Shown here: in pieces, positions 1 through 37,240 of the stretch | How the letters are laid out: each line of letters starts with the position of its first letter | How positions within the stretch are numbered: the stretch's first letter is position 1 | Assembly (NCBI GenBank): GCA_020632215.1 | Contig: JACKFZ010000001.1 | Location: forward strand, 83,444 to 120,683 | Source: Candidatus Nomurabacteria bacterium | GTDB taxonomy: Bacteria; Patescibacteriota; Minisyncoccia; Phycocordibacterales; JAACPR01 | DNA length: 37,240 nt | Direction of reading: 5' to 3' | Translations under genes and position numbers: made by a program | Notes under the pieces: generated by a model | The model's database searches: none | Told to the model about the DNA's origin: nothing | The model's input: the letters and a program-made list of their open reading frames with translations, nothing else

Positions 1-1
1 T

Positions 2-151
2 CAGCTGGAACTTCAATTGATAGATGGAACAAAAGAAATTAATAAAGAGTATGCTTTGGCACTAGGTTTCAGAGAAGTCGAAGATAAGGTATATTTAGAG
101 CGCGATCCTTCAACTCGCTTGTCTTTGTTAAATGAAACATCATCTCAGTAA
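2..151 (+). CDS. 3' end of a gene truncated by the window start; possible FtsL-like cell-division protein
   Basis: Open frame from position 2 (QLELQLIDGTKEINKEYALALGFREVEDKVYLERDPSTRLSLLNETSSQ*) ends at TAA 149-151 and overlaps the ftsI start. Its position upstream of ftsI is where ftsL usually lies. Confidence 0.5.
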   Translation, partial: QLELQLIDGTKEINKEYALALGFREVEDKVYLERDPSTRLSLLNETSSQ

Positions 152-1835
152 AACTAGAATAAGGCTAATTTTATTTTTCTTAATTGCCTTGTCATTTATT
201 ATACTTTTACGACTTTACTCCTTGCAGATAATGCGTAGTGATGACTATGCACAAAAGGCTGATAGACAATATGTTAGACCGAATTCATCAATTTTTAACA
301 GAGGATCCATCTCTTTTTCTACTAAAGATGGATCAATTATTGATGCAGCTACTTTGCAAACTGGTTACAATGTCACCATCAATCCAAGTACCTTGAAAGA
401 GCCCGCGGATGTTTTTAACAACTTATCTTTTATTCTGGAATTGGATGAAAATGATTTCTTTAAAAGTGCTGATAAAACCGAAGATCCTTACGAAGAAATA
501 TTTAAAAGGGCAACACCGAGTGATGCAGAAAAAATAAAAGAAATGGATATAGATGGTGTTTCTCTTTATAAAGATAGGTGGCGATTTTATCCAGGAAAAT
601 CTCTTGGCTCGCATGTTTTAGGTTTTATGTCTTACAAAGGTGATGAACTTCGAGGGCAATATGGTTTGGAGAGACAATACAATGAAGTACTAGATAAAAG
701 TCATAATAGCTTATATGCTAATTTTTTTATAGAAATTTTTTCTGGAGTAGGAAATAGCTTGAAAGGAAAAGATTCTAGCGGTTCAATTATCACAACTATC
801 GAACCAACAGTTCAAACATTTGTGGAGAAAGAGATAGATAATGTGAGATCAAATTGGTCTGCCAAGAAAACGGGAGTAATTGTCATGAATCCAAAAAATG
901 GAGAAATTTATTCCATGGCTTTAAATCCAACTTTTGATCTAAATACTTTCAATGAAGTAGATGATATTGCTATATACAAAAATGATTTGGTGGAAAGTGT
1001 GTATGAAATGGGGTCAATCGTAAAACCACTAACAATGGCTATTGGTTTAGATACCAATTCTGTTATTGCTGGAACGACATATGAAGATAGGGGACAACTG
1101 ACTTTGAATAATCGAACTTTTTATAATTATGATGGAAAAGCTCGTGGCGTTGTGAGTATGCAAGATGTTTTGAATAATTCACTCAACACCGGCGTTGCTT
1201 TTGTTGTTAGTCGTGTTGGTAATAATGTTTTTTCTGATTACATGAAGAAGCTAATAGGAAATACTACCGATATAGATTTACCAAACGAAGCTTCTCCGTT
1301 GGTAAGTAATCTTGATAGTCCTCGTGATATTGAACATGCAACAGCATCTTTTGGCCAAGGTATTGCCATGTCACCGATTTCTATTACAAGAGCCTTGGCT
1401 TCTTTGGGTAATGGGGGATTATTAATTCATCCTCATGTAGTGAAGTCTATTAAATATGATTTGGGCTACACAAAAGAGGTGGATGAAAGAGAACCTATAA
1501 GAATTTTCTCAGAAGAAACATCAGAAGAAATATCGCGTATGCTTGTCACTGTAGTTGACGATGCTTTGCTAGGAGGAACTGTGGCTTTGCCAAATTACAC
1601 AATTGCTGCTAAAACAGGTACAGCTCAGATAGCTAATGGAAGAGGTGGCTACTATGATGATAGGTATTTACACTCTTTTTTTGGTTATTTCCCGGCTTAT
1701 GATCCAGAGTTTATAGTCTTTTTGTATGTAATTGAACTGTATGGTGTTCAATATGCTTCACAGACTTTGACTGAACCATTTATGAATATTGCAAAGTTTC
1801 TAATCAATTATTATGAAGTGCCACCTGATCGATAA
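132..1835 (+). CDS. ftsI: Class B penicillin-binding protein (peptidoglycan D,D-transpeptidase, FtsI/PBP2 family)
   Basis: N-terminal TM helix; SxxK (GSIVK), SxN (SLN) and KTG motifs; SFGQGI motif; adjacent to murF. Confidence 0.9.
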   Translation: MKHHLSKTRIRLILFFLIALSFIILLRLYSLQIMRSDDYAQKADRQYVRPNSSIFNRGSISFSTKDGSIIDAATLQTGYNVTINPSTLKEPADVFNNLSFILELDENDFFKSADKTEDPYEEIFKRATPSDAEKIKEMDIDGVSLYKDRWRFYPGKSLGSHVLGFMSYKGDELRGQYGLERQYNEVLDKSHNSLYANFFIEIFSGVGNSLKGKDSSGSIITTIEPTVQTFVEKEIDNVRSNWSAKKTGVIVMNPKNGEIYSMALNPTFDLNTFNEVDDIAIYKNDLVESVYEMGSIVKPLTMAIGLDTNSVIAGTTYEDRGQLTLNNRTFYNYDGKARGVVSMQDVLNNSLNTGVAFVVSRVGNNVFSDYMKKLIGNTTDIDLPNEASPLVSNLDSPRDIEHATASFGQGIAMSPISITRALASLGNGGLLIHPHVVKSIKYDLGYTKEVDEREPIRIFSEETSEEISRMLVTVVDDALLGGTVALPNYTIAAKTGTAQIANGRGGYYDDRYLHSFFGYFPAYDPEFIVFLYVIELYGVQYASQTLTEPFMNIAKFLINYYEVPPDR

Positions 1836-1842
1836 AAAAAAG

Positions 1843-1870
1843 AATGTAGAATGTAGTATTTAGTATGTAG
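1843..1870 (+). repeat. Four tandem 7-nt units directly after the ftsI stop
   Basis: aatgtag aatgtag tatttag tatgtag, read directly. Confidence 0.75.
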
Positions 1871-1875
1871 ATCTT

Positions 1876-3186
1876 ATGAAAGAATTTCTTAAAAAAATAA
1901 TAATCAAAATAATTACTTGGGAATCTAGATTGGTGCTAGCTCGTTTTAGACCAAAAATTATTGCTGTTGTTGGAAGCGTAGGGAAAACTTCTACCAAGGA
2001 TGCTGTTTATTCTGGTTTAAAAAATATTTTATATATTAGAAAAAATCAAAAAAGTTTTAATAGTGAAATAGGTGTACCTCTTACTATTCTTGGTTTAGCT
2101 AATGCATGGGGGAATTATGGATTGTGGTTTTGGAATGTTATTAGGGGATTTCTAACTATATTTTCTTTTAATTATCCAAAATGGCTCATTCTTGAGCTTG
2201 GAATAGATAGACCCGGTGATATGAAAAAATATGCGTCTTGGATAAAGCCAGATGTTGTTATCCTTACTAGTTTTCCTGATGTGCCAGTGCACGTAGAATA
2301 TTTCGAATCTCCTGAAGATGTTATTGCAGAGAAAAAAGAAATTTTAAAATCTTTGAAGTATGACGGTGCTTTGGTACTGAATGCAGACGACCCAAAAGTC
2401 TTTGCGGTAGCAGAAGAGATGAAAAGTAAAATAAAAAAGGTTGTCACATTTGGACTTTCAACAAAAGCAGACGTTTCTATTTCAAATATGGATGTTATCT
2501 ATGAAAATTTTGATAATCATCAAGTGCCAACCGGCGTTTCTTTCAAAGGAAATTATAATGGTAACTCAGTTCCTATTGCTCTACACGGTGCGTTAGGAGT
2601 ACAGCATATTTATCCGATGGCTGCTGCTATGGCTACTGCTCTAGTATTAGATCTTCCTATACTATCTGTTGTTGATGCTCTGCATTATCATCAGGTGCCA
2701 AAAGGTCGAATGAATATTATAGAAGCTATAAATAATTCTGTTTTGATAGATGACTCATATAATGCTTCTCCAGAGTCTATGTCTAAGGCAATTGAAGTAT
2801 TGGGCCAATTAGAGACTAATAGTTCAAAAATAGCCATTTTGGGCGATATGCTTGAAATTGGAAAGTACACCGTTAGGGAGCATAGACGGATAGGGGAAAT
2901 GGTTAAAAATCAGGGTATAAATTTTCTATTCGCTATTGGACTTCGTTCAAAGGATATGGCTTTGGCAGCAGTAGAATCTGGTATGTCCGAGGACCATGTT
3001 TTTCATTTTGATTCATCAGAAGAAGCCATTGAGACAGTTTTGAAATATATAAAGCCTTATTCTCTAATTTTAATAAAAGGTTCTCAAGGAGCTAGGATGG
3101 AGAAAATATCTGGAGCTATTATCAAAGATCAAGACAACAAAGATGATCTGCTTGTTAGACAGGAAGGGGAGTGGGAAAGGAGATAA
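1876..3186 (+). CDS. murF: UDP-N-acetylmuramoyl-tripeptide--D-Ala-D-Ala ligase
   Basis: GSVGKTSTK P-loop, NSEIGVPLT, DDSYNASP, LGDMLEIG and IKGSQG motifs of MurF. Confidence 0.93.
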   Translation: MKEFLKKIIIKIITWESRLVLARFRPKIIAVVGSVGKTSTKDAVYSGLKNILYIRKNQKSFNSEIGVPLTILGLANAWGNYGLWFWNVIRGFLTIFSFNYPKWLILELGIDRPGDMKKYASWIKPDVVILTSFPDVPVHVEYFESPEDVIAEKKEILKSLKYDGALVLNADDPKVFAVAEEMKSKIKKVVTFGLSTKADVSISNMDVIYENFDNHQVPTGVSFKGNYNGNSVPIALHGALGVQHIYPMAAAMATALVLDLPILSVVDALHYHQVPKGRMNIIEAINNSVLIDDSYNASPESMSKAIEVLGQLETNSSKIAILGDMLEIGKYTVREHRRIGEMVKNQGINFLFAIGLRSKDMALAAVESGMSEDHVFHFDSSEEAIETVLKYIKPYSLILIKGSQGARMEKISGAIIKDQDNKDDLLVRQEGEWERR

Positions 3187-3190
3187 GAAT

Positions 3191-3354
3191 CAAAAATTCG
3201 AAGTACGAAATACGAAATCCGAAGCAAATATTAAATTTTAATAAATAAATTATAAACAAATAGTGAAATTTATACTTGTCTAATATTAAAACCAGGTACT
3301 ATATTTATAGCTTAATATTTAGAATTTGTTTCGGATTTCGATATTCGGATTTAC
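3191..3354 (+). mobile_element. ORF-less copy of the heptamer-inverted-repeat element that carries the four-helix-bundle gene at 10.6-11.1 kb
   Basis: Left arm cgaagta cgaaata cgaaatc cgaagca; right arm tgtttcg gatttcg atattcg gatttac. Positions 3240-3274 are identical (35 nt) to 10605-10639. Mobility is inferred. Confidence 0.75.
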
Positions 3355-3382
3355 CTGACTGCTAGCAGGACGCTTTGTCTCA

Positions 3383-3410
3383 TTTACATTTTATTTCAAA
3401 GTGCTATCAT
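3383..3410 (+). promoter_or_regulatory. Sigma70-type promoter for the leader-ridA-ilvA transcript
   Basis: TTTACA (3383-3388), 16-nt spacer, TGc-TATCAT extended -10 (3402-3410). Confidence 0.6.
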
Positions 3411-3418
3411 CTAAAGAC

Positions 3419-3493
3419 ATGACAAATATAGCTATCTACAACATTATAATTATTATGAGCTCAGGGCGAGGCAGAGGTCTGATTTGTGTCTAG
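3419..3493 (+). CDS. Ile-rich attenuator leader peptide (24 aa, ilvL-like)
   Basis: MTNIAIYNIIIIMSSGRGRGLICV*: six Ile codons in the first 12 (four consecutive), upstream of a terminator and of ilvA. Confidence 0.75.
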   Translation: MTNIAIYNIIIIMSSGRGRGLICV

Positions 3494-3514
3494 TTGTAGA
3501 AAATAGATAGAAAT

Positions 3515-3539
3515 AAGCCCTCTACCACGAGGGTTTTTT
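3515..3539 (+). terminator. Attenuator (intrinsic) terminator
   Basis: aagccctc-taccac-gagggttt stem-loop ending in a T6 tract, 33 nt upstream of the ridA ATG. Confidence 0.8.
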
Positions 3540-3572
3540 AAATTAATAATTAATAGTTGATAATCAATAATT

Positions 3573-3956
3573 ATGAAAAAAGAGATAAAAACAGAAAAAG
3601 CACCAGCACCAGTAGGACCTTATTCACAGGCTATTGAGATTAACGGAATGGTTTTTTGCTCTGGACAAATTGCATTAGATCCTGTTAGTGGAAATATAAG
3701 AGGTGACAATGCAGTATCTCAATTCGAAGTGGTAATTCAAAATTTAATAAATGTTTTAGAGTCAACAGGAGCAACATTAAATGATGTGGTGAGAGTAGAG
3801 ATTTATTTAAAAGACCTTTCAGATTTTTCGGAAATTAATAATTCATATGAAAAGTTTTTTGTAGATAGACCTTTTCCATCTAGAGTGACGGTCGAAGTCA
3901 ATAGATTACCAAAAGATGCATTAGTAGAAGTATCATGTATAGCTGTTAAAAAATAA
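3573..3956 (+). CDS. ridA: Rid family enamine/imine deaminase (RidA)
   Basis: APAPVGPYSQA, FCSGQIALDP, FPSRVTVEV (catalytic Arg) and LVEVSCIA motifs. Confidence 0.92.
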   Translation: MKKEIKTEKAPAPVGPYSQAIEINGMVFCSGQIALDPVSGNIRGDNAVSQFEVVIQNLINVLESTGATLNDVVRVEIYLKDLSDFSEINNSYEKFFVDRPFPSRVTVEVNRLPKDALVEVSCIAVKK

Positions 3957-3960
3957 AAAT

Positions 3961-5211
3961 ATGCAAAGATTAAAACTGATAAAGGAAGTAGAGAAAGCCA
4001 ATAACAATCTTGACGGAGTCATTACAAGAACACCATTAATTTTAAATAAAAGACTATCAAAAAAATATGGGGCAAATATTTTTCTAAAAAGAGAAGATCT
4101 ACAAGTTGTTAGATCGTATAAACTTCGTGGTGCCTATAACAAAATTTCAAATCTTTCTAAAGAAGAGAAAAAGAGGGGAGTGGTATGTGCTAGTGCTGGT
4201 AATCATGCGCAAGGTGTTGCTTTTGCCTGTTTTGATCTCAAGGTAAAAGGGCATATCTTTATGCCTCTCAATACTCCCAAACAGAAAGTAGATAGAGTGC
4301 GAGAGTTTGGTGATGGATGGACTGAAATTGTCCTAGTTGGTGATACCTATGATGATGCTCATAAAGAAGCTATGGATTTTTGCAAAAAGAAAAAATCTAT
4401 TTTTGTTCATCCTTTCGATGATCTGGAAGTAATAGCAGGACAGGGAACGATCGGAGTAGAAATCATGGAAAAAGCTAACAATGATGTAGATGTTGTGGTG
4501 GTGCCTATCGGTGGAGGTGGGCTGGTTGCGGGACTAGGTTCGTATGTAAAGAGTAAAAACAAAAAGACTAAAATCTTTGGTGTCGAACCTCTAGGGGCAC
4601 CATCTATGACAGCTTCTTTGAAAAAAGGAAAAGTGGTGAAGCTTGATCATATAGAAAAATTTGTTGATGGAGCTGCTGTCAAAGAAGTCGGTCAAGAGAC
4701 TTTTGCTATTGCTAAAAAACTAATAGATGCAATGCACACAGTTCCTGAAGGTAAGGTTTGCACAGAGATGATCTCACTTTATCAACATGATGGCATAGTG
4801 GCTGAACCTGCAGGAACTTTGTCAGTGGCAGTTTTAGATCAAATAAAAAAAGATATAAAAGGGAAAAACATAGTCTGTATCATCAGTGGTGGTAATAACG
4901 ACCTTAGTAGATTCCCAGAAATTGTTGATAAGAGTTTGATTTACGAAGGATTGAAACACTATTTCATTGTAGACTTTCCACAAAGACCTGGAGCTTTGAA
5001 ATTATTTTTGGAAAAAGCTTTAGGTAAGAATGATGATATTACTTTGTTTGAGTATATAAAGAAGAATGCTAGAGAGAGAGGACCAGCTCTTGTCGGTATT
5101 GAGTTGTCTAAAAAAGAGGATTTAGAGAAGTTGATGAAGAGAATGACTAGACTTGGTTTCCATTTTGAGAAACTAGAAAGTGATAGTCCAATGTTTAGAT
5201 TTTTGGTGTAG
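3961..5211 (+). CDS. ilvA: Threonine ammonia-lyase, short form with one C-terminal ACT-like domain
   Basis: KREDLQVVRSYKLRGA (PLP lysine), ASAGNHAQG, PIGGGGL, EPAG, SGGNND and FPQRPGAL motifs. Confidence 0.93.
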   Translation: MQRLKLIKEVEKANNNLDGVITRTPLILNKRLSKKYGANIFLKREDLQVVRSYKLRGAYNKISNLSKEEKKRGVVCASAGNHAQGVAFACFDLKVKGHIFMPLNTPKQKVDRVREFGDGWTEIVLVGDTYDDAHKEAMDFCKKKKSIFVHPFDDLEVIAGQGTIGVEIMEKANNDVDVVVVPIGGGGLVAGLGSYVKSKNKKTKIFGVEPLGAPSMTASLKKGKVVKLDHIEKFVDGAAVKEVGQETFAIAKKLIDAMHTVPEGKVCTEMISLYQHDGIVAEPAGTLSVAVLDQIKKDIKGKNIVCIISGGNNDLSRFPEIVDKSLIYEGLKHYFIVDFPQRPGALKLFLEKALGKNDDITLFEYIKKNARERGPALVGIELSKKEDLEKLMKRMTRLGFHFEKLESDSPMFRFLV

Positions 5212-5222
5212 AGTGGTGGTGT

Positions 5223-5534
5223 TTAAGTTAACGCAATGTCTTTCAGGTATTTAGATACAGAGTCGTATCCTTTCTTTATTGCTTTTTGCTCTATCTTTTT
5301 CTTATCTTCTGCTGAAACTCTGAATCTAATAACTTCTCCTTTTTTGGCATTATATTTTTGTTCTGCAATAATTAGATTTGGTAAATCTAAAATCAACTCA
5401 GGAATATCTTCAGCTAGAAAATTTTGATCAATTTTTGCATCTTTAGAGGTAAAGTGAATAGTCCCATCTTTATTTTTTTCTAAAGCATAAGAATAAATTT
5501 TGTTTTTTATTGTAATATTTGCTTTTGTTTTCAT
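5223..5534 (-). CDS. hicB: HicB-like antitoxin with C-terminal ribbon-helix-helix
   Basis: Overlaps the hicA stop; C-terminal VIRFRVSAEDKKKIEQKA...SVSKYLKDIAL is RHH-like; the N-terminus is a degenerate HicB-type fold. Confidence 0.6.
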   Translation of the reverse strand: MKTKANITIKNKIYSYALEKNKDGTIHFTSKDAKIDQNFLAEDIPELILDLPNLIIAEQKYNAKKGEVIRFRVSAEDKKKIEQKAIKKGYDSVSKYLKDIALT

Positions 5535-5773
5535 AATAAATATTTGATAATTTTATATATTTGTCTTTTATAAAATGGCTTGCATTCGTTACTATGGATG
5601 GGAACTATAACATCGTTAGGGAATTTCTGATTTTTATATTTCACATGACTACCTTTTGTCTGGATTTTTTCAAAGCCAAGTGATACTAGTATTTTTTCTA
5701 TATCTCTAAACTTTAACTTTTCTGGATCTTCTTTGAATTTGAATTTAGCAATCAGCTTATCCCTAATTGTCAT
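5531..5773 (-). CDS. hicA: HicA family mRNA interferase toxin
   Basis: LKFRDIEKILVSLGF...KGSHVKY...VIVPIH pattern of HicA. Confidence 0.85.
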   Translation of the reverse strand: MTIRDKLIAKFKFKEDPEKLKFRDIEKILVSLGFEKIQTKGSHVKYKNQKFPNDVIVPIHSNECKPFYKRQIYKIIKYLL

Positions 5774-5776
5774 GTA

Positions 5777-5809
5777 GCTACATTATACATAAGTGTAGCC
5801 TTTAGTCAA
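5777..5809 (-). promoter_or_regulatory. hicAB promoter with overlapping palindromic operator
   Basis: Minus strand TTGACT-16-TATAAT; the inverted repeat GCTACA-N11-TGTAGC (5777-5799) covers the -10. Confidence 0.7.
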
Positions 5810-5991
5810 ATGTTGGGTTGGTGCTGGGGCTCCAAAGTGTGACTTTATGAATTATAGGGATAAGGTGAATAGTGTGAAGGTTTGCGTTTATAGGTTGATT
5901 AAAGTGGCTAGATAAAAAATCACCTAGACCAACCGAAGCTAGTACGAGGTGACTTCGGAAGTGGTTGGTGTTGAAAAAAGTGGCTTCTCCT

Positions 5992-6387
5992 TTATGTACT
6001 TTCGGAAGAAAGTCCTTCGACCAGAGCTTGCATGAGTTTCAGAGCTTCCAGACTGGCTTGGTCTCCGTTGATTAGGAAACCGTGTGCTGGAGGGCAATTT
6101 ATTCCTCTTGTGTTCAGGTTAAATTGCCACAGATTGTCAGTGTCAAAGTCCGTGACATCTTTGCCACGGCGATAGACTCTCACAAAACACTTATCAATGC
6201 CTTCTTCGGGAAATGAGGAAGATAGTTTCCAGCAGAGGTAGACATGTACATTCTCTCCAAAAAACAGGGTGTGAACCTCATCTGGCCAATGTTGATTTGC
6301 CACGGCTCCTCGATTGCCCTTTTGGTGAAGACCGAAATGGGCCAAGATATCGTGGACTTTTTGAATGAAGGATGGTCGTGTTGACAT
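5992..6387 (-). CDS. Hypothetical protein (orphan; GC-richer than its neighbours)
   Basis: 131-aa ORF with no recognisable motif. Confidence 0.6.
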   Translation of the reverse strand: MSTRPSFIQKVHDILAHFGLHQKGNRGAVANQHWPDEVHTLFFGENVHVYLCWKLSSSFPEEGIDKCFVRVYRRGKDVTDFDTDNLWQFNLNTRGINCPPAHGFLINGDQASLEALKLMQALVEGLSSEST

Positions 6388-6475
6388 GATTTTGGCTTTG
6401 GTTGAATTAAAATTTACAGTTCAGCCTTAATTACATTTTTTAGTGGTTTAGTCAAGGTTTCGCTAAAGCTTAGTA

Positions 6476-6745
6476 GGGCAGGCTTAATGAAACTCGCAAG
6501 ATCTAAGCGATACAAAAATACATATCGCTTCGCTATATGTATTTTTTATCGTGTGAGTCTACCGGGAATCGGTCACAAGTCACTAAGCTTTTTGTCTCGC
6601 TCGTAGACTCGCTCACAAAAATCTAAGTGCTCGCGACCCCGCCTCGAAAGCTTCGCTTTCTCCGGCCTTCGATTATCTCCTCAGGAGATTCACTAAGAAC
6701 AAAAATAGCCCCGGATAAACCGGGACTATTTTGGTCCTGTGACCC
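6476..6745. repeat. Copy 1 of a 263-270 bp direct repeat of the tRNA-Glu downstream region
   Basis: Colinear with and highly similar to 7695-7957. Contains a degenerate tRNA 3'-end copy (6553-6571) and several hairpins. Confidence 0.9.
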
Positions 6746-6834
6746 AAGTGGGACAGAATTGGAACCAATTGGTTAGAGAACTACAAGTATGGCAGGTTTT
6801 TGGAAAGGAAGTATTTGAGAACAAGACCGCTTAA
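6739..6834 (+). pseudogene. Possible C-terminal tail of a lost site-specific recombinase at an att junction
   Basis: VTQVGQNWNQLVRELQVWQVFGKEVFENKTA* begins exactly at a degenerate tRNA-end copy (gtgaccc). The recombinase-tail identity is inferred from resemblance only. Confidence 0.4.
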
Positions 6835-6845
6835 TGGTAATAAAA

Positions 6846-7562
6846 CTAACCATGAGCCATATTAGTAAATTTCTCTATCTCTCCGTAGTTTTTTGAACCA
6901 TCAAGGTTTTGGACTCCTGTCTCGACATCAACACCATAAAATCCTCCAACCTCCATTGCAGCTTCTAAATTTATAGTTTTCAATCCTCCTGCCAGCCATA
7001 CAGGTAGATTACTTTCTTCTAATATTTTTTTACTAATAGACCAATCATGAGTTTGCCCTGTCCCTCCTGTCATATCTCCAACTTTTGAATCTAGAAGAAT
7101 TGCACTCAGAACGCCTGTCTCTTCATATCTTTTTGCCTCTTGTATAGCATCATGACCCGTAACATGGATAACTTTTACAATCTCAAGGTCTGGAAGTGCT
7201 TCTTTGATTTTCAATACTTCTTCAGGTGAAATATCACCTGTTAACTGAATGTGCGATGGCTGTACTCTGTTTGCAAAGTTAATATTAGTTTCTGCATCCT
7301 CTGCATTAGTAAGCATAAAAGTCTTTATATCACCATGTGACTTTTTTAATGTCTCAACTATTTCTACTGCTTGTTCCTCAGGAATATTATTTTTTGCTAG
7401 CTCTTTATCAAAGCCGACTAATACACCTATAGCATCTGGATGCAGATTACATATTTTATTTGCTTCCTCTACTGTTCTTACACCACAAATCTTAACTTTT
7501 AATTTAGGAGTCGATTCTATACTCTCAGTCACTTCCGTCTTTGGGTTACTTTGTTCTGGCAT
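6846..7562 (-). CDS. trpF: Phosphoribosylanthranilate isomerase (PRAI)
   Basis: KVKICG, HIQLTG, ILLDS...GGTGQTHDW, VWLAGGL and GVDVETGV motifs. Confidence 0.88.
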   Translation of the reverse strand: MPEQSNPKTEVTESIESTPKLKVKICGVRTVEEANKICNLHPDAIGVLVGFDKELAKNNIPEEQAVEIVETLKKSHGDIKTFMLTNAEDAETNINFANRVQPSHIQLTGDISPEEVLKIKEALPDLEIVKVIHVTGHDAIQEAKRYEETGVLSAILLDSKVGDMTGGTGQTHDWSISKKILEESNLPVWLAGGLKTINLEAAMEVGGFYGVDVETGVQNLDGSKNYGEIEKFTNMAHG

Positions 7563-7648
7563 ACAAAAATCTTACCACAATACAAAAAAGGTTCCAACGT
7601 CCCTTTGGGGTAGCTGAAAATACGTTGAAAAATAAGGCTCAAAAATTT

Positions 7649-7666
7649 GTGACCCTACCGGGAATC
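7649..7666 (-). repeat. tRNA-Glu 3'-end duplication (att-like)
   Basis: gtgaccctaccgggaatc, identical to 7951-7968. Confidence 0.9.
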
Positions 7667-7694
7667 CCCGTATAATTCGCTCCGCTCATTTACG

Positions 7695-7957
7695 GGGCAG
7701 GCTTAATGAAACTCGGCGAGATCTAAGCGATATAAAATTACATATCGCTTCGCTATATGTATTTTTATCGTGTGACCCTACCGGGAATCGGTCACAAGTC
7801 ACTAAGCTTTTTACTTCGCTCCACTCGTAAAAATCTAAGTGCTCGCGACCCCGCCTCGAAAGCTTCGCTTTCTCCGGCCTTCGATTATCTCCTCAGGAGA
7901 TTCACTGAGAACAAAAATAGCCCCGGATAAACCGGGACTATTTTGGTCCTGTGACCC
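7695..7957. repeat. Copy 2 of the tRNA-downstream direct repeat, including the att-like copy at 7772-7790
   Basis: See 6476-6745. Positions 7772-7790 (gtgaccctaccgggaatcg) are identical to 7951-7969. Confidence 0.9.
7914..7944 (-). terminator. Intrinsic terminator downstream of tRNA-Glu
   Basis: Minus strand aaaatagtcccgg-tttat-ccggggctatttt (13-bp stem with one G:U) ending in Ts; a second copy lies in repeat 1. Confidence 0.7.
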
Positions 7958-16275: not shown

Positions 16276-17478
16276 ATGAAGCCAATTATTAAAAATGTAA
16301 TTTTTATTTTATCAAGTACTTTCCTGATAGCTTTAGTTTTTGCTACCGGTTTCTATTTTGGAGATTTGAAAAATAATATCACAGGCAACAAAGCCAATGC
16401 TTCTGTACCAGCAGATCTCAACGAATTTTGGCAAGTTTGGAATCTAATGGAAGAAAAATTTGTGTCTGCTTCTACAACAGAAACAGTTTCTACTGAAGAA
16501 AAGGTTTATGGAGCAATACGAGGTCTTGTAAGTTCTTATGAGGATCCGTATTCTGTCTTTTTACCACCGAAGGAAAATAAAGAATTTACCGAAAATATCC
16601 GAGGTAACTTTGAAGGTGTCGGAATGGAAATTGGTATCCGAGACGACTTGTTGACTGTTATTTCACCTATTAAAGACACACCAGCTTACAAAGCTGGTCT
16701 AAAGAGTGGTGATAGAGTTCTAGAGATTAATGGTCAAAGTACTTCAGGTATGACTTTAGAAAAAGCAGTCTCTCTGATTCGTGGTGAAAAAGGAACTTTT
16801 GTGGAGCTATTAATTTCTCGAGAAGGGGAGGAATCTTTCAAGGTTTCTTTACAAAGAGATGTCATAAAGTTGCCTACAATAGACACTGAACTGAGAAGTG
16901 ACGGTATTTTTGTCATCTCTCTTTATACTTTCACTGGTCAATCAGATAAAGACTTTAGAGAAGCCTTGAGAGAGTTTCTATTGTCAAAAAGCAATAAGCT
17001 TTTACTAGACTTGCGAGGTAATCCTGGGGGGTATCTTGACTCTGCTGTTGATATTGCTAGTTGGTTTCTGTCTTCAGGCAAAGTAGTTGTTACAGAGAAT
17101 TTTGCTGATAAAAAAGAAGAAAAAGTCTTTAGAAGTAAGGGTTACAATATTTTTAACAATAATTTGAAAATGGCTATTTTGGTCAACGGCGGTTCTGCTT
17201 CAGCTTCTGAGATTGTGGCTGGAGCACTTCAACAACACGGCGTTGCTACTTTGGTTGGCACTAAGACTTTTGGAAAAGGATCTGTCCAAGAACTAATTCA
17301 ATTGCCAAACGAGACATCTTTAAAGGTTACTGTTGCAAGATGGTTAACTCCAAATGGTACTTCAATTTCAGATGGAGGTTTAACTCCAGATGTCGAAGTA
17401 GAAATTACCAAAGAAGATACCGATAATGAAGTTGATATCCAGTTGGAAAAAGCGATAGACATTTTACTAAATAAATAA
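16276..17478 (+). CDS. S41 family carboxy-terminal processing protease (PDZ)
   Basis: FEGVGMEI (PDZ), DLRGNPGG, SASASEI and GKGSVQ motifs. Confidence 0.93.
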   Translation: MKPIIKNVIFILSSTFLIALVFATGFYFGDLKNNITGNKANASVPADLNEFWQVWNLMEEKFVSASTTETVSTEEKVYGAIRGLVSSYEDPYSVFLPPKENKEFTENIRGNFEGVGMEIGIRDDLLTVISPIKDTPAYKAGLKSGDRVLEINGQSTSGMTLEKAVSLIRGEKGTFVELLISREGEESFKVSLQRDVIKLPTIDTELRSDGIFVISLYTFTGQSDKDFREALREFLLSKSNKLLLDLRGNPGGYLDSAVDIASWFLSSGKVVVTENFADKKEEKVFRSKGYNIFNNNLKMAILVNGGSASASEIVAGALQQHGVATLVGTKTFGKGSVQELIQLPNETSLKVTVARWLTPNGTSISDGGLTPDVEVEITKEDTDNEVDIQLEKAIDILLNK

Positions 17479-17487
17479 TTCACAGTT

Positions 17488-17931
17488 ATGAAAGTGTTAT
17501 TTTTGCAGAGCGTAGCCAAAGTAGCTAATAAGGGAGAAATTAAAGATGTAAATCAAGGATATGCTACTAATTTTCTTTTACCTAGAAAATTAGCAAAGGT
17601 TATTTCTGGAAAAGAAGAAGAACAAATTAAAAAGAGTGATACACAACAAAGAGAGATAAGTAAAATTAACCATGATCTCTTTGAAAAAGAAATACATTCG
17701 CTAAAAGGGAAGGAGCTAATAATAAAAGAAAAAGCTAATGAACAAGGACATCTATTTTCAAAAGTTCACAAAGATGAAATACAAAAAGCTTTGAAAGAAC
17801 AGTTGCATGTTGAAATAAATCAAACTTTGATAAATGTTGATGAACCAATAAAATCTGTTGGCACATTCGATGTAATAATAGGGGATAAGAAGGTTAATGT
17901 TAGTATCAAAGTGATGGTGGAAAGTGTTTAA
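17488..17931 (+). CDS. rplI: 50S ribosomal protein L9
   Basis: MKVLFLQSV...GEIKDVNQGYATNFLLP and GHLFSKV motifs. Confidence 0.93.
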   Translation: MKVLFLQSVAKVANKGEIKDVNQGYATNFLLPRKLAKVISGKEEEQIKKSDTQQREISKINHDLFEKEIHSLKGKELIIKEKANEQGHLFSKVHKDEIQKALKEQLHVEINQTLINVDEPIKSVGTFDVIIGDKKVNVSIKVMVESV

Positions 17932-17939
17932 AGATATAT

Positions 17940-18476
17940 ATGAAAAAACCAAAATCACTCAAAATTACCTATTTAGGTAACAAAGTTTTGAGACATAAAG
18001 CAAAATCTGTAAAACAGACAACTGACAAAAAAATTCAAGATTTTATAGATAATTTAATATTAACTTGCAAAACAGCTAAAGGTGTTGGTATTGCGGCGCC
18101 TCAGGTTAACAAATCTGCAAGAGTGATGATTGTCTGGTCACATCCAAATAAAAGATATCCTAAAGCACTAAATATGAAACCTGTTGCCATGATCAATCCC
18201 AGAATATTAAAAAAGTCTAACCAAAAAGAAAAAGATTGGGAGGGGTGTCTTAGTATACCAGGGATAAGGGGCTTAGTTCCTAGATATAAATGGGTTGAGG
18301 TTGAATATGTCAACAGAAAGGGAGAGAAAGTGAGGGAAAAATTATCAGATTCATTTGTGGCACGAATTTTTCAACATGAACTTGATCATTTAAATGGTGT
18401 TTTATTTATAGACAGGACTAAGAGTAGAGATTTAATTGGGGAACAAGAATACCAAAAGTTAATAAAGAAAAACTAA
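17940..18476 (+). CDS. def: Peptide deformylase
   Basis: GIAAPQV, EGCLS and HELDH motifs. Confidence 0.95.
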   Translation: MKKPKSLKITYLGNKVLRHKAKSVKQTTDKKIQDFIDNLILTCKTAKGVGIAAPQVNKSARVMIVWSHPNKRYPKALNMKPVAMINPRILKKSNQKEKDWEGCLSIPGIRGLVPRYKWVEVEYVNRKGEKVREKLSDSFVARIFQHELDHLNGVLFIDRTKSRDLIGEQEYQKLIKKN

Positions 18477-18480
18477 AAAA

Positions 18481-18576
18481 TTCATAAAAAATTTAACTTT
18501 TCTTTTATTTTTCTTTATATCACTTATGCTAAAATGAACTTAGGTGGTAAGTGGTTAACCCCCACCCTTGGGCGGG
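18481..18576 (+). repeat. Copy 2 (uninterrupted) of the promoter plus conserved 40-nt unit
   Basis: See 8773-8940; TGc-TAAAAT at 18527-18535. Confidence 0.85.
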
Positions 18577-18632
18577 AAATTTATCTAAATTTTAAAATTT
18601 AGATTTTGGATATTTTAAGATAGCCTAATTTT

Positions 18633-18911
18633 TTATTTTGTTACTACATTAACTACTTTCTTTTTACTAATCTGACCGTTATAGTTTTTCTTTTTAGATT
18701 CTGAAAAGGAGACAACACCTGCTTTTGTAGCAAAAAGAGTATGATCTTTACCCATACTGACATTCTTTCCAGCTAGGATTCTAGAACCTCTTTGTCTGAC
18801 AATAACAGAGCCAGCTTTAGCTTTTTGACCAGCATAAAGCTTTGTGCCTAGGAACTTTGGCTTTGAATCTTTGAGGTTTTTGGCTGTACCGCCAGCTTTA
18901 ACGTGTGACAT
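18633..18911 (-). CDS. rpmA: 50S ribosomal protein L27
   Basis: [23 protein letters not shown] and GKDHTLFA motifs. Confidence 0.95.
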
Positions 18912-18966
18912 ATTTTATAATTATTTTAAATATATTTTAACTACCTTGTGTTATACAAAATGTCTG

Positions 18967-19302
18967 ATGAGTTTACATCAAATTATTATAAATATCAAGC
19001 CTTATTTACAGACTTTGCTTGTCTTTTTGATAGTAGCAAACGCCTTTTTATTCGGTCAATTTATAACAAAAACAGACAAGAGTAGACACCCAGTGATAGT
19101 GATAAGTGGGGAAATGGGGGATAGTCAGCCTAATTTTAACTCAGACAAGCTTATTTTTGCTTCTAAAAGTGGTACAAAATACTATTACGTTTGGTGTTCT
19201 GGATCTAGTAGAGTTAAAGAGGAGAATAAAGTCTGGTTTAGTAGTAAAGAAGAGGCTACAAGCAGGGGATATGAAAAGGCTAAAAATTGCCCTGGAGATT
19301 AA
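18967..19302 (+). CDS. Membrane-anchored protein with Ada-like metal-binding domain
   Basis: TM segment followed by ASKSGTKYYYVWC...EEATSRGYEKAKNC. Start moved to the in-frame ATG at 18967 because the longer ORF overlaps rpmA. Confidence 0.7.
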   Translation: MSLHQIIINIKPYLQTLLVFLIVANAFLFGQFITKTDKSRHPVIVISGEMGDSQPNFNSDKLIFASKSGTKYYYVWCSGSSRVKEENKVWFSSKEEATSRGYEKAKNCPGD

Positions 19303-19373
19303 GCTATATGTATTTAAGCTAGGATTAGAGCCATATTTTGAGTATTGACTATATATAAAATATATTGTCTAAC

Positions 19374-19403
19374 TTGACTTTCTGGTAAATTCCATGCTAT
19401 AAT
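19374..19403 (+). promoter_or_regulatory. Strong sigma70-type promoter
   Basis: TTGACT-18-TATAAT with TGc extended -10. Confidence 0.7.
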
Positions 19404-19479
19404 GCTGTTACCAGCAATTGAGCTGGTTTTTGTTTTAGGCCCCATAAGGTAAACCTAAAACCTGCGTTCGAAAGAACAG

Positions 19480-19992
19480 TTGCATGCGCAGATTGTCATT
19501 AAGAAAACGCTTATTATACATTTGACACTTGGAATCGCTATGTTCGCCGCAGCTATTGCTTCGGGAACTAGTACTTCTGTTATTACAGATAATGTTCCTG
19601 TGATAGAGCAAATTGCAGAAAGAGCAGATTCAACTGAAATTACAGAAACACCAAACAAATTAAACTCTGAACCTTTAACAACTCAAGAAAAAGTCGAAGA
19701 ATACTTCTCAGATATTCCTATACTTGCTGATGTCGCTTACTGTGAATCAAGATATAGACAATATGATGCGAATGGTAATGTTCTTCGAGGTGTAGTGAAC
19801 AAAGCTGATGTTGGCGTTATGCAGATTAATGAAAAGTATCACGCAGCAACAGCGGTTAAACTAGGTTACGATCTTTACTCACTTGAAGGTAATATGGCTT
19901 ATGCCAGATACCTATATAGTAAGCAAGGAACAAAACCTTGGGTCCACTCATCTGCTTGTTGGAATACAACAAGAGAGGTTGCTTTAAGGTAA
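19480..19992 (+). CDS. Secreted lysozyme-like / lytic transglycosylase domain protein
   Basis: VAYCES (catalytic Glu), DVGVMQIN, GNMAYARYLY and PW...CW motifs. The true start may be the ATG at 19540. Confidence 0.75.
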   Translation: MHAQIVIKKTLIIHLTLGIAMFAAAIASGTSTSVITDNVPVIEQIAERADSTEITETPNKLNSEPLTTQEKVEEYFSDIPILADVAYCESRYRQYDANGNVLRGVVNKADVGVMQINEKYHAATAVKLGYDLYSLEGNMAYARYLYSKQGTKPWVHSSACWNTTREVALR

Positions 19993-19994
19993 AT

Positions 19995-20024
19995 AAAAAA
20001 GTCCGGTTAATCCCGGACTTTTTT
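19995..20024 (+). terminator. Intrinsic terminator (bidirectional-looking)
   Basis: aaaaaagtccgg-ttaatc-ccggactttttt. Confidence 0.85.
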
Positions 20025-20116
20025 ATTTATCCTGAACTTATTTCAGGATCCCATATAATCATTACGATCTCATGCTGGGTTTTTTAAATTAGGAGATCTA
20101 ATATATTATTACTAAA

Positions 20117-20626
20117 GTGTTGAAACTAATAAAACCGACAAAAGAATATGGAGAGAGTTGGTTGGAGGCTTTGAAAGAATTTAGAGAAGCTGAGACAGAA
20201 GGTTTTTGGAATATTCTTGGTGAGCCTGATGATGTTGATGAATACATTAATAAGACATCAGGTTTTGAAAAAGGCGTTAATATGCCGGAGGAAAGTTGGG
20301 TACCAAATACTACTTTTTGGTTAGTAGATGGAGATCAGTTTATCGGTCATGTGAATATTCGCCATAAGCTTACAGAAAAGTTAGAAAAAGTCGGTGGACA
20401 TATTGGTTATGCTATTAGACCGAGTAGGCAAGGACAAGGTTATGGAAATAAGATATTGGAGATGGTAATACCAAAATCCAAGAATTTAGGATTGGACAAA
20501 CTACTACTTGTTTGTAATAAAGATAATATTGCTTCTAATAAGATTATAAAAAATAATGGTGGAGAATTTCGTGATGAAATAGAAGTTGATGGAGAAAAAG
20601 TTTTTAGATATTGGATAAATATTTAA
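20117..20626 (+). CDS. GNAT family N-acetyltransferase
   Basis: FIGHVNIRH, GHIGYAIRPSRQGQGYG and NIASNKII motifs. Confidence 0.9.
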   Translation: MLKLIKPTKEYGESWLEALKEFREAETEGFWNILGEPDDVDEYINKTSGFEKGVNMPEESWVPNTTFWLVDGDQFIGHVNIRHKLTEKLEKVGGHIGYAIRPSRQGQGYGNKILEMVIPKSKNLGLDKLLLVCNKDNIASNKIIKNNGGEFRDEIEVDGEKVFRYWINI

Positions 20627-20685
20627 TTTTTGTCTCACCCACCAACATCAACAGGGAAGAGGAGACCCCTTTTTAGTAACTTAAT

Positions 20686-20737
20686 GAGATTCTGAATGTG
20701 GGTCCCTCGACTTCGCTCGGAACTCCTTCAGAATGAC
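20686..20737 (-). repeat. CGTC-tagged REP-like palindrome
   Basis: Minus strand (c)gtcattctgaa...ttcagaatctc, with an internal gcgaag/cttcgc motif. Confidence 0.6.
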
Positions 20738-20829
20738 GGAGGGTTGTGTTAGAAGGATTTGAATAAAATGTCAATTCATTGTTTTATTTGAGGCACCTGT
20801 GGATAACTTCAGGGGGCCCTTCTCTATAT

Positions 20830-21055
20830 ATGTCGCACAATATATCTTTTCCGACATAATACCGTACATTTAACTATAAATTATATATTTATATAATGTT
20901 GATCATATAACTAACTAAGCATGTATCTTGGATACTTGTCGGAAAAGATGGCGCGATTGTGCGACTAAAAATACACCTCATTTCTATTAAAAATACACCT
21001 CATTTCTATATTTATTACTATTTCGTAATTTTGTCGCACAATCGCTTTTGCGACA
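20830..21055. other. Three related palindromic sites (TGTCG...CGAC) plus a 22-bp tandem duplication
   Basis: Sites at 20830-20857, 20937-20966 and 21032-21055; tandem taaaaatacacctcatttctat at 20966-21009. Confidence 0.7.
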
Positions 21056-21403
21056 TAATACTATATAAATAACTATAAATAATACAGCGTGATAATGATC
21101 TAGATAATGAATTTATGTCCTACTTCTCTACTATATTTATAAATAAAAGGTAATAAAGAGTAAATTTATTTCTTTATAATTCTCTTTATTTTTAGTCCTA
21201 TTAACTATTTACTACGAACTACTGACTAATTTTACGAGGCTCAAAATGCCTCAATTTGATGCCTTGAATATGTGAGACTATGGATTGATCATCTATTTTT
21301 TCTTTTAATATTAGGGAAGTCGAGTATATAGAAAAAGTTACTCCTCTCCCCTTTTTATTTTAAAAAATTAGGGGACTGGGATTTTTATTTTTAAAATTTA
21401 TAA

Positions 21404-21428
21404 GATCCCAAATCAAGTTTAGGATGAC
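21404..21428 (-). repeat. CGTC-tagged REP-like palindrome
   Basis: Minus strand (c)gtcatcctaaacttgatttgggatc, just after the stop of 21437-21661. Confidence 0.6.
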
Positions 21429-21436
21429 GCTGTGCG

Positions 21437-21661
21437 TCAATTACCAATACCTAGTTCGTGAGCTAGTTTGATTGCAAGGTCAACAACGAAGGTCAAAATA
21501 GTAATAGCTGCATCCCATGTAAATTGAATTATTGGTAAAACATGGTCAGTCCAAATAACTTTCGGATTTAACCCAAAGAAAGTTAGTATGACTACTGCAA
21601 TAATGATTATGAAAATAAGTTGGACAAAACCACGTTTGTTGTTTTTAAAATAAGCTTTCAT
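21437..21661 (-). CDS. Small membrane protein with pilin-like N-terminus
   Basis: KNNKRG|FVQLIFIIIIAVVIL resembles a class III signal peptide but lacks Glu+5. Confidence 0.6.
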   Translation of the reverse strand: MKAYFKNNKRGFVQLIFIIIIAVVILTFFGLNPKVIWTDHVLPIIQFTWDAAITILTFVVDLAIKLAHELGIGN

Positions 21662-21677
21662 TAATTAATAGTATATC

Positions 21678-21748
21678 AGTAAATAGTAAATACTAAATAG
21701 TAAATAGCTCTGTTTTTTCTATTTACTATTTACTATTTACTATTTAGT
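21678..21748. repeat. Heptamer-periodic inverted repeat (about 30-bp stem, 11-nt loop)
   Basis: agtaaat agtaaat actaaat agtaaat ag / ct atttact atttact atttact atttagt. Confidence 0.9.
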
Positions 21749-21753
21749 AATTA

Positions 21754-23058
21754 CTAGAAGTAATCTAACGGATTTAAGTATGCATTTAAGGCCGCTATAG
21801 GAACATAAGCATTTTTACAACCAATACTATTGCTGAATTGTTGAACTTTTACAGCATCTTTGGGGAAAATGCTCATATGTAGATGGGCCGCTGTAGAATA
21901 TCCGGTATTACCACTAAGACCAAGTAAGGCACCAGTTTGCACAGATTCTCCGGCTTTAACAGAACGAACGGATAGATGGGCATATAAAGCTGTTAGACCG
22001 TTGTTGTAATCAACCAATATCCATTGGCCGTAAGATTTACATCCTGGCACCGCATCCATGTTGTAAGTTGACCTTACAACTCCATTTGCGCTAGCATAAA
22101 TTTTTGTTCCTATTGGAGCTCGAAAATCAACTCCACGATGAGGATTTGGCTGGCCATTTGAGTATCCATATGCACCAGATAATGCAAAAGAGGTTAAACC
22201 AAAGCCTTGAGTAACCACAGGTTCGGAAACAGGGTATTTCAATACCCCACTCCCCTTGTTTGGCAATTTGCTTGGATCAAGAGTAAATTGTAATTGTGAT
22301 TCTAATGCGTTCAAGTCACTTTCTATCTGAGCTCGAGCTGCTTCTTTCTCTTTTAATATTCTTTGATACTCAGCTTCTGTACTTTTTGTAACAGTCAGTA
22401 GTTGCTGCTTTTCTTGTTTGGTATAGGCTACAGCTGATTTTTCTCCTGATAATTCTTTTTTCAAGCTTTCCAGATTTACTTTTTCCTCGACTTTTTCCTG
22501 ATGGTCTTCTTGTAAGGCTGAAGTTAAATCCTGTAGATTTAGGACAGTGCCATACACACTAGCTTTAAAAGCTTCTAGGTTTCTAAGATCATTAAAAACT
22601 TCTGAAAAGTTTTTTTTGAAAAGAATAATTTCTATTAGAGATTCTGATTCACTTTGGTTCATGTCTCTTATAGTTTTTGCTAAAACATCTCTATTGTTTA
22701 GAATTTTTGTTTCTTTGTCTGTGATTTCTAATTCTAGTTTATTTAGAGCGTAATTACTTTCATTGATACCAGTTTCAGTCTTCTGTATCTCTGTACCAAT
22801 TTTCTTCTCAGTTAAATTGAGGGAATTTACAGTAGTTTGTAATGTAGTTGTTTGTTTGTTTATTTCTACTAACTTTGCTCTTTGCTCGGCAATTTCTTTG
22901 TCTAGTTTTTCTTTGGCAATTCTTTGCTCTTCAATTTTTTCTTGCAATTCATCAACTGTCTCGGCTTTTGTTATTGGAACCGAGTTTGATATAAAAATAA
23001 AAAGTAGAATCAGAATTGGAGATATTATTTTATTCTTTTTCAATTTTAGATATTGCAT
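21754..23058 (-). CDS. Coiled-coil M23 family peptidase (EnvC-like architecture)
   Basis: Signal/TM, long coiled coil, HRGVD, YAHLS and HLH motifs. Confidence 0.88.
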   Translation of the reverse strand: MQYLKLKKNKIISPILILLFIFISNSVPITKAETVDELQEKIEEQRIAKEKLDKEIAEQRAKLVEINKQTTTLQTTVNSLNLTEKKIGTEIQKTETGINESNYALNKLELEITDKETKILNNRDVLAKTIRDMNQSESESLIEIILFKKNFSEVFNDLRNLEAFKASVYGTVLNLQDLTSALQEDHQEKVEEKVNLESLKKELSGEKSAVAYTKQEKQQLLTVTKSTEAEYQRILKEKEAARAQIESDLNALESQLQFTLDPSKLPNKGSGVLKYPVSEPVVTQGFGLTSFALSGAYGYSNGQPNPHRGVDFRAPIGTKIYASANGVVRSTYNMDAVPGCKSYGQWILVDYNNGLTALYAHLSVRSVKAGESVQTGALLGLSGNTGYSTAAHLHMSIFPKDAVKVQQFSNSIGCKNAYVPIAALNAYLNPLDYF

Positions 23059-24343
23059 TATCGATTCTTTTTATGGTTATTTCTTTTCCAAAAATATAGC
23101 TAAGCTCAAATGGGTCTGGAGATTTATCTTTTCCAGAAAGTGCGTATCTCAAAGGCCATAGGACATTTCCTTTTCCTTTTTCTGACGCATAATCCCAAAT
23201 GCTATTTTTGATATTTTCTGCCGAAGAAAAGTCTGCATTAGAAAGTAATTCCCTAGCTTTGTTTAAATGTTCTTTAGCTTCTCCAAGTCCAGAATCTTTC
23301 CAAACAATTGAATTGACATTGTAATCTGGGTCATTAGAGTAATAGTCTAATTCTCCAGACTCTTTCATTATATCAATATCTGAATAAACAGAAATCCGTT
23401 CTTTTATAGTTGGTATAAGTCTTTCTGCTATATCTTCATTGATGCCATCAAGCTTATCCATAATAGCATTTGCTACTTCCCCTTCATTTCTTGTAGATAA
23501 ATAATGTTTGTTATACCAATTTAATTTATCCATATTAAAAACTGCACCACCTAATTGAATCTTGCTCAAATCAAAAGCTTTTATTAGCTCATCCATAGAA
23601 AAAATTTCTTGATCTGTTCCAGGATTCCAACCTAGAAATGCTAATTGATTGATTATTGCTTCTTTGAAATATCCTTCTTCTTTCCATTCCAAAACTGATT
23701 TTGCCCCATGTCTTTTTGAAAGTTTTTTCTTATCATTTCCCAATACCATTGGCATATGAGTATATAAAGGTCTTGGAGCTCCAATGGCTTCCTGAATTAA
23801 TATTTGTCTCGGAGTGTTTGCGATACCATCTTCACCTCTAATAATATGAGTGACTCCCATTTCAAAATCATCAACAACAACAGTCAAATGATAAAGCGGA
23901 TCATCTATACTTCTTGCGATAATAAAATCTTCTAGATCTGTTGTGTCAATTGTAATGTCTCCCCTATTCGTATCATTAAAAGCAATTTTTGTATTTGGAT
24001 TTTTGAAACGAATGACTTCACTTCTCTTCCCTTCTGTTTCTTTTGAGATGTATGCAGTTCCATCTGCAATCATTTTTTCTAAATATTTTTTGTAAATCTC
24101 AGTTCTTTCTGATTGCCTGTATATTTCATCAAATTTTAAACCCAACCAGTCAACACTTTCTTTGATGTTATCTTCAAATTCTTTTCTGCTCCTTGCCTTA
24201 TCAGTATCTTCAAATCTCAAGATAATTTTTCCATTGTTTTGTTTTGCATAGAGATAATTAAAAAGCATCATTCTAGCTGTTCCTAGATTCAAATTCCCGG
24301 TTGGGGATGGAGCTACTCTTGTTATAACTTGGTTGTTATTCAT
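23030..24343 (-). CDS. gltX: Glutamate--tRNA ligase (compact)
   Basis: TRVAPSPTG, LRFEDTD, HIIRGED and KLSKRHG motifs, with an anticodon-binding C-terminus. Confidence 0.9.
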   Translation of the reverse strand: MNNNQVITRVAPSPTGNLNLGTARMMLFNYLYAKQNNGKIILRFEDTDKARSRKEFEDNIKESVDWLGLKFDEIYRQSERTEIYKKYLEKMIADGTAYISKETEGKRSEVIRFKNPNTKIAFNDTNRGDITIDTTDLEDFIIARSIDDPLYHLTVVVDDFEMGVTHIIRGEDGIANTPRQILIQEAIGAPRPLYTHMPMVLGNDKKKLSKRHGAKSVLEWKEEGYFKEAIINQLAFLGWNPGTDQEIFSMDELIKAFDLSKIQLGGAVFNMDKLNWYNKHYLSTRNEGEVANAIMDKLDGINEDIAERLIPTIKERISVYSDIDIMKESGELDYYSNDPDYNVNSIVWKDSGLGEAKEHLNKARELLSNADFSSAENIKNSIWDYASEKGKGNVLWPLRYALSGKDKSPDPFELSYIFGKEITIKRIDNAISKIEKE

Positions 24344-25469
24344 GGCTGATGATCATTTCTAGCACTTCTTCGGCTATTAGTCTAGCAGCTTCTGGCATTG
24401 CAAATTCTTTGGCTGCATCGCTCATCTCTTGTATATATTTGCTATCGGTTAATATGATTTCTATTTCATTGAGAAGTATTTCTGGAGATAAATTGTTTTC
24501 TTCTATAACTTCGGCAGCACCGCTTCTGGCGTAGTTAAAAGCGTTAGTTCTTTGATCATGAGAAACATCCTCGGGAATTGGAATAATAATACTTGGCTTA
24601 CCCCACAAAGCGATTTCAAAAATAGATGAACCTGCTCTAGAAATGACTAGATCAGCAGCACCAGCAGACATTCTGATAGCAAGATCATTCATGTAATCAA
24701 AAGGTTTATACCTATTTTTATAAAAAGAAGTGTCTAGCATGAGATCCGCAGTATCTTTTACTTCTTTGAAATTATTTTTTCCAGTCTGATGAATGATTTG
24801 ATATCGAGATACCAATTGTTCTAATGTGTCTAAGACGGCATTGTTAATAGCCATTGAACCTTGTGATCCACCAAGAATAAGAATGGTCGGCAAATCTGGT
24901 TCTAGACCAAGAAATTCATGAGCACCTTCTTTGGCTGGTACTTGTATTTCTGTGCGAACAGGACAACCTGTCAGAGCAATGACATCTTGTTTATTTTTTG
25001 GAAAATATTGTGCAGCTTCTGGATACGATATAGCAATTTTCTTGGCAAACTTCCCTGCCCAAGCATTTACTTTTCCTGGCTTACTATCTGATTCATGAAT
25101 AATGACTGGAATATGCAAAATCTTTGCGGCTACTAAAACGGGAAAACTACCATAACCTCCCTTCCCCACAATAACATCAGGATAAATCCAAAAGACGGTC
25201 CAAAGCGCCTTCAAAATCCCGATGGCTGTTTTGAACAAATCAAAAAAATTTAAAATAGAAGCGTATCGTCTAATTTTTCCTGCAAAGACTTTTTTATAAA
25301 TAATGCCATTATCAAAAAGTATTCCTTTGTTATATGGAGTAGGAGCTAGAAAATATATTTCCGGATCAATCAGCTTGTTCTCTCTGGTGATATTTCTCAT
25401 CTCTTCGACAATAGAAATAATCGGATAAAAATGTCCACCTGTTACTCCCCCTGTAAAAACTATTTTCAT
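24336..25469 (-). CDS. murG: Undecaprenyl-PP-MurNAc-pentapeptide GlcNAc transferase
   Basis: GGVTGGH, GKGGYGS, HESD, GGSQGS and SRAG motifs. Confidence 0.93.
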   Translation of the reverse strand: MKIVFTGGVTGGHFYPIISIVEEMRNITRENKLIDPEIYFLAPTPYNKGILFDNGIIYKKVFAGKIRRYASILNFFDLFKTAIGILKALWTVFWIYPDVIVGKGGYGSFPVLVAAKILHIPVIIHESDSKPGKVNAWAGKFAKKIAISYPEAAQYFPKNKQDVIALTGCPVRTEIQVPAKEGAHEFLGLEPDLPTILILGGSQGSMAINNAVLDTLEQLVSRYQIIHQTGKNNFKEVKDTADLMLDTSFYKNRYKPFDYMNDLAIRMSAGAADLVISRAGSSIFEIALWGKPSIIIPIPEDVSHDQRTNAFNYARSGAAEVIEENNLSPEILLNEIEIILTDSKYIQEMSDAAKEFAMPEAARLIAEEVLEMIISHE

Positions 25470-26569
25470 GAATTTTTCTGATATCTTGAAATATTAAATA
25501 AAATACCAACTGAGGATAAGGTCACAAACAAGGCTGAACCTCCGTGACTAACAAAAATCAAAGGTAATCCAGATAGAGGTATTAACCCAAGCATTGCCAT
25601 TATATTGGTAAAAGATTGTACGGTAATTAGTATAACAATTCCTATTGCCACTAGTCCACCGAATAAATCAGTAGAATTAGCCGCTATTTTTAGTCCTCGC
25701 CATAGGAATGCTACAAAGAGTGCCAATAACAACAAAGTGCCCAAGAAGCCGAATTCTTCGGCATATACAGCGAATATAGAGTCTCCAATAGGTTCAGGTA
25801 AGAAATTGAACTTTTGTAAACTTTGACCAAAACCACGACCATGAAAACCTCCAGACCCTATCGCAATCAATGATTGTTGAATCTGATACCCTGATCCTAG
25901 AGCATCTGATGTTGGATCTAGAAAAGTAAGTAGTCTGTCTTTCAAATATGGTCTAAAAGTTAGGAGTAAAGCCAAGCATATCAATCCAATACCGACAATA
26001 GATAAAATATGTTTCCACTTACCTCCTGCTACAAAATACATGGAAACTAAAGCAGAAACTAAAACAACATAAGTATCAGTGTCTGGTTGTAGTAATAAAA
26101 CAATGCCCACTACTCCTGCCACAATTCCTAATGGTATCAATCCGTACTTCAAAGTCTCTACCTTGTTCTTCACTCCTGAAAACCAAGTAGCCATGTATAG
26201 AATGGTCGTGATTTTCAAAAGTTCTGATGGTTGAAAAGATAATGGACCAAGTAGTAACCACCTCTTTGCTCCTCCAGCTTCTAGTCCTAGGCCTGGGATG
26301 AAAACTAGAATAGTTAGAAACAAGGATATGATAAATAGCCAAAAAGCATATTGTCTCCAAAAAGTGAATTTAATTTTAGAAGTTATAAAAGCAAAAATTC
26401 CTCCAAGAACTAGTCCAAATAAAAGTTGATTCAAAACTAATGAAGAAAATCGCCCACTATCTCTAGCGGTGATTCCAAGTGATGCAGAAAGGAAAATAAA
26501 AAAGCCAATAACTACTAGGAATACAACAATTAGCAAAATAGGTCTGTCTATTTTAGGAACTCGAGGCAT
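25466..26569 (-). CDS. ftsW: SEDS family peptidoglycan polymerase
   Basis: GAKRWL, FQPSELLK, QPD, GYQIQQS, LPEPIGDSIF and GLPLIFVSHGGS motifs; directly upstream of murG. Confidence 0.88.
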   Translation of the reverse strand: MPRVPKIDRPILLIVVFLVVIGFFIFLSASLGITARDSGRFSSLVLNQLLFGLVLGGIFAFITSKIKFTFWRQYAFWLFIISLFLTILVFIPGLGLEAGGAKRWLLLGPLSFQPSELLKITTILYMATWFSGVKNKVETLKYGLIPLGIVAGVVGIVLLLQPDTDTYVVLVSALVSMYFVAGGKWKHILSIVGIGLICLALLLTFRPYLKDRLLTFLDPTSDALGSGYQIQQSLIAIGSGGFHGRGFGQSLQKFNFLPEPIGDSIFAVYAEEFGFLGTLLLLALFVAFLWRGLKIAANSTDLFGGLVAIGIVILITVQSFTNIMAMLGLIPLSGLPLIFVSHGGSALFVTLSSVGILFNISRYQKNS

Positions 26570-26674
26570 GGGGTTATTTTACAAGGTTTGAGGATTTTTA
26601 AAAAGAGAGTTTTACAAAATTATCTGTGAGTGTTGGGGTATGTCTCGGAGAACTTTTGAGTTCTAAACTAGTCT

Positions 26675-27538
26675 GTGATTCAACCATACACCGCAATGAA
26701 CAGAAGAATATTCGTGATCAATTGTAACGGCCAAAGATTTGGAATTACCGCCAATCAGGCTGTAAACGACGATTTTTTAATTTTGAGCTTGTTGGTTATT
26801 AAAAACATTGGTGATTTAAACGATAAATTAAACAAAAATGCTCAGCCAGTCAAAGCTCTTGTCAAAGAAAATAAAAATAAGGCTATTCAAGATTTATTAG
26901 CAGTTGGTAAAAAAGATGAAGTTATTAACATATTACGTGGAAACTATAGGTTTGAAATGAAATTTGATCATATTAGTAATGGTGATAGAAAACCATATTA
27001 TAAAAATATGATTGATATCTTTCTTGCTGATTCGGATAATAGGTTCTCTGCAATGGTTGTAGATAAAGAACATAAAGATTTTAATAACAATGAACTAGGA
27101 GATGCGTGGGAAACATATACAAAGTATATAGCAATGTTAGTAGCTACTGAAATGGCTAAATTAAGTTCTAATGATGAGCTTTGTTTAGTAGTAGATGAGA
27201 TTTCTAAACCTCAAACTAAAACATTATCACTAGAGGATGCTGTTCTCAGTAAACTTAGAGACCACATAACAAACATATCAAATTTAGATTTCAATAAAAT
27301 TTTTGGGTGTTTTAGTATTGAATCACATTCAAATATGCCAATGCAGTTATGCGATGTTCTTTTGGGCTCTGTAATGTATGATTACAAAAAACAGGCTGGT
27401 TTAACATCTGAAAGAACAGAAATAAAGAAAGAGGATTTTGTAAGTAATTTAAGGAAAGCTTTTTCTGTGGATTCTTTAGCTAAAGAATTTACTTTTGAAT
27501 CAAAAGCCTATTTTAATGTGTTTGAGTGCTCTCAATAA
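26675..27538 (+). CDS. DUF3800-like (RNase H-like fold) protein
   Basis: FEMKF...YYKNMIDIF...RFSAMVVDK and SHSNMPMQLCDVLLG resemble DUF3800. The expected N-terminal DES motif is not visible and the start is uncertain. Confidence 0.65.
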   Translation: MIQPYTAMNRRIFVINCNGQRFGITANQAVNDDFLILSLLVIKNIGDLNDKLNKNAQPVKALVKENKNKAIQDLLAVGKKDEVINILRGNYRFEMKFDHISNGDRKPYYKNMIDIFLADSDNRFSAMVVDKEHKDFNNNELGDAWETYTKYIAMLVATEMAKLSSNDELCLVVDEISKPQTKTLSLEDAVLSKLRDHITNISNLDFNKIFGCFSIESHSNMPMQLCDVLLGSVMYDYKKQAGLTSERTEIKKEDFVSNLRKAFSVDSLAKEFTFESKAYFNVFECSQ

Positions 27539-27543
27539 ATAAA

Positions 27544-27620
27544 AAGGAAACGACACGCAAAAGCGTGCCGTTCCTTCGCGGGTCATAGACAAGAAACCTA
27601 CACCCACTAAATATACTATA
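27544..27620 (-). ncRNA. Candidate small RNA convergent on the DUF3800 gene
   Basis: Minus-strand TTGTTT-17-TATAAT (27655-27627). The terminal hairpin cggcacgc-tttt-gcgtgtcg pairs fully only on the minus strand (G:U) and is followed by Ts. Confidence 0.45.
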
Positions 27621-27745
27621 CCTAAAATTATACACTTTATTTCTGACTCAAACAAAGTCAAAGAATCTTGTGTGGATAACTAAAATATATATCATTATTA
27701 CTAGCATATTGTAAGAAAAAAGTCAATATGTAGGTTTTCTCTAAT

Positions 27746-29350
27746 TTAAACCCTCACTTTCTGATATTTCTTCCCTTTCATAAAAACATTCATAAAATAC
27801 TTTCTTAGATTTTCATCACAAATGTAAACATAAGTTCCTTTGATTCCTCGTGTTAATAAGGTTTTATAAATATTAATAATATATTGTTCTAATTCTTCTG
27901 GAGAAGCAGATCTTTTTCCATTAAAGTCCATGTATTTATTTTTATCTATAATAAATTTAGTATTTTCAAAATCGTATGAAATCTCTGGACCAATGATTAC
28001 ACCAGTGTAGTTTAAATCGTATCCTTGTATTGTATGAATACAACCAATTTCATTTATAGAATTTTCTGATTCTACCCAACCTTCGGTTTTACTATTCCAA
28101 ACTAGTTCTAAACCATTAATTTTTATATCAAACTTTTCTTTTTTCTTTTTTGTGTGCCAAGGCCACGCGTATCCTGCGACAACACGAGATAACCCATGAA
28201 TTTTATTATGAGTCTTTATATCAGTAATCATCTTTCCAATGTCATCATATATTTGGAAATCATAATCTTTAAAAGTGACTGGATTGAGATTTACATTTTC
28301 AAAAATACCTTCTATAAAAGAAATATATTCTTCACCACCTTCTACTCTCATTTGACTTGTTAATTCTCGTTTTGTTGCTTTTAAATTACTGAAAATTTCT
28401 CTGTTAATGTCAGCGGGTCTTATGGTTTGGTTTTGATCATATAGAAAGATATGATTTTTGGACGAATTCAATATCCAGTCTAACTGTGTGGATTCTTTAG
28501 GCAATTTTAGTTTTTTGTTTGTATCATCATAACTTTTAAAATTTGCTAGATTTAATCTTTGTTGCAGACGATGAGATTCATCAACTATTAATAAATCGTA
28601 TTTCTTTTTTGTTACATCATTTGGTCCAAGTATCATTGATGATTTTAATCCTTTAACTTTTGAAAAAACTTTTTTTATTGTTTTTCTCAATGATGTCATT
28701 GGAACAACTAAACCAATTTCTAGATTTTCGGTAGCTTCTTTTTCTTTTAAATATTTCAACAAATAAATAGCAAGAACCGTTTTTCCTGTTCCTGGTTTTC
28801 CATTTATTAAATAAGTTATATCTTGGCCATCTTTTAATTTTTTATAAATTTCCTTTACAAGTAGTAATTGATCATCACTAAGAGTTTTGTATGGAGAATA
28901 TTTGAATAAATCACTATTTTTTAATTCTTGTAGATCATTTGTAACTAATTTATGATTTCTTAATTTTTGCCAGATTATCTCTTCAAATTTAGTTTTATAT
29001 TTTTCTCGATCAAAGTAGTTATGATTTTTGAGACCACCATTTCCATTTTGTAAGGTTATAGATTCTTCGGCAGAAATATATTGTATGAGCCAAGATTCAG
29101 TGTCTAATGTTGCAGACTTATTATATTCTTGATCGCTTATAATATGGATGTTTTTTAACTTTCTTCTCTCTGGTTTTTCGAAATGTTGCTTACTTCTGTA
29201 ATAAGCATTTATTGTTTCTCCAATATACATTTCTTTACATCCTTTTATGTCTTCTATGATATAGACAACTGGCCAATTTTTTCCAAAATGGTAATTTTTA
29301 ATTTTTTCAAAACCCTCTTGTTTAAAAGGAAAAGTTATTATTTGTGTCAT
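27746..29350 (-). CDS. GIY-YIG nuclease fused to DUF2075 (Schlafen group 3-like) helicase
   Basis: VVYII...MYIGET...RSKQH (GIY-YIG), GKPGTGKT, IVDESHR, SQMRV, IHTIQGYDL and YKTLLTRG motifs. Confidence 0.88.
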   Translation of the reverse strand: MTQIITFPFKQEGFEKIKNYHFGKNWPVVYIIEDIKGCKEMYIGETINAYYRSKQHFEKPERRKLKNIHIISDQEYNKSATLDTESWLIQYISAEESITLQNGNGGLKNHNYFDREKYKTKFEEIIWQKLRNHKLVTNDLQELKNSDLFKYSPYKTLSDDQLLLVKEIYKKLKDGQDITYLINGKPGTGKTVLAIYLLKYLKEKEATENLEIGLVVPMTSLRKTIKKVFSKVKGLKSSMILGPNDVTKKKYDLLIVDESHRLQQRLNLANFKSYDDTNKKLKLPKESTQLDWILNSSKNHIFLYDQNQTIRPADINREIFSNLKATKRELTSQMRVEGGEEYISFIEGIFENVNLNPVTFKDYDFQIYDDIGKMITDIKTHNKIHGLSRVVAGYAWPWHTKKKKEKFDIKINGLELVWNSKTEGWVESENSINEIGCIHTIQGYDLNYTGVIIGPEISYDFENTKFIIDKNKYMDFNGKRSASPEELEQYIINIYKTLLTRGIKGTYVYICDENLRKYFMNVFMKGKKYQKVRV

Positions 29351-29351
29351 A

Positions 29352-29699
29352 TTAAAGTTTGTTATATTTGGTATGTTTTCCTTTGGATTTTTTTACTGGG
29401 TACTTTTTACTATTTATTTTTATTTTTCTTTCAAGAGATTTCGCAATATCTATTTTAAGATCATTAGACATTAACAGAATCCAGTATAAAACATCAGCTA
29501 ATTCTTCTGAGATTTCAGTTTTTTGTTTTTTTATATATTCTTCAATTTCTTTTTCATTTTTCCATTGAAAATGTTCTAGCACCTCTGCTGCTTCAAGAGA
29601 TAAAGAAATAGCACAATCTTTTGGGTTATGAAATTGTTTCCAATTTCTTTTATCTCGAAAGTCTGTTATTTGTTTTGTTAGTTTAGAAATCTCACCCAT
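29352..29699 (-). CDS. MazG-like nucleotide pyrophosphohydrolase
   Basis: RNWKQFHNPKD, EAAEVLE and EELADV motifs. Confidence 0.9.
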   Translation of the reverse strand: MGEISKLTKQITDFRDKRNWKQFHNPKDCAISLSLEAAEVLEHFQWKNEKEIEEYIKKQKTEISEELADVLYWILLMSNDLKIDIAKSLERKIKINSKKYPVKKSKGKHTKYNKL

Positions 29700-29708
29700 A
29701 TATAACGC

Positions 29709-29742
29709 TATTTAACCACTCCCAATCCCAAAATTCAACCTC
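29709..29742. repeat. 34-bp direct repeat, copy 1
   Basis: tatttaaccactcccaatcccaaaattcaacctc, identical at 30535-30568. Confidence 0.95.
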
Positions 29743-29861
29743 TCAAAAGTCTATATTCAGGGATGTTGATAACCTTGATTTTAGTCTAGAAAAATGATAT
29801 ACATATTGCATACCTATCTCGAGGTTAATTCGGGAAAACGATCCACAAAGACCTGACTTGC

Positions 29862-30524
29862 TCAGGCCTTTGTTTTTATTTTAGTAATGTGTTTCTTTAT
29901 TCTTTGTGCATTAATAATTAAATCTGCTGTTTTTCTCAAATAAGATGTTATGTTTCCTGCTTTTATTAGAATAATTCTTTTACCAGCCTTTTTCAAAAAA
30001 TTATTTAAATAAGTGAAATCTGAATCACCAGAAAAAAGACAAAAAGTATCATAGTGTTTTAACATTTTTATAGCATCAACAGACATTTCGACATCAAAAT
30101 TACTCTTTCTAATTTCTATATATTTTTTACCTTTTTTGTCGGTATGTAGTTCATCAAACAGACTCAGATCTTCCGATTCAGGGTAGTGTTTTATTTTTTG
30201 CAGTTTTTTAGTTATAAAGTTTCTTTTACCAAATATTTTGGCATTTACGTAAGTATATCTTTTTGATCCTAAATTATTTGGATCATATCCATAATAATTT
30301 CTAACTTTACTAGAAAATATATCAGCAAATCGTTTCAATCCCTCAAGATTAATTACTATTTTTTGATTATCATCTAATTGGTTATTGTCATAATCTTGTC
30401 GATCTTCTTCAAACCAATTGTTTACATTCCCAAAGTCTATAAATGAAAATATGTTGGCAAATTCTTCTGTTATTCCAAGATCATCACGGATATATTGTTT
30501 TTTAAATTCTTCCAGAGTAGACAT
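29862..30524 (-). CDS. NYN domain (LabA/DUF88, PIN-like) protein
   Basis: FIDFGNV, KSNFDVEM and LFSGDSDF acidic motifs. Confidence 0.88.
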   Translation of the reverse strand: MSTLEEFKKQYIRDDLGITEEFANIFSFIDFGNVNNWFEEDRQDYDNNQLDDNQKIVINLEGLKRFADIFSSKVRNYYGYDPNNLGSKRYTYVNAKIFGKRNFITKKLQKIKHYPESEDLSLFDELHTDKKGKKYIEIRKSNFDVEMSVDAIKMLKHYDTFCLFSGDSDFTYLNNFLKKAGKRIILIKAGNITSYLRKTADLIINAQRIKKHITKIKTKA

Positions 30525-30534
30525 GATTATCTGT

Positions 30535-30568
30535 TATTTAACCACTCCCAATCCCAAAATTCAACCTC
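30535..30568. repeat. 34-bp direct repeat, copy 2
   Basis: Identical to 29709-29742; abuts and overlaps the stop codon of the M48 gene. Confidence 0.95.
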
Positions 30569-31115
30569 ACACCAACCCCTTCAATTCCCTCTCCCACTTC
30601 TTATAATCTGGACAAAAGGTGGCTACTAGAGCCCAGTAACTTTTGCTGTGGTTTAGAAACTTCAAGTGGCACAGTTCGTGAATGATGACATAATCTCGGA
30701 TTTCGGGCTTAGTGAACATTAGCTTGTAGTTGAAGTTCAAATAACCTTGTGATGAACAACTTCCCCATCTACCTCTTTGATTTCTAATGCTAATTCTTTT
30801 GTATTTTAAACCAACTTTTTGACTGAGCTTCTCAACTCTCTCAGTAATCACTTTTCTAGCTTCTTCTTTATGTTTTTGATAATGCCTTTTAGAAAAAATA
30901 GTTAGATCTTTGTTTTCAATTTTATTTATCTTTTTATCTATTTTGGCTAAATGTCTTTTGATCCATTCTATATGTCTATTTACAAAAGAATGAATAGATT
31001 CTTCTTGCACTGTATAAGGAGCTACAGCTGTGACAAGGCCATTAGGAGAAATAGTGACACTCATTCTTTTAGCTCTGTAGCTTCTACGAACTTTGTAAGG
31101 GATGTTGTGGGGCAT
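30567..31115 (-). CDS. M48/YgjP (DUF45) family metallopeptidase
   Basis: RWGSCS and YVIIHELCH (HExxH) motifs. Confidence 0.9.
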   Translation of the reverse strand: MPHNIPYKVRRSYRAKRMSVTISPNGLVTAVAPYTVQEESIHSFVNRHIEWIKRHLAKIDKKINKIENKDLTIFSKRHYQKHKEEARKVITERVEKLSQKVGLKYKRISIRNQRGRWGSCSSQGYLNFNYKLMFTKPEIRDYVIIHELCHLKFLNHSKSYWALVATFCPDYKKWERELKGLV

Positions 31116-31565
31116 CTATTTAAACAATCCTACTATTTTTTCTAAAGGAATAGAAACAAGAAGTGTTCCAATGGCTACAAGTGTAAGTCCAATTCCTGTT
31201 TGTAAAGTAATTCCTTCTGCTAAAACAAAAACAGCAAGTATGGCTGTGAAAATTATAGAAAGTTTATCAATCACTGTCACAGCTACAGTTGGACCGACAG
31301 ATAAAGCTTGGTAGAAAAAGATCCAAGACAGCGCTCCTCCAACACCTGACAAAACTACAAAGACCCATTGCTTTTGAGAAAGAGATTGAATAGCGGTTAG
31401 AGAAAGTTTTCCAAAAGAAAGAGCTGCTACAGAAACAATAATAGCCATGACTATTCCTCTAATAGCCGTTAGAAGATTTGAATCAACTCCTTTCAATCCT
31501 ATCTTGGCAAAAATGGTTCCGACACTGGCCATTAATGCTCCAAGTAATGCGTAGATGATGTACAT
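31116..31565 (-). CDS. EamA family (DMT) membrane protein
   Basis: IFAKIGLKGVDSNLLTAIR, SWIFFYQALSVG and VIDKLSI motifs; hydrophobic. Confidence 0.85.
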   Translation of the reverse strand: MYIIYALLGALMASVGTIFAKIGLKGVDSNLLTAIRGIVMAIIVSVAALSFGKLSLTAIQSLSQKQWVFVVLSGVGGALSWIFFYQALSVGPTVAVTVIDKLSIIFTAILAVFVLAEGITLQTGIGLTLVAIGTLLVSIPLEKIVGLFK

Positions 31566-31608
31566 GTTGAGTTAATTTAAAGTTAATGATTGATAATGAA
31601 AATTTAAA

Positions 31609-32115
31609 TTATAACTCTTTTGAATTAAATCCGAGATTTTTTAGAAGCTGGTCTCGAACTGAGATTGCACCAACGAACAAAACAGTTTCAATATCTTCCC
31701 CAGATTTAAAAGCACCATCTTTGAGTCTTTCTGTAATGTCAGGACATAATGTTTCTAAAGCTAGAATACTTTCGGTAATTTCTCTTTCAGCATCGTAAGC
31801 AGTTTGTGGATTTTTATCTTTTACATCTTTTTCGATGACATCAATTTTTTTATTTAAGATTTGATCAATTTTGCTTTCTTCTAAAATAGCTAAACCACGT
31901 TCGTTTAACTGTCTAGGGGATTTTGCAGGCGCTGTTCTGTCAGCCCACAAATCATCAACTCTTGATTTGACTACCGAGAAATTTTTTCTGACATCCTCCA
32001 AGTCTTCTAGAATTTGTAGTTTTTTACCAGTTTTTATAAAAAAACCAATTAGTGTCGGCACACCAACTATAACAACAATAGTATTTATTATTTCAATTAA
32101 ACTCATGCTTTGCAT
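31609..32115 (-). CDS. Hypothetical protein with N-terminal TM helix
   Basis: 168-aa ORF; hydrophobic N-terminus followed by a charged helical region. Confidence 0.65.
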   Translation of the reverse strand: MQSMSLIEIINTIVVIVGVPTLIGFFIKTGKKLQILEDLEDVRKNFSVVKSRVDDLWADRTAPAKSPRQLNERGLAILEESKIDQILNKKIDVIEKDVKDKNPQTAYDAEREITESILALETLCPDITERLKDGAFKSGEDIETVLFVGAISVRDQLLKNLGFNSKEL

Positions 32116-32180
32116 TATAGCAGATTGATATGAAATAAGAATAAAATTTGTATGAAATTTAAATTTTTAGATAAAAAGAA

Positions 32181-32238
32181 GCGCCATGCCACGTGTCGCG
32201 TAAAGGCTGTTAGGCCTACGCGATTTACGTGGCGGCGC
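32181..32238 (-). terminator. Long GC-rich hairpin downstream of the orphan gene
   Basis: gcgcc...gccacgtg-tcgcgta...tacgcga...acgtggc...ggcgc; followed by ttcttttt on the minus strand. Confidence 0.6.
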
Positions 32239-32256
32239 GTCGATGTCGTTACTTAC

Positions 32257-32664
32257 CTACCGATAGACTGTCCATTCCACGACTTCTTTGAATGTAATTC
32301 CTCCTAGTCCTGGCACTGATAAGAGCTTTTGAGTCTGACAGAACATCAGTCGGATACCGGCTTCTTCAGCCAGTCTTTCAGCCAGTGCATCTACGGCAGA
32401 CTCTTCATGGGGTCCAATGTTCATGATCTCGATCCGAAAGAAGTTCTCCGGTTCGTGGGCCCCGCTCTCGTCGAAGTGGCAAAAAGTGGTTAAGAATATC
32501 AGATTGTATTCACACTGACGTTCCTTGTGCCAGCGCTTGATAATTTTGCCCAGACTGGATTCAGTGTTCAAGGTTTTTTCCTTTGTGTCTTTCCTTCGAT
32601 CTTGTGCCTCGGGGACGAAAAGGACCACTGACGGGTTAAATGTATTTATGGCAGATTTTTCCAT
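32257..32664 (-). CDS. Hypothetical protein (orphan; GC-richer)
   Basis: 135-aa ORF with an upstream minus-strand TTGACA-16-TAATGT (TG-extended) promoter and a downstream hairpin. Confidence 0.6.
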   Translation of the reverse strand: MEKSAINTFNPSVVLFVPEAQDRRKDTKEKTLNTESSLGKIIKRWHKERQCEYNLIFLTTFCHFDESGAHEPENFFRIEIMNIGPHEESAVDALAERLAEEAGIRLMFCQTQKLLSVPGLGGITFKEVVEWTVYR

Positions 32665-32780
32665 GGTACTTCGGGGTTCGGGTTCATCCGAACATTACCA
32701 TTCTTATACTAAATGTCAATTACCTGTATATATTAAAAAGATCTTGAATCAAGATCAGTATGACGGTGTTTTTATTTCTT

Positions 32781-32834
32781 CTGACGTCTGATGTCTAATT
32801 TCTGAAAACTGATCGCTGATAGCTGACAGCTGAA
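32781..32834. repeat. Eight 7-nt-periodic units directly after the mraY stop
   Basis: ctgacgt ctgatgt ctaattt ctgaaaa ctgatcg ctgatag ctgacag ctgaa. Confidence 0.85.
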
Positions 32835-32835
32835 C

Positions 32836-33909
32836 TCACCCCACCAACGCCACAATCACTCCTAAAACAGCGAAGATTACAGAGATAACCCAATATCGCA
32901 TTGTTACTTTGTATGCTGGCCAGCCGATAGCTTCAAAGTGATGATGAAGAGGTGCTACTTGGAAGACTTTTTTTCCATTTCTAAATTTCTTAGAGAAAAG
33001 CTGAATAATGACTGACAAAACAGTAATCACTAGAGGAAAAGCAATGATAGGTAGAACGGCTATTCCTACCCCACCTACTAGAGAGTCAGTCATGAAGGCG
33101 AGAACCGCTAAAGTGCTCGTTAGAGCCATAGAACCGGTCTCTGACATATAGAAGCGGGCTGGAGGGATATTGAACCAAAGAAAGGCCAAAATAGACCCTA
33201 CAACGAGCATTGCAAAGGCAGCTAGGTCGAACTGATGCAGCGAAAAGGCGATGGCTCCATAGGCTGTAAACATAATAGAAAAAACTCCACCAGCTAGCCC
33301 ATCTATACCATCTATCACTCCTCCAGAATATACTGCCAGAATGATGATGGTGTATAGAGGAATAATTAGCCATCCAATGTTCCAGTTTCCAATAATAGGA
33401 ATACCAATAGAGACCACATCTAGTTTAAAGAAAAACCATGAACCTATAAGTATTCCAACGATGGCCATAGTACCAAGTCTGACACTTAGAGAAAGTCCAC
33501 CTCCGATATATTTTCCACTTCCTCTAATTTCTAAAATATCATCAATAAGTCCAATAATCGCACCAACTAACAAAGTAGCAAAAGGAATCCAAGTTTGATT
33601 TCTACTGATGAATTCTAATTTATCTAAAGCTTCAATATCAAAAAATCTCGCAATAAACCAAATCAATCCTCCAATGATGAGAACAGAAGTCCAAATTAAT
33701 ATTCCTCCGAGTCGTGGAGTTCCCACTTCTTTTTCTTTATGCATTTGATTGAAAATAGGAGTTCCGTGTCCATCAATGGCTACTTCTTTTACCTTCTTTT
33801 TCCAAAGTTGTTTTTTATATAAAAAGTCTGTCAGATAAGGAGCAAAGCCAACGCCTATCAAGAAAGAGAGAGTGGAGGGTAATATTACTTTTACAATATC
33901 TAAAATCAT
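32836..33909 (-). CDS. mraY: Phospho-MurNAc-pentapeptide transferase
   Basis: GTPRLGG, IGLIDD, DGIDGL, FNIPPARFYMSETGS and APLHHHFE motifs. Confidence 0.93.
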   Translation of the reverse strand: MILDIVKVILPSTLSFLIGVGFAPYLTDFLYKKQLWKKKVKEVAIDGHGTPIFNQMHKEKEVGTPRLGGILIWTSVLIIGGLIWFIARFFDIEALDKLEFISRNQTWIPFATLLVGAIIGLIDDILEIRGSGKYIGGGLSLSVRLGTMAIVGILIGSWFFFKLDVVSIGIPIIGNWNIGWLIIPLYTIIILAVYSGGVIDGIDGLAGGVFSIMFTAYGAIAFSLHQFDLAAFAMLVVGSILAFLWFNIPPARFYMSETGSMALTSTLAVLAFMTDSLVGGVGIAVLPIIAFPLVITVLSVIIQLFSKKFRNGKKVFQVAPLHHHFEAIGWPAYKVTMRYWVISVIFAVLGVIVALVG

Positions 33910-33924
33910 TATACCAAGTATACT

Positions 33925-34893
33925 TTATTCTCCCTCACTAGAAAAATATTCTAATAAAGTGTCCGAAAGCTTTTTAACATCATTAAATCTCCCCTCTTTT
34001 GTTGATCCCAAAACAGCAATCATTATGGGGGTGTTTAATCCAGGATCGATAACCACTGCTAAGTTTCCACCAGCAGTGTCAGTAAATCCGGTTTTTGATC
34101 CTAGGAGATTTGGTAATGAATTTACTATTTCATTAGTGTTTTCTAGGTTATGGCCAATGCCTTGTTGTGAATATGTTGAGTATCGAGAGTCTTTTGTTGC
34201 CTCCAAAAGTTCTGGGTAACTTTTGATCATGTATTGAAACATTTTCTCTAAGTCTCTAACTGTTCCCTTTGCACCTGCTGAACCATCTGATAGATCAAGA
34301 CCTGTGGGGTTGTAATAAACTGTATTGTTCATATCTATTTTCTTGGCCAAGGCATTCATCTCTGCCACAAAGGTCCCAGTGGCATTTGCGTTAGGGTTGC
34401 CTCTTTGTTGATTGAGTTTTTGACCAGCCGCATAGGCAAGCGCTGCAGCACCATCGTTTGATGAGGCAACTAAAGTTAAATTTATCAAGTCCATTATTTT
34501 AAAATTTTCACCAGGATAAATAGCGGACTCGCCTTCTGTTCGCCACTGCTCTATTCCTAGTTGAACAACAGCTGATTCTCCTAATACCTCATAAGCTACC
34601 AAAACTGTCATCAGTTTTGTAATAGAAGCCAAAGGCAAAATCATTGTTGTGTTCTTTGCGTAGTATGTCTCTTGTGAGTTTAAATCTATTACCAGTCCAG
34701 CTTTGCCCTCTATAACAACTTTATCTAGAGGATTAACTTTGATTTCACCTACTTCTTCAGTGGACATCTCCTCTTTTGCTTTTTCTTGTTTCTGAGCAAT
34801 GACAAAAAAGATACCTAGTATGATTCCCAAGACAGTAATGAGTATGACACTAGCGACAATTTCTTTAGTGTGTTTCGGTTTCTGTATTTCCAT
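33925..34893 (-). CDS. D-Ala-D-Ala carboxypeptidase (peptidase S11)
   Basis: N-terminal TM; ASITK, SSN, NPTGL and KTG motifs. Confidence 0.9.
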   Translation of the reverse strand: MEIQKPKHTKEIVASVILITVLGIILGIFFVIAQKQEKAKEEMSTEEVGEIKVNPLDKVVIEGKAGLVIDLNSQETYYAKNTTMILPLASITKLMTVLVAYEVLGESAVVQLGIEQWRTEGESAIYPGENFKIMDLINLTLVASSNDGAAALAYAAGQKLNQQRGNPNANATGTFVAEMNALAKKIDMNNTVYYNPTGLDLSDGSAGAKGTVRDLEKMFQYMIKSYPELLEATKDSRYSTYSQQGIGHNLENTNEIVNSLPNLLGSKTGFTDTAGGNLAVVIDPGLNTPIMIAVLGSTKEGRFNDVKKLSDTLLEYFSSEGE

Positions 34894-35440
34894 CTTCCTT
34901 GTTTTCTTCTTTTTGATTTATAAAATCATCAAGTTGATTTTGAACATCTTGATATTGAGGAATTTCTTCCTTTGAATTTATTCCTAGGAATTTTAACAAA
35001 TCTAAACTTGGCTCATAAATAAAAGTTCTTTCATCTTTCGGATTAGTTTTCTTTTCTACCAATCCACGAATAGTCAAAGCTCGTAAAATAAATTGAGAAT
35101 TAACTCCTCTGATGTAATCCAGTTCGCTTCTGCTAATAGGACCTTTGTAGACGATGATAGATAAGGTCTCGAGTGCTGCTTTGCTGAGATCTTTCATTAG
35201 CTCTTCCTTTGTCATGGCTTCTATCATTGCGGACATCTCTGAGTGAGTAGCCAAGGTCACTTCATTTTCAGAGAAAACTAATTGCACTCCACGGCCCTCT
35301 AGATTTTTCTTCAGACTTTCTAAGGATGATTTTATTTCACTTTCATTAATATTAAAAATCTTGGCTAGCTCTTTAAAAGTCATAGGTTGATTTTTGAAAA
35401 AAAGAATCGATTCAATTTTGGCGTCTAAGGTCATGTTCAT
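34865..35440 (-). CDS. scpB: SMC-Scp complex subunit ScpB
   Basis: IESILF, LSKAALETLSIIVYKGPISR and IRGVNS motifs. Confidence 0.93.
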   Translation of the reverse strand: MNMTLDAKIESILFFKNQPMTFKELAKIFNINESEIKSSLESLKKNLEGRGVQLVFSENEVTLATHSEMSAMIEAMTKEELMKDLSKAALETLSIIVYKGPISRSELDYIRGVNSQFILRALTIRGLVEKKTNPKDERTFIYEPSLDLLKFLGINSKEEIPQYQDVQNQLDDFINQKEENKEDGNTETETH

Positions 35441-35443
35441 GTT

Positions 35444-36181
35444 TTAATGATAAGAAGGTGTTGAGATAGTTTTTGTTTCCATCTGAATATCGTCATACTT
35501 CTCTTCTTGTTTTACATTCAAAATATCTTGTCGTACCAATTCTAACATAGCTAGGAAACTAACAATGATATCAACTTTTTGAGCTTTGCCATATCCAGAA
35601 AAATCTCTAAAGCTCATTTGAATACTGTTTTTGATTCTGTCCGTCAGACGGCCAATCATTTCTTCTAGACTGATAACTTTTCTAACAACTGCTTCTTTGA
35701 GTTTTTCTTTCTTTGGTAATGACTTTAGGACAGACAAAACAGATTCCAAAAGTGACTTGTTATTTATCTGTTCTGTAGGAGAAAAGACAATGGTGTCATT
35801 AGCTTTCTCTAATTTTTCAAACATTATTTTCTTAGCGAAGTTTTGTTCTATATTAACACTGGCATCTTTGAAAATTTTGTATAGCTTCAATCTTTTCTCT
35901 AGGTCACTAATATCACTTTGTTCCTCATGAGTTAGCTCTAAAGTGGGTAAAAGAGATTTAGATTTGATCAACAGTAAAGTAGAAGCTACCAAAACAAAGT
36001 CGGAAGTTCTTCCAAGATTTTCTTCTTGCATGACTTTTGTAAAATTTATGTATTCATCTGTCACTTGGGCTAGAGAAATATCATTAATTAACAACTTTCT
36101 TTTTTCTATTAAATGTAGAAGAAGGTCTAGGGGACCTTCAAATACTTCCGTTTTAATTTTGAAAGCTTGATTGTCAGTCAT
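35444..36181 (-). CDS. scpA: Segregation and condensation protein A
   Basis: FEGPLDLLLHLI, LLIKSKSLLP and FLAMLEL motifs. Start placed at MTDNQ, overlapping the aspS stop. Confidence 0.93.
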   Translation of the reverse strand: MTDNQAFKIKTEVFEGPLDLLLHLIEKRKLLINDISLAQVTDEYINFTKVMQEENLGRTSDFVLVASTLLLIKSKSLLPTLELTHEEQSDISDLEKRLKLYKIFKDASVNIEQNFAKKIMFEKLEKANDTIVFSPTEQINNKSLLESVLSVLKSLPKKEKLKEAVVRKVISLEEMIGRLTDRIKNSIQMSFRDFSGYGKAQKVDIIVSFLAMLELVRQDILNVKQEEKYDDIQMETKTISTPSYH

Positions 36182-37240
36182 TTTTTTTATCAACTTTTAA
36201 GCCCAATTCTTTCAATTGTTTATCTGATAGTTCTGTCGGAGCCTGCATCACTGCCACTTGCCCACCTCTAGTTGTTGGGAATGCTTGAACTTCTCGCAAA
36301 GCTTCTTCGTTCATAACAGTCATTAGATTTCTTTCCACACCCAAGGCAATGCCTCCGTGTGAGGGCGCACCAAACTTGAATGCCTCTAACATATGACCAA
36401 TTTTTTCTTTTATTTCTCCATCAGAGTTACCCATTATCTTGTATGTTGCTTCTAGCAGTTCTGGTTTATGAGATCGAATACTTCCTCCACCAACTTCAAA
36501 TCCATTACATACAAGATCATACTGTTGAGCCACAATAGACTCAATATTTTCTCCTTTCAAAAGATTTTCTTCGTGTTCTTGTTTAACAGCAGAAAATGGA
36601 TTGTGTGTGAAAGTCCAGTTACCTTCTTTATCTTTTTCAAAGAAAGGAAAATCTACTACCCAAGCATAAGCCAGGACTCCTTCTGTTTTTTCTTCTTCTG
36701 TTCTGAGGTCAAATTTATCTTCACCAAACTTTTCTATAGCTTCTGCATAGGTGAATCTTGGAAAAGGTTTTTCTTTTATCTTTGCTCCAATCTTTTCTGC
36801 TGAATGAATAATCATTTCCTCAACCATTTTCAAAACATCTTCTTGTGTTACAAAAGACATTTCAATATCAATTTGAGTATGCTCGAATCCTCTATCAGCT
36901 CTTAGATCTTCGTCTCTCATAGCTCTAGCCATCTGAAAGTATCTATCAAAACCTCCAACCATCAGTAATTGTTTGTACTGTTGTGGTGATTGAGGTAGAG
37001 CATAAAATTTTCCTTGGTGAATTCTGGATGGCACCACAAAGTCTCTGGATCCTTCTGGTGTTGCTTCTGTTAGAAGTGGAGTTTCTATTTCTGTAAATTT
37101 ATTTTTTAGAAGAAATTCTCTATTAGCATTAACCCATTCAGAACGTTTCTTGATATTTTCCTGCATTCTTTTTGTTCGCAAATCTAAATATCGATATTTC
37201 AATCTCACTTCCTCATCAACATTTGTTGTATCTTCTGTTA
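36174..37240 (-). CDS. aspS: Aspartate--tRNA ligase (5' part beyond the window end)
   Basis: RLKYRYLDLR, LPQSPQQYKQLLM, RDEDLRADR, EVGGGSIR and HGGIALG motifs; the frame stays open to the window edge. Confidence 0.93.
   Translation of the reverse strand, partial: TEDTTNVDEEVRLKYRYLDLRTKRMQENIKKRSEWVNANREFLLKNKFTEIETPLLTEATPEGSRDFVVPSRIHQGKFYALPQSPQQYKQLLMVGGFDRYFQMARAMRDEDLRADRGFEHTQIDIEMSFVTQEDVLKMVEEMIIHSAEKIGAKIKEKPFPRFTYAEAIEKFGEDKFDLRTEEEKTEGVLAYAWVVDFPFFEKDKEGNWTFTHNPFSAVKQEHEENLLKGENIESIVAQQYDLVCNGFEVGGGSIRSHKPELLEATYKIMGNSDGEIKEKIGHMLEAFKFGAPSHGGIALGVERNLMTVMNEEALREVQAFPTTRGGQVAVMQAPTELSDKQLKELGLKVDKKND

What the first reader, a model, noticed from the sequence alone, without database searches (positions are those of the whole stretch)
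1843..32834. System-level: family of 7-nt-periodic elements just after stop codons, in loaded, empty and solo forms
Seen: five loci carry runs of heptamer units starting within 1-15 nt of a stop codon, read in the gene's direction: after ftsI (aatgtag-type, solo), murF (cgaaatc-type, paired arms, no ORF), rmuC (cgaaata-type, paired arms around a four-helix-bundle gene), the M23 gene (agtaaat-type, bare hairpin) and mraY (tcagcta-type, solo). The heptamer sequence differs between loci, but the period and position do not. Known: TIGR02436 four-helix-bundle proteins were first found in 23S rRNA intervening sequences bounded by a stem, and they are structurally related to the DGR accessory protein Avd. 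Inference: this is an mRNA-level intervening or mobile element whose arms form a long stem looping out the cargo ORF, with the protein recognising the 7-nt register. Four of the five host genes are cell-wall or division genes.
Basis: partly seen in the sequence, partly recalled or inferred. Interest (0 to 1): 0.85.

Follow-up and report, generated by a model that had tools for sequence, protein, structure and literature searches.

The report
Heptamer-armed four-helix-bundle gene cassettes
The 7-base repeat runs are real, and the core of them is a small, apparently mobile gene cassette: an Avd-like four-helix-bundle gene framed by two inverted arms of four 7-base units, which sits just after stop codons in many bacterial phyla and leaves gene-less and one-armed remnants.

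Summary
The window's 5.15 kb of intergenic DNA holds 10 runs of period 7, against 0.02 expected and none at neighbouring periods.

The loaded element (10559-11085) and the gene-less copy after murF (3194-3352) are one element. The second has lost exactly the ORF.

In 80 loci from other genomes, homologues (53-62% identical) from many phyla have the same design:
- upstream stop codon;
- (AAATYCG)x4 + AAACAA;
- ATG, four-helix-bundle ORF, stop;
- TTGTTT + (CGRATTT)x4;
- next gene.

The cassette is co-oriented with the upstream gene in 34 of 36 cases. A second PF05635 subfamily has GAGTGAC x4 arms, and the published Coxiella 23S intervening sequence has GACAGAT repeats.

Close relatives of the window organism lack the element at the rmuC|rplU site or carry a different one there.

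The arms pair with a 7-nt phase. Positions 1, 2, 6 and 7 of each unit pair; positions 3-5 are often mismatched.

The best reading is a selfish, intervening-sequence-type cassette living in operon spacers.

Not shown:
- excision at the RNA level;
- the protein reading the 7-nt register, which is plausible by analogy with Avd.

Rejected: the link to cell-wall genes.

Unproven: that the solo arrays (AGAATGT, TCAGNNN) belong to the same family.

The parts
10559..10593 (+). Left arm of the loaded cassette: AAGTTCG AAATACG AAAAACG AAATTCG AAACAAG. The first two A's are the last two bases of the rmuC stop codon TAA (10558-10560).
   Evidence: Sequence; TRF; inverted repeat I1. It is 97% identical to the left arm in L081, a Parcubacteria locus whose ORF is only 62% identical.
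10594..10678 (+). 85-nt leader between the left arm and the ATG, with its own small hairpin (ATAAACAAATA...TATTTGTTTAA). It is also kept in the ORF-less copy. Most homologous cassettes have only 0-30 nt here. No Shine-Dalgarno sequence lies before the ATG.
   Evidence: (repeat D2: 115 nt, 88% identity to 3194-3308).
10679..11023 (+). Cargo gene: a 114-aa four-helix-bundle protein (TIGR02436 / PF05635, the 'S23p' family, Avd-like).
   Evidence: TIGR02436 69.7 bits against a cutoff of 24. PF05635 53.1 bits against 33.8. PDB 2RLD, E 4e-13. AlphaFold2 pLDDT 95.8 with four helices. Foldseek: 2RLD TM 0.81, 2GSC, and the DGR Avd entries 8UB7/4DWL at TM about 0.7.
11024..11050 (+). 3' spacer between the stop codon and the right arm (..TATTTATTGGGTAGAATTTAGAATT). 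The stretch TATTTATT occurs here and just before the ATG, at the edges of the deletion seen in the ORF-less copy.
   Evidence: (repeat D8).
11051..11085 (+). Right arm of the loaded cassette: TTTGTTT CGTATTT CGATTTT CGTATTT CGTGCTT. It ends 10 nt before the conserved rplU promoter (TTGCAA, 16-17 nt, TAGAAT/TAAAAT).
   Evidence: I1; closing stem, z -5.65. The promoter is conserved in L089, L091 and L093.
3194..3228 (+). Left arm of the ORF-less copy: AAATTCG AAGTACG AAATACG AAATCCG AAGCAAA. It starts 7 nt after the murF stop (3184-3186).
   Evidence: (D2, I2).
3229..3324 (+). Interior of the ORF-less copy. It consists of the same leader as the loaded element joined directly to the 3' spacer. 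The ORF is missing exactly, as in a MITE-like internal-deletion derivative.
   Evidence: Alignment A2; repeats D2 and D8; RNA fold z -4.5.
3325..3352 (+). Right arm of the ORF-less copy: TTTGTTT CGGATTT CGATATT CGGATTT.
   Evidence: (D8, I2).
21667..21757 (-). Bare heptamer hairpin, co-oriented with the M23 gene. The stop codon TAG is followed by TAATTAC, then (TAAATAG)x4, then AAAAACAGAGC, then TATTTAC TATTTAG TATTTAC TATTTAC. It shows the same plan of four units per arm, with an A-rich inner end and no cargo. It fills the spacer up to the next gene's start (21661).
   Evidence: I4: 33-nt arms, 91% complementary; MFE -33.9 kcal/mol, z -7.9.
1836..1872 (+). Solo array AGAATGT AGAATGT AGTATTT AGTATGT AG between ftsI and murF. 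It resembles a right arm of the TAG/CTAAAT flavour (xGnATTT units ending a few nt before the next ATG). No partner arm is present.
   Evidence: In a distant relative (L085) the orthologous ftsI|murF spacer is filled by a complete two-armed heptamer hairpin.
32778..32835 (-). Solo array of eight TCAGNNN units, starting 2 nt after the mraY stop (32836-32838). No inverted partner is present. Membership of the family is not established.
3541..3571 (+). Solo array AATTAAT AATTAAT AGTTGAT AATCAAT, ending at the ridA ATG (3573).
18584..18614 (.). Weak period-7 array (AAATTTA-type) in the spacer between the converging genes def and rpmA.

Best explanation
The window carries members of a widespread family of small selfish cassettes. 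They are of the same kind as the ORF-bearing intervening sequences (IVS) of 23S rRNA, but here they live in the spacers between protein-coding genes.

Anatomy. A complete cassette is about 480-530 bp. It has a left arm of four 7-nt units plus AAACAA, an ORF of about 115-120 aa for a PF05635/TIGR02436 four-helix-bundle protein (S23p, Avd-like; homologues crystallise as pentamers), and a right arm that is the inverted copy of the left one. It starts within a few bases of the upstream gene's stop codon and often supplies part of that codon. It points the same way as that gene and usually has no Shine-Dalgarno sequence of its own.

Proposed working (inferred). The cassette is most likely transcribed by read-through from the host gene. 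In the transcript, or in single-stranded DNA, the arms pair into a roughly 35-bp duplex that loops out the ORF. The duplex is phased: the AA and CG of every unit pair, while the three middle positions are variable and often mismatched. I infer that this 7-nt-phased duplex is the cis-acting site recognised by the cassette's own ring-shaped protein. The precedent is the DGR protein Avd, whose five protomers grip an RNA stem-loop through flipped-out bases. As in Coxiella, the duplex would also be an RNase III substrate.

Spread and decay. Cassettes spread to new spacers or hairpin loops by a mechanism that is still unknown. They decay into ORF-less two-armed copies (3194-3352), bare hairpins (21667-21757) and single arms.

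Shown: the anatomy, its conservation across phyla and across a second protein subfamily with a different heptamer, co-orientation with the upstream gene, presence/absence at orthologous sites, ORF-less and nested copies, and the phased pairing.

Inferred: RNA-level folding and processing, protein binding, and the way the cassette moves.
For: 1. The period-7 signal is real: 10 runs in 5.15 kb of spacers against 0.02 expected, with 0-1 at neighbouring lags.

2. The two window copies are one element, with 88% and 84% identity over the flanks and the ORF deleted exactly.

3. Eighty loci of 53-62%-identical homologues come from Planctomycetota, Desulfobacterota, Verrucomicrobiota, Bacteroidota, Chloroflexota, Patescibacteria, Omnitrophota and one Pacearchaeota bin. 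Most show the same arms. The consensus left arm is AAATtCG AAataCG AAattCG AAATtCG AAACAA, and the reverse complement of the right arm is AAATCCG AAATtCG AATaTCG AAATcCG AAACAA. The commonest number of units per arm is 4 (22/39 and 29/39 loci).

4. Position: the upstream gene is on the same strand in 34 of 36 loci. The left arm starts -9 to +15 nt from that gene's stop in 23 of 34. The right arm ends 0-19 nt before the next start codon in 17 of 26.

5. The arms are better conserved than the cargo: about 76-78% against 63.5% pairwise identity. For the window against L081 the figures are 97%/91% against 62%.

6. Pairing: 57 of 80 full-length folds have at least 20 long-range pairs closing the element, with a median of 34. 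The window folds give z -5.65, -4.5 and -7.9. With the arms in register, 77.8% of cells pair, against 74.2% in shuffles and 54%/46% when slid by one column. There are 105 double-change cells against 68.7 +/- 8.7 (0 of 500 shuffles reach this). The flavour base x in C-x-AAAT is the same in both arms in 50 of 56 loci (G 31, T 12, C 5, A 2).

7. Phased mismatches: positions 1, 2, 6 and 7 of each unit mismatch in 4-15% of cases, positions 3-5 in 40-66%.

8. A second PF05635 subfamily, in Udaeobacter-like genomes between efflux-operon genes (a membrane-fusion protein and an ABC ATPase), has GAGTGAC x4 arms that abut the ATG and the stop. L106 and L107 show one armed cassette nested inside a second pair of arms. 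The Coxiella IVS has 3-4 GACAGAT units before the S23p ATG and an RNase III cut at the first unit (PMC4990558).

9. Turnover at orthologous sites. After rmuC, L094 (88% identical RmuC) and L091 (74%) have no heptamers. L093 (86%) has an ORF-less CCAAAT-type element plus a remnant of a CG-type right arm, and a CG-type left arm after rplU instead.

10. ORF-less pairs (9) and solo arms (27) of the same family occur in the 470 kb sampled.

11. The protein fold is S23p/Avd-like. In the DGR ribonucleoprotein all five Avd protomers contact an 11-bp stem-loop, and flipped-out bases sit in the crevices between protomers (10.1101/2023.10.23.563531).
Against: - There is no sign of selection on the sense-strand RNA: 89 G:U against 92 A:C mismatches.
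- Complementarity within an element (77.9%) is barely above left-versus-right identity between different elements (74.5%). The arms may therefore be held to a consensus as protein sites or DNA ends, rather than being selected to pair.
- Pairing of the start codon with the 3' flank appears in only 10-18 of 80 folds.
- The cassette encodes no nuclease, recombinase or reverse transcriptase, and none lies in the window, so the means of movement is unknown.
- No target-site duplication could be defined, because the ends (AAAT...ATTT) are palindromic with A/T-rich flanks.
- The Coxiella study concluded that its S23p is probably not translated.
- The 80 loci were chosen because they carry the gene, so the frequency of arms without genes is not measured genome-wide.
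- The solo arrays in the window have other heptamers and could be plain slippage repeats.
Confidence: 0.6

Rival explanations
1. The cassette moves at the DNA level, like REPINs with RAYT or like MITEs. The heptamer arms are terminal inverted repeats, or hairpins in single-stranded DNA, that are cut and joined by an enzyme encoded elsewhere in the genome. The four-helix-bundle gene is then a passenger or an accessory DNA-binding factor, and RNA folding plays no part.
For: - G:U and A:C mismatches are equally common.
- The arms are conserved towards a consensus, with fixed left/right differences (an AAGCACG unit on the left, CGATATT on the right), as expected for transposon ends.
- ORF-less two-armed copies and solo arms are common.
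- Nested arms (L106, L107) and serial occupancy of one site (L093) look like insertion into an existing hairpin.
- A gene flanked by inverted copies of a dispersed intergenic repeat is the layout of RAYT genes (REPIN paper PMC3116915, for the concept).
Against: - No transposase is known or seen, and no target-site duplication was found.
- The very strong co-orientation with the upstream gene (34/36) and the start at the stop codon point to a dependence on transcription. Selection for expression of the ORF could, however, give the same bias.
- The closest studied relatives of the protein act on RNA: Avd, and the Coxiella IVS is processed as RNA.
Confidence: 0.2
2. The elements are host regulatory devices rather than selfish DNA. 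Heptamer hairpins after stop codons would act as mRNA 3'-end stabilisers, RNase III processing sites or attenuators inside operons. The four-helix-bundle protein would be a regulator that binds such stems, including its own as a form of autoregulation.
For: - The elements sit tightly in operon spacers and leave the neighbouring genes intact.
- Bare hairpins fill whole spacers at the same junction (ftsI|murF) in a relative whose MurF is only about 41% identical, and a second such hairpin lies upstream of its ftsI-like ORF.
- Vertical retention at one efflux-operon site across 74-92% protein identity.
- The Coxiella authors suggest the RNA part matters more than the protein.
Against: - Presence or absence varies among close relatives at the rmuC|rplU site.
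- The distribution is patchy across phyla, with cargo 53-62% identical.
- ORF-less and degraded copies, and nested copies, are typical of selfish elements.
- The host genes are unrelated to each other.
Confidence: 0.15
3. The period-7 arrays are ordinary simple-sequence repeats made by replication slippage. Heptanucleotide repeats are reported as the commonest long simple-sequence repeats in prokaryotes. On this view their nearness to the four-helix-bundle gene is a coincidence.
For: MacGregor 2015 (PMC4679880) summarises earlier work that heptanucleotide repeats are the most abundant class in most genomes, possibly because of polymerase slippage, and describes intergenic TAACTGA arrays. The window's solo arrays (AGAATGT, AATTAAT, TCAGNNN) have no partner and no cargo.
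Against: Slippage does not explain the following:
- inverted pairing of two arrays around one gene;
- a fixed number of four units;
- a conserved inner end (AAACAA / TTGTTT);
- the same arm sequence in phyla whose cargo genes are about 60% identical;
- a different but equally organised heptamer in a second subfamily.
Confidence: 0.05

Closest known systems
ORF-bearing intervening sequences (IVS) of 23S rRNA (Leptospira, Coxiella burnetii, Brucella) encoding S23p
   Same: - The cargo family is the same (PF05635/TIGR02436).
- The size is the same (about 430-530 nt).
- Inverted arms close a stem around the ORF.
- The Shine-Dalgarno sequence is poor or absent.
- The distribution is sporadic and suggests horizontal transfer.
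- The Coxiella IVS has 3-4 tandem heptamers (GACAGAT) directly upstream of the ATG, and RNase III cuts at the first of them (PMC4990558).
   Different: - The elements here are not in rRNA. They lie in spacers after the stop codons of unrelated protein-coding genes, co-oriented with the upstream gene.
- The arm design of four units plus AAACAA, its conservation across phyla and its gene-less derivatives have not, as far as I could find, been described for the IVS.
- Processing by RNase III is untested here.
Avd, the accessory protein of diversity-generating retroelements (DGRs)
   Same: The fold is the same four-helix bundle (Foldseek TM about 0.7 to 4DWL and 8UB7). Avd is a pentamer whose five protomers bind an RNA stem-loop by way of flipped-out bases. 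That is a ready model for a ring reading a phased stem.
   Different: - No reverse transcriptase, template repeat or variable repeat lies next to the gene in the window.
- Sequence identity to Avd is only about 13%.
- The subfamily was not found in 2.9 million viral contigs.
REP/REPIN elements and their RAYT genes
   Same: - Both are short intergenic palindromic repeats, often just after stop codons.
- Both are dispersed as hairpin doublets.
- In both, the associated gene is itself flanked by inverted copies of the repeat.
- Both have many non-autonomous copies.
   Different: The flanked gene here is a small helical bundle with no HUH/Y1 nuclease motif. The repeat is built from phased 7-nt units. 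Mobilisation by the protein is unproven.
MITEs (miniature inverted-repeat transposable elements)
   Same: The copy at 3194-3352 keeps both arms and the untranslated parts and has lost the ORF by internal deletion. This is how MITEs derive from full-length elements.
   Different: The parent element has no transposase, and no target-site duplication could be defined.
Heptanucleotide repeat arrays: cyanobacterial STRR and the TAACTGA arrays of Beggiatoaceae, Cyanobacteria and Bacteroidetes
   Same: Both are tandem 7-nt units. Both are intergenic and close to start or stop codons, with a patchy phylogenetic distribution and unknown function (PMC4679880; the STRR repeats are from my own knowledge of Mazel et al. 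1990).
   Different: Those arrays are described as direct repeats without a defined partner arm or cargo. No link to PF05635 genes is made in the papers I could read.
Integron attC sites
   Same: Both are imperfect inverted repeats whose folded form, with extra-helical bases, rather than their sequence, is what the protein recognises. Both are associated with single-ORF cassettes.
   Different: An attC site lies on one side of its cassette and is recombined by a tyrosine integrase. No integrase is present here, and here the arms flank the ORF on both sides.

Membership tests
TIGR02436 / PF05635 four-helix-bundle (S23p) proteins | Match to the family profiles above the curated cut-offs | tested here: met
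   TIGR02436 69.7 bits (cutoff 24). PF05635 53.1 bits (cutoff 33.8).
TIGR02436 / PF05635 four-helix-bundle (S23p) proteins | Up-down four-helix-bundle fold like 2RLD and 2GSC | tested here: met
   AlphaFold2 pLDDT 95.8, helices at 7-23, 29-54, 58-81 and 86-113. Foldseek: 2RLD TM 0.81, 2GSC TM 0.78-0.81.
TIGR02436 / PF05635 four-helix-bundle (S23p) proteins | Homopentameric ring | not testable with these tools
   The PDB entry 2RLD has five chains. The oligomeric state of this protein was not modelled.
23S rRNA intervening sequence (IVS) with S23p ORF | Inserted in a helix tip of the 23S (or 16S) rRNA gene | tested here: not met
   Both window copies lie between protein-coding genes (murF|ridA and rmuC|rplU). 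Rfam finds no rRNA in the window.
23S rRNA intervening sequence (IVS) with S23p ORF | Inverted arms that form a stem enclosing the ORF | tested here: met
   Inverted repeats I1 and I2; folds; 57 of 80 loci have at least 20 closing pairs.
23S rRNA intervening sequence (IVS) with S23p ORF | Excision from the transcript by RNase III without religation | not testable with these tools
   This needs transcript-end mapping. The only precedent is Coxiella.
Diversity-generating retroelement (DGR) | An adjacent reverse transcriptase and a template/variable repeat pair | tested here: not met
   Family searches on 40 of the window's ORFs, including all the long ones, found no reverse transcriptase. The repeat search shows no TR/VR-like pair near the gene.
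REPIN / RAYT system | The flanked gene is an IS200/IS605-like Y1 (HUH) transposase | tested here: not met
   The flanked gene matches only PF05635/TIGR02436.
REPIN / RAYT system | Dispersed intergenic hairpin doublets of the same repeat that flanks the gene | tested here: met
   The window has the ORF-less copy at 3194-3352. Nine ORF-less pairs and 27 solo arms occur in the 470 kb of loci.
MITE | Terminal inverted repeats, no ORF, derived from a longer element | tested here: met
   Alignment A2 shows that the ORF alone is missing.
MITE | Target-site duplication and a cognate transposase | tested here: inconclusive
   The flanks are A/T-rich and the ends are palindromic (AAAT...ATTT), so no clear duplication can be read. 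No transposase is known.
Heptanucleotide simple-sequence repeats (STRR / TAACTGA type) | Tandem direct repeats of a 7-nt unit in intergenic DNA | tested here: met
Heptanucleotide simple-sequence repeats (STRR / TAACTGA type) | The same unit sequences (CCCCAGT, TTGGTCA, CAACAGT or TAACTGA) | tested here: not met
   The units here are AAATYCG, AAATAGT, AGAATGT, AATTAAT and TCAGNNN. Only the reverse complement of TCAGNNN (NNNCTGA) resembles TAACTGA.

The most novel reading that the evidence does not exclude
PF05635 four-helix-bundle genes with their heptamer-phased arms form a distinct, very widespread class of mobile element that carries no transposase. The ring-shaped, Avd-like protein would read one 7-nt unit per protomer on a folded arm pair. 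That would account for the four to five units against five protomers, and for the flipped-out middle bases. The protein would then direct copying into other hairpin loops or spacers, possibly with a cellular reverse transcriptase or nuclease. The decay products of this class (bare hairpins and solo arms) would be a main source of the long-noted excess of heptanucleotide repeats in prokaryotic genomes, including the cyanobacterial STRR and TAACTGA-type arrays. The 23S rRNA intervening sequences would be just the first members seen.
Probability: 0.2. Interest if true: 0.9.

Novelty: new variant of a known kind. Interest (0 to 1): 0.68.

Why it matters
PF05635/TIGR02436 'four helix bundle protein' genes are among the commonest unexplained small genes in bacterial genomes: both protein searches hit the 8,000-candidate ceiling. 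Their only studied contexts are rRNA intervening sequences and DGRs.

This work shows that they come as a defined cassette with phased 7-nt arms, placed after stop codons in operons across many phyla and in an archaeal bin. That gives the family a cis-acting partner, a testable binding model borrowed from the Avd/stem-loop structure, and a reason for their scattered, gene-by-gene distribution.

It also offers a concrete source for at least part of the unexplained abundance of heptanucleotide repeats.

There are practical consequences too. The arms break short-read assemblies: the Logan contigs end 69-74 nt from the element's neighbours. They also supply stop codons and spacers that gene callers and operon predictors should know about.

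Tried and rejected
1. Rfam, at gathering thresholds and at E <= 0.1, has no family for the arms or the hairpin. It found only a tRNA and one weak chance hit.

2. The wobble test for selection on the sense-strand RNA gave no asymmetry: 89 G:U against 92 A:C.

3. Sequestration of the start codon in the stem, which I first read off several loci (TTCGAATG / CATTCGAA), holds in only 10 (fully) to 18 (partly) of 80 folds, so it is not a general feature.

4. Phage carriage: the subfamily was not found in IMG/VR viral contigs, and the second subfamily gave one weak hit.

5. A metagenome scan with MurF, meant to find empty murF|ridA sites, returned only three distant loci (38-53% identity), so that junction could not be compared in close relatives. 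L085 was still useful for the ftsI|murF junction.

6. Exact-protein look-ups for the window's own proteins returned only contigs that break inside the repeat.

7. The association with cell-wall genes is rejected.

8. Coupling of protein clade to heptamer flavour is only weak: 61.7% identity within a flavour against 58.3% between flavours. This is significant by permutation but is equally expected from common descent.

9. Literal sequence searches of the literature for the arm motif found nothing relevant. The Elhai 2008 paper on cyanobacterial small dispersed repeats, some of which lie within tandem heptameric repeats (as I recall from its abstract), is not held, so I could not check it for a link.

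10. No own promoter for the cargo gene stands out. The promoter-like hits in the region are at the chance level, apart from the conserved rplU promoter.

Full report
**What is in the window.** The window is 33% G+C. It encodes a compact set of housekeeping genes:
- an FtsI-class transpeptidase, MurF, RidA and IlvA;
- a HicA toxin pair, TrpF and a tRNA;
- YqeY, RmuC, L21, RecR, DnaB, CysS and CorA;
- an S41 protease, L9, Def and L27;
- an M23 peptidase, GltX, MurG, FtsW and MraY;
- a D,D-carboxypeptidase, ScpA/B and a class II tRNA synthetase.

Homologues of RmuC and of the four-helix-bundle protein that carry a name come from Parcubacteria/Paceibacterota and other Patescibacteria. The source is therefore very probably a bacterium of the candidate phyla radiation (CPR).

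**Check of the observation.** The sequence shows them directly.

A lag-autocorrelation scan finds 10 runs at lag 7 at the stricter threshold, and at most one at every other lag except lag 14, a multiple of 7, which has three. Within the 26 intergenic spacers (5,151 nt) there are 10 lag-7 runs. The mean was 0.02, and the maximum 1, in 500 first-order Markov simulations. All strong arrays are intergenic although 86% of the window is coding.

Five arrays begin within 7 nt of a stop codon, or overlap it, when read in the direction of the gene (ftsI, murF, rmuC, M23, mraY).

**The loaded and the empty forms are one element.** The sequence after murF (3194-3352) matches the sequence around the four-helix-bundle gene over 115 nt on the left (88%) and 51 nt on the right (84%). 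The alignment shows that the copy after murF lacks exactly the ORF. The stretch TATTTATT lies at both edges of the missing segment in the loaded copy, so a deletion between short direct repeats is plausible.

Each arm reads as 7-nt units:
- Loaded, left: AAGTTCG AAATACG AAAAACG AAATTCG AAACAAG.
- Loaded, right: TTTGTTT CGTATTT CGATTTT CGTATTT CGTGCTT.

Folding as RNA gives a long closing stem for the loaded copy (z -5.65), the ORF-less copy (z -4.5) and the bare hairpin after the M23 gene (z -7.9).

Read in the M23 gene's direction, that hairpin has the same plan. The stop codon comes first, then four AAATAGT-type units, an A-rich inner end, a few bases where the cargo would be, and four inverted units.

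**The decisive result: the arms belong to the gene everywhere.** I aligned 32 homologues of the protein and fetched 80 loci from a one-genome-per-species collection. The proteins are 53-62% identical to the window's. They come from Planctomycetota, Desulfobacterota, Verrucomicrobiota, Bacteroidota, Chloroflexota, many Patescibacteria, Omnitrophota, Ignavibacteriales and a Pacearchaeota bin.

Most of these genes are framed by inverted arms made of the same units. The consensus left arm is AAATtCG AAataCG AAattCG AAATtCG AAACAA. The reverse complement of the right arm is AAATCCG AAATtCG AATaTCG AAATcCG AAACAA.

In the 39 loci that my parser could delimit cleanly:
- The commonest number of units is four in each arm (22 and 29 loci).
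- The upstream gene is on the same strand in 34 of 36.
- The left arm starts between -9 and +15 nt of that gene's stop in 23 of 34.
- The right arm ends 0-19 nt before the next gene's start in 17 of 26.

Often the host's TAA is the T before the first AAAT unit. There is usually no Shine-Dalgarno sequence, and the ATG follows AAACAA within 0-30 nt.

The arms are better conserved than the cargo. Pairwise identity is about 76-78% for arms against 63.5% for the ORF. For the window and the Parcubacteria locus L081 the arms are 97% and 91% identical while the ORFs are 62% identical.

**Flavours and a second subfamily.** The unit comes in four flavours, C-G-AAAT, C-T-AAAT, C-C-AAAT and C-A-AAAT. The two arms of one element carry the same flavour in 50 of 56 loci, so the change is compensated across the stem and shared by all units.

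Outside the cassette, the same 80 loci hold 49 more period-7 arrays (9 at lag 6, 17 at lag 8), many of them as inverted pairs with quite different units. One such pair, GAGTGAC/GTCACTC in L026, encloses a 131-aa PF05635 protein of another subfamily.

I followed that subfamily. In Udaeobacter-like genomes it sits in an efflux operon, between a membrane-fusion protein gene and an ABC ATPase gene. It again has four units per arm, abutting the ATG and the stop, and the upstream stop codon lies inside the first unit. In L106 and L107 a complete armed cassette lies inside a second, outer pair of arms.

The published Coxiella burnetii IVS gives a third case. It has three or four GACAGAT units directly before the S23p start, with copy number varying among strains, and RNase III cuts at the first unit (PMC4990558).

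**Evidence for movement.** Five lines of evidence point to mobility.

1. The window has two copies at unrelated sites.

2. The rmuC|rplU site differs among relatives:
   - L094 (RmuC 88% identical) has no heptamers after the stop.
   - L091 (74%) has a 211-nt spacer without heptamers.
   - L089 has another gene there.
   - L093 (86%) has an ORF-less CCAAAT-type element, plus a fragment (GTGCTTCGGATTTATAT) that matches the outer end of the window's right arm. It also has a CG-type left arm after rplU, where the window has none.

3. ORF-less pairs (9) and solo arms (27) of the AAAnnCN family occur in the 470 kb of sampled loci.

4. The distribution across phyla at about 60% protein identity, with near-identical arms, is hard to explain by vertical descent. 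The element is not carried by phages as far as IMG/VR shows.

5. Vertical retention also occurs: the efflux-operon site above, and several pairs of orthologous insertions.

**What the arms look like as a structure.** Full-length folds of 80 elements give at least 20 pairs between the 5' and 3' flanks in 57 cases, with a median of 34.

With the arms placed in register (alignment A3), 77.8% of cells form standard pairs. The figure is 74.2% when partners are shuffled among sequences, and 54% and 46% when partners are slid by one column. There are 105 double-change cells against 68.7 +/- 8.7, a value reached by none of 500 shuffles. Relatedness among the sequences can inflate such counts, so I treat this as support, not proof.

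The mismatches are phased. Positions 1, 2, 6 and 7 of each unit (AA..CG) fail to pair in only 4-15% of cases, and positions 3-5 in 40-66%. The predicted duplex is thus a string of short conserved helices, 7 nt apart, separated by variable and often open triplets.

Two results argue against a simple 'any stem will do' RNA model. G:U and A:C mismatches are equally frequent (89 and 92). And an element's left arm matches its own right arm hardly better than it matches the right arm of another element (77.9% against 74.5%). The arms look as if they are held to a consensus, with fixed left/right differences. That fits recognition by a protein.

**The protein.** It passes the TIGR02436 and PF05635 cut-offs. 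It matches the S23-family structure 2RLD (five chains) at E 4e-13. It is predicted with pLDDT 95.8 as a four-helix bundle.

Foldseek ranks 2RLD and 2GSC first, followed among bacterial proteins by the DGR protein Avd in 4DWL and in the DGR ribonucleoprotein 8UB7, at TM about 0.7.

In that ribonucleoprotein, all five Avd protomers contact an 11-bp RNA stem-loop. Bases flipped out of the stem enter the crevices between protomers, and each protomer uses the same residues (10.1101/2023.10.23.563531).

By analogy, a ring of five subunits meeting a stem with four to five phased open sites is an attractive model for the heptamer register. This is an inference, and nothing here tests it.

**Most likely working, and rivals.** I think the elements are selfish cassettes of the IVS type that have colonised operon spacers. 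On this view they are transcribed by read-through, which would explain the co-orientation, the start at the stop codon and the lack of a promoter or ribosome-binding site. They would fold through their arms and be bound by their own protein. They spread by an unknown route and decay into ORF-less copies, bare hairpins and single arms (confidence about 0.6).

- The main rival is movement at the DNA level, with the arms as ends or single-strand hairpins used by an enzyme encoded elsewhere, as for REPINs and RAYTs (0.2). The wobble result, the consensus-like arms and the nested arms favour it. The orientation bias and the RNA-directed relatives of the protein count against it.
- A host regulatory role, as an RNA processing or stabilising hairpin with a cognate binding protein, cannot be excluded and could coexist with selfish spread (0.15).
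- Plain slippage is excluded for the armed cassettes. It remains possible for the window's solo arrays (0.05 overall).

- The association with cell-wall and division genes is local to this window. Upstream genes at 19 other loci encode amino-acid permeases, glutamate synthase, MacB, ATP synthase alpha, SecA, a pilus protein, iron-sulfur proteins and others (three gave no Pfam hit); only one is a cell-wall enzyme.
- Excision or circularisation at the mRNA level is not shown.
- The AGAATGT array resembles a right arm of the CTAAAT/TAG flavour, and it sits where right arms sit. In a distant relative the same ftsI|murF spacer holds a full two-armed heptamer hairpin. Even so, it and the AATTAAT and TCAGNNN arrays have no partner and no known cargo, so their membership stays open.

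**Comparison with what is known, and novelty.** The following are already known:
- S23p-encoding intervening sequences with stem-forming arms.
- The heptamers in the Coxiella IVS.
- The structural kinship with Avd.
- The occurrence of 23S_rRNA_IVP genes in rRNA insertions of CPR bacteria (10.1101/2024.02.27.582315).
- The general excess of heptanucleotide repeats, and the TAACTGA arrays (PMC4679880).
- From my own knowledge, the cyanobacterial STRR heptamers and Elhai's small dispersed repeats, some of which lie within tandem heptameric repeats.

I found no paper that links these facts. None describes PF05635 genes as cassettes with arms of four phased 7-nt units, placed after stop codons in operons across phyla, with gene-less derivatives and subfamily-specific heptamers.

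The library does not hold most subscription journals, so a prior description cannot be excluded. I rate this as a new variant of a known kind.

Noticed in passing
window 6496-6753 and 7716-7965: Two direct repeats of about 255 nt (92-96% identical) flank the trpF-like gene (6846-7562). The right copy runs 14 nt into the 3' end of the tRNA gene at 7952-8023 (minus strand). The segment 6-8 kb is 40-43% G+C against about 33% elsewhere. This may be a small integrated or duplicated segment.
   Followed up: no
window 8773-8964 and 18481-18600: A repeated promoter-like A/T stretch (TTCATAAAAAATTTAA...) is followed by TTAGGTGG and then GGTAAGTGGTTAACCCCCACCCTTGGGCGGG. The second copy lacks the roughly 70-nt middle part. 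It looks like a small structured RNA gene and a truncated copy. There is no Rfam match.
   Followed up: partly
window 11096-11123; L093 1340-1370; L091 3750-3780; L089 5235-5265: rplU has a conserved promoter of its own (TTGCAA, 16-17 nt, TAGAAT/TAAAAT) right after the cassette. The window's cassette therefore sits at the end of the rmuC transcription unit, not inside an operon. The L21 protein has an N-terminal extension of about 22 aa.
   Followed up: partly
window 27746-30571: A possible defence or stress island: a Schlafen-like helicase (27746-29350), a MazG-like protein (29352-29699) and an NYN-domain protein (29862-30524). The NYN gene is flanked by a 37-nt direct repeat, 97% identical (29709-29745 and 30535-30571).
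   Followed up: no
window 5223-5773: A HicA toxin gene (5531-5773, minus strand) lies with a downstream partner that has a NikA-like ribbon-helix-helix match (5223-5534). This is a likely toxin-antitoxin pair.
   Followed up: no
window 20627-21436: An 810-nt stretch with no ORF of 60 aa or more. It holds a perfect 22-nt tandem duplication (20966-21009) and a 53-nt repeat (20846-20898 and 21045-21097, 75% identical).
   Followed up: no
L106 and L107, 640-1180: Nested arms: a complete GAGTGAC-armed cassette lies inside a second, outer pair of the same arms. The outer arms match those of the single cassette in L102. This suggests insertion into, or replacement within, an existing empty hairpin.
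   Followed up: partly
L093 1120-1290 and 1819-1851: At the window's rmuC|rplU site this close relative has an ORF-less CCAAAT-type element with a G+C-rich inner hairpin, plus a remnant of a CG-type right arm. A CG-type left arm begins after rplU. The site is therefore a hotspot with turnover of element types.
   Followed up: yes
L085 563-659 and 2425-2500: In a groundwater CPR relative (MurF 41% identical), both the spacer upstream of its ftsI-like ORF and the ftsI|murF spacer are filled from stop to start by two-armed heptamer hairpins of a GAATTAN type.
   Followed up: partly
L001-L003, L087, L088 (Logan contigs of the same organism): Short-read contigs carrying the window's own genes end 69-74 nt into the element on either side. 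The repeat breaks assemblies, so such elements are probably under-represented in metagenome bins.
   Followed up: no

Follow-up and report, generated by a model that had tools for sequence, protein, structure and literature searches.

An ORF-less heptamer-arm palindrome behind murF and its gene-carrying counterpart behind rmuC in a CPR bacterium

The element located behind murF and the cassette located behind rmuC in the window (the whole analysed stretch of 37,240 nt) represent an empty and a loaded version of the same palindromic cassette, with inverted arrays of heptamers as arms, a common leader and, in the loaded version, a gene for a four-helix-bundle protein of the 23S rRNA intervening-sequence type (IVP; Table 1). 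An earlier note on this DNA had described such a loaded/empty pair; its observation was confirmed and its interpretation partly supported. Our preferred reading, to which we give a probability of roughly 55%, is that the empty copy is an ORF-less deletion derivative of a palindromic cassette of the intervening sequence (IVS) type, located outside rRNA genes, whose RNA would be processed in an IVS-like manner.

According to this reading, a loaded cassette like that at 10559-11086 would have been copied to the site just after murF and would there have lost 361 bp with the entire ORF when its two TATTTATT repeats slipped or recombined, with the arms and the leader remaining. The murF message would then carry the empty element as its 3' tail, folded into a long imperfect stem that may be cut by RNase III or may simply cap the transcript, and in the loaded copy the stem would loop out the gene between rmuC and rplU. 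Co-transcription of the empty copy with murF and cleavage in the manner of an IVS are probable, and the copy itself is probably a nearly neutral relic; mobility and function of the cassette we only infer.

Table 1. Features of the window at the two loci, numbered from its first nucleotide
Feature	Position	Strand	Description
PBP gene	132-1835		upstream of murF
murF	1876-3186	+	Mur_ligase_M and Mur_ligase_C; homologues called MurF in Paceibacterota; stop precedes empty element
ORF-less heptamer-arm palindromic element	3194-3352	+	159 nt; repeat families D2/D9, inverted repeat I2, alignment
Left arm, empty copy	3194-3250	+	four heptamers TTCGAAG TACGAAA TACGAAA TCCGAAG, then CAAAT and A/T-rich inner stem
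Leader remnant, empty copy	3251-3301	+	common to loaded copy; includes most of 35-nt core 3240-3274
Putative deletion junction	3302-3309	+	single TATTTATa of the 8-nt repeat bracketing the loaded-copy ORF; D2/D9 overlap 3302-3308
Right arm, empty copy	3303-3352	+	inner ATTTAGAATTTG, then heptamers TTTCGGA TTTCGAT ATTCGGA, then TTT
ridA	3573-3956		downstream of empty element
Threonine dehydratase gene	3961-5211		after ridA
rmuC	9490-10560	+	PF02646 and homologues; stop codon overlaps start of loaded element
Loaded cassette	10559-11086	+	528 nt; inverted repeat I1, 57-nt arms, 77% complementary
Left arm, loaded copy	10559-10615	+	four CGAAA heptamers and inner stem
Leader, loaded copy	10616-10678	+	between left arm and ATG
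Upstream 8-nt direct repeat TATTTATT	10667-10674	+	chance P about 0.007
IVP gene (S23p, Avd-like)	10679-11023	+	114-aa four-helix-bundle, 23S rRNA intervening-sequence protein
Downstream 8-nt direct repeat TATTTATT	11028-11035	+	also innermost part of right arm
Right arm, loaded copy	11029-11086	+	inner TAGAATTTAGAATTTG, then four TTTCG heptamers
rplU	11135-11512		after loaded element

The two copies and the junction between them

The window has a G+C content of 34%, and because the homologues of its MurF and RmuC carry the names Candidatus Paceibacterota or Parcubacteria, it was assigned to a CPR bacterium. When MurF was looked up by its exact protein sequence, as given in the ORF list, no recorded protein matched. 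About 7 kb beyond the murF locus, yqeY lies on the reverse strand just before rmuC, and tRNA-Glu was the only feature that Rfam found in the window. A profile scan covering part of the window's ORFs revealed no transposase or reverse transcriptase near either element.

Both copies lie where the earlier note had placed them, as repeat finding and pairwise alignment agree. Repeat finding matched the left arm and leader, 3194-3308, to 10559-10673 over 115 nt (88% identity, 14 mismatches) and the right arm, 3302-3352, to 11028-11078 over 51 nt (84%). The element originally bounded at 3191-3354 is present, though the family termini AAATYCGAA...TTCGRATTT, with which the ends of the empty copy agree, trim it to 3194-3352. 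The 35 identical nucleotides (3240-3274 and 10605-10639; two matches in the window versus 0 expected) and the 22 nt that follow them, cttgtctaatattaaaaccagg in the empty copy versus tttgtttaacattaaagccagg in the loaded one, are exactly those quoted before. Given the overall identity, a perfect run of 35 nt has a P of 0.065, and we do not regard it as distinctive. The heptamer arm motif occurs nine times in the window versus 0.77 expected and is confined to the two elements, with three right-arm heptamers in the empty copy versus four in the loaded copy; TRF reports period 7 at 3194-3223, in the left arm of the former.

The co-folding proposed earlier yielded a stable stem for either copy. The arms of the inverted repeats I1 (loaded copy) and I2 (empty copy), 57 and 50 nt long, are 76-77% complementary. 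For the empty copy, the predicted RNA fold has a free energy of -36.8 kcal/mol (z -3.8) and a core stem of 17 bp. In the loaded cassette, whose start overlaps the final two bases of the rmuC stop codon, the arms close the whole structure at -136.5 kcal/mol (z -5.8). No Shine-Dalgarno sequence is visible in the leader of the loaded copy. A candidate promoter in the empty copy, TTGTCT-18-TATATT at 3276-3305, is a weak sigma-70-like match (9/12) whose counterpart in the loaded copy, TTGTTT, fails the scan, and it was rejected.

The TATTTATT repeat brackets the ORF of the loaded copy, as the earlier note had stated in proposing it as a simple route of deletion. The empty copy lacks exactly the block between the two repeats, which stand 361 bp apart as TATTTAT copies in the loaded cassette, and a single TATTTAT is left at the junction, as slippage or a microhomology deletion predicts; accordingly, the two blocks of homology share seven bases of the empty copy. 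Because nothing in the right half of the empty copy mirrors its leader at 3251-3301, this copy looks like a loaded cassette without its gene, i.e., a truncated loaded copy and not a primary hairpin.

The protein of the loaded copy matches PF05635 with 53.1 bits (cut-off 33.8; positions 8-104 of 106) and TIGR02436 with 69.7 bits (cut-off 24). It has more than 8000 homologues, shares 34 invariant columns with 21 of them, and in the PDB only the pentameric 2RLD is related to it (E 4e-13); PADLOC gave no match for it.

Logan assemblies made independently from several sludge and wastewater runs contain both loci, and we therefore do not consider the pair an assembly artefact; the Logan contigs end within the 35-nt repeat, which is what a repeat exceeding the assembler's word length would cause. 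In two runs the unitig of the 35-nt core showed about twice the single-copy depth (9 versus 4.6 and 26 versus 11-13), hence just two copies of this subfamily exist in the genome, both of them in the window. Many other contigs from sludge metagenomes match the right arm of the empty copy.

Among relatives, no cassette follows rmuC where RmuC is 88% or 78% identical. The earlier note had asked whether murF orthologues lack the insert or carry the full cassette: relatives with 55% identical MurF have no insert, a spacer of 45 nt and different downstream genes. In a relative with 78% identical MurF (L174), a CGAA-heptamer-like sequence directly follows the murF stop, at which point the contig ends, so that the copy behind murF may be of greater age than the deletion scenario implies. 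Judged by the RmuC and MurF relatives, the presence of the cassette is lineage-specific. When 185,579 species genomes were scanned for the 19-nt core ACAAATAGTGAAATTTATA, 29 matches emerged, all due to chance and none extending further.

Heptamer arrays around IVP genes

All 18 independently ascertained IVP genes, chosen regardless of their flanks and distributed over seven named phyla, are flanked on both sides by heptamer arrays. Besides the gene of the window, they comprise those of a JGI contig (L033; gene order Iso_dh, IVP, GTPase), a Parcubacteria genome (L037; GAPDH, IVP, NuoF), a Bacteroidetes-labelled MAG (L181), Candidatus Deferrimicrobium (L182) and another MAG (L183), two distant IVPs met by chance (L096, L132), and the plasmid genes L184-L193 of Nostoc (two species), Anabaena, Planktothrix, Gloeocapsa, Pseudanabaena, Bernardetia, Chondrinema, Chlorohelix and Monoglobus. 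The arrays are nearly always inverted and typically contain four units; N. punctiforme, for instance, has (AATTCGC)x4 before the ATG and (GCGAATT)x4 after the stop. In 31 of the 34 flanks of the 17 genes scored, lag 7 exceeded all other lags as well as 500 shuffles, the array of L193 having been read by eye only and left out of this scoring. The lag-7 scores ranged from 15 to 26 of 28, with about 3% of random 120-nt controls reaching 17.

The heptamers are lineage-specific (CGAAATN, CCTAAAT, AATTCAA, AAAGTAA, TCTAAAA, ATGAAGG, ATCCCCA/ATCGTAA and TTAGGAA), and their sequence tracks the protein, not the host. IVPs at least 46% identical to that of the window are accompanied by CGAAA-type units in CPR bacteria, the Bacteroidetes-labelled MAG and Deferrimicrobiota, with the exception of L037 (CCTAAAT), and in pairs of IVPs with 42-63% identity the heptamers differ by one or two bases. 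This suggests that IVP proteins and heptamers co-diverge.

Where neighbouring genes were called, the IVP gene is co-directional with them in 15 of 16 cases, the exception being that of Anabaena cylindrica, which lies antisense between cas1 and cas2. The arm of a cassette begins at the upstream stop codon or within about 25 nt of it. In several cassettes the left arm runs straight into the start codon (...CGAAACAAATTCAA-ATG) and the right arm directly follows the stop codon, which means that the ORF there is exactly the apical loop. As IVP genes in seven named phyla share the loaded layout, it long predates the pair in our window, and we take this architecture to be ancestral and general.

ORF-less hairpins and alternative explanations

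A 19-nt arm pattern, GAATTTGTTTCGNATTTCG, which covers the inner arm and one and a half units and is exact in both copies of the window and in L033, occurs at no fewer than 120 (i.e., at least 120) metagenome loci and at 13 loci on viral contigs; a search of viral contigs with the IVP alignment gave no confirmed match. Among the matches listed, an IVP ORF adjoins 7 of 144 arm matches, and 71 non-redundant hairpins of 109-348 nt could be extracted, with four units in 81 of 120 arms. The listed matches include about 60 ORF-less hairpins of 110-250 nt versus about five to seven gene-carrying elements. With strict arm calling, the arm-to-arm distance of these matches is bimodal: 60 elements lie below 300 nt, mostly at 50-150 nt, and six at 400-850 nt, of which five carry an IVP gene and one is probably a calling artefact. 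Judged by these sequences, ORF-less hairpins are the common form of the heptamer-arm family and are found across many bacterial phyla. The earlier proposal that the non-coding part spreads or is kept on its own is therefore borne out as far as wide retention is concerned; in the present genome there is no sign of spreading, since it holds only two copies of the subfamily, and no filled/empty polymorphism was found at a site.

None of the 134 arm-bearing loci has an rRNA context; an rRNA motif match in L136 proved to be due to chance. The hairpins belong to no Rfam family and gave only sub-threshold matches to microRNA precursors, i.e., they behave as generic long hairpins. BLASTN of a perfect hairpin against plasmids found no match, possibly owing to the low-complexity filter. 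The apices of some elements (L078, L171) contain nested perfect G+C-rich palindromes.

Comparison of the arms restricts the possible mechanisms. Within one element the CGAA cores of the two arms match at 90-100%, whereas the three variable bases of each heptamer match from arm to arm no better than chance, at some positions worse, and we therefore see no sign of compensatory evolution. At these variable bases, the two arms of an element are 0.71 identical versus 0.745 for arms of different elements. Neither arm-to-arm covariation across the family nor an asymmetry between G-U pairs (64) and A-C mismatches (74) that would mark a functional RNA strand was detected, the former not exceeding the latter. 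The conserved feature appears to be a motif spaced at 7 nt on both arms, resembling arrays of protein-binding sites or units homogenised by slippage, and this pattern is more easily reconciled with sequence recognition than with a role as double-stranded RNA alone. The imperfect stem, with variable bases that are not complementary beyond chance, was counted against the preferred reading.

The conservation of the cores without that of the pairing would also suit an active non-autonomous MITE-like element, in which the arrays bind a mobilising protein, either the IVP pentamer or a transposase, and the empty copy spread on its own as DNA, an explanation that we regard as possible but doubtful. 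It would account for the sharp termini of the family, at which conservation starts abruptly with AAAT[CT]CGAA, 5 nt before the first CGAA core, and the sequence is nearly random from position -6 outward, as well as for A+T-rich elements (G+C 0.25-0.45) embedded in G+C-richer flanks (0.45-0.69). Four units per arm would suit a pentameric ring, the same arm type accompanies IVPs of more than 46% identity in CPR bacteria, the Bacteroidetes-labelled MAG and Deferrimicrobiota, ORF-less elements outnumber loaded ones about 10 to 1 among the matches listed, and presence is lineage-specific. Sharp terminal inverted repeats are a typical MITE feature, but the flanks of 60 elements revealed neither a target duplication nor a conserved target, the two copies of the window lack a duplication as well, the subfamily has just two copies in the genome, no site was seen both filled and empty, no transposase or reverse transcriptase lies nearby among the ORFs scanned, a transposase-encoding autonomous partner was not found, and we know of no catalytic activity of IVP, which is not a known transposase. 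The lack of a target duplication and of a transposase that could have brought the copy to murF was likewise counted against the preferred reading.

Small palindromic repeats such as Correia/NEMIS, ERIC/IRU, RPE and REPIN are restricted to species or genera and frequently accompanied by target duplications, with a transposase either known or suspected; RNase III cleaves Correia elements. Our elements resemble them in being small, non-coding and intergenic, with inverted ends and a presumable co-transcription with neighbouring genes. In contrast to these repeats and to MITEs, the heptamer-arm family spans phyla, builds its arms from 7-nt units, shows no target duplication and carries a non-enzymatic four-helix bundle as its sole cargo.

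That the host has selected the hairpin to terminate, stabilise at the 3' end or insulate the murF message is unlikely, even though the element begins only 7 nt past the murF stop codon, the two other heptamer-arm hairpins of the window start at the stops of co-directional genes, and the stem is stable (z -3.8). A strain variant from another run also keeps the hairpin, but all of its seven SNPs over 661 nt fall within 3217-3370, and of the three located in the arms two break stem pairs and one keeps a G-U pair; due to this clustering and the broken pairs, the empty copy seems to be weakly constrained. No intrinsic terminator, i.e., a G+C-rich stem with a U tract, was found at 3194-3352, the sole site of the terminator scan being 3515-3545. 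Across the family, covariation is absent and ORF-less hairpins are not significantly biased to gene ends (61 versus 47, p = 0.21); among the matches listed, their spacers are tandem (35), convergent (12) or divergent (6).

We rate as distinctly improbable the reverse history, in which an ORF-less hairpin is the older form and a 353-bp ORF module was inserted, so that the TATTTATT pair would be its 8-bp target-site duplication. An exact 8-nt direct repeat does bracket the ORF, the chance of sharing an 8-mer between two such short stretches being about 0.007, and the apex behaves as a variable slot, because at the orthologous sites L042 and L044 unrelated sequence replaces the apex while the outer arms stay alike. 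Yet the module lacks ends and an enzyme of its own, likewise the IVP genes of seven named phyla are found between heptamer arrays, and the downstream repeat is nothing more than the right-arm stretch pairing with AATAAATA of the left arm. That the 8-nt repeat could be the target duplication of an inserted ORF module was counted among the points against the preferred deletion.

A one-off local duplication without wider meaning, which the earlier note had named as the case that would refute it, or an assembly artefact is very improbable: only two copies of the 35-nt core per genome and the chance-only matches of the 19-nt core in the species genomes would agree with it, but the arms belong to a very large family of metagenome and viral-contig loci, the heptamer layout recurs around every IVP gene examined, and independent assemblies contain both loci.

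Relation to known systems and possible role of IVP

IVSs of 23S rRNA that bear an S23p/IVP gene are known from Leptospira, Coxiella burnetii, Xanthomonas and Brucella and are excised by RNase III. In Coxiella burnetii, the IVS is located in helix 45; its terminal stem measures 28 bp, and the ATG of its S23p ORF, which lacks a usable ribosome-binding site, is preceded by two or three tandem GACAGAT heptamers, the number depending on the strain. RNase III cuts at the first heptameric repeat, and the authors attached more importance to the RNA part than to the protein (PMC4990558). IVP domains have also been described in insertions of CPR 16S and 23S genes (PMC11270868). The cassettes of our window share with 23S IVSs the terminal inverted-repeat stem and, in the loaded copy, the PF05635/TIGR02436 cargo. 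As in Coxiella, the heptamers are arranged in tandem and vary by whole units; ribosome-binding signals are poor or absent, and decay of the ORF leaves the RNA part. Unlike IVSs, which are defined by their location in rRNA genes, our elements follow murF and rmuC, and they have heptamer arrays on both arms, usually with four units each.

Short ORF-less IVSs in the rrl genes of Salmonella, Yersinia and others form hairpins of about 90-150 nt in helices 25 and 45. Our family resembles them in that gene-less hairpins of similar size coexist with long ORF-bearing versions, but these short IVSs are defined by rRNA location and rRNA fragmentation; to our knowledge, their arms have not been reported as heptamer arrays. 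We found no paper on ORF-less copies outside rRNA or on heptamer-array flanks as a general property of IVP genes, with the subscription literature thinly covered and an earlier description thus possible; on arm sequences or heptameric repeats of IVSs, the Coxiella paper was the only one found.

A likeness also exists to the cyanobacterial STRRs, tandem intergenic 7-nt units, since the plasmid IVP genes of Nostoc, Anabaena and Planktothrix carry such arrays. As far as we know, STRRs have been described as repeats of unknown role, without link to any gene, and we found no paper linking them to an IVP gene.

We know of no function assigned to the rRNA-IVS-encoded protein in about thirty years. 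IVPs are annotated by the thousands as 'four helix bundle protein', often in restriction, CRISPR and other operons, in which they are taken for associated genes. Our evidence points to the IVP gene as cargo of a cassette with a fixed layout, with about four heptamers in inverted arrays. If this is true, IVSs would be a special case of a general element, the 'association' of IVP with defence operons may be a by-product of the insertion site of the cassette, and the function of IVP would become cheaply testable through binding of the pentamer to its heptamer arrays. More speculatively, and with low confidence, IVP and arrays may constitute one system, in which the pentamer binds its own flanking arrays of four to five units, as RNA or DNA, and acts in trans on ORF-less hairpins, with rRNA IVSs as one special insertion site and cyanobacterial STRRs as footprints. 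IVP would then mobilise, protect or regulate the ORF-less hairpins, forming an autonomous/non-autonomous pair with them.

The protein also shares its pentameric four-helix-bundle fold, by homology, with Avd of diversity-generating retroelements (DGRs), although we know of no Avd gene enclosed by heptamer arrays. In contrast to DGRs, the IVP gene of the window has no reverse transcriptase and no template or variable repeat beside it, its neighbours being YqeY, RmuC, L21, RecR, DnaB and CysS; the other ORFs scanned in the window yielded no reverse transcriptase either. PF05635 is the common Pfam match of Avd (PMC10053308), and in one of the MAGs with an array-flanked IVP gene (L183) a neighbouring gene matches PF22296 bAvd.

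Hairpin apices and heptamer arrays

Comparison of the orthologous hairpins of L042 and L044, both metagenome or viral loci, revealed identical outer arms and unrelated apices. Long perfect G+C-rich palindromes were found nested within the apex in two further loci of this kind, L078 (13541-13836) and L171; in its behaviour, the hairpin apex resembles a variable slot. Past the murF stop of L174, a relative whose MurF is 78% identical, the sequence (7312-7369) reads aaaatccgaaacacaagagaaaaagcacgaaaactt... and is similar to heptamers of the CGAA type; 58 nt separate this stop from the end of the contig. This relative may carry an element at the same site, after murF.

The window holds a third hairpin with heptamer arms, which differs in sequence type from the CGAAA-type elements, the heptamer-arm palindromes after murF and rmuC. 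Its arms, (AGTAAAT)x4 and the inverse array, are 91% complementary and enclose a loop of 11 nt. This hairpin begins where the M23 peptidase gene stops, at its stop codon, and a small reverse-strand ORF follows next, separated from the hairpin end by 13 nt. Its layout is the same as that of the CGAAA-type elements, but it contains no gene. Direct, not inverted, heptamer arrays were located at three gene boundaries, and a period of 7 was displayed by 15 of the 40 tandem-repeat rows of the window.

IVP cassettes in defence operons

Cassettes with a gene for the IVP, the four-helix-bundle protein of 23S-rRNA intervening sequences, are contained in defence operons of the plasmid records L185, L187, L188, L189, L190, and L191. 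The Anabaena cassette is flanked by cas2 and cas1, that of Pseudanabaena precedes cas1, and that of Monoglobus, in which the IVP is a pseudogene, is flanked by hsdS and hsdR, while those of Chlorohelix, Planktothrix, and Gloeocapsa are flanked by genes for a helicase and for a methylase or HEPN protein. The insertion sites of the cassette may account for the reported link of the IVP domain with CRISPR and restriction loci.

Other repeats and regulatory features

The stretch 3419-3545 is likely a transcription attenuator of the ridA-ilvA operon. Adjoining the threonine dehydratase gene, two reverse-strand ORFs (5223-5773) overlap by 4 nt and likely form a toxin-antitoxin pair. The repeats at the tRNA-Glu gene, among them two blocks of about 260 nt with 92-96% identity and a spacing of 1.2 kb, look like the product of serial integration or duplication there. 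Both copies of a 55-nt repeat (84%), with GGTAAGTGGTTAACCCCCACCCTTGGGCGGG inside, are intergenic, and each is adjoined by a second common stretch. Within about 800 nt without a long ORF, a perfect tandem duplication and a 53-nt repeat were observed. The copies of the 37-nt repeat TATTTAACCACTCCCAATCCCAAAATTCAACCTC (97% identity) lie in the spacer just past the start codons of two reverse-strand genes, i.e., upstream in gene orientation, and may represent a common promoter or leader.

Features of the window and their positions
Feature	Position	Strand	Remark
(AGAATGT)x4, direct	1841-1871		PBP stop to murF start
Good sigma-70-like site, TTTACA-16-TATCAT	3383-3410		Putative attenuator component
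24-codon ORF MTNIAIYNIIIIMSSGRGRGLICV, 7 Ile	3419-3493		Putative attenuator component
Canonical terminator	3515-3545		Putative attenuator component; precedes ridA and threonine dehydratase
(AATTAAT)x4.7, direct	3541-3573		Immediately 5' of ridA ATG
ORF, NikA-like ribbon-helix-helix match	5223-5534	reverse	
HicA-family toxin ORF	5531-5773	reverse	
~260-nt block	6496-6753; 7716-7965		
19-mer, four copies	6552; 7648; 7771; 7950		Matches tRNA-Glu 3' end
PRA isomerase gene	6846-7562	reverse	Flanked by ~260-nt blocks
tRNA-Glu	7951-8023	reverse	
38-nt common stretch	8773-8810; 18481-18518		Adjoins 55-nt repeat
55-nt repeat	8910-8964; 18546-18600		
Long-ORF-free stretch	20630-21440		
53-nt repeat	20846-20898; 21045-21097		
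22-nt tandem duplication	20966-21009		
Third heptamer-arm hairpin	21675-21756		
M23 peptidase gene	21754-23058	reverse	
37-nt repeat	29709-29745; 30535-30571		
8 NCTGANN units, direct	32780-32834		Immediately past stop of 32836-33909 gene (reverse strand)

Follow-up and report, generated by a model that had tools for sequence, protein, structure and literature searches.

The gap upstream of ridA-ilvA in this CPR (Patescibacteria) genome probably encodes a ribosome-mediated, isoleucine-responsive leader-peptide transcription attenuator controlling both genes. The original prediction of an Ile-sensing attenuator is supported in silico by conservation, codon-level evidence, covariation, and geometry, from which we infer coupling to translation, termination, and the response to isoleucine. 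If the attenuator works, it would represent a conserved and testable cis-regulatory RNA in a phylum about whose gene regulation next to nothing is known, and it would imply tight transcription-translation coupling on leaderless mRNAs. Positions given below are those of the window, meaning the whole 37,240-nt stretch of DNA that was analyzed.

Anatomy of the leader and its homologues

The leader features are housed in a single intergenic gap and are listed here together with the genes downstream.

Between the Mur-ligase gene (1876-3186) and ridA (3573-3956): intergenic gap of 386 nt
3383..3410 (+): sigma-70-type promoter, with -35 TTTACA (3383-3388), a 16-nt spacer, and extended -10 TGcTATCAT (hexamer 3405-3410)
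3419..3493 (+): leader peptide ORF of 24 codons, MTNIAIYNIIIIMSSGRGRGLICV followed by a stop codon, with 7 Ile
3427..3466 (+): segment 1, tentatively the 5' side of a "protector" that would pair with 3476-3515 in untranslated RNA and leave the terminator free
3443..3454 (+): putative regulatory Ile run (IIII), codons 9-12, ATT ATA ATT ATT
3467..3529 (+): predicted antiterminator hairpin, with 5' side 3467-3495 (AGAGG box 3473-3477 and the stop codon) and 3' side 3501-3529 (CCUCU 3519-3523)
3515..3539 (+): intrinsic terminator, stem 3515-3522/3529-3536, loop UACCAC, T6 run ending at 3539
3559..3564 (+): possible internal -10 GATAAT, located 8 nt upstream of the start codon of ridA
3573..3956 (+): ridA, Rid-family enamine/imine deaminase (Pfam PF01042; TIGR00004), the first gene proposed to be regulated
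3961..5211 (+): ilvA, short-form threonine ammonia-lyase with one C-terminal regulatory domain (Pfam PALP and Thr_dehydrat_C; NF006390 equivalog)

The order of promoter, almost leaderless 24-codon ORF, terminator, and ridA-ilvA that had been predicted was recovered feature by feature at the same positions. The promoter scores 10/12 plus the extended TG, and the leader ATG at 3419 lies 8 nt past the end of the -10 hexamer, which predicts a leaderless or nearly leaderless mRNA from a putative transcription start site close by. A GTG start at 3401 (30-aa ORF) was rejected, as it would fall within the -10 region. Additional Ile codons are present at 3428-3430 and 3434-3436, and Ile is the only amino acid enriched in the leader. 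The terminator hairpin (3515-3536; -11.1 kcal/mol, 8 pairs, 4 GC) ends 33 nt before ridA. Being almost leaderless does not make this leader special, because genes of this genome typically start without an untranslated leader or a Shine-Dalgarno sequence: a Shine-Dalgarno-like motif was found for only 1/40 window genes, while a -10 hexamer (at least 5/6 matches) ending 6-9 nt before the start codon was found for 13/39, against a 4 % background (p = 4e-9). These counts suggest that leaderless mRNAs are widespread in this CPR genome.

Assignment of the genome to the CPR, already proposed from the window alone, is supported by protein relatives. Named relatives of the window CysS belong to Patescibacteria, Buchananbacteria, Paceibacterota, and Parcubacteria, those of the RecJ adjoining the leader of one homologous locus (L130) to Paceibacterota, Taylorbacteria, and Minisyncoccia, and the window IlvA has hundreds of homologues at 58-67 % identity, the named ones being from Kaiserbacteria, Parcubacteria, Pacebacteria, and Paceibacterota.

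Conservation upstream of homologous genes had been suggested as a check on the prediction, which would have been refuted if homologous loci lacked an Ile-rich upstream ORF; DNA was fetched around ten distinct IlvA-clade homologues, and the prediction withstood this check. An Ile-rich upstream ORF with a terminator precedes (ridA-)ilvA in 7/10 distinct loci of the clade with DNA (6/9 besides the window), i.e., in the window and in L121, L128, L129, L130, L131, and L132. IlvA proteins of these six relatives are 62-65 % identical to that of the window, and identity among the leader-bearing lineages is 62-74 % except for the close pair L128/L130 (91 %). The leader peptides of the relatives, each ending at a stop codon, are as follows.

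L128: MQANRPQQSNIISMIIIPFSSGGLICI
L130: MQANRPQQSNIIAMIIIPFSSGGLICI
L129: MRARGFQQPNIISIIIIQSFDGGLICI (ilvA directly after, without ridA)
L131: MKAKSFHQSNIIAQIIIQPSDGGLICV
L132: MSRMSNFISIIAIINILQTGGDFAHI
L121: MQTQSFQSMIMIAIIEPSLIQR

All seven leaders start with ATG and have 22-27 codons, an open frame, and an Ile run; in the Ile columns of the aligned leaders the residue is kept while its codons vary among ATA, ATT, and ATC across loci. A promoter with its -10 ending 6-9 nt before the leader ATG is present in 7/7 loci (with extended TG in 6), as is a U-tailed terminator (-8.5 to -19.8 kcal/mol) located 18-79 nt before ridA or ilvA. Upstream neighbors differ in every leader locus (recombinase, tRNA plus RecJ, hypothetical genes, histidine kinase). 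Because the upstream genes all differ and L129 has no ridA, the element travels with ilvA, tracking neither ridA nor the upstream gene. It is missing from 3/10 IlvA-clade loci, namely L122/123 (GIY-YIG gene upstream), L124 (trpF upstream), and L125-127, in all of which ridA abuts an upstream gene.

A chance origin of the leader layout is excluded by three observations. IIII occurs only 6 times in the 74,476 six-frame codons of the window; a model-free scan for an Ile-rich short ORF plus terminator over the window and 132 fetched loci (~0.8 Mb, both strands) returned the 7 family members, one Flavobacteriales locus (L007), and 4 other matches that are presumably chance; and the layout recurs in 6 loci.

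Several observations concern the DNA around the leaders. The leader-ridA-ilvA unit is located at recombination-prone spots: in L130 (1130-1410), a tRNA gene at ~1130-1215 is followed by a copy of its 3' end (cgaatctcgccctctcc) directly before the leader -35, and on the corresponding side of its close relative L128 lies a large serine recombinase gene (268-1611, minus strand). In L132, a second copy of the promoter and of the initial ~20 nt of the leader ORF (…ttctgctacaattttgtcacgATGAGCCGAATGAGTAATTT) lies ~570 nt upstream (~830-885 and 1400-1455), where it opens a distinct ORF of 17 codons that precedes a hypothetical gene of 109 aa. A palindromic repeat element has two copies in the window. 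In the full copy (10562-11080), inverted ends rich in CGAAAT(A/C)CGAA flank a gene (10679-11023) for a PF05635 "23S rRNA intervening-sequence protein", and the copy just upstream of the leader promoter (3195-3352) has both ends (inverted arms 3201-3250/3303-3352) without the gene. Three independent Logan contigs (L037-L039) begin at one base within the latter copy, window position 3245, and this repeat may be the reason for their shared start. One of them, L038, from another sequencing run, differs from the window across an otherwise identical 330-nt region solely in a small palindrome that immediately precedes the -35 (L038 117-127 versus window 3361-3371), where ctgctagcagga of the window becomes ctactggtaggg, and the difference includes a G-C to A-T compensatory change; this palindrome could be a small hairpin or a protein-binding site.

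Antiterminator pairing and ribosome position

The proposed switch depends on a helix that would compete with the terminator. It had been noted that AGAGGTCT (3473-3480) can pair 7/8 with the terminator 5' arm AGCCCTCT (3516-3523), and this pairing proved to be part of a longer antiterminator (3467-3529) that is conserved and covaries. Since the antiterminator shares bases 3516-3523 with the terminator 5' arm, the two hairpins are mutually exclusive; calculated energies in the window are -21.1 kcal/mol for the antiterminator and -18.3 for the inner hairpin plus terminator. In an alignment (A5) of the six alignable leaders, a set of only six independent sequences whose relatedness inflates shuffle statistics, 91.9 % of the cells of the 25-pair antiterminator are paired and 8 pairs are changed on both sides, and 0/500 shuffles reach either value. 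Control structures slid by 1-3 columns gave 38-51 % paired cells and 0-2 double-changed pairs, and unguided RNAalifold returned the same helix with 26 pairs, 7 of them compensatory. In the outer helix, an (A/G)GAGG box at the 3' end of the ORF and its preceding bases pair with the terminator 5' arm and loop as follows.

Window: 5' AGAGG with 3' CCUCU
L129: 5' GGAGG with 3' CCUCC
L128: 5' CUAGUGGAGG with 3' CCUUCACUAG
L131: 5' GAUGGAGG with 3' CCUUCAUC
L132: 5' GGUGGAGA with 3' UCUUCAUC

The stop codon is situated within the 5' side of the antiterminator, in a [AG]UCUA[AG] stretch. A C-terminal peptide G-(G)-L-I-C-[IV] is shared by 5/7 loci and is lost in L132 (GGDFAHI) and L121; in L132 the peptide change is radical, yet the RNA pairs are restored through compensatory changes. 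Because the peptide C-terminus has been lost in these two loci while the RNA pairs were kept, the 3' part of the ORF is under RNA-level selection, and the shared GGLIC[IV] is a by-product of RNA constraint.

Pairing upstream of the antiterminator is less regular. The minimum free energy (MFE) structure of the untranslated window leader combines a long "protector" hairpin (3427-3515) with the terminator (-31.7 kcal/mol, z = -2.8), in registers 3432-3438:3504-3510 and 3444-3452:3491-3499. Such a 1:2 protector is part of the MFE structure of four leaders (window, L128, L130, and L132), without a common register, and is absent from that of L121, L129, and L131. The predicted match between TCTACAAC (3435-3442) and GTTGTAGA (3493-3500) is indeed an exact reverse complement, but it is specific to the window, where it is one of several protector registers, and is not conserved.

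Folding of the alternative conformers, which had also been proposed as a check, agreed with the attenuator reading in the window: with a ribosome footprint on Ile codons 10-12 the predicted MFE structure is the antiterminator, and with the footprint on the stop codon it is the terminator. As a kinetic proxy, transcripts truncated just before the terminator 3' arm were folded under a footprint constraint for each ribosome A-site position. For all positions as far as the Ile run, the modelled probability of 5'-arm sequestration lies at 0.70-0.86, and in 7/7 loci it declines 1-4 codons beyond that run; in the model, the codons of the Ile run are therefore the last at which stalling would still spare the antiterminator. 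Full-length equilibrium scans gave a different picture, with antiterminators dominating L131/L121 and terminators L128/L130 at any ribosome position; P(term) was at least 0.97 in L128/L130, with no Ile-specific terminator loss there. Because full-length equilibrium modelling does not discriminate, any switching would have to rest on folding kinetics, as it does in classical attenuators.

A model can be proposed on this basis. Transcription would start at the leader ATG or no more than a few nucleotides away from it, and a ribosome would load on the leaderless 5' end and trail the polymerase. When charged tRNA-Ile is scarce, the ribosome would stall at 3443-3454 with its footprint ending just short of 3467, and the freed AGAGG segment (3467-3495) could capture the terminator 5' arm (3501-3529) by pairing as soon as it is transcribed, allowing read-through into ridA-ilvA. 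When Ile is plentiful, the ribosome would reach the stop codon (3491-3493) and, because that codon lies inside the 5' side of the antiterminator, would occlude it, so that the terminator hairpin (3515-3536) with its T6 tract would fold and stop the polymerase.

Downstream genes and alternative explanations

IlvA is the Ile-specific entry enzyme that commits threonine to the Ile branch, and the Thr_dehydrat_C regulatory domain is typical of the biosynthetic form of threonine deaminase. The window IlvA scored 636 bits against NF006390 (cutoff 421) and 612 against TIGR02079 (cutoff 441; both NCBIfam), and by the NCBIfam equivalog it is the IlvA form with a regulatory domain, not TdcB. An Ile-only leader fits this role of IlvA. 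RidA scored 144 bits against TIGR00004 (cutoff 106). The view that such regulation is unexpected in an auxotrophic lineage was overstated with respect to the genes, as ridA-ilvA is a conserved pair in this IlvA clade and is widespread in Parcubacteria/Paceibacterota. Full-text searches found no report of a leader peptide or of ilvA regulation in CPR within searchable papers. The ridA-ilvA pair is absent from 116 Bacteroidota and other loci obtained from two collection scans.

An attenuator as described could instead sense general translational or amino-acid status, with an output in threonine catabolism (2-oxobutanoate and ammonia, for energy or nitrogen) rather than Ile synthesis. CPR genomes are generally described as being without amino-acid pathways, no other Ile-pathway (ilv) genes were seen in the 37-kb window or in 10 related fetched loci, and in its AT-rich proteome Ile ranks with the commonest residues. 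We nevertheless consider this unlikely, given that NCBIfam equates the regulatory-domain IlvA with IlvA and not TdcB, that the leader is enriched in Ile alone, and that a Flavobacteriales ilvBNC-ilvA operon has a similar pure-Ile leader.

The attenuator reading also invites a broader proposal, which we make tentatively and with less than even confidence, that Paceibacteria-type CPR bacteria monitor tRNA-Ile charging through a leaderless ribosome-coupled attenuator and raise ridA-ilvA when Ile is short. If this is true, ridA-ilvA would feed a real Ile route, either through an own pathway encoded elsewhere or through one split with a host via 2-oxobutanoate, and tRNA-Ile monitoring would be the first evidence at the level of mechanism that CPR bacteria couple transcription to translation and control genes by attenuation. 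A working attenuator would in itself mean that supposed amino-acid auxotrophs keep an Ile-sensing switch on an Ile-branch enzyme, and it would open the role of CPR ridA-ilvA to direct testing, whether that role is in Ile synthesis, in catabolism, or in a metabolic hand-off with a host.

Other genes near ilvA are of interest in their own right. Directly after ilvA, a HicA toxin gene (5531-5773, -) overlaps a gene for a 103-aa partner with a NikA-like/ribbon-helix-helix match (5223-5534, -), and the two (5223-5773, -) are probably a toxin-antitoxin pair. A trpF (PRAI) gene (6846-7562, -) lies 1.6 kb from ilvA, with no Trp-type or Trp-rich leader seen before it; in L124 (1-2999), a Kaiserbacteria contig, a trpB-like PALP gene and trpC on the opposite strand are directly followed by trpF-ridA-ilvA. 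Fragments of Trp synthesis and ridA-ilvA thus tend to be neighbors in these CPR genomes. The 3' end (...gattcccggtagggtcaca) of a tRNA-Glu(CUC) gene (7951-8023, -) is repeated twice just downstream, at ~7770-7789 and 7647-7666, in what look like leftover attachment-site duplications from integrations at the tRNA. GC content of the 6-8 kb stretch of the window is 41.5 % versus about 33 %.

Slightly less probable than a general-status signal is that the short ORF, equipped with a promoter and terminator for itself, encodes a free-standing functional micropeptide, for instance a small hydrophobic peptide or a membrane peptide, and that ridA-ilvA is transcribed from a separate promoter between the terminator and ridA. 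Conservation of the ORF and of its C-terminal ending in 5/7 loci would fit such a peptide, as would the commonness of leaderless genes in this genome and the -10-like hexamers before ridA in the window (GATAAT, 8 nt) and L132 (TATAAT, 9 nt). The other 5/7 loci, however, have no -10 hexamer with at least 5/6 matches before the downstream gene, so that this hexamer is not a conserved part of the element; where present, it could bypass the attenuator and give basal expression. Furthermore, the hydrophobic stretch spans just 3-5 residues, the C-terminal motif is lost in L132 and L121 with RNA pairing kept, covarying pairing of the ORF 3' end with the terminator 5' arm would be needless for a simple gene terminator, and the element always lies 18-79 nt before ridA or ilvA, whatever is upstream.

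Least probable of the three is a ribosome-independent riboregulator with an incidental ORF, in which a ligand, tRNA, or protein stabilizes the antiterminator: although the 60-nt hairpin shows strong conservation, including internal positions that never vary, and is already the MFE structure without a ribosome in three loci, this would leave unexplained the ATG-initiated open frame in all loci, the synonymous variation in the Ile columns, and the unvarying position of the Ile run immediately before the helix, and the hairpin has neither a match to an Rfam riboswitch or T-box nor the multi-helix junction or conserved bulge typical of ligand pockets.

Comparison with known systems

Database searches placed the leader outside described RNA families. 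Among 4227 Rfam families, the only gathering-score match in the window was one tRNA, and a permissive scan of 3100-3700 found no riboswitch or T-box family, the best leader match being Phe_leader (18.4 bits versus a gathering score of 55, E = 2); a T-box or other known riboswitch was rejected on these scores. A covariance model (R1) built from A5 recovered only its six training loci plus their reverse strands, missing the divergent L121 and adding no new members, and over 561 kb of ilvA loci from other phyla the A5 model found nothing else. A GTDB scan with IlvA, which relies on exact peptide words and therefore yielded no locus from the CPR, returned only loci at 51-58 % identity from Bacteroidota and Bacilli plus one labelled Gammaproteobacteria; these were used for negatives only. 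A metagenome scan with the IlvA alignment gave mostly distant IlvA, with the leader element in none among the matches listed, and a viral-contig scan for a conserved 21-mer gave 0 matches. Among RNA-seq runs, none contains the locus; DNA runs X1-X7 come from samples of the activated-sludge or wastewater type.

Leader-peptide attenuation is textbook biology, and the leaders of enterobacterial ilvGMEDA (ilvL), ilvBN (ivbL), trp, thr, his, phe, and leu are leader-peptide attenuators. In common with these, the CPR leader has a short ORF bearing putative regulatory codons in tandem, antiterminator and terminator hairpins that exclude each other, a terminator before biosynthetic genes, and a predicted read-out of ribosome position. 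It has no sequence or profile similarity to them and differs in that its regulatory codons specify nothing but Ile, in contrast to the mixture of Ile, Val, and Leu codons in ilv leaders of enterobacteria; its mRNA is predicted to be leaderless and without a Shine-Dalgarno sequence; its stop codon lies within the antiterminator 5' side; the putative regulated unit is ridA-ilvA alone; and the host is a CPR bacterium.

Outside Proteobacteria, candidate ilvB leaders with branched-chain codon runs and terminators before ilv genes have been described in Corynebacterium, Mycobacterium, and Streptomyces (PMC1262725, PMC10272879). Like the CPR leader, these were found by comparative genomics, but they mix Ile, Val, and Leu, precede ilvBNC, and are unrelated to it in sequence. 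One is a precedent against our reading, as mutation of the regulatory codons of the candidate ilvB leader of Streptomyces coelicolor was without effect (PMC1262725).

Similar in design is the Flavobacteriales MAG locus L007 (415-530), in which MKNLNKVNIIIISLQKQ, ending at a stop codon, and a terminator directly precede ilvB-ilvN-ilvC-ilvA. By sequence inspection, GUGAGAGAG can pair there with the terminator 5' arm and loop CUUUCUCAC. This leader shares with the CPR family a pure Ile run and a lineage without Shine-Dalgarno use, and its IlvA is 56-58 % identical to that of the window; it differs in having a full ilv operon, no ridA, and a different peptide and helices, and its match to the CPR covariance model is marginal (20.6 bits, E = 0.59). 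L007 is an analogous Ile leader of different sequence and fits the "strong clues" for leader-peptide attenuation reported for flavobacterial/Bacteroidota amino-acid operons (PMC9723704). Set beside these systems, we rate the CPR leader as a new sequence family employing a known mechanism, and not as a new mechanism.

Follow-up and report, generated by a model that had tools for sequence, protein, structure and literature searches.

The question raised by this locus is why a nuclease gene of a Candidatus Nomurabacteria genome should lie between two identical stretches of DNA, and whether these mark a reusable site of gene capture or the scar of a single insertion. In the window, by which we mean the whole stretch of 37,240 nucleotides analysed, the minus-strand 34-mer GAGGTTGAATTTTGGGATTGGGAGTGGTTAAATA, called R here, occurs exactly twice with a spacing of 826 nt, and the whole 719-kb assembly holds no other copy. 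With one mismatch the repeat extends to 37 nt (29709-29745 and 30535-30571). In 100 dinucleotide-preserving shuffles the expected number of R matches was zero, even when three mismatches were allowed. The sequence of R is local, being composed of the ygjP stop and the ygjP-mazG spacer. The initial annotation had described perfect 34-bp direct repeats, one beginning at the stop of an M48 gene and ending 10 nt before the ATG of an NYN gene, the other ending 9 nt before the ATG of mazG, and had stated that loss of one unit would set mazG directly behind the M48 gene. The coordinates agree on each of these points (Table 1); removal of one unit in silico leaves the ygjP TGA, a 41-nt spacer and the mazG ATG.

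Table 1. Features of the repeat-bracketed locus, in coordinates of the window
Feature	Positions	Strand	Remarks
YgjP-like (DUF45, "M48-like") metallopeptidase gene	30567-31115	minus	Upstream neighbour; R copy 1 starts within its stop codon
R copy 1	30535-30568	minus	34 nt, perfect; its first 2 nt close the ygjP stop codon; 10 nt separate its end from the NYN ATG
Unique segment, read as the insert	29743-30534	minus	792 nt; 10-nt leader, NYN ORF and 119-nt 3' region with the antisense RNA gene
NYN-domain nuclease gene	29862-30524	minus	220 aa; ATG at 30524; Patescibacteria-wide family of ~220 aa
Predicted antisense small RNA	29810-29882	plus	~70 nt; extends over the final NYN codons, including the stop (29862-29864)
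Predicted promoter of the antisense RNA	29775-29803	plus	-35 TTGATT at 29775-29780; 17-nt spacer; TG-extended -10 TATACA at 29798-29803
TGTTGATAA	29764-29772	plus	Reverse complement of TTATCAACA; just upstream of the antisense -35
R copy 2	29709-29742	minus	34 nt, perfect; ends 9 nt before the mazG ATG
MazG-like pyrophosphatase gene	29352-29699	minus	ATG at 29699; first of the two-gene MazG + GIY-YIG/SLFN-g3 (DUF2075) module
GIY-YIG/SLFN-g3 (DUF2075) helicase part of the conserved two-gene module	27746-29350		Second gene, after MazG

The gene identities given earlier also hold. Profile matches were obtained to YgjP-like PF01863 (E 8e-48), NYN PF01936 (E 1e-14, 55.7 bits against a cut-off of 24.2) and MazG-like PF12643 (E 3e-17). 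The acidic residues D30, D144, E146, D150, D167 and D169 of the NYN protein are invariant in 30 homologues, and the protein belongs to PF01936 both by its score over the curated threshold and by these conserved acidic catalytic residues. It has a distant match to the LabA-like structure 2qip. NYN is the only gene that the 826-bp unit holds on the minus strand, and the antisense small-RNA gene lies in the 3' region of the unit. NYN is promoterless, and across loci the stop codon of a host gene is often found 3-7 nt ahead of the NYN ATG. The mraY-ftsW gap is a variable island. The GC content of the insert is 0.28, that of the 1.5 kb on the ygjP side 0.35 and that of the 1.5 kb on the mazG side 0.27; the island generally ranges from 0.25 to 0.30, equally low as the insert.

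It had been proposed that the repeats double as translation-start regions. This stands insofar as the same 34 nt precede both start codons. A Shine-Dalgarno role of R is unlikely, because its sole motif of this type, GGGAG, is ~20 nt from both ATGs and such motifs are barely enriched ahead of genes genome-wide. Folding of R gave no secondary structure (z = +0.7 and +0.9), and neither R nor the NYN 3' element matches any Rfam family. Membership of R in the multicopy RNA mini-gene family of this genome was discarded, as blastn at word size 7 returned no extra copies.

What, then, occupies the 119 nt that separate the NYN stop from R copy 2? A small-RNA gene convergent with NYN, absent from the initial annotation, is predicted here. 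The -35 and -10 hexamers of its putative promoter are conserved over 27 loci, and the spacer sequence is variable. The predicted RNA is laid out as a 5' hairpin, a single-stranded stretch with GATCCACAAAG, a terminator hairpin at 29845-29873 and a T-run that is confined to the antisense strand. The two helices are 95.4% paired with compensatory changes in 11 of the 17 pairs, a result reached by none of 500 shuffles; cleanly aligned G:U pairs favour the antisense strand by 6 to 1, and the RNA copy of the window folds with z = -3.0. The element TGTTGATAA has one mismatch to the DnaA-box consensus TTATCCACA, which is found perfect at the equivalent position in many homologous loci. Among 301 genomes of the order, a covariance model (R1) detected the RNA in 7 (E <= 1e-10), once in each, and in all but one case next to an NYN gene. 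Judged by sequence, NYN and the predicted antisense RNA are a Patescibacteria-wide two-part module. Its computed architecture, a convergent RNA gene with its own promoter and a terminator over the NYN stop, is that of a type I toxin-antitoxin system. The RNA sequence and the two hairpins are conserved over loci whose proteins are just 45-65% identical. Such conservation exceeds the need of plain cis-antisense pairing and suggests a role beyond it, possibly a type III-like binding of the protein. The module most likely serves as a toxin-antitoxin or abortive-infection system under RNA control. No account of a module pairing NYN with an antisense RNA was found in the literature searches.

Is the flanking duplication peculiar to this locus? 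For 28 full-length NYN loci of other genomes, the 500-nt flanks on either side of the gene were compared and the longest exact direct repeat shared by them was determined. One NYN unit (L035) is flanked by a 65-nt repeat with a spacing of 872, and another (L026) by a perfect repeat of 21 nt, or 27 nt with one mismatch, with a spacing of 800, as compared with a longest repeat of 14 nt among 930 mismatched upstream/downstream control pairs. The two repeats are unrelated to R and to one another. Both contain pieces of neighbouring genes: in L035 the first 11 codons and the upstream region of a miaA-like gene, in L026 the beginning of the gene downstream, with its start codon and the codons next to it. 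The repeat copies lie 3-35 nt before the NYN ATG and 91-121 nt past the stop, the same places as in the window. An empty site could be identified for L035: in a relative (G101) the miaA-like and peroxiredoxin-like genes are ~120 nt apart, as against 959 nt with the NYN unit in L035. This is the only homologous insertion at which an empty site was seen, a search for L026 having found none, and the duplication itself is present in the window. The units of L035 and L026 thus stand between repeats specific to their own loci, and for one of the two the unfilled site exists in a relative. On these grounds R is most readily interpreted as a target duplication, and the 826-bp unit is supported as a discrete inserted cassette.

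Clear flanking duplications were present at 3 of the ~37 NYN loci examined; the other loci may represent old insertions or have a different origin. Flanking repeats at L023 (14 nt) and L054 (15 nt) are ambiguous, and another four close homologues (L155-L158) possess the RNA element without being flanked by a duplication. An imperfect repeat of ~200 nt around L039 was set aside, as it resembles the diverged 3' ends of two structured-RNA genes. The contexts of the module are many and unrelated and are often defence loci. Units are found between hsdM and hsdS of type I restriction-modification operons (L155; the context of L028-L032), and further contexts are the housekeeping genes recQ/methyltransferase, miaA/prx and secF. 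Viral contigs contained just 3 weak NYN loci. For P0083 the context was constant (24 contigs read, 8 places shown), with no sign of recent movement. The MazG-DUF2075 pair occurs without NYN in G015, in a syntenic dacA-mraY context, and in G004, G057 and G038, and in G026 and G003 NYN is located elsewhere. In the relatives of the window genome, which are too distant to show an empty allele of this locus, ygjP adjoins mazG in none, and neither the allele ygjP-R-mazG nor an alternative filling was found among those examined.

Taken together, we consider it probable that R is a target duplication produced when the NYN-RNA unit was inserted, the unit being an RNA-controlled module. The ancestral order would have been the ygjP TGA, the 41-nt spacer and the ATG of mazG. 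A foreign unit of 792 bp would have entered 9 nt upstream of the mazG start, and the 34 nt to the left of the insertion would have been duplicated, so that one copy came to precede NYN and the other mazG. The inserted unit would comprise the promoterless gene of an NYN (PIN-like) nuclease followed by the convergent small-RNA gene, the latter with a sigma-70-type promoter of its own and a Rho-independent terminator overlapping the NYN stop codon. NYN would act as a nuclease toxin, restrained by the antisense RNA through pairing with the 3' end of its mRNA and/or through binding of the protein, and a toxin-antitoxin function of the pair is what we infer from these predictions. The duplication probably arose at insertion, by staggered breaks with fill-in, by template switching or by homology-facilitated illegitimate recombination, in a process that would be host-level and not encoded by NYN. 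We know of no established mechanism for duplications of 27-65 nt in the absence of a transposase.

The genome of the window offers further cases. An OMP decarboxylase gene (pyrF) lies between perfect repeats of 32 nt, in a unit with a GC content of 0.49 compared with 0.35 for the genome; orphan ORFs of 307 aa and 157 aa lie between perfect repeats of 26 nt and 24 nt, respectively, and a TrpF gene between repeats of ~280 nt with 92-100% identity. A search for an empty site of the pyrF unit found none. Because OMP decarboxylase, TrpF and two orphans bear scars of the same kind, they point to a general duplicative insertion route rather than NYN-driven mobility. Literature searches found no account of such insertion scars in CPR. 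Extended to the whole group, the idea is tentative: ultra-small CPR/Patescibacteria genomes might gain single foreign genes by a recombinase-free duplicative route, in which sharp duplications of 20-300 bp would leave the newcomer and the gene behind it each with a copy of the resident upstream signals; NYN-RNA, an undescribed RNA-controlled toxin/defence unit, might be its most frequent passenger, with pyrF and trpF scarred likewise.

The same cases bear on the possibility that the scars are a by-product of natural transformation. Here homology-facilitated illegitimate recombination, or a Campbell-type single crossover of a circularised fragment carrying the cassette and homology to the region upstream of mazG, would have created the repeat, and selection would have kept the expression signals of both genes. 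The variation of the duplication lengths (24-280 nt) and of the 5' edges, the like scars around several unrelated genes and the absence of dedicated enzymes agree with it, as does the short distance of a repeat copy to both starts, newcomer and downstream gene, in several cases (10/9 nt for NYN/mazG, 27/30 nt for pyrF and 12/4 nt for the 307-aa orphan). However, it requires a donor in which the cassette already abutted the same local sequence, and no such donor allele was seen. At the junctions no obvious microhomology was found besides 2/3 bases to the left of R, and the weakness of Shine-Dalgarno-type signals here leaves the selective value of a copied R unproven. We regard a transformation origin as possible, though rather unlikely.

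Could the unit instead move by itself? As an autonomous mobile element, NYN, possibly guided by the RNA, would nick the target in a staggered manner, in the way of a homing enzyme or a transposase, and leave long, variable duplications. The recurrence of flanking duplications at NYN units of unrelated genomes is in line with this, and so is the fairly constant 3' edge of the unit, which falls 33-37 nt past the antisense -35 box. The genome has no other mobility enzyme to offer: a profile search detected no RVT_1, no PF01609 (DDE_Tnp_1, the IS4-type transposase) and no Cas1. Yet equally sharp duplications of 24-280 nt surround the four non-NYN genes. The conserved unit begins at about the NYN ATG, sequence upstream is not conserved, and the 5' edge lies at variable distances, between 3 and 35 nt, ahead of the ATG. 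The termini of the unit, ACAGATAATC... and ...GACTTTTGA, show no inverted similarity, and terminal inverted repeats are absent; NYN occurs in one copy per genome, with no spread within a genome seen, and characterised NYN domains are RNases. Such an element is improbable.

The initial annotation had favoured cassette stacking at a fixed, integron-like site. According to this, R is a reusable site at which a trans-acting site-specific recombinase stacks promoterless genes, each inheriting the same upstream element. The cassette is indeed promoterless, holds a single gene and has a structured 3' element; the last bases of R, GTTAAAT, conform to the integron core GTTRRRY, and the island is variable, with strain variants among the Logan contigs, whose ends lie at the EamA stop, in R and past DUF2075. 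Against stacking, the exact 34-mer is absent from a species-representative genome collection, and a DNA query spanning both copies did not find R among the genomes of 60 relatives. A 22-mer of R had its sole match in JGI metagenomes within a 762-aa ORF encoding ...LILGLGVV..., which was judged to be due to chance, and an 18-mer gave a chance match inside coding sequence in viral contigs. The neighbours ygjP, eamA and mazG are not bounded by R. The 3' element consists of two separate hairpins and a promoter, unlike attC, in which paired core sites belong to one imperfect palindrome; the mraY-ftsW island has no integrase ORF, as had been noted earlier together with the lack of attC, and the sole tyrosine recombinase of the genome (PF00589) resides on a separate contig of 3.2 kb (C3). 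The flanking repeats differ fully between loci and are made of neighbour-gene sequence, unlike the attL/attR of a tyrosine-recombinase islet. Because R has two copies, is unfolded and has unrelated local repeats as its counterparts at other NYN loci, it appears to be neither element-borne nor a site-specific recombination sequence. Integron-like stacking is thus very improbable.

Logan contigs with an identical mazG from three runs (SRR26387399, SRR12358676 and SRR12358675) all start at base 5 of R, which is where the Logan graph, with k=31, is expected to break if R has more than one continuation; the repeat is therefore not peculiar to one assembly. The Logan assemblies with identical YgjP, MazG, DUF2075 and EamA proteins lack the exact NYN protein, and for this reason the MAG is the one source of the contiguity ygjP-R-NYN-R-mazG. 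The ygjP contig of SRR26387399 stops at base 3 of R where a plain 34-nt repeat predicts base 30, which implies an additional variant. Strain variation was taken as the source of the Logan breaks in this region, and the small contigs of the MAG contain no alternative haplotype. A SNP at R4, a 61-nt repeat variant and a presence/absence allele of ygjP are candidate accounts of the Logan breaks. That the MAG contig is chimeric, with an NYN fragment of another strain or molecule threaded in via the short repeat, can be given the slimmest of chances: the missing NYN record in three runs with flanking genes at 100% identity, the breaks at the EamA stop, R3 and R5 and a repeat length close to the common assembler k of 33 speak in its favour, but a threaded fragment needs R at both ends in real reads and hence two real R/NYN junctions, a like architecture with other repeats occurs in independent assemblies from other groups and assemblers (L035, L026), and the mazG contigs beginning at R5 in three runs fit an R with two continuations.

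If target duplication by an inserted NYN-RNA unit is true, a widespread unannotated small RNA and a nuclease-RNA module would join the very few regulatory RNAs and toxin/defence systems so far catalogued in Patescibacteria. Genes would be gained with long target duplications and no recognisable transposase, integrase, reverse transcriptase or Cas1, a point relevant to the building of variable defence islands in genomes of ~0.7 Mb that have next to no machinery of mobile elements. Perfect repeats of 34 bp also predict reversible loss via recombination, and the locus would therefore be expected to be polymorphic in nature. In other bacteria of this ultra-small kind the NYN unit likewise lies between duplications, similar in form and unrelated in sequence, and it therefore has the look of a mobile module not described so far rather than that of an integron-like stacking site.

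How does the unit compare with known systems? It shares with integron cassettes, which are recombined between attC and attI by IntI, a promoterless single ORF, a structured 3' element, a place downstream of resident expression signals and a variable region. In contrast to them it has neither IntI nor attI, its 3' element is a small-RNA gene instead of an attC palindrome, and its flanking repeat is a locus-specific, unfolded target sequence of 34 nt. The minimal mobile elements of Neisseria and the free-standing homing-endonuclease genes of T4-like phages are likewise single-gene units, often encoding nucleases, that occupy intergenic slots, are present or absent between strains and lack a recombinase. 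They move by homologous recombination or double-strand-break repair of their flanks with no target duplication, whereas the NYN insertions have sharp duplications of 27-65 nt. Unusually long target duplications of variable length are known from the IS1634 family (IS1634, IS1549); there, as here, direct duplications of local target flank the insert, range from tens to hundreds of bp and vary by event. Unlike members of this family, the NYN unit has no DDE transposase and no terminal inverted repeats, occurs once per genome and carries a nuclease and an RNA gene as cargo. PrrC in EcoprrI is a gene embedded in a restriction-modification operon. The NYN-RNA units between hsdM and hsdS resemble it, as does the window unit, directly before the defence-like pair of MazG and GIY-YIG/DUF2075; since NYN units are also located between housekeeping genes, however, the association with defence is not obligatory. 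The predicted regulation finds its counterpart in type I toxin-antitoxin systems with a convergent, 3'-overlapping antisense RNA, such as txpA/RatA and bsrG/SR4 of B. subtilis, with SymE/SymR and RalR/RalA as cases with nuclease toxins. The NYN protein differs from the usual small membrane peptide in being a 220-aa NYN/PIN-like nuclease, a function predicted here from sequence, and its RNA differs in the conservation of sequence and hairpins over divergent proteins. What the module has in common with these systems is a protein gene and, convergent with it, a small RNA gene that has a separate promoter, ends in an intrinsic terminator and overlaps the mRNA 3' end, in a compact arrangement that is patchy in its distribution and often found in defence islands.

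Two direct copies of R, a 34-nt repeat that reads GAGGTTGAATTTTGGGATTGGGAGTGGTTAAATA on the minus strand, lie at a spacing of 826 nt, one before the gene for an NYN-type nuclease (copy 1) and the other before mazG (copy 2). R can be extended to 37 nt with one mismatch, and by chance no match would be expected, even at three mismatches allowed. A pattern search and blastn with a word size of 7 found no third copy in the 719-kb assembly, which has 15 contigs, is 94% complete, represents a Patescibacteria/CPR-type bacterium and contains the window as C1:83444-120683. The first two bases of copy 1 are the final two of the ygjP stop codon, and its end is 10 nt 5' of the NYN ATG; copy 2 ends 9 nt 5' of the mazG ATG. 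The initial annotation had described the two copies in these terms, and its coordinates reproduce. In the ygjP frame, R (30535-30568, compared with 31116-31140) reads G*ILGLGVVK followed by a stop codon (TAA or TAG) in both copies, and its tail (GGATTG...TTAAATAG) is similar to the 3' end of eamA (IVGLFK*). Going by this slight resemblance, a membrane-protein gene may once have abutted mazG and left its 3' end behind as R.

Features of the NYN locus and other repeat-bracketed genes of the genome (window positions unless contig C1, C9 or C10 is named)
Feature	Position	Strand	Remark
dacA-like S11 peptidase, mraY, two orphan ORFs		minus	precede eamA in gene order
eamA	31116-31565	minus	
ygjP/DUF45 metallopeptidase	30567-31115	minus	
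R copy 1	30535-30568	minus	
NYN	29862-30524	minus	between R copy 1 and R copy 2
Antisense RNA (predicted)	~29810-29882	plus	overlaps NYN stop codon 29862-29864
Antisense promoter (predicted)	29775-29780; 29798-29803	plus	TTGATT, 17-nt spacer, TG-n-TATACA
R copy 2	29709-29742	minus	
mazG-like	29352-29699	minus	after R copy 2
GIY-YIG + SLFN-g3/DUF2075 helicase	27746-29350	minus	
PDC-M04A-like gene		plus	after helicase; ftsW next
TrpF gene (PRAI)	6846-7562	minus	PF00697, E 1.6e-18; repeats 6476-6753 / 7695-7965, ~280 nt, 92-100% identical
OMP-decarboxylase gene (pyrF unit)	C10:22258-22289 / 23187-23218 (repeats)		PF00215; 32-nt repeat; unit GC 0.49 vs genome 0.35; directly upstream of next gene
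307-aa orphan	C9:19970-19995 / 20950-20975 (repeats)		26-nt repeat, purine-rich AAGAGGTGGTGAGGG
157-aa orphan	C1:36232-36255 / 36954-36977 (repeats)		24-nt repeat; unit GC 0.49

Patescibacteria are rich in proteins of the ~220-aa family to which NYN belongs (363 matches, top identity just 65%), and the acidic residues expected for an NYN/PIN-like active site are invariant in the homologues. Alignment of the DNA downstream of 27 homologues revealed ~110 nt of conserved non-coding sequence, either overlapping the NYN stop codon or lying after it. On the strand opposite NYN, this element carries a -35 box TTGAC(T), a 17-nt spacer that varies in sequence and a -10 box TATACT/TATATT, followed by a predicted transcript of ~66-70 nt with the arrangement ACCUGCCCGAGGUUAAUUCGGGA-AACUAUCCACAAAG-[terminator hairpin]-UUUGUUUUUU. 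Its two helices are 95.4% paired, with compensatory changes in 11 of the 17 pairs, a level reached by none of 500 shuffles; pairing drops to at most 59% of cells when the partners are shifted by 1-3 columns. The T-run is confined to the antisense strand, for which the cleanly aligned G:U pairs also speak by 6 to 1. The window RNA folds as the same two hairpins (z = -3.0). Rfam holds no family that matches the element. Searched with the covariance model R1, built for this RNA, 301 genomes of the order gave matches at E <= 1e-10 in 7, each with a single copy; an NYN gene adjoins the copy in all of them except one. A strong match, L126 (G136:C28:1680-1779, E 4.5e-12), has no NYN gene alongside by tblastn and may be an orphan RNA gene or the neighbour of a very divergent or decayed NYN. 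A DnaA-box-like TTATCCACA lies just 5' of the antisense -35 box in many loci (TTATCAACA in the window, 29764-29772), and a related motif CTATCCACA lies within the RNA (29839-29847). These two 9-mers, inverted relative to each other, lie on either side of the segment that comprises the antisense promoter and the RNA's 5' part, in the window and at the same positions in L024-L053.

Sequence upstream of NYN is not conserved across the loci compared, and the conserved unit starts at about the NYN ATG. Judged from these alignments, the module is a putative promoterless nuclease gene joined to a convergent small-RNA gene. The stop codon of a host gene is often just 3-7 nt 5' of the ATG. The module is found between hsdM and hsdS in type I R-M operons, next to SLFN/AlbA proteins, between recQ and a methyltransferase, between miaA and a peroxiredoxin gene, and adjoining secF or a reverse transcriptase. 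In the last case (L012, G003:C41, 137-1405), the homologue (51% identity) lies directly 3' of a co-oriented reverse-transcriptase ORF (RVT_1, E 3e-21) on a 3-kb contig. In L036 and L039 the unit comes just after the end of a structured-RNA gene (GGTTCAATCCCGGTCAACGGCTCC plus terminator) that is tmRNA- or tRNA-like and received no call from ARAGORN or Rfam, and in L042 a tRNA 3' end is ~50 nt before NYN. The homologue at L025:2995-3657 (62% identity, residues 4-220) is interrupted under table 11 by an in-frame stop following codon 8, and may be a pseudogene or be read in an alternative genetic code.

To look for flanking duplications, we searched 28 full-length NYN loci for the longest exact direct repeat shared by the 500-nt flanks on the two sides of the gene. 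The longest are 65 nt in L035 (spacing 872), the 34 nt of the window, and 21 nt in L026 (27 nt with one mismatch; spacing 800), and 930 mismatched upstream/downstream pairs never gave a repeat above 14 nt. These three repeats have sharp edges, are unrelated in sequence and are built from local sequence. Their copies occupy equivalent positions, 3-35 nt 5' of the ATG and ~91-121 nt after the stop, that is 33-37 nt past the antisense -35 box. The L035 repeat contains the upstream region and first 11 codons (MRKIITIIGPT) of a divergent miaA-like gene; that of L026 contains the start and first codons of the downstream membrane-protein gene, its upstream copy being a 12-codon mini-ORF that overlaps the NYN ATG. 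The uninterrupted site for L035 is present in the related genome G101, where ~120 nt separate the miaA-like and peroxiredoxin-like genes, compared with 959 nt in L035, with synteny on both sides. Four relatives of the window's lineage have the mazG-DUF2075 pair without NYN, among them G015 with a syntenic dacA-mraY context, and two further relatives have NYN homologues at other positions. The locus-specific repeats, the L035/G101 empty site and the mazG-DUF2075 pair without NYN make a target duplication the best explanation of R, which would have formed on insertion of the NYN-RNA unit (29743-30534) at a point 9 nt 5' of mazG. Most loci show no flanking repeat, as expected for older insertions. 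Weaker or ambiguous repeats occur in L023 (14 nt), L054 (15 nt) and L039 (~200 nt, imperfect; 2740-2960 / 3765-3970), the last being probably two diverged copies of an RNA gene end.

An assembly artefact is an unlikely source of this arrangement. Placing NYN between the two copies of R requires both R-to-NYN and NYN-to-R junctions in the reads, and the same architecture occurs with other repeat sequences in independent assemblies. In Logan, contigs from three runs with MazG and DUF2075 proteins identical to those of the window all start at R base 5, which is where a unitig would start if R has two different continuations in a graph that we take to be of k=31. By exact-protein look-up, the YgjP, MazG, DUF2075 and EamA proteins are all present in Logan, and the NYN protein is recorded from NCBI alone. 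The ygjP contig of SRR26387399 stops at R base 3, where a simple 34-nt repeat predicts base 30; that of eamA in SRR12358675 matches the window at 100% identity across 4.4 kb and breaks off at 'TA' in the eamA stop codon, immediately before ygjP. The lack of the NYN protein and these two contig ends hint that the natural population is polymorphic between eamA and mazG. More widely, Logan contigs of three runs with 99.85-100% identity to the window end or diverge at 31117 (eamA stop codon), 30566 (R base 3), 29738 (R base 5), 27742 and 26787. In SRR26387399 a different set of genes, ~1.7 kb in all (a 179-aa ORF, DUF3761 and two small ORFs), stands where the window has the DUF3800/PDC-M04A-like gene, and the mraY-ftsW gap is a strain-variable island.

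The integron-like stacking of cassettes at a fixed site, proposed in the initial annotation, gives way to target duplication: R is shared with no other cassette or genome (own genome, relatives, public genome and metagenome scans) and forms no fold, the NYN 3' element differs from an attC-type palindrome, the NYN unit has no terminal inverted repeats, and the genome, which lacks RVT_1, DDE_Tnp_1 and Cas1, encodes just one tyrosine recombinase, located on a different contig. The further proposal that R doubles as a translation-start region holds in that NYN and mazG have an identical 34-nt upstream context. As a start element R is a weak candidate; its only SD-like motif, GGGAG, is ~20 nt from both ATGs, and SD-like tetramers are barely enriched at the usual spacing among 373 long ORFs of this genome. 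The duplication leaves mazG's own context intact and gives NYN the same one, which may have helped the insertion to be tolerated.

A scan of the whole assembly for perfect direct repeats (20 nt or longer, placed 0.2-4 kb apart), with within-gene tandem repeats and a multicopy RNA family set aside, left several more single genes with a sharp two-copy repeat around them, the TrpF gene included (see table). The TrpF gene looks like a second single-gene insertion in the window with a long flanking duplication, the right copy of which extends 15 nt into the 3' end of tRNA-Glu (7951-8023). A repeat copy again lies shortly 5' of the starts of the newcomer and the downstream gene, at 27 and 30 nt for pyrF and 12 and 4 nt for the 307-aa orphan, as at 10 and 9 nt in the NYN locus. 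That several non-NYN single-gene units bear similar scars suggests that the duplicating step reflects how this lineage integrates foreign DNA and not an NYN-encoded activity; this stays an inference, since an empty site, sought for the pyrF unit, was not found in relatives. Staggered breaks with fill-in, template switching, or homology-facilitated illegitimate recombination during natural transformation could each produce the duplication.

As to function, NYN would be transcribed by read-through from ygjP, and the plus-strand small RNA, made from its own promoter, would pair with the 3' end of the NYN mRNA. The RNA may additionally bind the nuclease, since its sequence and hairpins are conserved far more than pairing in cis needs. 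NYN would be restrained by it until phage infection, loss of the locus or some other trigger, making the module a possible toxin-antitoxin or abortive-infection-like unit. Recombination between the perfect 34-bp repeats should occasionally remove the unit precisely.

In place of the integron-like interpretation, our verdict is that a mobile module of NYN nuclease and antisense RNA sits between the two copies of a target duplication, with function and insertion mechanism only proposed. To this the window contributes a further recent insertion, hints of population polymorphism and similar scars around non-NYN genes of the same genome. We found no published description of the module in the literature, and none of the known kinds of element fits it as a family, although each shares part of its features. 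Type I toxin-antitoxins, including those with the nuclease toxins SymE and RalR, have a 3'-overlapping antisense RNA; integron cassettes combine a promoterless ORF with a structured 3' element; IS1634-family elements make long, variable target duplications; and minimal mobile elements and free-standing homing-endonuclease genes, like the NYN unit, occupy intergenic slots without a recombinase.
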